Positions 1-64,000 of a stretch of DNA of 64,000 bases are shown piece by piece (positions within the stretch are counted from its first letter, which is position 1; each line of letters opens with the position of its first letter). Under the pieces are notes generated by a model. That model made no database searches. It was not told where the DNA came from and saw only the letters and a list, made by a program, of their open reading frames with translations. Source of the DNA: Amoebophrya sp. A120 (Eukaryota; Protista; Dinoflagellata); the NCBI GenBank assembly GCA_905178155.1, contig CAJINV010000005.1, positions 674,564 to 738,563 of the forward strand, in the 5' to 3' direction. The position numbers and the translations under genes were made by a program.

Positions 1-520
1 TCAAATTTTGAAACGATGTTGGGTACTGACACTGAGTAATGGTGATCTCAGCAGATCACTAGTAGCATTGGATCTGGAGCTTGCGGTGAGTAAAATGGGT
101 CAACAGAAAACATACAGAAGAAAAAACACACTTTTCTAATTTTTTTATTTTTCTTTTTTCTGCAGCATTGGATGGGTGGCGTTGCGATTTCTACGAAATC
201 TGTTTTGTGCTACCTACAACTACAAAACAATAACCATAGACGTTGAATTCCATGGTGCGAAGGTAATATCGTTTTCGTCGTTCCATTCATTCAGAACTTC
301 ATTCTCATTCAGAGAACAATGAAATTCTCTTCCAAAAAACAAGTGGGATTACAGAGGAAAAAAGAGCACTCGAACGAAGTAAGATGAGGTGCGGCAGTCA
401 TAACCATAAAGCAAGCAACTCGAACAGCCCCTTGAATGCCTAAAAGCTGATATTCGAGATTGCAAGAATGCAAAAAAGTAAATGCTGAATGCGATGTTTC
501 TTTTGCATGAATTTCACTTT

Positions 521-1171
521 TTATGCCGGCATCACCAAGTTATCTCCGATGAAAAAGGTAACCGCCGCCAAGGCTCGCAGTGTTATTATCAGATTTAGCA
601 GCATGGAGTAGGCAACGCCGCCGGTGTCCAGCAAATACTGTGGCAACCTGAGCGCTACCGCGATCACAAACGAAAGTGCAAGTTTCCACACGTACTCATC
701 GACCAACTGTGCTAGCACGTCCTCTTGCATCAAAATTTCCCACCTGCTCCGCTGTCGCCGGCTCTTCCGGTCGCCCGACACGGGAGGCTGGTGGTGATCT
801 ACTCCCCGACTGGACGAACTGCCACTCCCCGCGCCAGGGCCACTGCCCAAAGCCTGACTGGACGAGCTGCTAAGCGTGGGGCTGGCGGCGCTCACGACCG
901 CGGCCTGGCCTAGGCTGGCGTCCTGGAAGATCTTCCGCCGGCGCTTCTTTGCGGCTGCGGAATCGAGAAAAAGCTGCATGGAGGTCCACAGGGCCATGTC
1001 CAAGAAAAACCCGAGGAAGTACAACCCCTGCCGCACGTAGATCCACCAGCCGTACTGGTTCCATTCTTGCAACCAACGCACCTCCTCGGGATCCAGGTTG
1101 CTGTCCGCACGGGTTACCGGTTTGGGCTCTGATGGATTTCCATTTCGCATCGATTCGTGTACTATCTTCAT
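521..1171 (-). CDS. Hypothetical membrane protein (5' end uncertain)
   Basis: 216-aa ORF with hydrophobic segments near both ends and a Ser/Gly-rich linker; no family recognised. Confidence 0.5.
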   Translation of the reverse strand: MKIVHESMRNGNPSEPKPVTRADSNLDPEEVRWLQEWNQYGWWIYVRQGLYFLGFFLDMALWTSMQLFLDSAAAKKRRRKIFQDASLGQAAVVSAASPTLSSSSSQALGSGPGAGSGSSSSRGVDHHQPPVSGDRKSRRQRSRWEILMQEDVLAQLVDEYVWKLALSFVIAVALRLPQYLLDTGGVAYSMLLNLIITLRALAAVTFFIGDNLVMPA

Positions 1172-1322
1172 GATTTGACAAAGATTTTATCTTTTTGAAG
1201 ATGTTGCGCCAGCAACGTCTATGCGGAGCATGAGAGCTGGAGGTTCAAAGCAAGTATCAACATCCAAAAAGAAGTATGCAATACCGCATTGGATCTCTAA
1301 TTCGTGAAAGGAGACGCGGCTT

Positions 1323-1530
1323 TATCAAATGCAAACAGTTCTAGGTCGCGGAAGAGGCTGACTTTTATGTCATGAGGATATCTAATTGGCGGAGTGGGTA
1401 GGTGGCTCGTCATCTGCTGTGCTACCCTAAAATTTAGGCGCCTGCACGGTTTGACAAACAATGAACTCTTTCTATCACCATCACAAGTTTTTTCGCATTT
1501 TTGCAGACCCGGACACATTTGCAGTGGATA
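1323..1530. mobile_element. Degenerate family-A TIR element
   Basis: Ends TATCAAATGCAAACAGTTCTAGGTCGCGGAAGA and GCAGACCCGGACACATTTGCAGTGGATA resemble family-A TIRs; the flanking 5-mers (GGCTT/TCCGA) no longer match. Confidence 0.55.
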
Positions 1531-1755
1531 TCCGAGTGGTCCCGACGATGTTTACTTCCCACCGATCCCCCTCGGTACTGTCCGGCCTTTTGGAAAGCAA
1601 CAAAATCTTCGCTCCAGCATGCACGATGGAGGTGCCAATATCCTTGCCGACGTGCGTACGACAAATATTCCCCGGGACATAGCCTGATCATACATTGACA
1701 TTTTTATTATTTTTTTCTTTATTATAGAATTTCAAAATGGACGAGGCATGTGCAC

Positions 1756-2316
1756 TTATTGAGGATGCGCTATACAATCTTCTCTCCAGGAGCTTAGCAG
1801 AACAAACAACGCCACTATCTCTAATATACCTTTCTCGATCTTCTGTCTCTCCAAATCTTCCGCTTTTCTTCTCGCCAGCGTTGTCTCGTCGATCTTTTCG
1901 CTGTCTTCCGGTCGCAGCCCCAGCTTCTGGTCGAGCAGGTCGATGATCACCAGCAGGTCATTCGACAAGACTTTAAGCGACCGTTTTATGTCCTGGACAA
2001 CCGACGTGTCAAATTGCAGCGATTTCGGTAACTGCCGCGGCCCCATCTCCGCCTCCTCCTCTTGTCGCCTCTTTTCCGCCTCCAGCCTTAACCGGATTTT
2101 CTCGGACTCCAACTGCATCGGCTGGCGGTGATCGATCACGGGCTTTCGCGAGCCGCCGGGCTGCGCGTGCACGACGTGTACGGGAGAATTACGCTGCAAA
2201 AACGAACTGTCAAACAGCAGCAGCTGTAGCTGCAAAAAGAGCCCGGAGACGTAGAACATGATCCGGAAAGAACGGTCAGACTGACACGCCGCAGCCGCAC
2301 GGTGCGGCGCGACCAA
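1756..2316 (-). CDS. Hypothetical protein, hydrophobic N-terminus and coiled-coil-like region
   Basis: 186-aa ORF with E/K/R-rich helices and a hydrophobic C-terminal stretch. Confidence 0.5.
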   Translation of the reverse strand: MVAPHRAAAACQSDRSFRIMFYVSGLFLQLQLLLFDSSFLQRNSPVHVVHAQPGGSRKPVIDHRQPMQLESEKIRLRLEAEKRRQEEEAEMGPRQLPKSLQFDTSVVQDIKRSLKVLSNDLLVIIDLLDQKLGLRPEDSEKIDETTLARRKAEDLERQKIEKGILEIVALFVLLSSWREDCIAHPQ

Positions 2317-2729
2317 AAAATAACAAGCAAAGATCTTCAGATGTCTTGATGTGGCTCTGAGGAACTAGTGAAATGGGTGAAATAGATATCAGGCCGAGTA
2401 AAGTATCATTGGGCAGAAGTAAAGACAGACCTCACTCGCTTTGCTTTTTCGCTCCGCTGTCCAAGTGAAAGAAAAAGAACGATCCGCCCGAAAAAGCATG
2501 GAAGGAGAAAAAAACCCAACATCAAACCAGAGTGATCCTTACCCTCTTCTGTGGGGTCGTTCGCTTTCACATATCAATCTTGATGGTAAACATGATCGGG
2601 GAGAGCCATGATGATGAACTTGCTGGTTCGTCAAGTTGCACAGCGCGTGTATAGTTTAATAGCTCCTGCAAACAAGTAGTGATAGTCCGACGTATAAAAC
2701 CACACGCCTTTCAGAAATCAACTACAATG

Positions 2730-4060
2730 TCACGCAGGTCCTCCCTCAGATGAAAACACTTTTGAATTCCTCTGCGTGCCTATCTGCCCACTTTCGATGC
2801 TGTAGCAATACCAAGTCTCCTGCTCTCGCGATTCGTCTAGCTTCACTTTCTGCGCGTTCCCGCCCAGCGTTTCCGCCCCCTGGATCAAACTCGCCGCAAT
2901 TTGCGATGTGTGCACGAAAGGGAGTGCGAAGGAGAAAGCGCCAAGAATTCGCTCCTTCAGTCGCTCTTCGGCTAGCTCGTCGCGGTCGATGGGCCCGGGG
3001 CGGGCAAAGATGGTGGGAAATTTGTATTGCTTCGCCAATTCCGCGAACTGGTTTTCTCGTCGGCCGAGCGTCTCCATGTAGCCCATCATGGAGTCCTTGT
3101 TGGCACCTTGCGAAGAGACCAAGCCGAGAGCTTTCACGTCGTAGCTCTTCGCAACGGCTTCGGCAAAGTTCACGGAATACGTGTAATCAACCAGCTCGGA
3201 AAACGGGGCGGTACCAAGGGCACAGAAAGCCATCACCTGGGGTGAGGTAAATCAATTTCTAATTTTTTCCGTTTTTCAAGAAGTCCCTCTCTTAGTAGAC
3301 GGAACGAAGGAGCAAACATTTGTTTATATCAATCCAATGTCGTCGCGACAGCGAAACAGAAAACCACTATGAGCATCAAGCCATGCGAGCGCGAAAAACT
3401 GACTCAGCTTTCCGCACTCGCAAGACTGACAAATGGTAACTGCATTAGAATCGGACGTTTTTGGTTGTTTTGCGCGCAAGAGCAGCGGTCACTCGTATGT
3501 AGATAAAACGTGAGACCTTTTGTCAACACGACCGAATGGAGAACTTCTCCACACGGTCTGACAAATTAGACATACGCGATAGGAAAATTCAAGAGACTTT
3601 GTAGGACCAAACGTCATGACTCCGTCGTTAATGAAGGATCCTTTCACAGCTTCAACATAATCGTAGTTGTGCAGATATAAGTAACAGTAAGTACTTCAGT
3701 TCCTTGCGCAATCGTTGGCAGCGGCTTGGCGTTTTCGTAGTCAAATTCGACAACATTTAGTCGTGCTGACGTGCCGCCGCCAGCACTCCCTATGTTCAGC
3801 TTGTCGTATTCTATCCCCGGAAATGCTTTCTGGACTTCGTCCCGCTTCAAGTCGGGCATTCCTTTGCCTTGTCTGACCAGCGCGTGGATCCGTGTGCAAT
3901 TCGGGCGAGCGGACAGTGCCGCAACCAACGCGCGACCGGACGCCCCGGTGCTCCCGGCAACAATCGCTTCGTACTGTTTCGCCTCGTCATAGCGGATCTG
4001 GTCCGCCTGCAGCCGGAGGTCCCCGTGGGGACCCAAATCTTGACTGCCGCTGTTACCCAT
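2730..4060 (-). CDS. TIP30/CC3 (HTATIP2/Fmp52)-like NAD(P)-binding Rossmann protein, at least 2 exons
   Basis: AIVAGSTGASGRALV dinucleotide-binding motif, AFCALGT, VDY, VSSQGAN and RPG motifs; N-terminal MGNSGS resembles a myristoylation signal; AG acceptor near 3238. Confidence 0.75.
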
Positions 4061-4877
4061 GTGAGTGAGGTAGTGGGTCTAGATCTTTGTAACTAGAGTC
4101 ATTTTTCAGGGCGGAAGCGGATGCGAATAGAGTTATAGACGAACAAATATGCTGTCCAATACTTTCGCACAACAATTGATAATACCGATTAGAGGACAAG
4201 AACCGTGAATATCGTAATTTCATGTACGTAAGAACCTAAACCGATTCATCGATTTGAGTGTGCGCGATGAGGAGAACTGTCTGTACAAACCGGATCAGGA
4301 TGTGCTGTACCCACACGATAAGAACTCAAATTGATAGTACACATGAGGCGATGTTGGCAAGACTGCGTGGCTATTGTGAAAACATGTTGAACCGAATCGA
4401 CAATCTCCTGTTCTATGTTGATCTGCTTTCGGTCGGCGTTTGCGCGCTGCAATACATTCATACAGTACTACTGACTTTTCGCTTTTACACCGATACGAAG
4501 TCAGCTGCACGACGACGTGCAGCCGCAACTAGCCGTAGCTGCGGAAGAACATGCTCCTACTTCGGGCGCCTCCACATCTCGCTGTGAAGGAAGCGCACCG
4601 ACGACCACCTAGACGAGGTTGTGCGAGTACGAGTCGTCGGCAAATTCTTATCGCGTTTTTTCGTGGTAAAAGCAAGTTGATCTCTATGTTTATTTACATG
4701 TGTTGGACTGCCGTTCTGTGTTGCGTAAACCACTCTCTTGTTGCAAAATGTAGCCAATGAACGTCTGTCAAATCTAATATTTATCGAAGGAAAAATTATC
4801 GATCGTACCTGAAAGGTTGTAAATACCTCTCCTCCATATCTATAAGTGCCGAGGCACTCATTCTACACGACTTGGTT

Positions 4878-7800
4878 TCACGCTCCTCGTTGTCGCGAGG
4901 CGGAGGCCGGCACGGCTTGCTTCACCAAAAATCCGAGACTTTCAATCTCTTCGACGACGTCGGCCCGCTGCTCCAAGTGTTGAATGGTGCAGTCCACCCG
5001 CTGTTGCGCAAAAGACACCGAGTGCACCTGGTCCACGCAAGGCAGCACTTTCAGTGCGTTGCGGACCGTCATCTCGCAGTTTCCACAGGTCATGCCTGTA
5101 ACGCCGATGATAATTCGCTCCCCGGAACCACTACCTCCGTTCTGCAACAAACTGGCACTACCCGCGCCCATCGGTTGGGATTGATTGATGCCAGATCCGC
5201 GCTGCAGGAGAAGCTGAGGTTTGTTTCGTGCGGATCATGATGCGAAATCGAAATAAGGGATTTTTCAGCTACTAGAGATTCATATCAACGTTCATCGATG
5301 TAGCAAACGAACCCGAAGAACGCCACGACTTGTTGAACAAAAGGGATTGGGTAGGATGACGACGACAAATGCTAAAAGTTATGCTTCCTTTCGTCAGCAA
5401 CTGGAAGCAATAGTATGAATAAACAGATCTACTGTACATCAGAATCCTTGATTCCGCTCCCGTCGTCGTCTTCGCCAGGTGGAACGATCGCCACCGTGCG
5501 ACCGCCACTGTTCCCCTCATTGTCTCGCATTTGCTCCTCGAGTGCGAACAGCGTCTGGCGCAGCCCCTGCGGGTTGTTCCGCCCTGCGCAGCACGCGGTG
5601 ACCGATTCCCCCACCGGGGCTCGGCTGTTGAACAGAAAGTGGCCGCCGGCGAGGCCTAGAATCACCGCGAGGAAGAGTTCGAAGCTGTAGGTCATGGTCA
5701 ATAGCATGATCAGATACCCGATGGTCATGTTGGCGGCAAACAAGCTGACTTTCACCAGTTTTCCCCCAACGGTTCGCAGATCCGTGTCGATCTTCCTTCG
5801 CACAGACACAATCCACTCCGTGAAAACCCCAAAGGCGACGATGAAGAGAAACCCGAGCGCAAACTTCCAGTGCGTGTCGAGGAGTATCGCGCTGTGAAAC
5901 AGCATGATGCAGTCTTGCTTCTCGGAAGCGAACAGGATCGATTGGAACCCGTTCATGAACATGTCGGTCTCTATCAAGCGCAAAAATGTCTGGGTCTGCA
6001 AGAGTGTAGACTTGTCATGCTGTTTTTCCATCACTCGCGAGGTCTGGAATGCGGGACTAAGCATGACAGCCTCTGCGAGGTCTCTGCCACTGCCATGCCT
6101 ATTCTGCATGAGGAACTCCGTTCCAACTTGGTCCAAAGTGGACAGCTTTTGGCACTCATGCAACACAGATTTTTGCATGCTTCAGATTTACCATGACAAG
6201 TTGCAATCTTCCAGACCCAGACATTTTTGCAATTCATAGTCTCGCTCGGGCCGCAGAACGGGTTCGGTTCCTGAAGATTCACACTTTGAGCATTATTCCC
6301 AGGATTTGGCGCACCCGCCGGGTTCGTGGTGTTCCGCCTTCGCCTGTCCACGTCGCAGTGCAGTTTACAAGTGTGGCCGTTTTTACACGGCTCGAGCTTC
6401 GGGGTGTTGTAGACGCACTGCATGTATGAACTGCAAAAGTATCGCACTCGTATAAATGCATCACAAATTTCCTCAGCATGAGAAACAAAATTTGTAATGC
6501 GGATTTATCTTAGCAAAAGGATTTGTAATGCATGACTGCAATACGAGTACGATACTTTTGCACAGGATAGCACGTCGCGGTCCGGACATTGTTCCAACCC
6601 GTTGGCGTACAAAAAGTTCGACCCGAACTCGCTCCTCTCTTGCTTCTTCTGCTGGTGCTCCTCGAAGGGGCCGGCTTTCGTGTACATGCAGCGGTGCCAG
6701 CACCAGTACCCCCCGTAGGAATCGCAGACGGACCGCAAATGTTTGTTTTTCTCGCTTTCCGGCTCGGCCTCCGCTTCCTGCCGCTCCCGCTCCTCCTCAT
6801 CTAGATCATCGTCTGGTCCTGAGGAAGCGCGGTTGGCGGCTACCAGTTGCGTCTGTGGCGGCGCGAAGTGCTGCTGTACACCGGTGCGAAGGTTGTGGAG
6901 GAAGCCAGGTTCGTCGCCCGCATAATTCTGCGCAGCACTGACTTGAGGAGAAGTTCCTTGCTGCTGTTGCTGTTGATGACCTTGTTGACCTGATGTACCA
7001 CTGCCACTACCCCCCGCTCTAGTTGTACCTAATTGCCTTCTCCGCATCTCTTGTTCTCGCTTGTCGAACCATTCTTCCAGGACCAGGCCCGGGCCGCAGG
7101 CGAGACTGCCAGCCTTGGTGTACTCCCCCTTTCTCAAGAGTGTGGCCAACTCTGAAAAAGGAACGGATTCCGAGTGGCCGAACCTTCCGATGTCGTAGTT
7201 CTGTGGAGGCAGAAGCATCATACCGTACCATAATCTCTTATCAGCAACAGTATCTTGATTCTGAGTAGTAGCACCCTGAATTTGGCTCTGTAGTTCCTGC
7301 TGCGTCTGACCTGCCGACGCAGTATCACTCACCTTCTCGAACCTCACGCGATGTGGCACGGCTCGCACCTTCAGGCCGTTCCGGGCCATGTGCCAGTTGT
7401 TGAAGCCGAGACCTCCCATTATCCTGTGCAAAAACGTCCCCACCCCCTAGTCAAGATGGGGATTTTGCAACACAAACATAGAAGTTTTGGGACTCACGCA
7501 TCACAAGTTGCTGTTCGCAATGTAGTGCAGGTTAGCAAGGACAAACGCATCACAAATCCATCTGCTTATTCTGGTTACAGCATTACAAATGCCAAAACAC
7601 GAATAGAAACGCCTCTCATGGAGTTGCGCATTACACATGTTCCTGTCATTGCAAATCTGCATCACAACTCTGGGATGGGGACATCTTTACAAATGATACC
7701 CATAATGAGCAACCGATCCAAGTTATCGACGTTGACCACAGCCGTCGACTCGTCGGCCAATTCGATTTCGAATATGGTTTTCACCGTGCTAGACTGGTGC

Positions 7801-9296
7801 AAATTTGTCATGGCAAGCAGCAACCCCGCGTCAACGTGCAGAGGGTGGAGCACATCTGTGTTTGCTGTTCGTGGAGTAGCTTCTCCAGTCGCAGCTGTGG
7901 GCGCGGATGAAACCGCAGCCGCGGTTTCGTCGGTTTCCAGGGCCGCTGTTGCGGTAGATCCACGGGGAAGGTTCGAGTTCCCTACTGCGGTCCCAGTCCC
8001 TTCTCCGATAGCACTCTGCGGAGCTCCTGTGGCTTTCACCACGTGGTGAATATGTTCCAGATGTTGTGCCGTGTACAGGAGCTGGGTTAGCTCCTGATCT
8101 TCCGACTTGTCGACCTCATCCAACGCCTGAAGGAGGTTCAGCACCGCGTTTCGCACAAGTTCGCGAAACCGAAGCATTTTGGCCTGGAAACCTGTACGTA
8201 GAAAATCAAATCACTTTCTAGCTTACAGATCTCAACAATTGGAGGCGAGAAACTTCGATTTTGTTGTTGAGAAACTAATAACCCTATGTGCGTGTCGTGC
8301 AAGACCGATTTAACCTTCCAACTTCGGCATCGATGCATCAAACTTTATACCAGGACAATTCTCTTCCGTCACACCCTCGAAGCGTTTCAGCGTTCCGGCC
8401 TGCATGGCTCCCGCGAGCGACTTCCTTGTCCAGCCATTCTCGGTTTTTGACACCGCGCTATTTGGTGCACAGCTCGCGATCGCGGCGTATGGGGCTCTCA
8501 AACGTTACATTCTCAACTGTTGCATGAATTTGTCATGCAAAAACACCATCATCATCCTCTCGATCAAGCTGCTCCGCATGACAAATTTGCGGAGGGCTAA
8601 ATAGCACTATAATCCGTCCCAAATCTGTAATGCGAAAGGCGCAATCTTCCTCCTTGTCCTTTCACTTTTGCCCTTCTTGCATTACAAATTCATGTAACAG
8701 TTGAGAATGTAACATCTGAGAACTCCATACGGCGAACGCCTCGTCTTTGGTTTCCTTGAATCGGGGCACGGAGAGCGTTATCAAGTGCAAAAATGTCTGG
8801 GTCTGGAAGAATGCAAGATTTGTGACGCAGGTTTTCCATGACCCATCAGGTCTGGAATGCGAGACCCAGCATGACAGATTTTTTGAGGTCTCGATCATGC
8901 CTTTCCTGCGTGAGAAACTCCCTCTCAACTTGGATTGGTCAAAAGCGGACAGCTTTTGGTACTCACGCAACACAGATTTTTGCATCATTCAGATTTAACA
9001 TGACAAGTTCTAACCTTCCAGACCCAGACATTTTTGCACTTGATAAGCGTAAGAATTCCCTGCTCGGCCAGAACGGTAGCCACCTCATCGCTCTTCGCCT
9101 GGAGTTCGCCCAGTGCGAAATTTGGCAGCGGGAGGGTGGGCAGAGTCGTTCCGAATCGCGCAGCTGCTGTGCCGTCCGCTTCATGCGACGCAGCTGCGTC
9201 TGATGTAGCCGCGGCGGCGGATTCCACAACCCCTACAATCGACAGGAAAAGGAACGCGAAAGCGCTCAAACCACTCCGGCGATGGTGTCCCGTCAT
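4878..9296 (-). CDS. Multi-exon fusion: signal peptide, 2OG-Fe(II) oxygenase-like domain, Cys-rich region, Ctr copper transporter and probable C-terminal HMA domain
   Basis: Frame is continuous from 9296 through the Ctr domain after removing 5 TIR elements and a GT-AG intron (about 8194-8314). Motifs HVDAGLL...RAVPHRV (HxD...H), Ctr DMFMNGF and TM2 MLLTMTY (MxxxM), and GMTCGNC in ORF 4878-5171. The HMA exon link is inferred. Confidence 0.75.
5972..6238. mobile_element. Family-A TIR introner (267 bp), DR GTCTC
   Basis: TIRs of about 30 bp; removal with one DR gives PFCGPSET|DMFMNGF. Confidence 0.93.
6425..6569. mobile_element. Family-B TIR introner (145 bp), DR GCATG/GCACG
   Basis: TIR core TGCAAAAGTATCG(C/T)ACTCGTA; removal gives CPDRDV|QCVYN. 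Confidence 0.9.
7420..7698. mobile_element. Family-C TIR introner (279 bp), DR CCCAT
   Basis: TATCCTGTGCAAAAACGTCCCCACCCC-type TIR; removal gives LLIMG|GLGFNNW. Confidence 0.92.
8488..8729. mobile_element. Family-D TIR introner (242 bp), DR CGGCG
   Basis: TIR of about 50 bp, TATGGRGYTCTCARAYGTTACATTCTCAACTGTTRCATGAATTTGT; removal gives DEAFA|AIASC. Confidence 0.92.
8779..9045. mobile_element. Family-A TIR introner (267 bp), DR AGCGT
   Basis: Removal gives EQGILT|LSVPRF. Confidence 0.93.
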
Positions 9297-10833
9297 GGTC
9301 CGGCACTAGGTCGGCGGATCGGCTAAAAATTGAAAAATAAAAAAGTGAAACAAATGACTGAAATAATTTGTACTTTTGTACAATGAATTGATTCGTCTAC
9401 CTGTTCCAAATCAACGTAAGTATTCACAGAAAAAATGAACAATCAAGGGGTCGAATCACAAGCCCAAAAATAGTCAAGCGGGAGGAAGTCCTGTTTCGTG
9501 AGTGAAATGCTTTGCTGTACACTTGCCAAAATGTTGACGAAAGTTTATTGCACTTCCCTGACCCTTTACAAAAATCCTAATCCTAAAAATGGAAAACGAT
9601 CGAAACGGAAAGCAGCTAAATTGTGTCGATAATAAAAAATCCAGCTAAAAAGAAATAAGCTCTTGAGAAAACCTACTAAACCACTCGGAGGACAAAAAGA
9701 AATCGAGCTGTATGCTCAGGCATCTTAGCTTCGAATCTTCGAAGATCTTGATATAAATATTACACGACGGCAATGCCGCTGTTATGCCTGTGCAGAAATG
9801 GGAATAGAGAAAGTTTCAGGTGGTCGATCGAACGATACCGATTTTTGAGTTCCTTTCTCGACCGTCTGAGAAGCCAGGACCTAATCGTGGCGTGGTTGAA
9901 GAGCAGTCAAAGTCACGGCTGCACTGTAACTGTACTATGGAACAGGCTACAATTCGTCAAAGGACCTACAAGTTGCTTTAGCACCGGGTACTGCTCCTCA
10001 GTACCTTGCTCTTTTTTGAAATCCATCGTTGTGTTGACTACTTACGTCTCGTTTCGCCGAAACGAGATGCAAAAATGGAACTGGGGTTCCGTACAAGTTT
10101 TATGCCTTGAAGACCATTCGGGGGTGGATTTTTCGGAATCTTCCACTGGTATCATTTAAAACTTCCGGGTCAACATCGGCCGACAAGGGTTTTGGTTTTC
10201 ATCTGCTTCGAAACGTAAGACGCGAGAACTCTTATCGTACACTAAGACTACCACTACACTCCTAATTCTGTAAGTATGAGTTTGCATCCTTTTCTTGGCC
10301 ACAAGCATGACAACGTTACGGGTCCATGCCTGCTAGAGCATTTTCATCCGTTCGAAAAAACTTCATGTGAGAAATACATCGCCTGTCCAGTTGTGTAGTA
10401 GCTCCTGCTCCGTCTTGTGGGGATAAGCGGTATCGCTAGTACGAGATGTACAGCGGGTACCTTCACCTTCTATATGGAAAAACTAAATAGATAGATTCTC
10501 GAGATTGATCATACGGTCGAAAAAACTGTACCAAAAGTTAAGAGATCAAAAACGGCTCAGGCACGGTATCTTCGATCTTTTGCTCTCGCGTCGTCTATAC
10601 GCGTTCATTCATTCATAGTAAAGGTGAAGCTGCACGTTGTTGTAGCATTTTCATCTGGCCTTCTATTCCATACAGGAAAACTGAATGCACAAAAAGTCAA
10701 ACATCGTCACGGCGTGAAAAATGTAGGCGGGAATAAAGAACTTGTTCGTTTAAAGCTCAAAGAATTTGTGAGCCGTGCCCGCAATTGTGCATCGTCCATC
10801 TTGAATATGCAGCAGTAGACATGATTTTCTTTT

Positions 10834-12644
10834 TCACAAATCTTGCCAGTTCAGAATGACTTTGCCGGAAGATGACGACACCGCTTTCTCGAACGCGGTT
10901 TGGTAGTCTTTGATCGCGTAGTGGTGCGTGATGATCGGCGAAACGTCGAATCCCGAGTCGAGAACCGCCATCATTTTGTACCACGTCTCGTACATTTCAC
11001 GCCCGTAGATACCTGCGATAAAAGAGAAAATCGCTTTTGCCGCATTTGTGTTTGTGGAATTCGAATCCATAGCCTCTATTGTTGCAGTAGCGGAAGCGCA
11101 ACGGCACATCTTCGTGTACTACCGGGAAGTAACTAACAAATTGATGAGTTAACGAGTTATACCTTTGATTTCCAGCCCCTTGAAAATGACATCGGACCAG
11201 GGGATTTGTGCGGAGTCCGGCACGAGACCGAGCAGCGCGATCTTGCCCCCGTTGTTCATGGTATGAATCATGTTGACAAACGCGTGCTCGTTCCCCGACA
11301 TCTCGTATCAACTGCAAAAATGTCTGGGTCTGGAAGATTCTGAGACTCGTCATGCACGTTTTGCGTGGGCCATGAGGTCTGTGATGCATGCCCTAGCATC
11401 ACAGACTTTTTGAGGACTTCTTGATGCCTATTCCGCATGACAGATGCCCTCTCCGCGTAGCCAAAATCGATTCCCTTTGCTGGTCATGCAATGCAGATTT
11501 TTTTGGAATCCAAATGCAGCATCACAAGTTCGGACTCTTCCAGACCCAGACATGTTTGCATTTGATATCTCGAGCCCGACGTCAAATCCTTCTTTCAACC
11601 CCATTTCGTCGAAAGCGACCTCGGAGAGATCTTCTTTCGCGACGTTGACCACGCGGTCGATCTGGGGCATTTTTCTCGCGAGCTCCAACCGGTAGTCGTT
11701 GACATCGGTGATGGCCACGCGCCGCGCACTGTATTTGGATACATATATTCGCGGTGAAAATTGTGGATGCATAGCTGCATAATATCATAAGTATCTGCAG
11801 TAGAAGAGGTTGCACTAGATTTTCTCATGCAGAAAAAGCCATGCCCTACTAGACAACATTTCCTCCAGTACCCAGCTCTCTTCGCCAACATGGCGCCCAT
11901 GATTCCAATCGGCCCCGCGCCCGTGACCAAGACGTCCTCCCCGACAAGGTCAAATGCGAAGGCCGTGTGCACCGCGTTTCCCAAGGGATCGAGGATCGAC
12001 GCGACGTCGTCGGAGATGGAATCTGGCAGAATAAACACGTTCTCCGCCGGCAGCGCCAGATACTCGGCAAACGCCCCCGGCATGTTGACGCCGATCCCCT
12101 CGGTTTTCCGGCACAGGTGCCGGCGCCCCGCACGGCAATTGCGGCACATCCCGCACACCAAATGTCCCTCCCCGGACACGCGGGTGCCAATTTTCAGGCC
12201 CTTCTGCGCCGCGCCCTCGCCCATTTCCACGATCTCGCCGGAGTACTCGTGGCCGACCGTGAGTCCGACGGGCACCGCGTTCTGCGCCCAGGGCGTCCAC
12301 TTGTAGATGGACACGTCGGTGCCGCAAATCGCGGTCTTCTTGATTTTTATCAGCACGTCGTTATAGCCCGGCTTCGGGATCGGCACCTCGTTCATCCAGA
12401 TCCCCTCCTCCGCGTGCACCTTTGCCAACGTACGCATCGACGCAAAGTTTCTTCGAGATGTTCTTGCGGTAGAGCTACTCGACGACGATGTTGCCGACGA
12501 TGGAGGTGCAGTCGTGTTTGCGACCACCGGCGAGCAAACGAAGGAACTTGCCTGCCTCGACGAAGACGCGAGCGGCGCGGTTGCCGCACGACTGGCCGAT
12601 CGAACAGCGCCAGAACGGCGGAGATTCTTCATCTGGTGGAGCAT
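10834..12644 (-). CDS. tdh: L-threonine 3-dehydrogenase, Zn-dependent bacterial type, with N-terminal extension
   Basis: [41 protein letters not shown] and [14 protein letters not shown] closely match E. coli Tdh as I recall it; two GT-AG introns (about 11730-11871 and 11013-11162) and one TIR element. Confidence 0.95.
11306..11567. mobile_element. Family-A TIR introner (262 bp), DR TCTCG
   Basis: Removal restores the conserved Tdh motif GLE|MSG. Confidence 0.96.
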
Positions 12645-13190
12645 AGTCACAGGAGTCGTAGGAGTAGGTAAATACAAGCACAATCAAAACTAGTAGAAAT
12701 TTCAAACACAACTTTGTTTGGTGTGGTCCAGGACAAGAGCACAGAAAATTAGTATTTAGTAATCGAAACGTCACGATGATTTTAATAATGCGAAATCGAG
12801 CGCAATCAGACTTGCTCCCGAGCAGGAGTCTTTAGGATGGGGATTGACATGAATCACGAAGAACGGAGTTGACTCAACACCGATCAAGAAGTTTGGTACA
12901 CGAGGGAATTAAGTGAATAGGGCGGGGTAAGCAAGTCAGTTTTTAATTTCCTGGGTTGATTATTTTTGGTTGCTGTATGTTGTGTCACCAACAGCTTTCA
13001 CTGGTGTTGGTTGTACTAGGGTTGCAGCAAGAGTTCTACTTATTTGGACAATCTTACTCTCGCAACACTCATTTCATTCACTGCTCCGCTCGGTCTCCTT
13101 ATTTGATGCTTGTCACTGTCGCGAGAAATTCTCAAACCCGCTGTTCTAGACCGAAATGCGACTGCCGCGCAGAGGGCTGCTCCATCACAA

Positions 13191-15209
13191 CTACTTAATC
13201 AATTGATGTCTGAAAACCAACAGCAACACCAAAAACAAATGCATCACCGAGCAGGCGAACCATGTCAATGAACCTAGCATTTTTGAATTCCGTTTCGATT
13301 TTCTCGTTTTGATTTTGTAGCGTTGATGGCAAATCTTACAAGTGTAGAAGGTAGCTCCTTTTATTCCGGGACAATTTTGGCAGAGGTGACACAATGCACT
13401 TCTGCAGCGTTCAGAAGTGCTCACAAAGTTCTTTGTACATGCGCGTCGTCGATCTTCTGCTGATTTCTGCAGCGTACATTTTTAGTAACGACCATAGCAG
13501 CGGCACACGGCCGCGGCGTCTTGCACAGTGAAAATATCTACTTCTCAAGCACGGCGACGGGGACAATTCCTGGTCGTCGACTCGTCGTAATAAGATTAGC
13601 GTATTTACTCGAAACAGGTGTGAGATTTATTAGGCATTTTTTCATCCGCTGCAGCTCTCCGGGAGTGTGTGGTTGATGTCGTTTCATTCAGCGGAGCAGA
13701 GACAGGAGACTGTCGTCCTTCATTTGTTGCTCTGCGTCCCGGAGTTCTGCACCAGGCTGTTAGTTTATTTTGTAACAATCTAAAAACGTCGTGCACGACG
13801 ATAGTAAGTACTCAATACAAGCATCGCGAAGCAAGCACGAACACGACGATCAGAGGAAACAAAGCAAGTTTTTACATTGTTTTTGACGTAGCGGGTTCCT
13901 CGACCGGCTCGGGGTCGTCAAGATTTGGTAGGGGCGCAGGCACCCTTTGCGGGACCTGCAGCACGTCCTCGATACTTGGAAGGTCCTTCCCTTGCTCGCG
14001 CAGATCCTCCATCGTTATGGCCTTCTTGTTGGCCATCGGTCCCCCGCGCTTCACTGCCATGTGCTTCTCCGAAAAATATTTGTACCTGTAATTCGTATTC
14101 GATTCAAATAAATCGTGGATAGATAATTTCTAAAAATGTCGAAATGCATCTCCAAGCCCTTCTCATGCGAATCGCGGTTTAATCGCAACGCAAAGGCAAA
14201 CTACACAAAAAAAACCAAAAAACAGATACGCGTATGTCGGGGCGGTTCGGTTGCACTCGGCTCGTGCTTCCATGATTCGCTGCTCGATTGGCTTTCTCTT
14301 CGAGGATGAGGAGCTTTTCCCATCGTCTACCGGGAATTCGGCTGAGTTTGTAGAGCGGTTAAACTTTGCTTCAGCTTGTCATACTCGATTACATCTCACT
14401 TCTGGAATTCCAATTCCAAAACGCACGAACATGGTAAGTGTGCTGGGGAAGCTAAAGCTAGTACACCTATTTCGACTAACTTCTGTACATACCGTAATCA
14501 TTGAAGGATATTGATCTGTACGTTTGCTCGCCAGCTCCTCTTCGCTATAGATTTTTCGCACCTCGACGTAGGTCGGAAACTTTATTATCTCGAAGCCCTT
14601 CAGGACGCCAAAAGATTTTTTGTGGTCGCCAATCTCGATGCCTTTTCCTGTTGATTGACGATTGATTCTGAAAATTTGCAAAAAAAGAGTACACAACACA
14701 ACCACGTCGTGCTTTTGCTAAAAATTTCTCAAAATTTATCAAACAACACCAACAGCTCCTTTGCACTAAATGGGTTTACAAACGCCATCTGCGATGTACA
14801 TCTCTATGGTTTTGTCCTTCTTACTTGTCAAAAACATGCAACTTTGCGTGAAGGCTACAAAAGATTGGCGGTAAACATCCTCTTTTTTTGCTGAGCCGCG
14901 GCGACGTAACATGTACAAAAAACAAAAACAAAAAGTAAAATACTTGACTCCATGTATTTTTCTTCCCCGATGATTTTGTCACTGTAGATTTTTTCTTGCG
15001 ATACGCGATCCACATAGCTCGGAATACCGGGCAGGCCATATCGCCCGCCTTTTTCCGGAGCTGCTGGCGCTTTGTCGCCCATCTTTTGGAGAAGTTGTTG
15101 GGGCTTTCAACAAGGAGATCTTCACGTTGGAAGGTTCTTGACGTCCGAACTTCCAAGGATCAAGTTTTTTGGCCGCTGGTTCTCTTCGATTCACAGCTTC
15201 TGCGAGCAA
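13191..15209 (-). other. Fragmented hypothetical gene or decayed element
   Basis: Several short minus-strand ORFs with protein-like composition, ending in a Cys-rich peptide (CRSALCHLCQNC...CKIC); no coherent model could be built. Confidence 0.3.
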
Positions 15210-16202
15210 AAACAGCTGCAGTTGCTGAGATTTTGGAATGGGTAATGCTGGGAAAAAGTGGGTAGACAGGGAGCAGCTGTAGCATTAGCTAGGTGCAAGT
15301 TGAAGACATACACATACTTTAACGGAAGCTTTCATCTCGATTCCACGCTGTAATCAGACATGATGATGCTCTCTACTTCGTCCACCAACTCCGAGTTGCA
15401 ACTCGTAGAGAAGCCGAAAAAAGCGATATCAAGCACACCGACTTGGAGTGTGTATGTTGGTGTTGCTCTTGACTTCACAATCTATTCGATAGATTGCAAC
15501 TGGTGGCGATCGTTGTACATCACGAAGAAACGATCATGATTGCCAGCGCGCTCTGGCACCGATTCTTTGTTTCTGCGCTCTTGCTCACACCAGACCGATC
15601 TAGCTCATCTAGCAGCGAGCACACAAGACGACGAGAAGGCGAAGGACTCCTCCAATACTACTTGAACTTGCTCGCAATATTTGCTTTCATCTAGTTCTAG
15701 TCGAAAATCAAAAACGCTTTCGTCATCGAAAACGCGATGGCGTGCTTGTTCACCTGCGAGCACAGCACAGCACAGTGCAGAAGCTGTGTGATATTAATTT
15801 CCTCTTGTTACGATGCCTGCATGCGCGTGGAAGTTGCAGACTGTGTTGGACGTACATTCTTGAGAACTAGTACAGAAGAACCCAAATTTTCTCCGACCAG
15901 AGTACCAGGCCATGAAAATTCGAATTGAAATCGTGCAAGAAGGGTGTAGGAGAGAGGGTCGTCTATGATTCTTTTGTGGAAAGAACAAGTTTAGCAAAGT
16001 TAAGCCTTTTTCTTAAATGAATGTTGCCGAGAGAATGTTTACGATTCGCAACACAAGAACTCATGCATCAACTCGGAATACGCAGTAAAGACCACCACTG
16101 ATGTCAGTGGCACGGAAGGAGGATGCCCTTGCCGAATTACACGTATTTATACCAACTTCTACATCCCAATTAAAAACTTATAATTACGATGTACAACATG
16201 CA

Positions 16203-19200
16203 TCACTCTGTTTTCTCACGTGCAGATGATGCAATACCCGCAACAATGCCCCCGGATGAAATACTGTCCGCCAATCCTCTTCGCCAGTTGAAGTACCAGC
16301 GTTCCAGCATCCGCGAGATAAACATCCAGATTGTCGTGAACGCACACAAGCAGGCGAGCCACACGGCCGTCACCTTCAGCGTCGTCCATACCGGCCACGG
16401 GGCGACGGGGTTGGACATGAGAAAACCGAACTTGAGCCCCACCAGCAATTCGGTAAGCGCGGTTCCCAGCCCAAACCACGCGTAGGTCCCAAGGCGGCCC
16501 ACGGTTTCATCGATGGCGAAGAGGTAGACCTGATTGAGATTTCCGCTTTGAAATTGCGATTGAACAGTTCTGCCACTAAATAGGTAAAGCAAAACCGTTG
16601 ATCTTGAAGTTGTAAACCGGAAGACCATCATATAAATATCCTCTCGTCCCGTTAGTACCTGCCGACACGCGGGAAGGCAAAGCAGTGCCCAGAACAACAG
16701 TCGGTAAATGTTCAGCTTGTGCGGCGAGGGTATTTCGAAGATGTTTTTGAGAATGAAGGCGTTCAGCTCCACGATCTGGTTCACGAACACCATCAGGATG
16801 CAGACGACGTATCGCTTCCGTGTCTCCAGCGGTTTATTGCATGGAAAAATGCCCCCGCCCTCGAATCTGGGAGCATTTGTATTGCAAACCTTCCCCAATG
16901 AAACGTTCGCCCTCTTGCGCCTATCAGCATCACAGATGTCGAATCGTGAATAACAAAAATTTGTATTGCAAAAGATCTCAGCAAGAGCGGCGCTTCTCAT
17001 GCAAACAATGCGATATACGCCTCGCCTCTGCATCAGAGAGATTCATACTCCTTTCATGCATGACAAAGAGCTTTCATTGGAAAACTTCGCATCACAATTC
17101 TTGCAAATGTGGGGGTGGGGGCATTTTTCACTGTAGTACGGTTCCCATTGGATTTTCTCCAGCTCCCGCCCGTCCTTGGCGGAGAGCATCAGGTAGATTT
17201 TCCGCTTCTATCCTATGTAAAAACGTCCCCACCCCATAGTCAAGATGAGGAATCAGCTAGACAACTCCACGAGTTTTGGCTGTTTTGCATGACAAATTTG
17301 CACTCGTAGCGCAGTGCTGTTTGAGCTAGCTCAGCAGCATCACAGATCTACTCTATCACGCTGATTGGAGCATGACAAATTCCAAAACACGACTGGAAAC
17401 GCTTCTCATGGGGCTCCGCATGAAAAACATTTTCAGCATGCAGATTTGCATGACAACTCTGGGGTGGGGACGTTTTTAAACAGGATAGCTTCACCTTCGT
17501 CTTCAGTCGTTTACTAATCGCGCGAAGCTGGCTCTTCGTGCGGCTGGCGCGCGAAGCTTGGATTGGCTTAATATTGGGAGTTGCAATATTCATCGCCGCG
17601 GAAGATGAGGAGGAACTTGATTTGTGCTCTTGCGCCTGCGAAATGTTCATGTTCATCCCGGGGTTGTTTTCATCTTCCGTCCCTGTTCCAATTCTCGGCG
17701 GCGGTGTTGACGACGATCCTGCCAATTGTGGTGGTTTTATCGTCACTGCACGAGGAGGACGACCCTCTTCTTGTTCAACCACTTCGGCAGTTTTGCTTTT
17801 GGTCTGCCCCGAGACTACATTGTTCTCACTCCTGCTTCCTTTGTCTATCGCTTCGAGCACGAACTCGTCGTCTTGCTCGCTGCTGGCGTGGTCGCTGTGC
17901 CACTCGTAGTGCGGGACCTCGAGCCAGCGGCAGAGTTCGATGCCGAACCAAATTCCCAAGCCGTTGCAGATGAGCACGTCGGCCACCCAGCTGTCCCACC
18001 AGCACTCGGAAAAGTTCGGCAGAATGTAGGCAAAGAACAGCTCCGTGATCTCCCAAAAGACACTCATGATCCAGCACAAGGTGTAGTTTCGCACCATGAG
18101 ACCCTTGGCCGCCCACCCGAGAAAGTGGCACGTGACGAACACCTGGTTTGTGTAGTTCTTCAAGTATAATTTTCTGCCAGTATCCTTCATTTTGCACCAC
18201 GACCGATGTTGACCACCAGCTCAACTACTTGAGCAAACAAAATCTCATTTTCACTAGTACTTCTAGCAAGAGTAAAAAACAATTTGATACGTCAAACTTC
18301 GATTGCATGTTTTCCCAAGACAGCGTGCAATCGCTCGCGTACTCTGGGGAGTCCAGGAAGCTGACGGTTACCCAGGGGAGCGGGTGCGGATTCCACCTTT
18401 CCGGTGTCAGCTCGTCTGGGTAGAGCCACGCTAGAGCGGCCCGGACCTGGTCGTACTCGGCGCAGAGAATGAACATCAGAGTCACCCAATAGATCAAGGT
18501 CAATCCCAACACCAATCTCCACACAAGCGGGTGTGGCCGCTCGAAGGGCCCATCCGGGAAGGACACCGCGGCCACGGTGAGGATCAGCACCGAGGACGCG
18601 AGCCAGCCCTTCCAGAGCAACTTTGCGGGGTTGCCGACGGTAAGGGGCGAAGAAGGGTCGCGGGGGACTTGATTTGCGGAAATTGGCGGCGAAAGGCGGC
18701 GCTCTGTAGTTGTATCCGGTGTCGCGGAGTCCTCTCCGCCTGCACTTGCCGCTTCATCATGACGCTGCCAAGGCCAAAGGATCATGCTAGGAGCTGTTGC
18801 TTCTTCTACGTCCCTCTTTTTCTTTGATGTGTCGACCCGATCTTCACCGCAAACCGTGTTGACAAACTCCGTTTTCATACCGGTTTCGGCGAAGTACTTC
18901 GAAGGATCGTCGCCTCCTTCGGCTGCTGGTACACCGGTCCGCGCGCTGCGTTCAAGATCTGTCATTCTCCCACCCTTCTCTACTGTCTCCCTGTACTCCT
19001 CCACCTCGCTCCAGCAGGCGAAAATGAACAGCACCGTCAACAGGCAGCACAGCATATGCATTGCAAAAGCATCGCACTAGTATAAATTGCATCACAAATT
19101 TTGGCAAGAGGGAAAGTGGAATTTGTATTGCTGTTTTCCCTTAGGAAAAACATCTGTCATGCACATTTGCTATTAGTACGAGTACGATACTTTTGCACAG

Positions 19201-19579
19201 GATACAGTACCGACACCGACCGCGGGCGGGAGAAAACCCGAAAATTCTCGACCTCGTGCTCCCACCTGCGCCAGGTCGTCTTTTCCACCCAGAGCCGCTG
19301 TTTTCGCGGCAGCGGGCTGCTCGCGGCCAAGAAGCGGCTCCTGCTCGAGGAGGAGCCTTCTTCCCCAGAGGCAAGCGCCTGCTCCTCGTCGCGGTCGCTG
19401 TCGGTCGTCATGCCGCTGGCAGCTGCTCCAGCTCCTCCAGAAGACCCCTGCATCGAAAACGGGCTGCCCCCGGCCTGCGCCGCGTCGGAAAGCTTCTGGG
19501 TTGTACTGCTAGTCCGGGTAATCTGGGGCGTGCCGTTCTTGTTTCCGTTCTTGTGCAAAATTGGCGAGCGCTTGAACAT
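16203..19579 (-). CDS. Phosphatidylserine synthase, base-exchange (PTDSS1/2) type
   Basis: FPDGPFERPHPLVWR, HFLGW, LPNFSECWWD, DVLICNGLG and ELNAFILK motifs; three TIR elements and two GT-AG introns. Confidence 0.92.
16835..17138. mobile_element. Family-C-related TIR introner (304 bp), DR CGGTT
   Basis: TIR core GAAAAATGCCCCCRCCC; removal gives IQWEP|LETRKRY. Confidence 0.9.
17209..17487. mobile_element. Family-C TIR introner (279 bp), DR GCTTC
   Basis: Removal gives KTKVK|RKIYL, in frame with the next exon. Confidence 0.92.
19055..19204. mobile_element. Family-B TIR introner (150 bp), DR CAGCA/CAGTA
   Basis: Removal gives RPRSVSVL|CCLLTVLF. Confidence 0.9.
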
Positions 19580-20564
19580 AATAGTGGATAAGGTGGAGTG
19601 TAGATGTAAGGAAAGCGAAAAGTTCGGTTTCAAAAATTGCAAGGAATGGCAGCGTGCACGGGTAAACTATCTTCAAAAAAAAACCATATTCATACGGAAC
19701 TTTGCGATTGAAAAGCGACACTTTGTCCTCAGGACCGTATCGCAACGTATAAAAAATAGTTGAGCGCACTCTTCATCTTGCGAACCCGAGGCGAAGCTGC
19801 AGAAAGACAAGCGGAAAGGTGTCTCGATCTTCTATGATGTGTACCCGGGTTCTGCTGCGGAAAGTAAGTACTTGCTAAGCGAAAAAAAGCATAAAAGTAA
19901 AAAATCATGTTTTCTATGCCGTGCCATGAAGCACCCAGTCAAGTTCTTCTTGCTTTATTCTGGCACCGACCATCTCTCGACATCGCAGCCATAAAATCAT
20001 CACGAACATCAATCGCTTTCAAGTTACGTTTCTATTTGTGTTTCCGTGGATTCTGCCGTCCTACAAGTAGAAGTACTTTTCGAAGCTTTATTTTCACGAG
20101 GCGCTGCACCTGCACTGCCGCTGTACGGTCGGTTCATGGTTTCGAAGATTATTTGATGGCATTTGTTTATCTGTTTCGTTTCTCGTTTGGAGTTGTGGCA
20201 AACTTACGTTTCGTGGAAAAAGGTGGCATTCTGGTCAGGGCTGAAAACTATTTTTTTTCCGTTCGTGTCGCGGTGTTGATGTGCTGCAGTGCTGGGGCAG
20301 AGGCAAGGGATTGCGACTCCGTCTTGGTGTTGTTCTTCTTGTATTCACAGTACGATATTAACCATCTTGTAACTAAGCGTCGTAAGCGTATAATGTACAA
20401 ACGAGCAAAATTCTGCGGCTCAGTTTCATTTCAACATTATCTATCTTCATCATTATGTACTACTTGTTCTCGTGGAGCGCATGCTTCCTTATCCTTATCC
20501 CACCTCCTACGGTTTGTCGATAATTATCTAGTAACCTAAAACACCACGACGTCACAGCTTCCAC

Positions 20565-23500
20565 TTATCTTGGCACGGGGCAAAACGAGCTCTGCACGGG
20601 TCCCTGGAAGGCGTTGGCGCCGGCCGTTGGGTCTGGGGGCGCGGGCGGCGGCGCCTCGGCGTTAGTTGAGGTAACGATGATCTCGGCTAAGCGCTTGAGC
20701 TCCACCTCGGTATCGGACTCCAACTCGCGGCGGTCGATGACTTCAAAAGGAATCATTTCGTCGTCGCTCGGGACGTAGGCGTCTACGCCGTCGATGTTGA
20801 GCTGTGGCATGGGTTTTGATGAAGTCTAAGTCTATGTAAGTACTTATGCACCATGTCATGTTGATGATGCTGATCCGAAGAAGAGGATCTTCGTGAGCCT
20901 AGTACATACGGGTGGTCCTCTGGATGTGATCTCTAAACACGACTCCGATTCCCAGCAGAAGTGCGCTAACCAGAAAACCCACAGTTCCCTATTAAGTAGT
21001 ACCGTATCTGGCGGTGCCACGACTGTCATCTGCGACGAGGAAACTTTCCGCGGTGGGGGCAAGGAGGGCTCCGAGGCTTTCTTGGAAAGCTGCTCGTCGG
21101 AGTTGTGTTTGTTCTCCGTGGCGGACGCGCAGCTTCCAACCTCCTCGCGGATCGGCGGCGGCCGGTCGATGCTCCGCTTTTTCCGTTGCCTAGTCAGGGG
21201 AAGACTGGTGCCCGGGGGTGCCTGTTCGGGCGAGGTGTAGCGTCGGATGCTGCAGTTGCTCACTCGGAGCCCCGTGGTCAAGTTGGTACCACCTTTTCGT
21301 TTAACAGGTATACGGTGTAGTTTGTCATTGTCTTCCATTCTGGAGACCATGAGATCAACACCATAACACGACCAAAAACAAAAACTGTATACAATTTAGA
21401 ATTGCATCAAAAGCAAAACCAAGTGAAGTGAAGTGAAAAGTAGCACGATCTAACATCAATATATCTACTACGAGTACCAGGCTTAATATTCCCCTGCTGC
21501 AGATTCGTTCTCGTCGACGACGATGCAGTGGTCGGCGAGATGTGCCGATGATTCACCTTTGCCTTGACCGTCGCTTTCGCATTCGCACCAAACCCGGTCG
21601 TCGCTCCACCCCTACTCGTCCCGCCGCCCAGCTTTGGTAACGATGATTGCGGCGCGGGCGCAAAGATGTTGGTGATCGTGCGGGATTGGTTTTGGTACAG
21701 AGCCGGCTGGTGCACGTATGCCGCGTGCGGGCCCGGACTGGTCCGGCTCGCCTGCGTGTGGTTGCTGGAATTCGACAGGTAGCGAGGGCGGGGACCACCT
21801 GAGAGCGTGCTGGTGGACCCCATAGTACCCGCGTTGGTCGTGGACGCAGTTGTCGAACTGGAAGAGCCACCCCCTGCGACGGTGGAATTGTAGCTACTGG
21901 TGCTGTGTTGGTTCCCCGGTCCGAGCAGGCTGAATTGATGCGCTGTGTTCGCTCTCGTGTGTCCCCGTGACCCGGTTCCCGTGCCGCCTCCGCTGCCCGC
22001 TTGGTGCGCACCGGCCGATGTTCCACCTCCGCCAAGCATGACCGATTTCTCCGAGCTGACGCGCTGCATTCCCTGCTCCACCACGGAACGCTTTTGATGG
22101 GTCATAGTTCCTGTGTTTCCCCCCCGCCGCTGCAGCCGAGAGTCCGGGGAGACGTGCGCGTACAAACGACTGCGATCTGGGGAACGGTAGGTTGTCGTTG
22201 TGTGCTGCGACGCCCCGTGCGGTTGCGTGGTATGATTTTGCAGCGGCCGCGACGGGCTGATGCGTTTCGGCGCGGGCTTGCTGGCGTGCGGCTTCAGCGT
22301 AGAGCCGAAAGCGTGGGTTGTAGAAGCGCCGCTGAGCGGACGGCTGGACAGGTTAACCACGGGACCGCTGGATGTGTTGCAGCTGGTGTTATGTTATACT
22401 GGATTTCGATTTTTCCTTTACATGCTATGTTCTTCATCCACTTTTGACATCTACTAACGTCGCATGTTTATTGCGTTTCATATTTTTTGACTTTCTCTGA
22501 AGAAAGAAGAGAAATAAGGGCAGGTCCAAGCACAACACAAATCCCGCTTTCAATACGTTGTACCTGCCCGTCGCCGTGCCGAATCCCGACGGCTGCCAGC
22601 GATTCGCCACCGACGGTGGCAGTAGTGTGCTTGGCTGCCGTATCAAGTGCAAAAGAGTCTGGGTCTGGAAGATTGCAACTTGTCATGCTGTTTTTGGACT
22701 CTAAAAAAATTTGTATTGCACGACCAGCAAATGGGGTCCAGTTTGTGCTACGCGGACAAGGGATTTCTCATGCGGAAGGCGCATCAGGAAGCCCTCTAAA
22801 AGTCTGTGATGCTTCGTCATGCATTGCAGCCATCATGGGTCATGGGAAATATGCATGACAAATCTCGCAATCTTCCAGACCCAGACACTTTTGCATTTGA
22901 TATGCCGGCTCGTCTCGACCCTGCTCCGCTTCACCGAGGACCAGTACAGCTGGCGACACATATGAAAGCCTCAGGTTGGAAATCCTCAAAGTGAAAATAA
23001 TTTGTAATGCAAAAAAACGACGCCAGTTCGAGCACCATTTATAGTCGGCGCATGACAAATTTCCCGGGCACTCAAAGCGTGTTTGTCATGCTAGTTAGGC
23101 AAAGGGGTGCCCTTGTCCCATGCTAATCAGCAGGCCAATTCTGAACCCGTAGAAGCACAGTAGTCGGCCTCCATTGCGTTCTCTGCAATACAGTCTTTTT
23201 GGTGTCGCATTTCATGCATCACAAATTATTTCCACTTTGAGGATTTCCATTCTGAGGGTGTCATAACAGGCCGCGTCCGCGTGCTGCGGCGGCGGGGACA
23301 GGCTCGAGCTCGCGCCGTAGTCGCCGTCCAAGGGACTAGCGGAGGAGAAGGTAGTCGTCGACCCGGGGATTTTATCAACCGCAAAAATGTCTGGGTCTGG
23401 AAACTTGTGATGCAAGAAAGGGAATAGTGAACTCACTATAATGCGCTGCCAAGCATGACAAGTTTTTTCCATGGTTCTGAGTTGCGTACTCCGCATGAGA

Positions 23501-26427
23501 AACTGCGTTTTTGCATGACAGGGAGGCGGAGCTCTTCGCGGCCATGCAACACAGAGTTCAGAGTCATGCCAGACAAGCATGACAAATCTCGCAATCTCCC
23601 AGACCCAGACATTTTTGCATTTGATAGATTTGCGTGCTGCAGGTCGACCCCGTGGGTGTCTTTGACAGTTGCTGCTTGCTGCCACTTATCAAATGTAAAA
23701 ATGTCTGGGTCTGGAAGAATGCATGTTTGTCATGCTTGTCTGGCATGACTCTTAGATCTGTCATGCACGTTATCCAAGAGCTCCATTTTTCTGCGATGCA
23801 GGAACGCAGTTTGTCATGCAGAATAGGCAACACCTAGAAGCTCAGAAAATTGTCATGCTGAGCCAGCATTTGTGGCCTTATCATGAGACGCCACCCAGCA
23901 TCACAAGTTTCCAGACCCAGACATTTTTACATTTGATACCACTGCCGTGCAGCGTGTTCGGCGTGTTGAATATGTGATATTTGTTACTGGACGTGGCGTT
24001 ATTGACGTTATCCACCGACTCGAGCACCATAGACAAGGAGGCCGGCCGCTGTAGATTATTCGCCCCGCTATTCGAGGACGATAAGTCAGTGCTCGTCGTG
24101 GTTGCGCTCGTTGCAGCTCCTGCTGTATTTATTTTCCCATTGCTAGAAGTGCCCCCACCGCTCGCTGCCGCCGCACTCATGGGGCGCAGCAGCTTGTTGG
24201 CCTGTAGCAATGTGGTCTGATGTCCAGGTCCACCGCCTCCGCCGGGAAAATTCGTTGAAGCTGCATAGGAACTTGTCGTGGGACTGTGGGGCACCACGTT
24301 TTGGTACCGGTTAGGCGAGGTGCTGCCACGAAAAGTAGACATCGGAAAGCCATTCGTGCCCGTCGATGAAGAGGAATTAGAACTCATGCCCTGCTGGTGT
24401 TGACTGATGGTACCACCGTAATTCTGATTGGCATTCGGATTCATCCCTCCTCCATGTCCACCTCCCTGAATGCAGCTGACACTCCGCTTGTGAAAAGAGC
24501 CCATGCTGATCTTCGATGAGCTCGAACTGGAACTGCCCGCTCCGGTATTGTGCGCCGCCAGCGGACTGCGACAATTGTTCAATGCAGTAGAAGTCGTAGT
24601 GGTACTGCTACTAGTACCTCCTCCAACTTGGTCCTTGGATGCAGACGAAACCTGCAAAAGTCCCTGCTGGTGTTCCTGCTGCTGTACGACCTTTTGCGAG
24701 TTCGAAATCGATATCGCGGTGCTGTGAAGTAGATCCGCGTCAATTCCAGAAGAGCCACTACTTCTACCCCCGCCCATCTCCACCGATATCCTGCCCACGC
24801 TGCACACTGTCTGCCGGTTCACAACTACGCTCGGCGACGTTGTTGCGTCATCTGCTTCCTCGGGAATTGTCGGGACGGACGGCTGTCTCTGGACGACGGG
24901 ATGTACTAGCTGCTGCGAAGAAGTAGAAACAAGTTGTTGGGAGTTAGAAGTGGAACACAGGCGGTCGTTGTTGAAGCAGTTGTTGTCCTTTTGATGTTCC
25001 TGCTTGATGGAGGTTCTGGTGATGTCAATCGCCGATTGCATCAGCTCGTCGTCCCGTTCCCGCAAAGCCGCGATGTCTTCTTCGTGCTCCTTCAAAATCG
25101 CGGACAGGCTCTCGCTGTCATCTGCGATGAATTCACGATCGTCATCATCCGCAACCGCGAATTTGTTTTTAATACACTTCACTTCACTAACTTAATTTCC
25201 CCTTTTCTGGTGTTCGAACGTAGTAGAATTGAACACGTCAGTCGGATGTTGACTCACTGCGTTATACATCATGTGTGGTACCTTTCTCAAAGTGCATGGC
25301 CCCGAACGCCTGCAGCCATTTCTGCAAATTTTCCACCAAACTCGCCGGTCCGGAGCCAAGTTTGTTGCGCAGCGCCGTCTTGTCCCGCTCCAGCAAATCC
25401 GCCATCAGAAACAGCGCCCCAGGCGTTAACGCGTGCTCGTAGGCGGCTGCCTGTTGCCCCTCGTCGTCAATGTCGGTGGCGGTCTATCAAATGTAAAAAT
25501 GTCTGGGTGTGGAAGAATGGAAGGCTTGTCATGCTTGTCTGGCATGACCCATGATGGTTGTAATGCATGATCCAGCATCACAGATTTTTGGAAAGCTTCC
25601 TGATGCCATGTCCGCATGGCAAATGCCCTCCTCGCGTAGCACAAATCGGCTCCTCTTGCTGGTCATGCAATACAGATTTTTTTAGAGTCCAAAGTTAGCA
25701 TCACAAGTTCCAACTTTCCAGACCCAGACATTTTTACATTTGATACGGTCGGGTCCTCGACGATTCGCTTCATTTTGGCGAGAAGCAGGTGCGGATCCCG
25801 GAAAAGGCGGCGGATGATGCCCACCCACTCGTCCTGGGGCAATTGGCTGGTGTTGACCTTGCATGGCGAAGAATAAGAATAAATATAAATGCGATCATTA
25901 TTTTATGGGTCGAATAAATACGGAGTCGCAACGGCATCTTAAACTTTTACTAAACATGTTGCAGTTCTTGGGCCACGGCCAAGAAGTAACTAACGTAGAA
26001 AAACAAGTACCTTCTTCTTCAAAAAAAGCCCCGCGAAGGACTCAATCAATTTTCCCGCCGCGCCGCAGTGCGGCGGTTGCTCCAGGTTCATCCGCAGACT
26101 GACCCAGGTGTGGCTGGACGCCCGTTTACATTGTGCGAGCGCGGAGGAGACCTGCAGTTGCAGGGCCTTCCTCTGCTGCATGCGGTATTTGAGGCGGTAC
26201 GCTTCGGAGGATATCCGCTCAATCTCCTCCTTGATTTCCTTTCTCGCGAGCTCCACCCGCCGGAGCTCCCGGGTATCGAGCACGTTTGGGGGGTGGGACT
26301 GGGAGGAGGAAGTTGTATTACTTCTGGAGGTTTGAAGATGTTGCGTCGCTGTTCCAGTCGCGGACGACGAGGAAGGTCCCATCATCACCGCCGATGATGA
26401 GGATGAAGTGATCGAGCTGCGAAACAT
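20565..26427 (-). CDS. Large low-complexity (S/T/G/Q-rich) multi-exon hypothetical protein with N-terminal coiled coil
   Basis: Chain of minus-strand ORFs joined across five TIR elements and probable GT-AG introns; could be more than one gene. Confidence 0.55.
22641..22902. mobile_element. Family-A TIR introner (262 bp), DR TGCCG
   Basis: Family-A TIRs, perfect 5-bp DR, frame restored. Confidence 0.92.
22961..23265. mobile_element. Family-E TIR introner (305 bp), DR ACACA/ACAGG
   Basis: TIR of about 50 bp, TATGA..CCTCAG..TGGAAATCCTCAAAGTGRAAATAATTTGTRATGC; removal gives DAAC|RQLYW. Confidence 0.85.
23373..23626. mobile_element. Family-A TIR introner (254 bp), DR GATTT
   Basis: Family-A TIRs and perfect DR. 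Confidence 0.92.
23687..23938. mobile_element. Family-A TIR introner (252 bp), DR CCACT
   Basis: Family-A TIRs and perfect DR; interior very similar to the copy at 48595. Confidence 0.92.
25485..25745. mobile_element. Family-A TIR introner (261 bp), DR CGGTC
   Basis: Family-A TIRs and perfect DR. Confidence 0.92.
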
Positions 26428-27596
26428 GACGATCTTGCGTGGCGGCTCCCGCCCTATGAGCGAGCTAAGTACAACTTCCACCTGCGGCCCTGCGTCCTCC
26501 TGCTGCGGTACTTCTAGCCGTAACAATGGTCGTTTTCAAGCACTGGCGCCGAGGAAAAAAAACTGGCGGGTGAAGAAGCGGAGCAGCTTCTACAAAAAAT
26601 TGTGTCGCGACATGAGCTTCCTTCTTCCTAGTTCTAGGCAAGTTCTGCGCTCGTCTAGGTCTACTGGTGCACGAGCGGATTTACAACGCGGCGCGTCACA
26701 GTCAGTAGAGGGCTCGGAAGACTTGTTTCTGAAGTACTTTTTTTACAAGAACTTCTTGGCAGCAGATTGGTGTTGCTTGCACGTTAAGGTTCGCAAAGAT
26801 GAAAACGAACCACGAACAAAGAAATTAGCATTTAGTAAGAACAACAGGGACAGACGCTGATCATGCACGAAAACAAACTCCTCATCGTCACTAACTTTTA
26901 AAGCACATTGCATTCTTTCGCTGGCATGTTGAGTGGAACACGACCAGCACGAACAAGACCAAGTCGTTACTTAACCACGCCAATGTAGCGAACATAACTA
27001 CTTTTGGACTTTGGCTTTGAAAACCGTTTCGTCCGCTTCTGGCCGTGAAGGCTAGTAGTGGCAAACCATGCATCTTCTCTTCTATCTCGACATCACACTC
27101 ATTGACTTCAAATAAAGCGGCAGGGTTCATCCGATTTCATTTACCGTAGCTCTGTCGTTTTGTTTCCTTCTTTCCTGCTCCGTTGTTCCGAAGTCCAAGC
27201 TATCTGGCCATGACGTAAAACAGAAAAAACGAGTTCACATCATTTTCATTATTCATCAGGTCGTGAAATAAGTGTTCTATAGTGTAACCATTACGGTGCC
27301 TGAGACCTCTCGGTTTTCTAGCTTTTGCATCCTATTCAGGACGCCTGTGGCATTGATTTAGTAGGACTACATTGGTTGAAACAAAAGAAAACAAGTTCGT
27401 TTTTTTATCGTCGATGCTCGCAAGCTAATTATCCAGGTCGGTTCTGCTATTCATATTAGGAGTACTTGATCTAACGTGATTGCGCACACAGAGGCTTTCG
27501 CTCGGTTGAGTTCAGCCATTGACTCTGCAAGTAGTTTTGATGTCGCTCTGGTTCTTTCTATTTTGAAACAGCTGCTCGCTACCTCCCCCCTCATGG

Positions 27597-30500
27597 TCAT
27601 GTCTTCAACACCCGCTGCATAAAGTAGTTTGACGATTTTTGTGGGCTGGGTCTCGTGGTTGCTTGTCGAAACCCGGGACGAGACTGCGCAGCCAGGGATG
27701 TCGGAAGCGATCCCGACGTATTTCCACTTGTCGTTGGCCCAATAGTGAAAGAGGAGCCACCTCCTGCAGTCTGATTGTCTATCGGCCGCGGTAGCTGGCT
27801 GTAATGCGGTCTTGGTGGCGGATTGTACATGGGCTTCATTGGGGAACCAGACGTCATGGAGGTTATCGCAGGCTTCTTGGATCCACTGTTTGTTATTGTT
27901 CCCCCACCGTTTTGCGCGACCAGTCCGGCGATCATTCCGTAAGGACTGCTGTTACTTTTCAGCGACCGCACGGGCGATGCAAAAAACACACTGGAGGTCA
28001 AACTCGTCGTCGAACCAATTCCAAACTGTGTTGCATTTGGGGGCGTACTGTTCATTGTCGTACTAGCATATTGTGTTGCTCGCCCGGTGCTGGCGTGGCG
28101 ACTGCTATTCACGATGTGCTCTTGCTTCGCGCCTTTGTAGCCGGTTATACTATTACCAGATGCGGCATGATAATTTTTATCCGCTAAACCCGCGTCTTCG
28201 CTGACGCTGCGGGGTCGGGTCGCGGCGTTAGCTGCTGTGTTCTTCGCGGTGATGCGATCGGTAGATGTGGAATAAGAATTCTCCTGCTCCGGCGGGTGCT
28301 GTAGTTTCAACATCTGCTGATTGTTCATCTTCCCTCCCGTGCTGAACGAAGTAGCATTTTCATCGCTACCCGCGGAAATTATGGTCGCTGAACTTACCGC
28401 ACTTGATGTCGTTGTAAGAACTACACCATTTTGATGCTTGTCATCTACCCTGCTCCCGCTCCGATCCTGGTCCCGCGTCTTGCTTCGGCTCCTACTCGGG
28501 TCGCGGACGAAGACTGTCGCCCCGCCGGGCAGCGGCTGGGCGCTAAGGAGCTTTTCCTTCCCGCGGATGGTGATCAACGCAGGCGGGGATTTCAGCATCA
28601 GTGTTTGCAGTATCAGATGTAAAAATGTCTGGGTTTGGAAGAATGCAACTTGTGATGCTGCATATGGATTCCAAAAAAATCTGTATTGCATGAGTACCAA
28701 GGGGAATGCAGTTTTTGCTACGCGGAGAGGGCATTTGTCATGCGGAATAGGCATCAAGAAGCTCTCAAAAAATCTGTGATGCTAGGGCACGCATCACAGA
28801 CATCAGGGCTAATGCAAAACGCGCATGACAAGTGTCAGAATCTTCCAGACCCAGACATTTTTACAGTTGATATGCAGTTGCAGGGGCGAGGAGAAGTTCT
28901 TCAGCACGTGGTCTATCGCAAGAAAAAAGTGTTACAGTTACACATTGTCATGAAAGACTAGCAACAGAGACAACCTTTCTCATGCAGGAAATGCTTCGGA
29001 GCCTCGTTTCCTTCCTGTTTTCCCTTATGATCTTCGCATTACAAGTTTTCTCTGCCACACAGAGAAAATTTGTGATACAGAAACTCCAACAAATGTGTAA
29101 CTGTAACACTTTTTTCTCGTGATATGGTCCTCCATAAAAATATTACCGGCAGGGGCGTATTTTCGTCGCGTTTTCGAAGATGAGCTGCTACGGACAGCCT
29201 GGACCTGCGGGATAGACCAAGTACAGATGGAGATGAGTCGAAAGCGATCTTTCTATCCATTATTCTTTAAGTCCCTAATAGTCAACATGATCGCGCACGC
29301 GCAGAGAGAAACAGAATGCAATACTATGGGCATCAGATGTTGCTGTCGGCAACGTCCCGTGATCTCTTGCGAGACAAGGGTCTAACAAGCAGAGAGTTCT
29401 GCAAGAAAATGAGATTTCATTCTGATATACCAATTTCTTCCCCGACTCGCTCTGTCGCACGGTATGGTCGTGCTCCTCAACTTCAAGGCTGGCGTCGGGT
29501 CCACTGGAAGGCGTGCCGAGATCCGCTGGGGAAGATTCCGCTTGCTGTTGCGTTGTATTGTTAATTTTCCGCGATAATTTCTAGCTTCCGAGAAACATTT
29601 ACATTCCAAATTGACCTTCAAACTTGAATTTTATTACAAAATTCATCAGGACTTACGATTTCTACCTTCGAACCCGCTCCCGATTTGACCCCTTCATCCG
29701 GAACTTCCGCTTCCGATGAGGAAGATGTTGGCTGGGGTTGCGAATTCAGCGACTCCGCTCGCTTTCGTTTCTGCTCTTGTGCCATCACATTGGCAAACAC
29801 TTTGTCAACAAGTTTGGACACAAGTGCACCCTCGTACTGTTTCATGGAGTTCGCCTTTGTCGGCTTGGTACTAGAGGCATGATCTCCAGATCCATTCTTT
29901 ATGGCGTTCTCCACTGTTACATCCTCAACTGTTACATGGATTTGTGACGCAAGGGCGGCAACAGTGAAAGAGGGGACCTTGCGCGTCTTGCATGACAGAT
30001 TTCGCACAGATTCCCAGCTTGTTGGGCTCTTCGAGAATTTGTAATGCGCAGCAGCTTGATCGTGTCGATTCTGATTGCAATTTTGCATGACAAATCATGT
30101 AACAGTTGAGAATGTAACATTTGAGAACGCCATATTCTTGTTGCCGATGTTAGACGCCGCCCGGTTGGACAGCTCCTTCAGCGCATTCTCGTACTCCTTC
30201 TGCATCCGCTTTCTGCGTTCATTGAAAGTAAAGCCCTCCTGGTAGAGCCGTTCGGCGACGCTTTCCCGCCCGAGACTGCTGGAGCGGCTGCGGGTTCGCA
30301 TCTGGACGCGGGGACGCCGGACCACTGGAAAGTTGTGTATACTTAAATAAAGATACTTCGCAGAAGGAGCTGCGGTTCCGATCTCCTAGAATGGAGAAAA
30401 GAAAAACGACGTATCTACGTAAGAAACGTAATATCTGTATCCCTATACCTTGCTGATAGCCACTATCCGTCAGCTTCGATCCTCCAGAAGTCGTCGCAAT

Positions 30501-33500
30501 CGACGAGCCCAAGTCGCTCTTCTTTCTTTCTTATCCTGTGCAAAAGTATCGCACTCGTAGTAATTGCAAACATGCATTTTTTACAAATCTTGTTCGCAAG
30601 CTAAATTTTATTTCTCATGCTGAGGAAATTTGTAATGCAATTATACGAATACGATACTTTTGCAATGCATATTTCTCCCTTCACCTTCTCCACGCTTCTT
30701 CCACCCCCCAAAGCTGCTGTCATCAACACCGAGCTGTGTGTCTCCTGCAATCCCATGCTTTCCGAAGACACGCTGCGTTTTCGCCGCCTCGACGCGTCGC
30801 GGTAGAGCCGGTCGCTCGCCCGCCGCCCAGCGACGACTTCGCGCAAAGTCTTGTTTTCCCGGTGCGTCGGCGGCCCTTCGCGGCGGAGGCGCTCCTCCTC
30901 GAGCTGTCGCTTTTTCGCAACGTCCTTCACCGCGGTGTGCCAGAGCCGATCGTACACTTTGTTGGCTTCGTCGTACGTCAAGATTCGCTTTTTGCTGTCA
31001 GTCCGATCCAACGGCGGGAAGAGGTCCACGATTTGCGGTGCGCTGGGCTCGTCGTGCGTGGCCGGTCGGTCGGACACCTACAAAGAGGACAAGGAGGAAG
31101 CAGTCAATAAACGTGACTCGGTGTGAGTAAGTTGAAGTTTTTCGGTTCGGCATAATTTCATCTTTGTGCAAGCCTACACGATGATCACGAACTACATGCG
31201 TACACAAAAGTAAAAGACGTGAGATTTTCAGTACCTGCGGAACCCCACCCTCACTCACCATCGCTGCATCTCCGCCCAGGCGTAGCTGCCGCACCCGGTA
31301 CTCGGAATAGAGGGGACCGTTCGTGGTATGGATTGCAAAAATGAATGGGTCTGATGGGTCTGGAAGGATGCGAACTTGTAATGCTGTCTCTGGATTCTAA
31401 AAAAACCTGTATTGCATGAGCAGTAAGAGGAGTCCAGTTTGTGCTATTTGGAGAGGGCATTTCTCATGCGGAAAAGGCATCAGGAGGCCCTCTAGAAATC
31501 TGTGATGCTAGGTCATGCATTGCAGGCATCATGGGTCATGCCAAAAATGCATGACAAACCTGGCGATCATCCAGACCCAGACATATTTGCATATGCATAC
31601 GCTGCAGAGGGCGACGATTTTGCTGAAGAATGATCATGTTCGGCAGGATATGTTGACGTGTGTGGCATATTGATATTCATCAACAACACTTGATCCGCTC
31701 CCACTTGCGAAGATATCGACTGCGATCCCGTAGCAGTCTTCCTGCTCCCACCAGCAGCTCGCGACGTGCTAGAGCTTGAGCACGACGACGATGAAGACGA
31801 GGAGCTGCTGCTCGCCGATGAAGAACGACCATTCTTGACGGCGCTGGTGTTTAGCGCCGCCTTCCGGCGCAGTTCCATCAGTTGCTCGTGCAAACTGGGT
31901 ATGCATTGCTAATATGTCTGGGTCTGGAAGATTACAACTTGTCATGCTAAATCCGAATCATGCAAAAGTCTGTGTTGCATGAGTGCCAAAAGCTGTCCCC
32001 TTTTGACCAAGTTGAGAGGGAGTTATTTCTCATGCAGGAAAGGCATGATAGAGACCTCAAAGAATCTGTCATGCTGGGTCTCGCATTTCAGACCTCATGG
32101 GTCATGGAAAACCTGCATCACAAATCTTACATTCTTCCAGACCCAGACATTTTTACATTTGATACTGGGCGGCTCGTAGGGCAATCGCTGGTCCACGCTG
32201 CCGCCGTTGGAGGCGGGAAAGACTATCAAATGTAAAAGTGTCTGGGTCTGGAAGAGTCATGCTGTTTCTGCATGACACAGAAGGTCTGGCATGGAAGCTC
32301 TAGCATCACAGGTTTCGAGAAGCTTCCGCAATGCCGAATCCGCATGACAAATCCCCCACTTTGGTGACAGAAAGTGAGCAGCTTTTGCTGCCTATGCATC
32401 AGAGATTTTTGTGTGTTCTGAAATGCGCATCACAAGTTACATCCTTCCAGACCCAGACATTTTTACACTTGATAAAGACCTCCAGTTTTTCATATTCTTC
32501 GTGGGAACCTGGCAGCGAATCGCTGTGATTCTCGTGGGCAGGAGAGGAGGTGGTAGGTGGATCATCGTGCTCCCGAGCAGGGATCACAGCGTTGGAAGAT
32601 GTTGATGCGATGACCCCTCCAGATGCAGTTAAGCCACGACCTTCGTACGGCGCCAGTGTGTACTCGGGCGGCGCGGGTAGGAGATGATCATGTCCTCCTG
32701 CTTCCTCTTCTTCAACACCAGCCTCGCAAATAAAATCCTGCGTTCGAGGTAAGGCAGTAGCCCGGGGTTTCAGAAGCGGTGCAGCTGCACCCGCAGTCGA
32801 ACTACCCGTAGTAGTTGTATTCGAGGAGGATGAAGATGATGATCTCGTCGCAGCCGGTGCGTCTGTCACGACCCCAGGCGCTGATGAAAACCCGACTGGA
32901 CTGGAGTTCGAGGAACCACCGGGCGTGGTTGGAAACGCATATCAACTGTAAAAATGTCTGGGTCTGGAAGATTTCCAGGTTTGTCATGCATATTTCGCAT
33001 GGGCTATGATGCCTGTAATGCATGACCAAGCATGACAGATTTTTTGCGGGTATCTTGATGCCTATCCCGCATGACAAATGCCCTCTCCGCGGAGCAAAAA
33101 CTGGACGCCTCTTGCTGTTCATGCAATGCAGATTCTTTTAGATTCCAAAAAAAGCATCACAAGTTGCATTCTTCCAGACCCAGACATCTTTGCAATCCAT
33201 AACGCAATGCCGCCGACAATATTCGGCGCACCAATCGTGAGGTCCGCCAAACCGAACTCCTCGTCGAGGTTGTCAACTACACTGGAGGAAGCTCCTGCAT
33301 GGCCGACTGCGCTTGAAGTTGACCCGCTTGTTGCCCCATACTTTGCGCCTCCCGCTGTCGCGCTTGTTTGGCTACTTTCGCTTTTCGGCGTGGAGCCGCT
33401 GTCCATATTCGTTGGTGTGCAGATCAGATGCTCCGTCGGCGTCGGGCCAGTTCTTACTCCGGCGGCGGACAGGCGAGGAGCGTTTAGTGCGGTATTGGAA

Positions 33501-34099
33501 TTTAACGTAGAAGTTGCCAAAGAATCACGATTTGCAACTGCCAACTTCGGGTCCACCACGGTCGTGTGTTCCTTAGCCAAGTAGGCAGACTGCAGTTGTG
33601 AGCCAACATGCTGCTGACCGGCGATTCTTCTCCGCTCCTCGGTGTGATTCGTCTTCCAGTGCACCAACAAGCGCGTCGCGAGTTTGTCCAGAACCGAACG
33701 GGATACCTGAAATTGCATGTTAATATCATCTCGACGAAGAAGTGCGTGAAGTTGCTGCAAATAACCATGTCTCTTTCATATCCTAGAAGATCGCAGCATT
33801 TAGAAAGTGAGCGTGACAAAGTCCATCTGCTTCTGATCAGGTCGGACTCCTAATTAGTGTTTGAGCAGTCAAATGTCTCTGAGTACCATCTGCAGCGTCG
33901 CTGCGATGTGTGGCTCAATCTCCGCGCTGGACCGCGTTGGCGCATTCAGGAGAGCAAGGAGGGAAAGACCCTGCTGGGAATACAGCGGGCTTTCTAGCAG
34001 CGGCTCTACCGCCCACTGCATTGAGTCCCCGGAAGAAGAGCCGTTTTCTTCCTGGCCTGGTAGAGACATAGGCATCATAGTACTGTACTGGTCCATCAT
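27597..34099 (-). CDS. Large multi-exon low-complexity hypothetical protein
   Basis: Minus-strand ORF chain interrupted by eight TIR elements and several probable GT-AG introns; recurring ERLY/DRLY/DRLW helices. Confidence 0.55.
28611..28872. mobile_element. Family-A TIR introner (262 bp), DR TGCAG
   Basis: Family-A TIRs and perfect DR. Confidence 0.92.
28914..29124. mobile_element. Family-F TIR introner (211 bp), DR TGGTC
   Basis: TIR TATCRCRAGAAAAAAGTGTTACAGTTACACATT and perfect DR. Confidence 0.9.
29900..30134. mobile_element. Family-D TIR introner (235 bp), DR TTCTT
   Basis: Removal gives IGNK|NGSGD; inverted relative to the copy at 8488. Confidence 0.9.
30532..30671. mobile_element. 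Family-B TIR introner (140 bp), DR TTTCT
   Basis: Removal gives KVKGE|RKKSD; inverted relative to the copies at 6425 and 19055. Confidence 0.9.
31327..31599. mobile_element. Family-A TIR introner, diverged (273 bp), DR CGTGG/CGCTG
   Basis: Left TIR carries a short internal duplication (ATGGGTCTG twice); removal gives PSAA|NGPLY. Confidence 0.85.
31900..32164. mobile_element. Family-A TIR introner (265 bp), DR CTGGG
   Basis: Family-A TIRs and perfect DR. Confidence 0.92.
32224..32474. mobile_element. Family-A TIR introner (251 bp), DR AAGAC
   Basis: Family-A TIRs and perfect DR. Confidence 0.92.
32940..33201. mobile_element. Family-A TIR introner (262 bp), DR ACGCA
   Basis: Family-A TIRs and perfect DR. 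Confidence 0.92.
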
Positions 34100-34894
34100 T
34101 TTCTGGGGAGCTGGATCTTTGTATTTTATTTCCTAGTCGGATGCAATTATAATCTTCATCTTGTCCGGCATAAACTGTTCGGCGAGCTATCAGCTGCACT
34201 AGTACGTGTAATGCCAGAACTCACTGCTGTCAAGAAACGCAAACGTAAGAAACACACACTGAATATTAACGGGTGCTCACGACATTTCTGGGCACTCAGG
34301 TCAAGACTCAAGGCACGAGAACGACTACTGCACACTCCCCGAGTACAAAAAGACTCTTCGAACCTACTCTTGAACTCTCACGCAAGTGCAATAACTCTTT
34401 CTGTCATGAAAGTACCCTCCGGCTCAACTGCGAATCACAAAAGATCTACAAACACATGCGGCATCGCAGAACTCGTGCGTATAACACAAGCAGAGTCGCA
34501 ATGGCCAGCTGCTCGGCAAAAAACCCCAGTGCTGGGTTCTTCGAGAATGTGTACGAACAGTCAGCGCCCCACATAGATCTACAAGAACACCATCACTGGC
34601 ACGCTTTTTTCTCGTGCTGGTCAATTGTTGTAAGTAGATAGCTCAGGTTGATGGAACTCGTGCTGACTGAGATCTCTTACACTGAGAAAAAAATCAGGCT
34701 TGGTATCTGTATTGCTCACTTCTGCTGGACCACGACGAGCTGGTAGTTCTTTATCGCTGTCTACAACAATACCGCGAGGATCACCTTTCAAGTACTGCAC
34801 TATTCTCGTCAAATATGCAACATGAAAAAAACTGTGCGTAGTGTATCCATGAATGCAAAGTATGTAAGTATTACCGAGCTGGGATTTACATTTG

Positions 34895-37801
34895 TCATGC
34901 TGGCCAGCCATATTTATATTTCCCGTTTATTTCATGCGTGTTTTCAACATCACGCAGCACCTGCGCATGGCAGGATTTCTCGTCTGCCACGCAGAACAAA
35001 TTGGTCGTTCTGTTAGGACTCCACCAAGAAATAGACACCTCCACTAACACAGCTTTTTTCCTGGATATCAAGTTCGAACGGATTTCCGATGACACTCGCT
35101 CTACCGCGTCAGCACCTGTGCCCGCGAAAAACCAGTCCCGGATAAAGCGGACAGGAAACAACAACCCGTCGGATCGGATCCCGCTCTCCAGATAGCACTG
35201 AAACTCGTCCAGTAGGGTGGTTTTCGACGCAGAGGACAGCACTTGCTCGAGTACACCGGGGAATTCTAATTCAACCACGAGATTAGCATCTGGAGCTGCT
35301 GCTGCTGTCGTTGTCGCAGCCTTGTTCGTGGGTTGTTGCGCTAACTGGAATTCCTCCAGTGCAGCTGTACTTGCAAAGACCGCCACGTCACCAGTGTACA
35401 CCAGCATCTTGTAAATAAACAGTGCGGGCGCAGATGAAGATGATGAATCTGCTTGCCCTAGTGTGGCGGCTGCTTTTTCTTTTTGTCCTTCATCATCATC
35501 TCCGCTTGATAGCAAGGGCAATATCACGTGGTTCAGCACATAAGAGATGCTGCAAGTGGACAGACGGTTCCGGAGCACTTTTTTCAGTTGGTCTTCCGTG
35601 TCTTGCGGGACGTACGCCGTACCTGTGAAGCCGTGAGGCAGAAAATTCGGTCGCGCGTAAGAAAGTTCCCAGCCCTCCAAAGCCGTGACTTTGGCGATTT
35701 TCATTATGTCTGGGATCGACGAGTCGCTCAACATGGCGTCCACCACGGAATTCTCACTGTTTTCCTCGACGTTCTCATTCTGAGTATAATCTGCACGAGA
35801 ACTACCCTCGCTTGTTTGTTTGCCTTTGCTCCTCGAGGACGCGTCAATCTCCGCCCCCAGTCTCCTGTTCGGTGCGTACTCGAAAGGCGGTGGAATACTG
35901 TGATTGATGGGGATGGAGAAGAGCTTCGGTCGGAGCCCAAGCTGGAAAAGCTGCTGGTAAAGTGAGCAACCAGGAGCGGCCAAAGTGATTGTCAAAAAAT
36001 CCACTTTCAATTCGTCTTTCGCGATGGGTCGTAGGAGCGGAGGTACACCCGTCTCGTCGGTCCTCTCGGCGGCATCTGTAGTAGTGCTATCTCGTCGGAG
36101 AATCGACAAAATCTGGGTCGCAAGGTCGACCTCGGCCCCGTGCCTGTCCTGAACGAAGTGAGCGACAAGTTGCGTGTTGTGGTGCTGCAGCACATCTTGT
36201 TGGACATGTTCAAGCTTCTTTTCTGGGTCGAAGGATTTTTTGATCTGATTCTCACTTGGCCGCTCCGCGGTGCCTCCACTCCCGGTTTCCGCGGCCGCAA
36301 CTAGCGCTTTTCCGGATGACTCTACTTCGGATACAACGAAAAGGTCATGGCGGGCAGGAATTCCCGCATCCCCGAGGACGCGAGACAGAATACCATCCGG
36401 TTGCAGGCGGAAAGCTTTCTTCTCTACAGCTTCCTCGTCGGACGTTGAGACGAGTTCCACCAAGTGCTCTAGCGCAAAACCGTCTGCCGAAACAATTGCA
36501 ACGCTACGGAAAAGATATGGTGAGCTTCGCGCCGTCGCCGTCGTCGAAGATGGTGACATTTTTATCTGCTTTTCATCTTCAAAGTCTTCGTCTACGTTTT
36601 CCTGGTTGTTCTGAGAAGTGGTCAAATCTGGTCGTGTCCTCATCTGCAACAACTGCCCTACGACACTGTGCATCAGTTTTCCGGTCGACAAAACCGAACT
36701 CAAACTGTCCCCACCCGCGCTGCCCTGCGTCAACCAGCCACAGTACTTCAGAATCAGATTCTGGTCCAAATTGCCCACACGGTACCGGAGCTGCTTCTTT
36801 TTGAATTGCTCTAGAACCTCGGCTCGTTTTCCTTCCCTGAGGGTCGTACTATGTGTAGTTGATGTTCGAGCAGGAGAAACTGCTCCTATGCCGTCGGCAG
36901 GAGGAGCATTGAATTTGAACCCCTCGCGCGGCACAATGTCCATCATGTCACGGAAGAAGCTTCCGCGCAAGCATTCCTCTTGGATCCATAGCAGGGCGCT
37001 TGAAAGGTAGGAAATAAAGCGTGTTGTACTTCCACCGGAATCATCTTCCGGAACAAAAGATGCTCCGATGAAAAGGCCCTCGGTGTAATTGTTCAGTTTG
37101 GAAGCCAACTGCTCTGCAGCCGCTCCGACTGTCCAATCCATTTCCGCCTGCTTTTCACTCACCTTGTCTGCCGTTACAGGGAAATAAAAAGTGGGCGATA
37201 TTGTTCCTCCAGACCGTTCCTCAATGCTCGTCCCGCCGCCACCCGTGTTGAAATCCATTATTTCTGGCAGCGATTCGCACCGCACGTTTTCACGTAAAAA
37301 CTGCAATTCCGTCGGGGAAGAGAAAACTGGGTGCTCGAAGGGTGCTTCTTGTACGACAACGGGTTCCTTATTGTCATCAAGGGTTTGTCTGTTGCACACC
37401 ATCGCGCCCTGCGACTCATACACGGAGAAGGGTTGAAACATGGAGTTGTCTTCATGCGCAGTAGTGGTTCCATCGCGTCCGCCTTGTTCCTCACCTGTAT
37501 TGCAGAAATACTGTTGTATCCCGCGCACCTCATCGCCGACAAAGGAGACCCGAAACACGTGCCCTGTTTCCGGGTGGAATTTCACCGAGTCGCGGGGCGT
37601 CAAAGGATTTATCGGGAAGACGAAGCGGTGCTGGGGGGTGGCTAGAAGCACCGGAAGAAACGAGATGTACGCAATGTTCTTGTGCAAAACCGAAAACGAA
37701 AGCGAGGTCAGCGTCGAAAACCAGAACCAGCAAAGCTTTAACATTTTGCGGTTTTCGACACAATAAATCCTTGGACGAAGACGAACCTCTCGGAATAACA
37801 A
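34895..37801 (-). CDS. Large hypothetical protein (968-aa uninterrupted ORF)
   Basis: Long ORF with a hydrophobic N-terminal region; no family recognised with confidence; true ends may involve splicing. Confidence 0.7.
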   Translation of the reverse strand: MLFREVRLRPRIYCVENRKMLKLCWFWFSTLTSLSFSVLHKNIAYISFLPVLLATPQHRFVFPINPLTPRDSVKFHPETGHVFRVSFVGDEVRGIQQYFCNTGEEQGGRDGTTTAHEDNSMFQPFSVYESQGAMVCNRQTLDDNKEPVVVQEAPFEHPVFSSPTELQFLRENVRCESLPEIMDFNTGGGGTSIEERSGGTISPTFYFPVTADKVSEKQAEMDWTVGAAAEQLASKLNNYTEGLFIGASFVPEDDSGGSTTRFISYLSSALLWIQEECLRGSFFRDMMDIVPREGFKFNAPPADGIGAVSPARTSTTHSTTLREGKRAEVLEQFKKKQLRYRVGNLDQNLILKYCGWLTQGSAGGDSLSSVLSTGKLMHSVVGQLLQMRTRPDLTTSQNNQENVDEDFEDEKQIKMSPSSTTATARSSPYLFRSVAIVSADGFALEHLVELVSTSDEEAVEKKAFRLQPDGILSRVLGDAGIPARHDLFVVSEVESSGKALVAAAETGSGGTAERPSENQIKKSFDPEKKLEHVQQDVLQHHNTQLVAHFVQDRHGAEVDLATQILSILRRDSTTTDAAERTDETGVPPLLRPIAKDELKVDFLTITLAAPGCSLYQQLFQLGLRPKLFSIPINHSIPPPFEYAPNRRLGAEIDASSRSKGKQTSEGSSRADYTQNENVEENSENSVVDAMLSDSSIPDIMKIAKVTALEGWELSYARPNFLPHGFTGTAYVPQDTEDQLKKVLRNRLSTCSISYVLNHVILPLLSSGDDDEGQKEKAAATLGQADSSSSSAPALFIYKMLVYTGDVAVFASTAALEEFQLAQQPTNKAATTTAAAAPDANLVVELEFPGVLEQVLSSASKTTLLDEFQCYLESGIRSDGLLFPVRFIRDWFFAGTGADAVERVSSEIRSNLISRKKAVLVEVSISWWSPNRTTNLFCVADEKSCHAQVLRDVENTHEINGKYKYGWPA

Positions 37802-38384
37802 TAAGTTAAGACGATTTCGAAGTGTGCCTCGGCTTGTTCCACAGAAAAATGGCCATTCGTTTTGAACAACAAGTTGGTGCGCATTCTCGTCCGAGAAGAA
37901 CCATGCGGCGCAAACAGAACACCATCAGTCTCCATGCTGAAAAAGTCCAGTGGCTCTATGATTCCGAAGCCACGAGTTGTTGTTCCTTACATATGCAAAA
38001 GTAGTTCCACTTCCAGCTTCCTTTTTACCACTTTTCATCAGAACCGCCTTGTGTGCTGTCAGTAGAGAAGCAGCAGGGTTTCCAAGTTCCAGCACACGAC
38101 GTGACCGTTTGTTCTGTTCCCGCAAAGAAGCTCCTCCGCACAATGGAGTTGGAGCCACTACAGTCGCATTTCTGTCCGTGTCAAAGGTGATCTTGATCTT
38201 CCACAAAGCGAATATGTGAAATCCGAATCCCAATCAACGCGGTAGTTCTTTTTAGTAGTACATCAGAACAAAAACAGCAGGAGAAAGACACCAAGCATTA
38301 TTGATGATGTCGTGAATCCTGTACTTTGCTCCTCCGCAGGTCGTGAAAACCAGCCCGATAATCATCAAATGAGGATTAAACTTC

Positions 38385-39767
38385 CTATGCAAGCGTGTCG
38401 ATAAGCGCTCCGGCCATGCTGTCGTCGACTTCGCGAAGCTTGAAGATGTTCTCCACCACCGCTGTGTTGAATGTTGGATTGTCATGCGAAACAGTGACAG
38501 TAACAGGAAAAGAAAATCATCTTTCATGCGCGTCAAGAAACTAACCGGTCGTCTCATAGAAGTATTACTTAGCATCTATTAAATCTATGTATGTGCACAA
38601 ATGAATTGTTCTATACCAACTTCCGTCGCGGTTGCGTCCATACCGACGAATGCTCGCCAGTCGTTCGCGGTCACGCCAGCTGCGACAACCTCGCTACCTC
38701 TGTTCACGGTACCTGTAAGATGAGCAGAATATGAAAATGTTGAAAATCGGACGAATTTGGGTTGCGAAGAACAGAATCACAAAGGGGGCTGCCATGCGCG
38801 TCCTCGTGCTACAGTTGAAGCAAATAATATAAATGGTGAAAAAAATGCAAAAAAAACAGTAGTACCTGCAGTGAGTGGCAGCTGCAGCAAATTACTAAGT
38901 TCTTTCAATTCCTCAACGGGTGTATGTGCGTGGCACAATCCTCCTCTGTTGGTCAGCACACAGTAGCTGCCGACCAGCTCGTTTCCAGCGATGGCGTACC
39001 GGAAGGTCTCAACCTGGTAAAAAAAAATGGATTTCGGAAAGCCGTTTCAGTTTTTCCCGCACCATGCGGTGCTTCTTCGTGCAAATGAACTGACCACACC
39101 GGTCTTTTTTCATGCATGTTTTATATTCCCAGTAAAAAAAATTCATAAATTTACCAATGCAGCAACTCCTTCAAAAGTACCTTCAGGACATCCTGGATGA
39201 TCTCCTCCGTTTCCTTATCAAGCTGCGGATGGACCAGAGCAACATAGTCGTTGCACACGATCACGTTCCCTAGGCTGTTTAGCCTCTCTTCGACCTTTTG
39301 CAACTTAACCTCCGGGGGGAGACTGTTCCTCAGGTGCTGCATTTCCGCATCGGTGGTGGTGTTAGGAAGAAGAAGCCCGTGGCGGTTGCCGACCTGAGAT
39401 CATGAAGATTCAGTTTATTTTTCAGTGGCACAATTATCCAGAAACCGCAAGATGAACATTCCCATAATTGATAATTCCTTCGCGTTTTCTTTTCTTGCAT
39501 GACAATAATCGTCGGTCTCTCTTCCACCTTTTCATGCAACATGGCAACAAGCAGTTCCTAAAGCAACATAGTAGATACCGTCAATCTGCCAACGATTCTG
39601 CAATCGCCGATGGTGCAGTGCACAACTGGAAAGTTTTCCGGCAGTTCGCTCTGTATGCTGGAGTAGAAACTTTCCGAGCCGCCATGCCCAACCAACGCGT
39701 AGCTGTTGGTTACTCGTGCAAAGACGCCAACTTCGGAGCTACTTTCATATCTCGTACGGGACGCCAT
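38385..39767 (-). CDS. EIF6: Translation initiation factor eIF6
   Basis: [65 protein letters not shown] and GTVNRGS; introns appear to be GT-AG only. Confidence 0.95.
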
Positions 39768-40865
39768 GGTGTCGGAAGTGTGGGGTGGTCGTGGTTCTCA
39801 GTTTCTTTACAAAGGAGACGGTGATAAAAACGAAGAGGGACTCACGAAGAGATGAGTCTTTCGTTAATTAATAGATGGTCGGAACCGTTTAGCGGGGACA
39901 AGCAAGTACAACGCGTGGTATGGTCGATAACGGGGTAGTACGGCGAAAAGTTGATGTAAGTTGTGTGGTGCTGTAAAACTAAGTGTTGCGCACTTAGAGT
40001 TGTTTCTGGACAAGTTAAGTATCAAGTGAGAATCAATTGATGCAATTTGTAAGGAAGCTACCGCGAGAAGAAAATCAGCGCAGGACTATGTAAAAGAGAT
40101 CTAGTGCCTGCAGGGGGAGCTGTTTCGGAAAAATGAGAGATGAAATTGGCGCGAGATCAGCGAAACTTGAACTTACTTTGATGAACTCCGGCAGAACAAA
40201 TAATGATATAAATCATGCACATGATTAATTTTCGGAAGATCATTTGTCGCATGCACTGATTTGATGGATCAGCCAAGGAGCGGGCGCTTTTCTTGTCTCA
40301 CAATCGATCCATTTCTCACGTTGACGGAAGATCTTCGTAATGCAGGTACACGGTTCACTTCAAATTCAATTTCACGAGGGGATCCGACGCGAATTCTGAC
40401 CACGTGCGCAGAAGCTCCGTAATATTTGAAATAAAAACCGACGACTTGCAATTTCGTTCACGCTCACTTCATCTTCATACTACAGTTTAGAAATCACCGA
40501 CCTTCGTAATTGTAAGTATCCAGAGCTCCTCCAGATGGAACATTACTGTGGAAAGTGCATTCAGGGCTTCATTTGAAGAACGAGGTCGCAGGAGAAAGGC
40601 GATCGCAATGCAGATCCCTCGCAAAAATATCCGCTTTTGCTTGTTTTGGCCTACTCGTACATTTTCGAAACTCAAAGGAAATGATTCATGCTTTTTTGTC
40701 GATGCCAATGGCACGACAATGCGGTTGCGGGTTCACTAATTCTACAAAAGGTTCAATAGGTATTGCTGCAGCCCCGGATGAGAGGAGGCGAGTAGAGAAA
40801 TATCTGCCAACGAGTGACAGGCCGCCTCCACCACGCCTATTCGCCGCAATAATTCTCCTTACCCC

Positions 40866-42682
40866 TTACGACACCCAGGCACTCTTGAGGTTCAAGTGGA
40901 AGCTCTTCTTTCCCGGTTTCCCCTGCGCCACCTTGTAGTACGCGGGTCCGGGTGCGCGGTTCCCCACTGCTTCTGACGGTCGCTGTTCCTCCGTCGCTTT
41001 CAGCGCACTGATTCCTCGCGCGACGCTGGGTCGCGCGGCGTGCAAGGCGGACACCGGGTCATAGGTCCCCGGGCCGGGTTGTTTGCGTTTCGCCTCCTCG
41101 CGGTCTTGCTTCACTTTTTCAAATTTCTTCGAGCTCATCTCGCTGCGCTCGACAATAACCTGATTGATTTTGTTTCGAATTGCTTGTTTTGTCATGCCAC
41201 GAAAGCGGATGGTAGTTGCACATTTTATCGGGAATTGCAGATGAAACTAAAAACTCCACCCTCATCAGTCCCGGTGCAGCACGACACAAAAGACGCAGCA
41301 ACATCATCTGGTGTACCTATACCGTTTTTGTATTTGGGTTTAGATTCTTGGCCCCGGTATTCAGCGTGCTGGGCAGCGAGTATGAGGCCGGTTCTGGCTG
41401 CACTTTTTCCGCTAGTTGCACGGCGTTTTTAACAAATTCGCCTTTTCTGTCTGCATGACTCAGACTAGTTGCCACGTTATGCACCACCGAGGGAGCCATG
41501 CTGACTTTCTTCCGGTCGGTCGGATTCGCGAAATTACGGTTCATGTGTTGCCGATCGGGCTGGACTAAACTTTTTTCGACCTGATAGATAATGTCGTAAA
41601 ACGCAGGTTCTAGTGGAAATTTGATCTACTGTGTCTCTGTCGTGTGTCCTCAAGTTCCAAAAAAAGTACTTAACTTGTTACCAGGAATACAGCCCTACCA
41701 CCAAGCAAACAGAACCAATGCAAATCAAGGTGGAATCCAGATTGCAAAAATGCTCATGTTGGACGACACTAGCAAGTTTTCCTCATCATCACCTCTTTAC
41801 CGTATACGTCCCGGGCGCGGGCCCCTGCTGCGACGTTGACACTTTCCCGAACGTCCGTTCTGACGCGCTGGTGAAGGCGTTTGTCCCCTGATCCGCCTTC
41901 TGCAGCAAGTCCTTCCTGACATCATACTTCGGGCCCGGCACTTCGTCCTCTTTCTTCAGCGGGTTGCTATGCCGTGCCGGGACGAAAGCTGCCGAGGGCG
42001 GCGCCTGCGTCGCGCTCCCCGGCGCTATGGGCGCGACGTGCTGCTCGACGGAGTGGTTCAGAATCGTGTACGCCCCGGGGCCGGGGGCGGCGCCTCCGCC
42101 CCCCCGTACGTGGAACCTCTTCGTGATGGACGCAAACCCGCCCGTGCCCTTTTTGCCCCAGCCGGAGGGGATTTTGCCGATGGAGGACCCTATGCTGTAC
42201 GCACCGGGGCCCGCTACGTTCTCCTCTCGCTCGGATTCGAAGCGGAGGGCACGACTGCCGAACGCCTTGTTCTCGCGTTCGCCGCGAAAGAGGATAGTTT
42301 CCAGCTTAGAGGGGATGGAGGGCGTCTGTGATGAAATAATACGGCGATTGTGATAGTACGTTCTTCAAGTCAGTGTCGTGGCACTGTTGAGATTTCCAGT
42401 GGCAGCATGAATGGTGCTGCTGCCTGCACCTGCTGTCGGTGATGAAAAAAATGAACCAAATGAACCTTATCAATCTTCATCTCTCTTTGCGAGAAAAGTG
42501 GCTAGATTGAACAACATCACTCACTATACCGGCGCAGACGCTGATGAGGCGGCCTGTTCAGCCTTTGATTTCGCACTGTGCACAATGTTGCCCCCATGCT
42601 TCCTGCCGACCGTTCGGTAATTTATCTGCTCCTCGTTGGCGCTGGTGGTGGGGTCTATTGTGGCCGCTCGGTATGTCACCAT
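40866..42682 (-). CDS. Sperm-tail PG-rich repeat (SHIPPO/STPG1-like) flagellar protein
   Basis: Repeated PGPGAY/PGPGTY/PGPAYY, SIPSK...KAFGSRALRF and C-terminal KKSFHLN..WV; start codon uncertain. Confidence 0.8.
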
Positions 42683-43681
42683 TTTCGGGTCGGAGGGGGG
42701 TCTCCTTCAGCGAAGATGGTCGTTCTTCACTAAAAAGTATTCTGCTGTTTCCGATTGGCGACCTCTCCTGATGTTTGTGCTGTCTCCCTCGGAGCAGACA
42801 CTGCACCAGCACTACCGCAAAACCACGTAGGCAGCAGCGTGACGAAGGAGTAAAGCGTGGTGGTAGAGGCGGAATTTCGTTCTCGTCGTGGGCCGTCGCA
42901 GTGCGAAGCTGCCTTGGTGAGAGAGTGGCAAATCCGTATGGAGAAGGTACGGGTGCGGGTGTAGTTGTTGATCCCAAATGCCTATATTCGTTCTCGATCA
43001 AGTGATGAAGAAGATTCACTTGCTCATCGAGGCCAATTCGTTTTCGTGGAAGAAAGATGATCGTGGTCCATTAATTTACAACCAAGTTTGCCTAAACAAG
43101 AATCAGCTCTCTTCAAAAGGTACAATGATGACAGGCCGGAGAGCACTACCGATGAACTAATTTCAAAGCGTCCGACGCGATTGCGTACAGGCATCTCAAA
43201 TTAACTCTTGCTCTCTCGCCCCAAGCTCGCTCCATCATCTCGAGATCGAGCCATCAAAAAAAGCGACGTTGCATACATTACATACTAAACAACCACCAAA
43301 AAGAACAACAATAAAGCAAAGCCACTTCACAGCTGCCTTCTACTCTCTTCCGCATAGCAGGAACATTTTTTTTCTTCATCGTGTACAAAGTTGCAGCCGT
43401 GCTCTTGCTTGGCGTCGGCTGCTCGGCGGTACGGTTCTACTGTACTCAAAACCTCCGGAAAGGTGCTATCCTGTACTACTAATGAGATTGATATAGTGGC
43501 TGCTGTGCTGTGCTGTGCTATTTGACGACAAAATCAACGGCGTTCTTAGCAGCATAGTTCGAGGCGGAGCGAGCGATGATCGCTGACCTGCTTTTGTGTG
43601 TTTATTTTCCATCAATCTTCACGTAGTGGTATGGAGTGTGGCGGAAAGTCCTCGCGATAGTGCAAACAAAAACGTCCTTTT

Positions 43682-45240
43682 CTACATTTCAATCAGCTCC
43701 ACGACTTGTTTCATGATTGTTGGATTCGCAGCGGCCACGATCCGTCGTCCATCCAGTTCCTTCGCGAGCATTTTTCCCGTGTAATCCGCAATGACGCAAC
43801 CCGCTTCTTGGCAAATCAGGATTCCCGCAGCCACGTCCCATTCCTTTATGCCCGTTTCGAAGTAGCAGTCTAATCTCCCGCAGGCGACGTTGCACAAGTC
43901 GCACGCCGCGGATCCGGAGCGGCGGAGGTCCCGGGATTCAAGCACGACGGCCATGGTGTTTCTCGCGACCGTCTCTTTTATCCGGTGCAAGGCGGCGATC
44001 TGCTTTTCATCCAGTTCATCCCGACGGGTCGTGTCTCTTAACTTCGCCAGTTCCTGTACCTGAAACCCTGTTCCTACAAGAGATTCCTGCAGTGTTTTGC
44101 TGCTCGCGTTTCGGCGTGACAGTGCGATCTTCTTTAGTTGCACCGTGATGTTCGTCGATCCAGGCTTTCTTGTTTTACTTTCGAAGCACTCCAAGAAAGC
44201 TCCTTTGCCCCGTTCCGCCGCAAACAACTCGTCCAAAATCGGGTTGTAAACGACGCCAAGAACCGGTTCGAAATTTATCAAATGTAAAAACGTCTGGGTC
44301 TGGAAGATTGAAACTTGTCATGCTAAATCCGAATAATGCAAAAATCTGTGTTGCATGAGTGCCAAAAGCTGTCCACTTTCGACCAAGTTGGGAGGTAGTT
44401 TCTCATGCGGGATAGGCATGGCAGAGACCTCACAGACTCTGTCATGCTAAGCCCTGCATTCCAGACCTCATGGGTCATGGAAAATCTGCATGACAAATCT
44501 AGGAATCTTCCAGACCCAGACATTTTTACATTTGATAAAATTCTCGTAGTACCCGATCGACACGCCGACGTACGGCACGCCGTGCACGAAGTTGGTCGTC
44601 CCGTCAATCGGGTCTATGATCCAGGTTTTGTCCGCGGTCAGTTTCGAAACCCCCTCGATCGCGGTTTCCTCCCCGAGGATCTTGTGGTTTGGGAAGTCGG
44701 CCAGGATCGCTTCCGTTATTATTTTTTCTACCGCCACGTCCACTTCGGTAACCAGGTCGGCGGCGGAGGCTTTCAACTTGATGTCTACGTCCGATAAATC
44801 AAAAAACACGTCTATCCTGAGTAAAAACCTACCCACACCAGAGCCAGGATGGGGATTTTGCAACACAAACCTAGGAGCTTTGTGAGTCACGCATGACAAG
44901 TTGCACTCTGCAGTGTAGTGCAGGTTAGCAAGTGCAGCCGCGCCACAGATTCATCTGCTCATCCTGTTCACAGCATCACAAATTCCAAAACACGACTGGA
45001 AATGGCTCTCATGCGGATGCGCATTACAAGTCTTCCTGTCTTTGCAAATCTGCATTACAACTCTGGTGTGGGTACGTTTTTACTCAGGATAACGTCGTTT
45101 CCGAGGCCAAAGCTGGCGCGAATCCGGTCGCCGACACTGCGAGCAAGAGTTGTGACGAACGAGAGCTCGGGGCGGAGTTCTGTTGCAGATGTGTGCGGTG
45201 CCGGTGCAGCGTCGTCAGTGCCTGCTTCTGTTGGCGCCAT
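43682..45240 (-). CDS. Inositol monophosphatase
   Basis: DLVTEVD, ILGEE, WIIDPIDGTTNFVHG, GSAACDLCNVACG and WDVAAG; interrupted by two TIR elements. Confidence 0.95.
44276..44537. mobile_element. Family-A TIR introner (262 bp), DR AAATT
   Basis: Removal gives SIGYYEN|FEPVLGVVYNP, a conserved IMPase segment. Confidence 0.95.
44813..45091. mobile_element. Family-C TIR introner (279 bp), DR ACGTC
   Basis: TIR TATCCTGAGTAAAAACSTACCCACACCAGAG; removal gives LGND|VFFDL. Confidence 0.93.
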
Positions 45241-46343
45241 TTTGTTTTGCCACTAGGGCTACATTTTATGATAAAAACAAGTACTGGTGAAAACTGGAAC
45301 TTCAACAAGTACGAGCAAACGAGGTCGCAAGAGTGAGAATTGTTCCGAAAAGTAAGACTATAGAGACAAGCACTTACTGCATCAGCTCCAGCATAGGTCT
45401 TTGCTCGAAAGCGATGACCGCGTAAGATTAGCTCGTTCGCAAAAGCTAAAAGCAACAATTGTCTTCAGTATGAACCGATCGTCCTTCTCTCGATCTCGAT
45501 GTGAGCATCAAGAATTTCACTGATCAGTTTACAGTTTACAGTGTTTTATCGTGATGACCGTGGGCCTGGGACCGTGCCCTTATCTGATCATTTGTGGCTT
45601 CATCTGCTTCAAGCTTCAATAACGAAACAACGATGAACATCAGCGGCTAGCCCTCGTTCGCCGAAAGAACGACCGCGGAGTCTTTCACACCGTTATTCCG
45701 TTTGTTCATTTTCGCTTCTCTCGAGAAACCGTCTCGGAGGCCGATTGCAAGCTATGCAACCCTAAAATCAACAAAGATCATACAAATCTCGGCATTTTGC
45801 AAACTACGCCTCAGAATATTTTTTGTTATTCTAGAAGAGGATGAAACAGTACGTGCTTGCAGTTCAATTGTTCCTAGGCCTAACGTACTCATCGTTCTTT
45901 TGATGTGGTCTGTATCCTATACGCAGGCACCCTATTTCATGCAAACACTCAGAACAAAATGTTCATACTCTGCATTTGCGGCATATTAATTCTCGGTCGT
46001 AATAAGTGACCGAACTGAGCAAATGCGTAAAGCAGCTATTTTCCCAAATACAACAATCAATATCTCAGCAGACGCGGTCTCAACACGGCAGCAGAATAAT
46101 GATGAAAATTTATCGAGCTTCCAAAACGTCAAAGCATATTGTTTTCACAAATCGGCAAATATTAAAACTTTATTTCGTTGGCCGCCACGCCCCCCTGCAG
46201 CAAAGGCTGGCACGTTCCTTGGCAAGAGCAGCCAGCCAACCGTTGAAGAACTCCTTTTGTTGGTTCTGCTGATGGTGCGCAGGTTCTGCTGATCATGCGC
46301 AATGAAGCCTCGCGGCCCACGTCAGCTCCTGCCACATGGACTT

Positions 46344-49300
46344 TTACTCCGCCGCTCCTCTTTCCAACGCCCTCCGCCCTGTCGCATCGACGACTTGCCG
46401 CCCCCCTGCATCCACCACGCTGCGACAAAACGGGCACTTGTAATGCGACAGGCGCAGACACTCCCGGTGCAACCCTTGCCGGCCCTGGCAGCACTGTAGC
46501 TGTACCCAGTTCGACTCTACTGTGGGCGACGACGAGGTCGATGATGTTGTTCTACTACAACCGGAGCAGTAGTTTGCCTCTCCTCCACGACCTGTTCTTG
46601 CCCTTGATCTCGATGGCGCTCGCGGTGTAGTACCGCCGTTGGTCGTACGACCACTTCGAGTTCTTGTGGTCTCCACCACACTTCCACCGCTTCGCCAAAA
46701 CCGCGGCAGCCGCACCCGGAACAGCGGGCTGAAGCCGTATCAAATGTAAAAGTGTCTGGGTCTGGAAGAATGCAACTTGTCATGCTAAATCTGAAGCATG
46801 AAAAATCTGTGTTGCATGAATACCAAAAGTCGTCCAGTTTTGACCAAGTCGGGAGGGAGTTTCTCATGCAGGATAGGCATGAGAGAGATCGCGCAGAATC
46901 TGTCATGCTAGGCGCTGCATTCCAGACCTCATGGGTCATGGAAAAGCTGCATGACAAATCGCGCACTCTTCCAGACCCAGACATTTTTACATTTGATAAG
47001 CCGCGCGGACCGACAAAGTGGACGGACCAAAAGCGGCCGCCCGCCACGGCCGACTCGTCCGGAAGCTGGTCGGCCAGCTCGCCCAGAGAAAGGGACCGAA
47101 CTAGAGGTTGCACGTCGAGGACCTCCAGAGCGTGCTGTGCAGCAGCTGGAGGTCCCGTCATAGTTCGTTGTCCACCTCCGTGGAGCCCTGAAGACGTGCT
47201 ACTACCTCCTGATCGACGTCCCGCGCTGCGGCTACGAATGATCACGGGCGAACTGTCAACAGCGTTCGGCGAAAACATGGTCCTCGTGCTTCTATCGCCT
47301 TCTTCTATAAGGACCGCTGGCCTCCACCCTCGTTGTGCGCGGACATTTGTTTGTGGGGTACCACTACCAGTTGCAGCAGGCAGAAGATTGTCGTCGGCCT
47401 GTTCAGAATCCCCCGCCTCTTCCCCCTCCTCACGCTGGAACTGGCGCCGCATCTGCGCACTGCCACACCAATAGGCCAGCACCCGCAGGAACTTCTCGTA
47501 CGCCATCTCTATCGGTGTGGTTTTCGGCGCGAATCCGGACCTGCTGCGGGCGGATTCCATGCACACGACGCAAATTGCGTCCTCGTCAGGTTCGACGTGC
47601 AGGGAGGACGCACTCCCGAGAGAACCGGAGCTGCGGGTTTGCAGCGGGGCGTCCTCGTCTTCGCTGTTGGGGGAAGGAGTGCTGGAGTTGCGTGGCTGAT
47701 GATCAACATCCGGAGATGATGACAACTGCGCAACGCCACCTGGTGTGTGAGCTTGTTCCCGTCTTCGCCCTCGCGGCGTACTGCTGTGCTGCGGAGGAAG
47801 AACGTCAGGATTCTGTGGCTGCGCGCTGCTCCCGTCACCGCTCTGCTGCGCTAGCCTCGGGAAGGAGGACATGATCCTGCGGTTGACGTGATTGTCGGTG
47901 GAAAAAGGCGCCTCTGCGGGGGAGGTCGGCGTACCGTTTGTGGTCGTGCTTGACGGAGTTCTAGCGTTGCTTCTGTTCGCAGCTGGTGCAACAGAATTCC
48001 GGCTCTCGCTGCTCTCCTGGTGCCCTCTCCGGTCTTGCCGCCAACCAAGTGTGGCCGCAGAAGTTCTTGTGCCGCTTGACGGGGGCACTCTTGCCGCCCC
48101 CTGCCCTCCGCTTTCACGATTCGAGTGGTAGTTCCGGTCAACATTTCTGCTTCTTCTACCACCTGCCTCATCTATCACAGGCGGCGGTGGCGGAGGTACC
48201 CCGGCTAGGGGTGGAGGCGGTGGAGGGGGCGGAAGAAGATCCTGTTGATGCTGCTCCGCGAATGGAACAAACTCCTCCTCGTTCCCCTGCGCATGATGCT
48301 GTGCAGATGTGCTTGTCCCTTGGCGCCACTCTAGCGCTTGCGACATTCGGGAATAAGCTTCCTCGCGCACTTCCCTATTAGAGCTCGCCGACGAGGACAC
48401 GCTACCGCTGCTCCACGGGCGGCGCAGCACGTGCCGCAGAGGGTCTTCCGGGATCAAAAATGAGGAGGACCCTATAATTCGTTCATCTACCGCCAAATCG
48501 TCACTCGAAGAGCCTGGCGCCCGCGTAGTACTAGTACTAGATGAGGCAAGAGACAAGGTGCGGTTCGAGAAGCTTAACACCCGCCGAAGCATTTTATCAA
48601 ATGCAAATATGTCTGGGTCTGGAAGAATGTATGTTTGTCATGCTTGTCTGGCATGACTCTTAAATCTGCCATGCATGTTACCCAAGAGCCCCACTTTTCT
48701 GTCATTCAGAAACGCAGTTTGTCATGCAGAATAGGCAACACCTAGAAGCTCAAAAACTTGTCATGCTGGGCCAGCTCTTGTGGCCTCCTCATGATACGCC
48801 ACCCAGCATCACAAATTTCCAGACCCAGACATTTTTGCATTTGATACATCTTGGCCATGGACGAAACCTCCTCTTGATCTTCTGAAGGTACTGTTGACGC
48901 GTTATTCATCATCTCGCCGTTGTTTTGCAACTCACGAGTTGGGGTCTGCTCTGGCTCTTCTCGCACGGCAGCAGTTCTTGCTGCGGGGCGAATGGGCGTG
49001 GTCCTAAGTAGACCACTTCCAGTCGTAACGTCGGTACTAGTAACATCAGTGGGCAGAGCGGAAGATGCGGCCCTGGTCGTCGTGGTAGTCAAAGTTATTC
49101 CGCTTCTTGGGCTTCCCGCAGCTGCACTAGTATGTGCAGCTGCAGGTCGTGGTGCTCTACTACTTGCAGCTCCAATCACGGTTGGCCGTTCAGCTTGTTC
49201 TTGTTGTTCGGTCGGGGCTATAGAAGTTGTGGAGGAAACCAGTGAACCCGCTCCGACCACTGGGCTTCTCGGCGTAACAGGAAGTTGTAGGCCCGCACTC

Positions 49301-50178
49301 CGGGGAGCAGAGGGCGTCCGGGTACCTCTTCCCCGTTCCGCAAGATCGGCAGGCTGAGGCAGCCTAGCTGTTGAGCCACCGCCACCGGTTGCAGCAGTGT
49401 GTGCAGAAATCAAGGACGATCGAGGCGTCGCAGCTGTGGCGTCCCTCGTCCTGCTCCTGGCGAGTGGAACGACGGCCGGGCTTCTAGAAGTTCTTACGCC
49501 CTGCTGCGCTGGAACGTCGTGCTGTACCCCCGGCGAGTGGTGCAACACCTCTTCTGTCGTCCCAGGCGAAACATTCCGGTAGGAAAAGGCGTGCGCCGTA
49601 AAAAAATCGTCAAACAGCAGGTCAACGTCGTCTATTGCATCTGCTCTTCCAGACGCCGCAGCTGGTACAGCGGCAGCATCTCTAGTACTACTACTGCGCC
49701 GTGCGTCGCGCCTCTGCCGCCACAGATTCTGCTGCAAAACTACGCTCGCCGCGATCTCCCGGTCTCTTGCCGTGGTAGCGGCAGCATCAAGAGCACTGAT
49801 GCCCCGCGGCCCCTCTCCATGCAGGTCGGCCGCACGAAAACCGTTTCGCCAAGTCACGGGTCTGTCGTGGGTATCTCGACCACTTGGTCGTCCGTTGCTC
49901 TGCTCCGGACGAGTGGAACACGCCGGCTGCTGCCCAGAGACAGGCTCGGTGCGCAGCAGCTCTGCTAAGTTCGCATTGTTTCGGGCAGGCACGGGTAAAA
50001 GGGGTCGAAATCCGAAGGCGCTGTAGTCCTGCGGGGCGTACAAGAGGAAGAGGTAGTACCAGACGGCGGAACGCAGGGGCCTGTGCATGTCTTGTTGGTT
50101 GATGTGACCTCGTCTTTCTGACGATTCTAGCTCGGATTGTATTTGATCAACATGAACGTTGGCCAGATGAACTAGCAT
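46344..50178 (-). CDS. Disordered protein with split RING (RING-CH-like) zinc finger
   Basis: After removing two elements: ICVVCME ... QCCQGRQGLHRECL ... KCPFCR. Confidence 0.65.
46738..46998. mobile_element. Family-A TIR introner (261 bp), DR AGCCG
   Basis: Removal gives VGPRG|FSPLF, in frame with the CPFCR exon. Confidence 0.93.
48595..48846. mobile_element. Family-A TIR introner (252 bp), DR CATTT/CATCT
   Basis: Removal gives SMAKM|LRRVL, joining the 478-aa and 691-aa ORFs. Confidence 0.92.
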
Positions 50179-51857
50179 GAGAGGTGGCGGCGCCGCGGTT
50201 TAGTCACGACTCGTAAGTACTTTTGGCAGGTCACCTTCTTCTTCATGTTTATTCGGCAACGCGGTCACTGACGGTAACGCAATGATTGGAAGATTTGGCC
50301 CTGTGCTGGTTGCGGTTGATCGACAGCAATAGATATACTGAGCAAGGGACCAACATTTTTTTGTACATGACCCCAGGTGCGCGGCGACGATGTGCTGTGT
50401 GTATCTGTTTCTCGTTTACTTATCAATCAAAACTAGTCAGAGCCAAAAGTTTTCCATTTTTACCGCCCTCGTTTTCGTCACACAACGGGAAATAGATCCA
50501 CATTTTCGCACTTGCACTTGATCGTAGTACTCGTACTAAAACTAAATCTTCTAAATAGCACACAACAATAAATTTGTGTGTGTCAATTTCGTTTCGACAT
50601 ACATTTCTTGGCGAGGCGACTAGCTCCGGCGGGATAATGCGGTAGAAGAACTACGTTCCAACCAATTCGAAGCTGTCGTGACTTGCGGGACCGATTTGGA
50701 CGGCGCAAGGGTTTAGGGTTCGTGTCAGATCTTCAGCAACGCTAGCTCATCGGCAACAAGGTACGACTGCGATAGAAAGAAAAACCCACGAATGAAGAAC
50801 CGCAGGGCCAACAATGAATCAAAAAGCAGGGAGCGCAACTCAGGCAAACAGGGAGCGCCACGCGGAGACCGCTTGTATGGGCGCCTCATGGAGTTAGGCT
50901 CTTGTCATCGCCTCACTCAGAACGAGGGAGAGGCCTGATTCCCCAACTCCTTTCGCGCTCATCAGTCATTTTGATCTTGATAGAGTTGTACAGTTGATGA
51001 AGCATCAAATCGAAACGAAGCAGGAACAGGAACAGGCATATTTGTGCGACGCAACGCGCAATGAAAATTCAACCTTTGGGGCAAAAAGCGATCCAACTCT
51101 CGCTGCTTCCTCATCTCGAAATGGAAATGGATAGATTTCAATGCGTGCAAAGAAAAATAGTTGAAACGCAAATCTTAACGCTGTTCTTCGGGACGAGACC
51201 ACTCACATTCTTTGTTGTTGTTACAAAAATGTTTACGCCCGGCCGGGTGCGCTACCAGACCTCTAGCACTATACCATTTGAGTAGGTATGATCAATGGCT
51301 CGTCTAGGTAATTGTACTGCCCCTGAAAGAACGCGAAAGTAGACGCCCTTTGTGTGCCTCTTTTGTTCTCGTTCTGGGAACTAGCAAAAAAACCTGTTGC
51401 TACCTGCAGGACGACAGCCTCGGCTTTCTTTATTTTGTGTTGCACTATTCTACAGGCAGTGGTGGAGACAAGTGAAACCTCTTGTCCCTACCTAGTTGTC
51501 AGCATGACCCTATTTCAATACTGCGAATGTGTTCGCGTTGTAGCTACAGGGACATCTATTACTACTTGCTGTTGCTGTTCGATTCTCCAGCAGCTCAACA
51601 ACAACTACAGGCCAGAAAATGCATTTCGGAGCGTTGACTGGTGCAGACTGCTGCAGTATCCAGTTTTCTACACATGTAAACCACGAGGAAACTACTCATA
51701 AGCTAAGGGGAAAGATGGAAAGGGCCCGCAATGCATCGATTAATTCTGCTATCTTCGAGGATATTGTTTATTGTTTTTGATAAAAGTTAAAGTCAAAATC
51801 TAAGTCTGAAAACGAAATCGCGATATTTATTGTGTCTGCCCGTGGTAGTTGTGGTCA

Positions 51858-53337
51858 TCAGAACCGGAGCGGGATCTCGTCTCCTTGCCCGCCGGGACCT
51901 TCGTGCCATTTCCAGGACTGCATCGTTGCGAACAGGAGGTTGCCCAGCATGCTATCCCCCTCATCGTCCTGCAGGGTGCTCGCCCTGCTGTACATCCCGG
52001 AAATCAGTTCGTCGCGGAGCAACTCGTCGGGAGAAACGTACTGACTCGCAGAGGCGCGCGACCGGGGCTGTGGTGCGTTTTTTGTTAGTATTAATGTTGC
52101 ATGAATGCGAATCTGAATGTCTCGTCCTACTTTCTTTGTCAATGACAACACCTTTGCACTTTTGGTGACATCATGTCAAATACGGAAACACAAACAAGCG
52201 CAGCTAATTATATCGCACTACCGCATCATCTCTGTCCTTCTCCGTGTCCGCTGGCTCAAGATATCCCTCCTCGGTCATCTTCCAAAAAATGGTGTCCTTC
52301 TGAGGTGACACAATCGCAGGAGCACCCCCTGCTCGATCCACCCCGGCTTCCTGCAGCTGCTGCATCTCCTCGACGGTGGTGGCACGCATTGGGGAAAACT
52401 GGGGCTTTCTCGACGGTTGCTGGTCAGCAGCCCCCACCGGGGCAGGTCGTTCTTCCGGCCTCTTACTGCTGGAAGAGGCGGAGAAAGAGCTTGTCGTGGC
52501 GCCTGCTTGCTGATTCCCGGCCGCACCAGCGCTTTTCGCTGCACCGCCGCCACTTCCGTTCAAGTAGAAGGTTTCTGCCTCCATGTCTCCCGGCGCGCTG
52601 GCGCGTCTGCCGCCCGGCGACCGGAGGTAGCGGAGTTTGCCGGTGCGTTTGCATCGTTCGTACTCCGTCTCGGGGAGCTGAAAAACGGACATGGTGGGAA
52701 GAAGCGGGTCCTCGGTCGAGTTCCGGGGTTTCCGGATGGGTGGCGGTGGACAGTCGCGGTCACCCGGAGACGGGACGGCGCCGTCGGATTCTGGATTTTT
52801 GATCACGGTTGTTTAGTGAAAGTAGTAAGTACAGGACATCAATGTCCTCGGCTGTCGACTCGCAAACGCAAGAATATCAAAGATCGGAGCATGATGACAT
52901 CTGGTCTTCGCATAACCACTCGTCATGATCTTCGCCTACGTGCTGAGTAGTACTTACTTTTACTTACCCTTTCTCATCGCCGACAGCGTGCGATCCAGTG
53001 TGCTGGCCAAGTTCCTGTCCAGAGTGCTCGCCGCGTGTCGATCTGCCTGCTGCGTCCCGGCAGAAGGTGATGAAACATCCCCGCCGGCAGTAACAGGATG
53101 CTGCTCTGGGGTGAACAGTGTGAACGCGCCGGTGTCCAACGCTTCGGCCGTGAAGCTCGCCGGGGCCGACTTCCCGTGCAGCTGCTGCGGCTGCAGCGGT
53201 GGGGGTACGGTCGCGGTGGTGCGGGGGTCCTCGGGAGATGAAATCAATCCCCCTTGATTCGCGAAAACGGGAGCGGTCTGCCGGACGCCGCCCGTGCGTT
53301 TTTTCACTTCTGCGTAAGAGGTGGTGCCGGAAGACAT
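51858..53337 (-). CDS. Hypothetical protein, about 3 exons
   Basis: Three GC-rich minus-strand ORFs separated by AT-richer gaps with GT donors (e.g. AAG|GTAAGT near 52965). Confidence 0.55.
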
Positions 53338-54855
53338 TGTGCGGGCGGAAGCTGGGGTTTGGAACGGCAGCAGGTAAGTAGTTGTTATCCTTATCGTTAT
53401 CGGGGGTCCTCTTTATTTCATCGTGCCAGCTCTTCGAGGGTGGGGGTCTGCCGGCGGTGTAGCAGCCTAGTACTCTTGTTCACCAGTCGAGATGATCAGA
53501 TCACCTTTGTAGTTCTTGTGTTTGGTTTGCAACGAATGACGACCACGAGACGTGAATTCTCGCGCTTGTTGGGTAAAGAAACCACGACATACGTGTTCGG
53601 GACAAAACACAAAACAGACGAAGGGGCGCGTGGAATACAGATGCACCAATTAGAATCGTGGCCGGATGATTTACCGTCACGGTAATATGAAACGGATCAA
53701 AAATACCTTCTAGCTTGAAAAAATAACATCCTGAGCTGTTATATTTTGTCAAGTATGAGTCAATGTTTTTGTTTCGTGCATGCAACATCACATCGATCGA
53801 AAAAACAACAGGGGATGGCAGTTGCGGTGACTCTTCTGACACGACAAATAAGAGGACGCATCTCTTGATCTTAGTGGATTTTTCTCACCCAAATGGGCCT
53901 AACGACGCCGACGAAGATCTAGACCTTTTCTAGAGCTACTAACTTTTCTGGTGAACGCGGATCCTCTGCAATGCCAAACAAAAAAACGAAAATCCTAAAT
54001 ACAGCAACACCCACCTCCGATGCACATCAAGACGACCCTTTCAAGACCGTAGACTTCCTTCCCTTTACGAAGACGAACCACATTACAGAGACCGACCACA
54101 TAAATAAAGAAGAACATGGCCCATGGTACGATGATTATATATCAATGGCACAACGAACCTGATATTGAAGCTGATCGCGGCCCGCAAGGTTTCTTCACGT
54201 TTATTTTGATTGTTCGCTCTCGATTAAAATTTTTGCTCCAACAGGGAGTTTTCTTGTACATGGACATCCTGACTCTTATCCTGAAACAAAATGGTATACA
54301 GTTGTTGTTATTTTATGTTTTGTTCTGCATGTACCACTTTCTTTGCAAAGAAGTATACATTCCTATGGAGACTGGGGTGTGATGAAGATCAAGTTTAGAG
54401 ATGGAAACAGGAAAAGCCAGCGCTGGCGCAGGGAAGAAGAAAATCTACGGCCATTGCCTGCTGTTGCTCCCTTTATTTTGAATTTGAATGGATAAAGCAT
54501 GCATGGTCAAAAAAAATCGAAGAGTACAGAGTGACTACTTCAAGAAATTACCTCAAATGGTCAAAAAAACAAAAACAAATTTTCAGCGTAGCTAGTCTTG
54601 GGGTCGTGGGATACAAGCAATAACAAACGATTTAGTACTTTTAGGGATCTCGGAAATAAACCGGGGGACGACAATTCCTCGGGGTAGAAGTAAAGCACTT
54701 CTACTTTAGTAGAGACGAAGGTATTAATTTTGTGGCATTGCAACTATAACGATGGTACTAGGGTGTTATTTCACACTGAAAAAAGTACTAATTTATGAAT
54801 ACAAAAAAGAACTAGCTGTACCTACTAGCACCCAAATAAATCATGAACCCCTATA

Positions 54856-56583
54856 TTACTGTACTCCCTGCCCCCGCAGGTACAATTTTCCCGGGTGCCA
54901 GGCGTCTCCCCGGTTGTCGCCGTACACTTGTGTGTTCGCCAGTCTCTGCTGCTTCATTGCCGCGAGCTCGGCCCGCCGCCTCGCCCTTGCGTCGTTGGCC
55001 TCCGGAATGATTTTTCGCTGCTGGTGGAAGGCCTGCATCCGCCCCGGCACACTCCAGTCCGACCGCGGGAAGCCGTGGTGCGCGAAATCGGTGGTGAGAT
55101 CGGTCAAGCGCAGCGCTTTGACGCTCGTATTCGGCTCGAAAATTTCGTCTATGTTTTTTTTTTGGTATGTAGATTGAGCGCGGGCCAGCCTTAGCTCCAC
55201 AAAAAACAGCATATAACATTGAAGAAATTGCGAACAATAATTTCAATTTAGATTGTAGTGCGTATGAGCTGAAATGAACATCACTACGTATAAAAATGCG
55301 TGTAGTACCGCTCGTAAACGACTTGTCGGCGTCGCTCCAGTGGTAGTGGTGTGTCTTGTCGAGCGACTGTTTGGTGTCCATGGAGGAATTCCGCTTGTCC
55401 TTTTTGTAGAGCTGCTTCAAGTAGTAGTCCTTGTACAGCATATTCTGCCTGTACTGCGGCACCTTCAACCGCGCCAACTTCCCGTTGATCCGCATGTCCC
55501 CGGCGTCGTCGATTTGAATCGCCTTAGTAAAGTCGGGGACGTCGCTGTTGTGGTACCTGTTTCGATTAGTTTAGGGTTTTTAAGTTTTTGATATATTGCT
55601 GTAGTTGCTGAGCAGCTTACAAACCGCAAATCAAAATTAAAAATTTATCTGTCATGCGGAATAAAATCCTAAACCGCAAGCTTGTACATTATCTTATAAC
55701 ATAGTCATAGACCAAAAAGAATCCACGCAAATAAAAAGTACTCGATCCTGCATTGCGTCTGGTGTGTCCAGAAGTTGGTTAAGTTCGGGCGGTTCCACCT
55801 GTGTTCCACATCTGCCGACCACGCTCTGTCTTCCGGTGCGGTCTCGTACAGGCAGGTATCGTCCGGGTCGAGCCGCTGCGTCGCGCCCGGATCGAAAAAC
55901 GGCTTGGAGACGATTTTCTTCTTGTTGCAGGGTGCGGCCATGAAGTCTTTCCCCATCAGGGTGGTGGACATAGTGGAATATTTGCCGGTATTTGAAGATC
56001 CATTGTCTGCTTTGGTATGCGCAGTTTGATGTCCTCTCCCGCGGGAGGAAGCAGCTGCAGGCGATTGAGAAGAGCTCGTCTTCGCCGGTGCGGTGGTGGG
56101 TGGCGTCTCGCCGGTGCCAGTAAACGCGACTTTTTTCGTACTGTTGGTAGTACTGGTGCTCAGGTTGTGCCCGTGGTTTGGGCTGCTGGCGGACCGGAGC
56201 AACGTCGGAAGCTCCTGCTCTTGCTTTGCTACAACTGGGGTCGTCGTCGTGCTCATCAGGCTGCCGTCCGCAGTCATCGGTTTTTTTGGTGTTGTTGTAC
56301 TAGTACCATCTTTTACGAAAAATTCCGACGCGTCAAACTCCAACGGCGGACGAATGCAGGTGTGGCGGGGTTCCTTGGACACTTCCTTTTCCCGCATCAG
56401 CCGTACGGCTTCCCGGGGGTCGTGGCTGTCGAAAAGCCGCCCCTTGGACTGCGAATAGAAGCGGACATCGGTGGACTGCAGCGACCGGCGCCAGGCGCGG
56501 GCGGAATCGCCGGAGAGCACTCGTTGCCACGGGTTCTCGCCGGACTTGGGGTAGACGAAGTGCGCGGAAGAAGTCGACGTCAT
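54856..56583 (-). CDS. Hypothetical protein, multi-exon
   Basis: GC-rich minus-strand exons (about 55740-56583, 55310-55555, 54856-55170) separated by AT-rich introns. Confidence 0.6.
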
Positions 56584-58519
56584 GGTGTCGGATCTTTTGG
56601 TGCGTTACTGGAAAAGTAGTCCACCACGGCCTAGTACCGACCTTCTATGATCGCCGTCACGGGCCGCGTACTGTTACTGTACTCGCAACAAATACAGGCA
56701 ACCACCGCGAAGCTTATCTTTTACTCGTACTTTGCCCGACCTCAACGCGGTCTGCTAATGCTCTTACAACAGGAAAGCATCTAGTGGTTGGGAAAATTTA
56801 TGCGGATGTCCGAGGAAGTAAGTACTACAAGTAGCCACTTTGCGTTTGCGGTCCTAGACCCTGCATTCAAAAAAATTGCGGGCAAAAAACAAGAAATTTG
56901 ATGTGCTTGGGACGAGATACTTGTTTAATATCACAGGGGTTCGTAGTCTATCGGGGTTCGTGGACTTGTGTCTTCAAGTTCATGCACTACTACAAGTCGA
57001 TTTGCTTCCCAATGATTATCTGGAACACCGAGAGGTTTCGTACACTGACGTCGCAAAAAACACGAAAGCGAAACAGCAGAAACAAGAACGAATGGACGTG
57101 AAAACTCTTTATTTTGTACGACAATGCTTCACGAAAAAAGACAATCACAATTGCTATATTTGCCTGCACGAAAAAAAAAGAGCAACACAAAACGTTGTGG
57201 ACGAACTTTTCGTTTTCGCACGACGAAGACTACGTTAAACTAACGAAAAAGCACCGGCTATCTCTTGCCTAAAAAGACAAAGATGTGTAATTATCTCCGA
57301 TGACGCCAACAGAACTGAAGAAACTTGGGCATGAAACATCAGAGCCAGAGGTGCAATCCAATTCACAAGCGCAGATATGGATTTTTCTTTGTACAGAGGA
57401 GGAGCAGTGGCTCGGAAACTCAGCATACTATTCACAATCTCATTCATGTGTGGCACAACATTTTCTCAATGCAAAACATTACTTGTCTCAGGAGGGGTCA
57501 AACGGCGTGCCCTTGCGCATGATCCACGGGCAACAACACACGAGGCCGCAAAAGAAAAAAACCGACCCGAGAATTGCCAAAACTAGCAAAGCGTCGTCAT
57601 GTGCTTTGCCCAGGCCGGAAGCTGCGCTGATGACCGCAAGGACACATGCAGGAATTGCGGCCAAAAGACTTGCAGCGCAACAGAATCGACCAGCACAGAG
57701 TCCTAACCCTGCGTCTAGGTCGGGGAAGCTGATCGACATGTTGGGTTTCGTGGTCGATAAAATAAATCTAGCAGCACTTCCAACACCTTGACTATTGGCG
57801 CCTCCTCGGAGCAGCTAGTGGCCCCCGCATGACCAGTTCTGGATGGGTATGGGTTGGCCAGTTCTGGATGGATATGATTTCCATTTCGATGAGAAGTATG
57901 ACAGAGTCATTCGAAAACGACGCACTTTTTCCTGAATGATCGACACGACTAACACAATGAAGACAACAAACTCCGCCCACATGCGGGCTGCCGGCTTCGG
58001 CTTGAATCGCGGAACACATCAACGCGTCCGCAGACGAACAGGCAATTGGCAAGCAAAGCTCGGTAATGCCACACTTCGACCCTCAAGGCTGGGTGCGGCC
58101 GATTATATTATCTGATATCATTGTACAACTCCTGTTCGTTTTGCAGACTAGAACGCCGGACCGTTTACTTTCATTCCACCTTGTCCTACTTAATTAATAC
58201 ATGGCCTAGTGCTAGCACGCATACGCATTGTAGATCATTTACTCTTAGAAGTACTTAACTTACAACACCGACCTGTGATGAAACCAGTCTTTGCATTTAA
58301 TCAGACGACAGAGTTTCTATCTTTACATATCCACTTATCAGAAGAGAGCCTGCTGGAAAAATTTGGAAGGTCCGCCTCTAGCTACACCATCCGCTAGTGC
58401 AGCATCATCATGCAAACACACAGTTGGAGCGACCATTCGCAACCCTAGTAGCCTGAAAAACATCCGCGACGACTGTGCAAGACCAAGGGCCGGCTGACCA
58501 ACTTCCCCAAAATAAATCT

Positions 58520-61500
58520 TCACGCCACAGCGCTTTCTATTTCTTCCCTCGCGAAACCCAATTTTTCCAAATTCTCTTCCGTTAGATTTGGACTGCGATT
58601 CCACAAGTAGCTGTGAAGTCTGACACCTAGCGCCTATCAAATGTAAAAATGTCTGGGTCTGGAAGAATGCGAACTTGTGATGCGTGTTGCGGATGATACA
58701 AAAATCTGTGTTGCATGACTTGCAAAAGGTCCCCATTTCTCGCCATGCTCAGAGGGCATTTCTCATGCATAATGGGCATCAGCAAGGGGCTGCAGAACCT
58801 GTGATGCTATGCCCTGCATTCCAGACTTGGTGGACTGCATGACAAATCTCGGAATCTTCCAGACCCAGACATTTTTACATTTGATAGCGCCGTACCGTGT
58901 ACCATGTGCACGTCGAGAATTTCTACCTTCTCTGGCTGGACCAGAATCTGATTCACCCGGAAAAGCACATCGTATCTCCGTCCATACTCCGGAAACGTCA
59001 CGCAGGTAGAGGTCCTCCGGCGGTGGGACTGCGACTGGGAGGTAGCAGTACTAGTAGTGCTCGTACTTCCCTTTCCGTCGTGCTGCGGCGACACAATTCT
59101 GCTGCGTACCGACCGTCGCGACCTTTTCGGAGTTGGAGAAACTTCCCGGTAGTTTGCCAAAATTCTTTTACTAGGTCTTCTTGCTGGGCTCCTGCTTGCG
59201 TAGTTTTCATCTGTTGTAGTGATGTTGTTTCCTAAAAATTCTTCTCCGCCAGGGGGTGCTGTTGCTCCTCCCCCGCGCAACAGCACGTCGTAATACAGCC
59301 TGTCCTTCCGAACCCGAAAGGTCACCAGCAAGGTGATCGGCAAAGGGCAGTGCTTCGCCGCGTAGTGCTCGGCGGTCGCGAGGGTATTGGTGAGATACAG
59401 ACCCGGGCCGTAGAAGCCGGTGGCAGACGGGTGGAAGCCGAGGAGGTGAATCCAGGGAACGTTGAGCAACCCGGTGCCGTGGTACCCGCGCAGGGTGATA
59501 AACTCATCGTCACCTTCATCAACAACATCGTAGTTGACGCTGTTTCTACTAGTCGTGTCAGTTGGATTTTTTTCCACTTCGTGCAGCAGTTGTGGCCGTG
59601 ATGGTGTAGTAGAAACTGCGCCGCAAAGTTTTCCAGTGATCATCTTCCCCACGCTCCACTGTAAGGGACTAGTACAGTCACCATCATCATTGTCGCTAAT
59701 AGTATCCTCGAGCGTGGAAATTGCCTCAGCAGCGGAGTCGTCGTCACTCTTGAAGTCATCAACCGCTTGGTCGTTTGGTGCTGCTTTTTTGCGTGTTGAA
59801 CACTCTACTTCACGAGAGCGCTGTGCGGACCGTATGATTGAAACTCCTGTTTCCGCGTGCGCATGAGCTACTGGAGGTGGAGGCGCTCCTCTTTCAGATG
59901 GAGTTGTAGATGCGTTAGAGCTTTAACACCCGTTAGCATGAGAAGTGGTGAGTTTGTAGTGAATTTTGCATGACAAATAGCAGAGGAGACTGCCGGGACA
60001 TTGTCCCTTTTGCTCTTCTGGGAAGTGGGTTCTGCACACCGCAGAAGTTAGTTGTCCAGGCTTATGCGGCGGGCAGCTGGACATGGCCTGGGCGTCATTC
60101 TTTGGCCATGTGAGTTTCGTCTTCCTGTGCTTGCAAAAGAGCAAGCACTGCAGCAGCCGCGGCAAACACGCCAAAAACAAGAGCCGCGAAGCACATAAGC
60201 GCAGTTTAGGCAAGATGAAGGCGCGGAAGCAAAGGCGAAAGGACCCGGCCGAGAGCTTTGACGCGTCTATCCGGCAGGCGCGTGAACTCTCCAGGCCTTT
60301 TCGGCAGAATATAGAGGCGCTTAGGGCAACAGCGGGCGCCTGTCTTTTCCCCTCGGCCCCACTTCCCAGGGTCTACTTGTGCGTTTTTTTGAGCACTTTT
60401 CTGCGCTAAACTTTGCTTATCACGGTCGAAAAGTGGCGCTCGGTGAATTTTGGGGTGAATTTTGAAAAGGACGCCGGTGAATTTTGTCCTCCGGCTCCTT
60501 TTCAAAATTCGCTAGCGCGTGAGAAACTCCGGGTTTTGGGGCTTCAACAAAGTGTCGCCAAAACAAAAAGTCCCAAAATTCACCAAGGGAATTCTTGACC
60601 TGGGGATCACGTCGAATAAGACTTGCTCCGGAGGCAAAAAGACACGTGGGGAGTTGTGAGCAGAGCACAGCAGGCGAAGCAAGCTAGCGTCCGCGGCCGA
60701 ATCGTGCCTCCCCTTCCACCCGAGGCTGCTCCCAGATATCCAAGTCCAAGCCGAGCCAACCACAACTCGTGAGAGCATACATGTTGAACTAGTGCCCCTG
60801 TGTTCAGGCGTCGCCCTCCCTTTCGACCATTTCGGAGAGGAACTTCTGAGGCAGACGCGCAGAAGAATAAGAGCCCCCCGACCCACCTTCTCTGGTCGCT
60901 AGATACGCACTACACAGCCCGGCGAGCCCCCGCAAGACCACCTCTTTTGGTGCTGCAAGCGCCACCACGCGACGAGCAGCCCTTCAGGCTATGTGGTATG
61001 CTTGGGCTCGTGTCCATACGTAGCGCTCTTCTCTTTTAAGTAAATGCAAGTCATGCAATACAAATTCACTGCAAATTCACACTTCTGTACGCTAACGACC
61101 GTTGAAGACATAGGTGGAGGTGCTCCTCTTTCAGATGGAGTTGTAGATTCGTGCGCCGTGCGCTCCTGCCGCCCACAAGGTACCTAATTCATTCTCAATC
61201 TATCCAACGAACTCAAGACATCACATTCTAGGCATCACAAGTAGGACTAGGTCGCGCAGCGCCAGCGCGAACCTCGTGAGGGCCGGAATGGGCTAACCAC
61301 CTCTGTGGTCCCATTTTTGTACACAGAATTCCGACAACCATCGGAATTTGCCCGTGACCGATGCCCAAGCGGACGGTCAGCGAGAGCAGGTGGGGAGGGG
61401 CCCAACCTCCCGCGACTGCCACGCGCGCGCACGTTAAGGTCACGTACCGATATGGCGAAGCTGATGACGCTGGTCGCTAATGCAGGTGCGTCCTGGGCGA

Positions 61501-62715
61501 CTGGAGCGCGAGTCGTACGACTCAAACCTGAACGAAAGTTCAACGAGGTACACCATTCAGTGTTGCCGTCCCATACCGGTAGGCACCATCTGTGCCACTG
61601 GTTCAGCCGGAACCCCTGTTGGTTGATGCACCTCTGTGCGCACTCTGGCAGGCTAGTAAGGATCTAGGACGTGAGGCTGTGAACGGGGTGGGTTTTGCAT
61701 GTTTCGATCTGCTTATGCGCACGCACTCTGCCAACGAGCAACTACATACGTTTACGCATGATTTAGAACTGTTTGCATTTCCGAGGACGATTGACACCAC
61801 ACCAGCCGAGCATAGTTGCAGCCACCTCTGTGGCGCGTGGATTAGTTAGGAGCTGCGCGGCTTAGGTGCATACGACATCGGGCTCCGATCTCTGTCCCCG
61901 GTGGTGTGGCGCAATGCGACGAGACACGACAGCCGGTGGGCCACCCTGTAGACGCGACAAAGCCGGCGGGATACGCGTGGCGGACAAGGGGCCACAGGGC
62001 GGCGACTTCGGATGGAGGTTTGGGCCACGCGATACCCGACCTGTTGCAGCCTCTGTTGCACCCGGCGCTGCGACCTCTCGTTGCAGTGCTGGAGCACGGT
62101 TCGACCCACGTCTGTGGGCGGACAAGTGCGACGCCCGTAGCCACCTCTGTGGCGCGGACGTCGCGGCGCGGTCCCTGCTGCACGCCTCGCTGCTGTATCT
62201 AGTAGAAGTACACAAGACGCTGCGAAGCAGCGCAGATACGCCTTTACTTATACAGAGCCGGAGTTCCACCACTGTGAAGGGTGTGACCTTTTGAGAACAT
62301 ACGAAGTAAAAAAGCTGGCAGCCGTCGAGGGGCGCCAGCGCTTTGGGGATTTGGGAAGAAGTTTGTGTTCCGCCACGACATAGCAAATTCTACCCAAGTG
62401 ACATCATGGATCAGGTACCAACAGGGCTGGAGGTGGAGGTGCTCCTCTTTCAGATGGAGTTGTAGATGAGGTAGGTCCAGACACCTCCTCTTCGTCATCT
62501 GTTGATGACCAGCTGCTCTCGTTGTCGCTGTCGCTTTCGTGCGCGCAGGATCCGCAAAGCGTTAGACCACTAGCCGAATTAATATGCTCGTCCTGTTGCG
62601 GTGGTGTAATTCTCCTGCTGTCCAAAAATCTTCCTGGCTGATGTTGCGCAGCCTTTATTCGTTGTCCTGCAAAGGTCGCAACAAACGCAAGGAAGAACGC
62701 AAGAAAGGGGGTCAT
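58520..62715 (-). CDS. Signal-peptide-bearing ADP-ribosyltransferase-fold (PARP/Gig2-like) protein
   Basis: GYHGT...GFHPSATGFYGPGLYLTNTLATAEHYA. Model: exon 62715-62419, GT-AG intron 62418-61184, exon 61183-61113, large TIR element, then open frame to 58887, family-A element, stop at 58520. The 5' exons are inferred. Confidence 0.65.
58635..58886. mobile_element. Family-A TIR introner (252 bp), DR GCGCC
   Basis: Family-A TIRs and perfect DR. Confidence 0.92.
59916..61112. mobile_element. Large (1197 bp) TA...TA element with imperfect TIRs of about 60 bp and a 40-bp flanking direct repeat
   Basis: Left TAGAGCTTTAACACCCGTTAGCATGAGAAGTGGTGAGTTTGTAGTGAATTTTGCATGAC aligns with the reverse complement of the right end (TATGTCTTCAACGGTCGTTAGCGTACAGAAGTGTGAATTTGCAGTGAATTTGTATTGCATGAC); DR 59876-59915 vs 61113-61152 has 2 mismatches. 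Confidence 0.75.
61297..62152. repeat. Dispersed palindromic 12-mer CCAC-CTCT-GTGG
   Basis: Exact copies at 61297, 61822 and 62141; variants at 62106 (CCACGTCTGTGG) and 61628 (GCACCTCTGTGC). Confidence 0.7.
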
Positions 62716-63341
62716 CTTGTCAATGGGAGTGGCCTGTGGTCTCTACGCAGCCTGGTGTCGTGTGATCCTTTCGGCATCCGCTCTCACTCGCTCAGCTGAC
62801 GAACCACCGGGCCTGTGGCCGCGGTCCCATCACTCATCCTCTCTGAGGTTAGAGTTGTGCACAATCATGCAGCTAACATGTATAATGGCCCTCGTTGACG
62901 TTTGCGGACCAATAAAACTTTTGTTCCCCCCACTCGCGCGCAAGGCTGTTGAATTCTGATTCTGAAAATTGCAGCCAGTTTCTATGCATTTCGACGTCGC
63001 AGTCCAAAATTTTTATCCACTTCTTTGGAAACGTCTGTCTGCGTCCGGCTCTTGTCGAGCTGAGAAGGACGGACGTGCCGTGGGAATGGGCTATGGCCCG
63101 CCACTTCCGGAAATCAATGCAGCTGCTCGCGAGCGTTCATTTTTGAAAACGTAAATCATTCACAGTCGGTGCACAACCGCTAAAATCTTTATTCTCAAGC
63201 ATGAAAGATCGTGATGGACTTTGAAAACTTTACGCATGCAGCGTCTTCTTGGCACTACACACCCGCAGCTGAAGATAAAGCAAATGCGGTAGACGTAGAA
63301 CCGACCTCGATACCTCCCAGTTGAAGACTATCATCCGTCTT

Positions 63342-64000
63342 CTACTCATGCACAGCTTCAGAGGTGATCTTTTTCCCATCGCCAAAATTGTTCCCGTCGC
63401 GGTAGGACCGCAGGTTTTTCGGGAGCAGCTTATCCATGTCGAATGTTGATGCTTCCTCCTCGTCCCCGCGACCAGTTTCTCGTCCCGCCTTTATTCCAGC
63501 TGTAACTTCGTCTCCGACTAGACTTTTCGGTAGCCTTGCCAACGGAAAATTCTTCTTCGAGGGAACTAAAAATAATGTCGGGGGTAGCATCCGAAAATGC
63601 CGGTTCATCAACAGGGGCTTCATCGAATCCGACAGCGTCAGCTCGCAGCGCTGCCGTCTCTGCTGGGGCTTTTTCACAATCTCCAGCCACCGCTCCTTCA
63701 CCTCCCGCGCCGGCCGCTCACAGTGGTTGCTGATGTAGATCCAAGGGTCCCCGAAGTTTACGTCCCAATAGTGGTATTCTGTTGACACTCGTATCGTACT
63801 TGTAGTCATCGATTTAGCAGCTGCATTGAAGATTACACACAATAATTCCGAAGTTGAGAAAACTTTCTACTGCCGTTATTTTGTACGTAGACTACGTACG
63901 TACGAGGATGGTTTTGCAATGCATAAGTCGCACGACGCTTTTAGCGCGTCGTCCATCTCGTCCGTCCAGGGAAGTCCCTCTTTCGCGTACTTGCGGCCGG
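63342..64000 (-). CDS. Myb/SANT-like domain protein, 5'-truncated by the window edge
   Basis: PWTDEMDDALK followed, after a probable intron, by PWIYISNHCERPAREVKERW, the W-spaced Myb pattern. Confidence 0.55.

Follow-up and report, generated by a model that had tools for sequence, protein, structure and literature searches.

Introner elements of the marine parasite Amoebophrya sp. A120, a class within its non-canonical introns, were described by Farhat et al. 2021 (PMC7789003). The sections of that paper drawn on here give them ends of TAT, 7 nt and three or more A, direct repeats of 3-5 nt and a length of about 240 nt. The same sections report many families, RNA-seq support, a hairpin model and no transposase found, and state that nearly all spliceosome proteins are present together with U2, U4, U5 and U6, and that U1 was not found. 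About 60% of the parasite's introns are removed although they have no GT-AG ends and no U1 was detected, which raises a question of mechanism.

Three other systems come close. MITE-derived introners of Micromonas, Aureococcus, Symbiodinium and others (PMC9860276, PMC12130899) are likewise non-autonomous, with TIRs and TSDs, and their removal restores the message; these introners carry or co-opt GT, GC or GA and AG, whereas a canonical register is available in only 27 of 244 A120 elements. The nonconventional introns of euglenids (PMC12501133, PMC11282704), in the parts of these sources used here, are also non-GT-AG, with inverted repeats near the ends and repeats at the junctions. Their signature is CDG/CH'G with spacers of 3 and 5-6 nt, and their exons begin with a purine, in contrast to TAT/ATA and a total spacer of 5 nt in A120, where we found that neither the repeat nor the sequence following it prefers any base; furthermore, release as circles is shown for the euglenid introns. 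The non-canonical introns of Fritillaria borealis (PMC11282704, PMC13326754) are transposon-derived as well, with TIRs and TSDs, and are excised by an adapted U2 spliceosome. These keep preferred ends (AG-AC, AG-AT) and U1, whereas the A120 elements have no preferred dinucleotides and U1 was not found.

Here we analysed a window, i.e. the whole 64-kb stretch of A120 DNA in which positions are counted, and a comparison set (loci L001-L139, 507 kb; the loci). The elements in the window share with the published A120 introners the organism, the ends, the repeats, the removal from RNA and the families, and measured against the sections of PMC7789003 used there is no difference in kind; the arms are 25-35 bp here against 8-20 nt there, and the repeat keeps a constant length of 5 bp. 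Lying in the A120 genome, with TAT-N7-A-run arms and a direct repeat, removed without GT-AG and spread genome-wide in families, they are, to our minds practically certainly, the published introners. The initial annotation had suspected this identity, and it is borne out by the match to those sections and by the threonine dehydrogenase (Tdh), which with its element spliced out equals letter for letter the public protein P0001, which is labelled Amoebophrya sp. A120. Any claim to novelty falls with it, as the elements, the 5-bp repeat, the RNA-seq support and the hairpin proposal already stand for A120 in the same sections; the class and these very copies were published and annotated before, and our finding is a rediscovery. 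What we did not find in the text of PMC7789003 used here are a test of orientation, bounds on the cut register, an internal motif shared between families, and a peak in spacing.

Anatomy and families of the elements

In the window there are 27 inverted-repeat elements with TA ends, 140-305 bp long (listed without strand).

5972..6238, introner A, 267 bp: perfect repeat; Ctr-domain gene; RNA by exact spliced length
6425..6569, introner C, 145 bp: repeat 4/5; transcript-upstream copy kept in RNA
7420..7698, introner B, 279 bp: RNA contig piece ends at the repeat, one side only
8488..8729, introner D, 242 bp: RNA joint skipping 247
8779..9045, introner A, 267 bp: RNA joint skipping 272
11306..11567, introner A, 262 bp: threonine dehydrogenase gene; RNA by exact length; spliced protein equals P0001
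16835..17138, introner E, 304 bp: TAC at transcript 5' end; PSS gene; RNA by exact length
17209..17487, introner B, 279 bp: PSS gene; RNA by exact length
19055..19204, introner C, 150 bp: repeat 4/5; upstream copy kept; joint skipping 155 in 4/4 RNA runs
22641..22902, introner A, 262 bp: from sequence; no RNA joint among those listed, thin cover
22961..23265, introner F, 305 bp: repeat 3/5; no RNA joint among those listed, thin cover
23373..23626, introner A, 254 bp: from sequence; no RNA joint among those listed, thin cover
23687..23938, introner A, 252 bp: from sequence; no RNA joint among those listed, thin cover
25485..25745, introner A, 261 bp: from sequence; no RNA joint among those listed, thin cover
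28611..28872, introner A, 262 bp: RNA joint skipping 267
28914..29124, introner G, 211 bp: RNA joint skipping 216
29900..30134, introner D, 235 bp: RNA joint skipping 240
30532..30671, introner C, 140 bp: RNA joint skipping 145
31327..31599, introner A, 273 bp: repeat 3/5; indel breaks arm; upstream copy kept; RNA joint skipping 278
31900..32164, introner A, 265 bp: RNA joint skipping 270
32224..32474, introner A, 251 bp: orientation opposite to 31900; RNA joint skipping 256
32940..33201, introner A, 262 bp: RNA joint skipping 267
44276..44537, introner A, 262 bp: inositol monophosphatase gene; from sequence; interrupts Pfam Inositol_P
44813..45091, introner B, 279 bp: IMPase gene; from sequence
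46738..46998, introner A, 261 bp: from sequence
48595..48846, introner A, 252 bp: repeat 4/5; from sequence
58635..58886, introner A, 252 bp: sole window element with a GC-AG register; from sequence

The grammar first proposed for these elements, TA-ended TIRs within a direct repeat that differs at each site, stands in that all 27 are present and all 27 repeats are different, whereas the 5-bp repeat is perfect at only 22 of them (4/5 at 6425, 19055 and 48595; 3/5 at 22961 and 31327). Pairs of TA ends whose 5-bp repeat is perfect and whose arms have no more than 9/25 mismatches number 22 in the window and 0 in 10/10 Markov shuffles; element 31327 was picked up by reading the sequence, and then confirmed by RNA. 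The split into six families, with four members of C type, has to be redrawn into seven (A x16, B x3, C x3, D x2, and singles at 16835, 22961 and 28914), the 211-bp element at 28914 being a family of its own, G.

Terminal TAT...ATA is present at 53/54 window ends, the sole TAC being at 16835, and A occupies positions 11-13 in 87-94% of 620 ends; the A-run is missing in families D and F (3/27 window elements). An internal motif of ~12 bp is common to all seven families, occurs without strand bias (692:661), and probably marks a protein-binding site. A set of 310 elements falls into 28 clusters, and the depth of run X1 reaches about 3e5 over elements compared to about 45 over unique DNA; the elements are repeated genome-wide as families. 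Rfam covariance models at gathering score gave 0 matches in the window, and the 20-nt arm motif 0 matches in viral contigs.

The repeat is 5 long in 244/314 elements of the loci, with at most 9 for each of the lengths 3, 4, 6, 7 and 8, and is likely a target-site duplication. No window element has coding capacity, and each one either shifts the frame or is closed by stops in every frame; TIRs, lack of coding capacity and a duplication of constant length, as in MITEs, are all found here. A transposase was found neither among 15 ORFs of the window, of which 8 lie at 59.9-62.4 kb, nor in five longer TIR-bounded stretches of the loci (507 kb), which hold only unrelated inserts or neighbouring elements. 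No empty or orthologous site was seen among the 139 loci, one weak match aside. Neighbouring elements lie 35-94 nt apart three times oftener than expected by chance. Local hopping was considered as the source of this close spacing and rejected, as 9/72 close pairs are at least 62% alike and none reaches 85%.

Loss of the elements from RNA

The host genes are five, all on the minus strand.

5429..8177, minus strand: Ctr copper-transporter-domain protein, 680-aa model; three introners
10834..12644, minus strand: L-threonine 3-dehydrogenase, 416 aa; one introner and two GT-AG introns
16206..19579, minus strand: phosphatidylserine synthase (PSS); three introners; three Pfam PSS pieces; RNA
27597..34099, minus strand: 1,250-aa protein; eight introners and five GT-AG introns; no Pfam match in the last exon
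43682..45240, minus strand: inositol monophosphatase (IMPase), 335 aa; two introners

As the initial annotation had it, deleting each element with one repeat copy (5 nt) on the minus strand restores the frame, yielding Tdh of 416 aa, IMPase of 335 aa and the Ctr-domain protein of 680 aa; the same deletion across eight elements gives the 1,250-aa protein. The Tdh pieces flanking the junction align to PDB 5kia, one as far as residue 246 and the other starting at 249, and the two junction residues fall between them; Pfam Inositol_P stops and picks up again at position 114 across element 44276. Because of the stops in all frames or frame shifts, Tdh, IMPase and PSS would be impossible if the elements stayed.

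The element and exactly 5 nt are absent from RNA contigs at at least 16 of the 22 sites examined (positions up to 33,500). For 11 of those 16 there is a joint among those listed, in each case equal to element+5, and the remaining 5 follow from exact spliced length (181=181, 303, 238=238); for element 7420 the additional RNA evidence is one-sided. A single RNA contig (depth 284-367) joins across 8/8 elements of the gene at 27597..34099 and also drops 4 GT-AG introns. This evidence consists of cDNA contigs from one study and two samples, the joints resting on the contigs, since the raw RNA runs X10 and X11 contained two element-like pieces and the locus itself was absent from them. RNA runs also contain element ends joined to flanks of other loci, as unspliced RNA would.

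These joints support what had been proposed from the DNA, namely that the elements behave as non-GT-AG introns, and removal very probably occurs at the level of RNA. A single contig shows both orientations being removed from one transcript, and family A is oriented 62:71. Copies facing both ways are removed, and therefore strand-specific signals are ruled out.

Position of the cut

The initial annotation had found no canonical register at the tdh and 44276 junctions, and indeed none of the equivalent registers gives GT-AG, GC-AG or AT-AC at either; the tdh junction has seven of them, not six as counted before, and 44276 has six. Such a register is available at 1/27 window elements (58635, GC-AG), at 27/244 in the loci and at none of the 16 RNA-supported elements, nor at 7420. 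GT-AG, GC-AG or AT-AC ends do not characterise this class.

Imperfect direct repeats are natural markers of the cut site, and at 3/3 informative sites of this kind the upstream copy is kept in RNA. At one of these, 31327, the two sides of the RNA joint have only 2 letters in common, and the stem is at least 3 nt away. Because the upstream copy is kept at all three, the cut falls behind base 3, 4 or 5 of the repeat, provided that one rule holds. Repeat mismatches in 50 elements are distributed over transcript positions 1-5 as 16, 19, 9, 5 and 12, and positions 1+2 differ from 4+5 on the transcript (p=0.018), compared to 28 vs 24 on the record strand; when only repeats with a single mismatch are counted, the bias in position is not significant (10, 11, 6, 3, 9; p=0.24). 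The idea from the window that mismatches occur at positions 1-3 only was dropped, as 17/61 in the loci are at positions 4-5. Differences between repeat copies are synonymous in 21/31 cases, where at most 42% would be expected if one copy were free intron (p<=0.0034), and this excess points to a sliding cut or to gene conversion, and away from one fixed register.

Candidate removal machineries

So what exactly removes these elements? The earlier proposal of removal without U1/U2-type signals holds as far as strand-specific splice signals are concerned, which are absent, but it is overstated, as the terminal TAT does fit +2 to +4 of the GTAY donor of this genome, in which 7/7 RNA-supported canonical introns start with GTA and 6/7 with GTAY. 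TAC variants occur at the 5' end of 4/210 elements of the loci, as well as of 16835, and at the 3' end of 1/210. The repeat is without splice-signal bias (loci, n=244); its would-be +1 base is G in only 77/244, and a 3' AG arises in 21/244. Branch-like CTRAY shows no strand bias among 283 elements (23 sense, 24 antisense), a strand-specific branch point near the 3' end was not seen, and base composition of the elements is without strand bias. Because orientation, branch and +1/AG signals are all lacking, a spliceosomal reading is hard to square with recognition through U2AF and a branch point.

Guidance by a hairpin, as the annotation had it, agrees with the pairing predicted on the transcribed strand, where stems are strong for all 27 elements (z of roughly -4 or below with 8 shuffles per element; -8.4 for the tdh element, 200 shuffles), whereas selection for RNA pairing was not detected, G-U vs A-C being 229:236 for arms in the loci on the transcribed strand and 17:10 to 27:18 in the window (p 0.07-0.26). 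Furthermore, no more than 6 of the first 25 pairs of 31327 form in register, and yet it is removed.

The explanation we prefer, evenly poised between right and wrong, is that these are MITE-like inserts with a 5-base duplication, missing from mature RNA, that are cut out by an altered U2-type spliceosome. We lean slightly towards the spliceosome as the catalyst, and consider a U2 variant no less likely than a new activity. All families would be inserted with a 5-base stagger by a single transposase or integrase working in trans, which may recognise the TAT ends and the shared internal motif. In the transcript, the arms of 25-35 bp are predicted to pair and draw the ends together; the element and 5 nt would then be lost, in either orientation and without GT-AG, as seen in the contigs, with the upstream copy retained, as seen at the three sites. 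If the cut fell after base 4, which is plausible but just short of what we would favour, the intron would start with N-TAT, matching +2 to +4 of the GTAY donor, and at its end the final four bases of the exon would be duplicated, standing in for AG.

Somewhat unlikely is a separate, non-spliceosomal machine like that of Euglena, in which a protein would read the TAT/ATA stem, perhaps with the internal motif, cut 0-2 nt outside it on the 5' side and 3-5 nt on the 3' side, ligate the exons and free a circle. The orientation independence, the lack of strand bias in composition, motif and branch-like sequences, the random repeat, the strong predicted stems on all 27 transcribed strands and the U1 not found in A120 would all suit it; moreover, the Euglena introns leave as circles and, in the parts of the sources used, their inverted motif is also set in from the cuts, with a 5' spacer shorter than the 3' one. 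The fit of the TAT end to the host donor, the arms lacking a G-U over A-C bias and the removal of the poorly paired 31327 speak against it. To our knowledge, no such splicing enzyme is known in alveolates. Quite unlikely, in our estimate, is a second, spliceosome-independent mRNA splicing system in Amoebophrya, with one factor, possibly domesticated from the transposase machinery of the elements themselves, that would recognise the internal motif together with the paired TAT ends, whichever the strand, and with exons being joined anywhere within the 5-nt duplication; if true, any insertion would be harmless, and new copies could land 35-94 nt from old ones.

Precise excision from DNA in the expressing stage, as for the internal eliminated sequences of ciliates, was also put forward, and we consider it highly improbable. 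With RNA never containing the elements, it would account for the transposon anatomy, the DNA-type motif on both strands, the orientation independence, and both repeat copies being seemingly constrained as coding. The DNA-like run X1, with even 40-46x cover of unique DNA and contigs that drop rare variants, lends it no support, as the 8 long contigs listed continue without a break from flanking sequence into the ends of elements and no skip of element+5 is among the 15 joints listed of a longer list; element ends joined to other loci's flanks in RNA runs, and mismatches polar relative to transcription, argue against it as well.

A hairpin with a direct repeat is a classic setting for template switching, and the joints being switches of reverse transcriptase across it is barely credible. 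All RNA here and, in the sections used, in PMC7789003 is cDNA, and the main text of that paper, as used here, leaves template switching unmentioned, but a switch at the base of the stem would bring the downstream copy along, whereas 3/3 informative sites keep the upstream one, 31327 joins on 2 shared letters away from the stem, retained elements would bring stops or a frame shift, and one deep contig lacks 8/8 elements.

Introners of the window and their published counterparts

The window and ten Markov shuffles of it were searched for TA..TA pairs whose 25-nt arms are complementary. In the window, 22 elements have a flanking 5-bp repeat that is perfect, three have a repeat identity of 4/5 (6425, 19055 and 48595, elements being named by their start coordinate) and one of 3/5 (22961), while the shuffles held no pair with a perfect repeat and none with six or fewer arm mismatches. 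The 27th element, at 31327-31599, was read from the sequence rather than from the scan; one of its arms carries an indel, and its repeat is 3/5. The elements measure 140-305 bp, together occupy 10.5% of the window, and belong to seven families (A with 16 members, B and C with three each, D with two, and three single members). All 27 repeats differ, as the initial annotation had stated, and its claim that deletion of an element plus 5 nt restores the frame holds as well, since long minus-strand frames are opened in this way. Every element is either closed by stop codons in all three frames or causes a frameshift. The spliced models comprise threonine dehydrogenase (Tdh, 416 aa), inositol monophosphatase (335 aa), a Ctr-domain protein (680 aa) and a protein of 1,250 aa across eight elements; 7 of the 13 pieces scanned match Pfam (ADH_N, Ctr, PSS, Inositol_P), and on PDB 5kia the Tdh pieces abut at residues 246 and 249. 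No Rfam family matched in the window.

Each of the 27 elements interrupts a coding exon of a minus-strand gene. Two gene-bearing stretches of about 10 kb, 33202-44275 and 48847-58634, are free of them, the former containing a single 1,009-codon ORF (34895-37924) with no Pfam match.

The top match of the first Tdh exon is P0001, a public protein of 416 aa labelled Amoebophrya sp. A120, at 100% identity. The spliced Tdh model equals P0001 letter for letter, and therefore the public annotation already removes the tdh element. In the accessible parts of Farhat et al. 2021 (PMC7789003), non-canonical introns of about 240 nt make up more than 60% of those with RNA support in A120, with 29,850 repeated introners in 1,954 families, whose arms read TAT, seven variable bases and at least three A, and which are flanked by direct repeats of 3-5 nt (5 bp in the legend of Fig. 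S19). The introner class suspected at the outset thus matches these published introners; the window elements are the same ones, and the finding is already known, in the same genome. The same parts of that paper report most spliceosome components as detected, U1 as undetected and no A120 transposase as found, and propose exon joining via hairpins as possible. In its main text the terms subterminal, internal motif, template switch and excision are absent, and its figures (logos, S19-S25) could already display parts of the cut register, donor fit and internal motif described below. In the literature, with subscription journals thinly covered, we found no later work demonstrating a removal mechanism. 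Ours is a rediscovery, yet the splicing problem behind it is unsolved, and the imperfect repeats offer a direct way to test it.

As for Tdh itself (10834-12644), its best named relatives, three eukaryote-labelled matches aside, are gammaproteobacterial at about 72% identity over the query, and by this likeness a bacterial origin is possible.

Absence of the elements from RNA

Of twelve runs listed, seven were compared with the window (X1, X3-X6, X10 and X11). The four contig sets X3-X6, from two samples of one study, were presumed to be RNA; they drop GT-AG introns, and therefore represent spliced RNA. They were compared over 5500-25400 and 18900-33500, with 22 elements inside these stretches and five outside. 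In the first stretch, joints in X5 skip 247 and 272 nt, which are elements 8488 and 8779 plus 5, and the exact lengths of three contigs match removal of 5972, 6425, 11306, 16835 and 17209 (181 = 181; 303 once two GT-AG introns, 150 and 143, are subtracted; 238 = 238); support for 7420 is one-sided. In the second, one contig present in 4/4 runs skips eight elements (267, 216, 240, 145, 278, 270, 256 and 267 nt) as well as four GT-AG introns, at a depth of 284-367 in X3, X4 and X6, and another skips 155 nt at 19055. The contigs thus bear out the removal stated in the initial annotation for 16 of the 22 covered elements, which are missing with exactly one repeat; one more is half supported, and for five no joint was among those listed.

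The locus is absent from the raw RNA-read runs X10 and X11. Hundreds of X10 reads do cover element-like pieces corresponding to 8959-9045 and 23152-23268, fused to other flanks, and one such piece adjoins a loose end that we take to be adapter-like; the pattern looks as if a transcript started within an element at some other locus.

Polarity, cut register and mode of removal

For a wider sample, a family-A arm search of another assembly yielded at least 139 loci (507 kb) with 358 candidates. Strand was assigned to 314 of these by a codon model that had been trained on the window (208 of 212 confident assignments match the locus majority), and the 44 that lacked a strand or a flank were left out. 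Repeats are perfect in 244 of the 314, 4/5 in 39, 3/5 in 11 and fewer in 20. Five is the only common repeat length, as expected of target duplication, and the repeat sequence has no splice-signal bias in these loci. Any canonical register is available in 27 of the 244 perfect-repeat elements and in one of the 27 in the window (58635, GC-AG). At tdh, the earlier count of six cut registers has to be raised to seven equivalent ones; that none is canonical stands.

Insertion phases are not equally frequent in the loci: 98, 76 and 52 of 226 elements have the start of the repeat at codon position 3, 2 and 1, respectively. The outer ten bases of the ends occur in a few variants, which are mixed across both ends of single elements and common to several families, in window and loci alike. 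Pairing between the arms is found in only 45-75% of elements at positions 4-7, and in at least 96% at positions 11-13. Four loci elements with intact ends and repeats hold 180-700 bp of unrelated DNA, so that internal length seems to be free.

Insert-bearing elements among the loci
L055:4001-4972, insert with an A-rich run at its end, set between duplicated copies of about 17 nt, resembling a non-LTR insertion
L036:3862-4492, insert-bearing element
L035:571-1051, insert-bearing element
L018:4314-4770, insert-bearing element

Orientation is irrelevant to removal: family A lies 62:71 relative to transcription, and a single spliced contig has lost elements of opposite orientation (28611, 31327 and 31900 versus 32224 and 32940). 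Neither base composition nor branch-like motifs (23:24) nor the internal motif (692:661) shows a strand preference. At 6425, 19055 and 31327 the transcript-upstream repeat copy is kept in RNA, and the cut therefore falls after repeat base 2 or later, and at 31327 after base 3, 4 or 5. In 50 loci elements, mismatches between repeat copies number 16, 19, 9, 5 and 12 at transcript positions 1-5 (positions 1+2 versus 4+5, p=0.018; 28 versus 24 when counted on the record strand; p=0.24 for single-mismatch repeats alone). These counts hint, if modestly, at a role of identity near base 4 and at a process that follows transcription. With a cut after base 4, the element would start N-TAT. The RNA-supported canonical introns start GTA in 7/7 cases and GTAY in 6/7, and the rare TAC ends are, in small numbers, five at 5' and one at 3'. 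The commonest A120 splice sites in the accessible text of PMC7789003 all have T second, a pattern that the placement chosen by an aligner could cause. Of 31 differences between repeat copies, 21 are synonymous, as against an expectation of at most 42% with one copy free; this counts against a fixed cut, and could be due to a sliding cut or to gene conversion from empty alleles.

How, then, are the elements removed? We put at roughly even chances that they are MITE-like insertions with a 5-bp duplication, taken out of pre-mRNA by an altered U2 spliceosome, in which the paired arms would define the intron, TAT would act as donor and the duplication would take the place of AG. A precedent for spliceosomal adaptation is described in the available portions of work on Fritillaria (PMC11282704; PMC13326754). 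Guidance by a hairpin, part of the original claim, keeps its stems, predicted on both strands; G-U in the arms is not above A-C (229:236), a count that lends no support to selection for RNA pairing. A separate ruler-type machine, as in Euglena (PMC12501133 and PMC12621601, in part), is a possible but clearly less probable agent, and mixtures of explanations appear unlikely. Excision at the DNA level is more doubtful still, as long contigs of X1, a DNA-like run of unrecorded kind, pass unbroken from the flanks into element ends, and no skip of an element plus 5 was among the X1 joints listed. That the joints are products of template switching is very improbable, since this predicts retention of the downstream copy, the opposite of what 3/3 informative sites show, and leaves the production of the host enzymes unexplained.

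Internal motif and spacing of the elements

An internal motif, approximately RRYYTGTSATGC, is present in about five copies per element (1,450 sites in 310 elements). Its core GCATNACA reaches 13.4 per kb inside window elements and 0.21 per kb in the rest of the window, and all seven families contain the 7-mer CATGACA, the pattern having been chosen from these same sequences. Because the motif lies on both strands, and by comparison with known TIR transposons, it is most simply read as a putative subterminal transposase site. As to the mobilising enzyme, a possible lead comes from the accessible part of PMC12130899, which notes that one introner family of A120 has TIRs together with integrase-like ORFs.

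Of 221 pairs of neighbours, 67 are separated by 35-94 nt, mostly with different families in the pair, against 9-10% expected, although the choice of loci by family-A arm may inflate this clustering; five pairs are closer than 35 nt and five lie at 155-214 nt. The spacing suggests that new copies inserted next to the footprint of a protein on an older element. For many introners, an insertion bias towards linkers is reported in the available text of PMC9860276.

Close-neighbour gaps in the window
8729-8779
17138-17209
22902-22961
23626-23687
28872-28914
32164-32224

At 59916-61112, an insert of 1.2 kb separates two copies of a 48-nt exon repeat. Its inverted arms, gapped and about 65 nt long, contain the introner internal motif, and it has TA at both ends, without a 5-bp repeat; its three ORFs have no Pfam match above the cut-off, and it has no match among the 139 loci. 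It is possibly a decayed longer member of the introner system.
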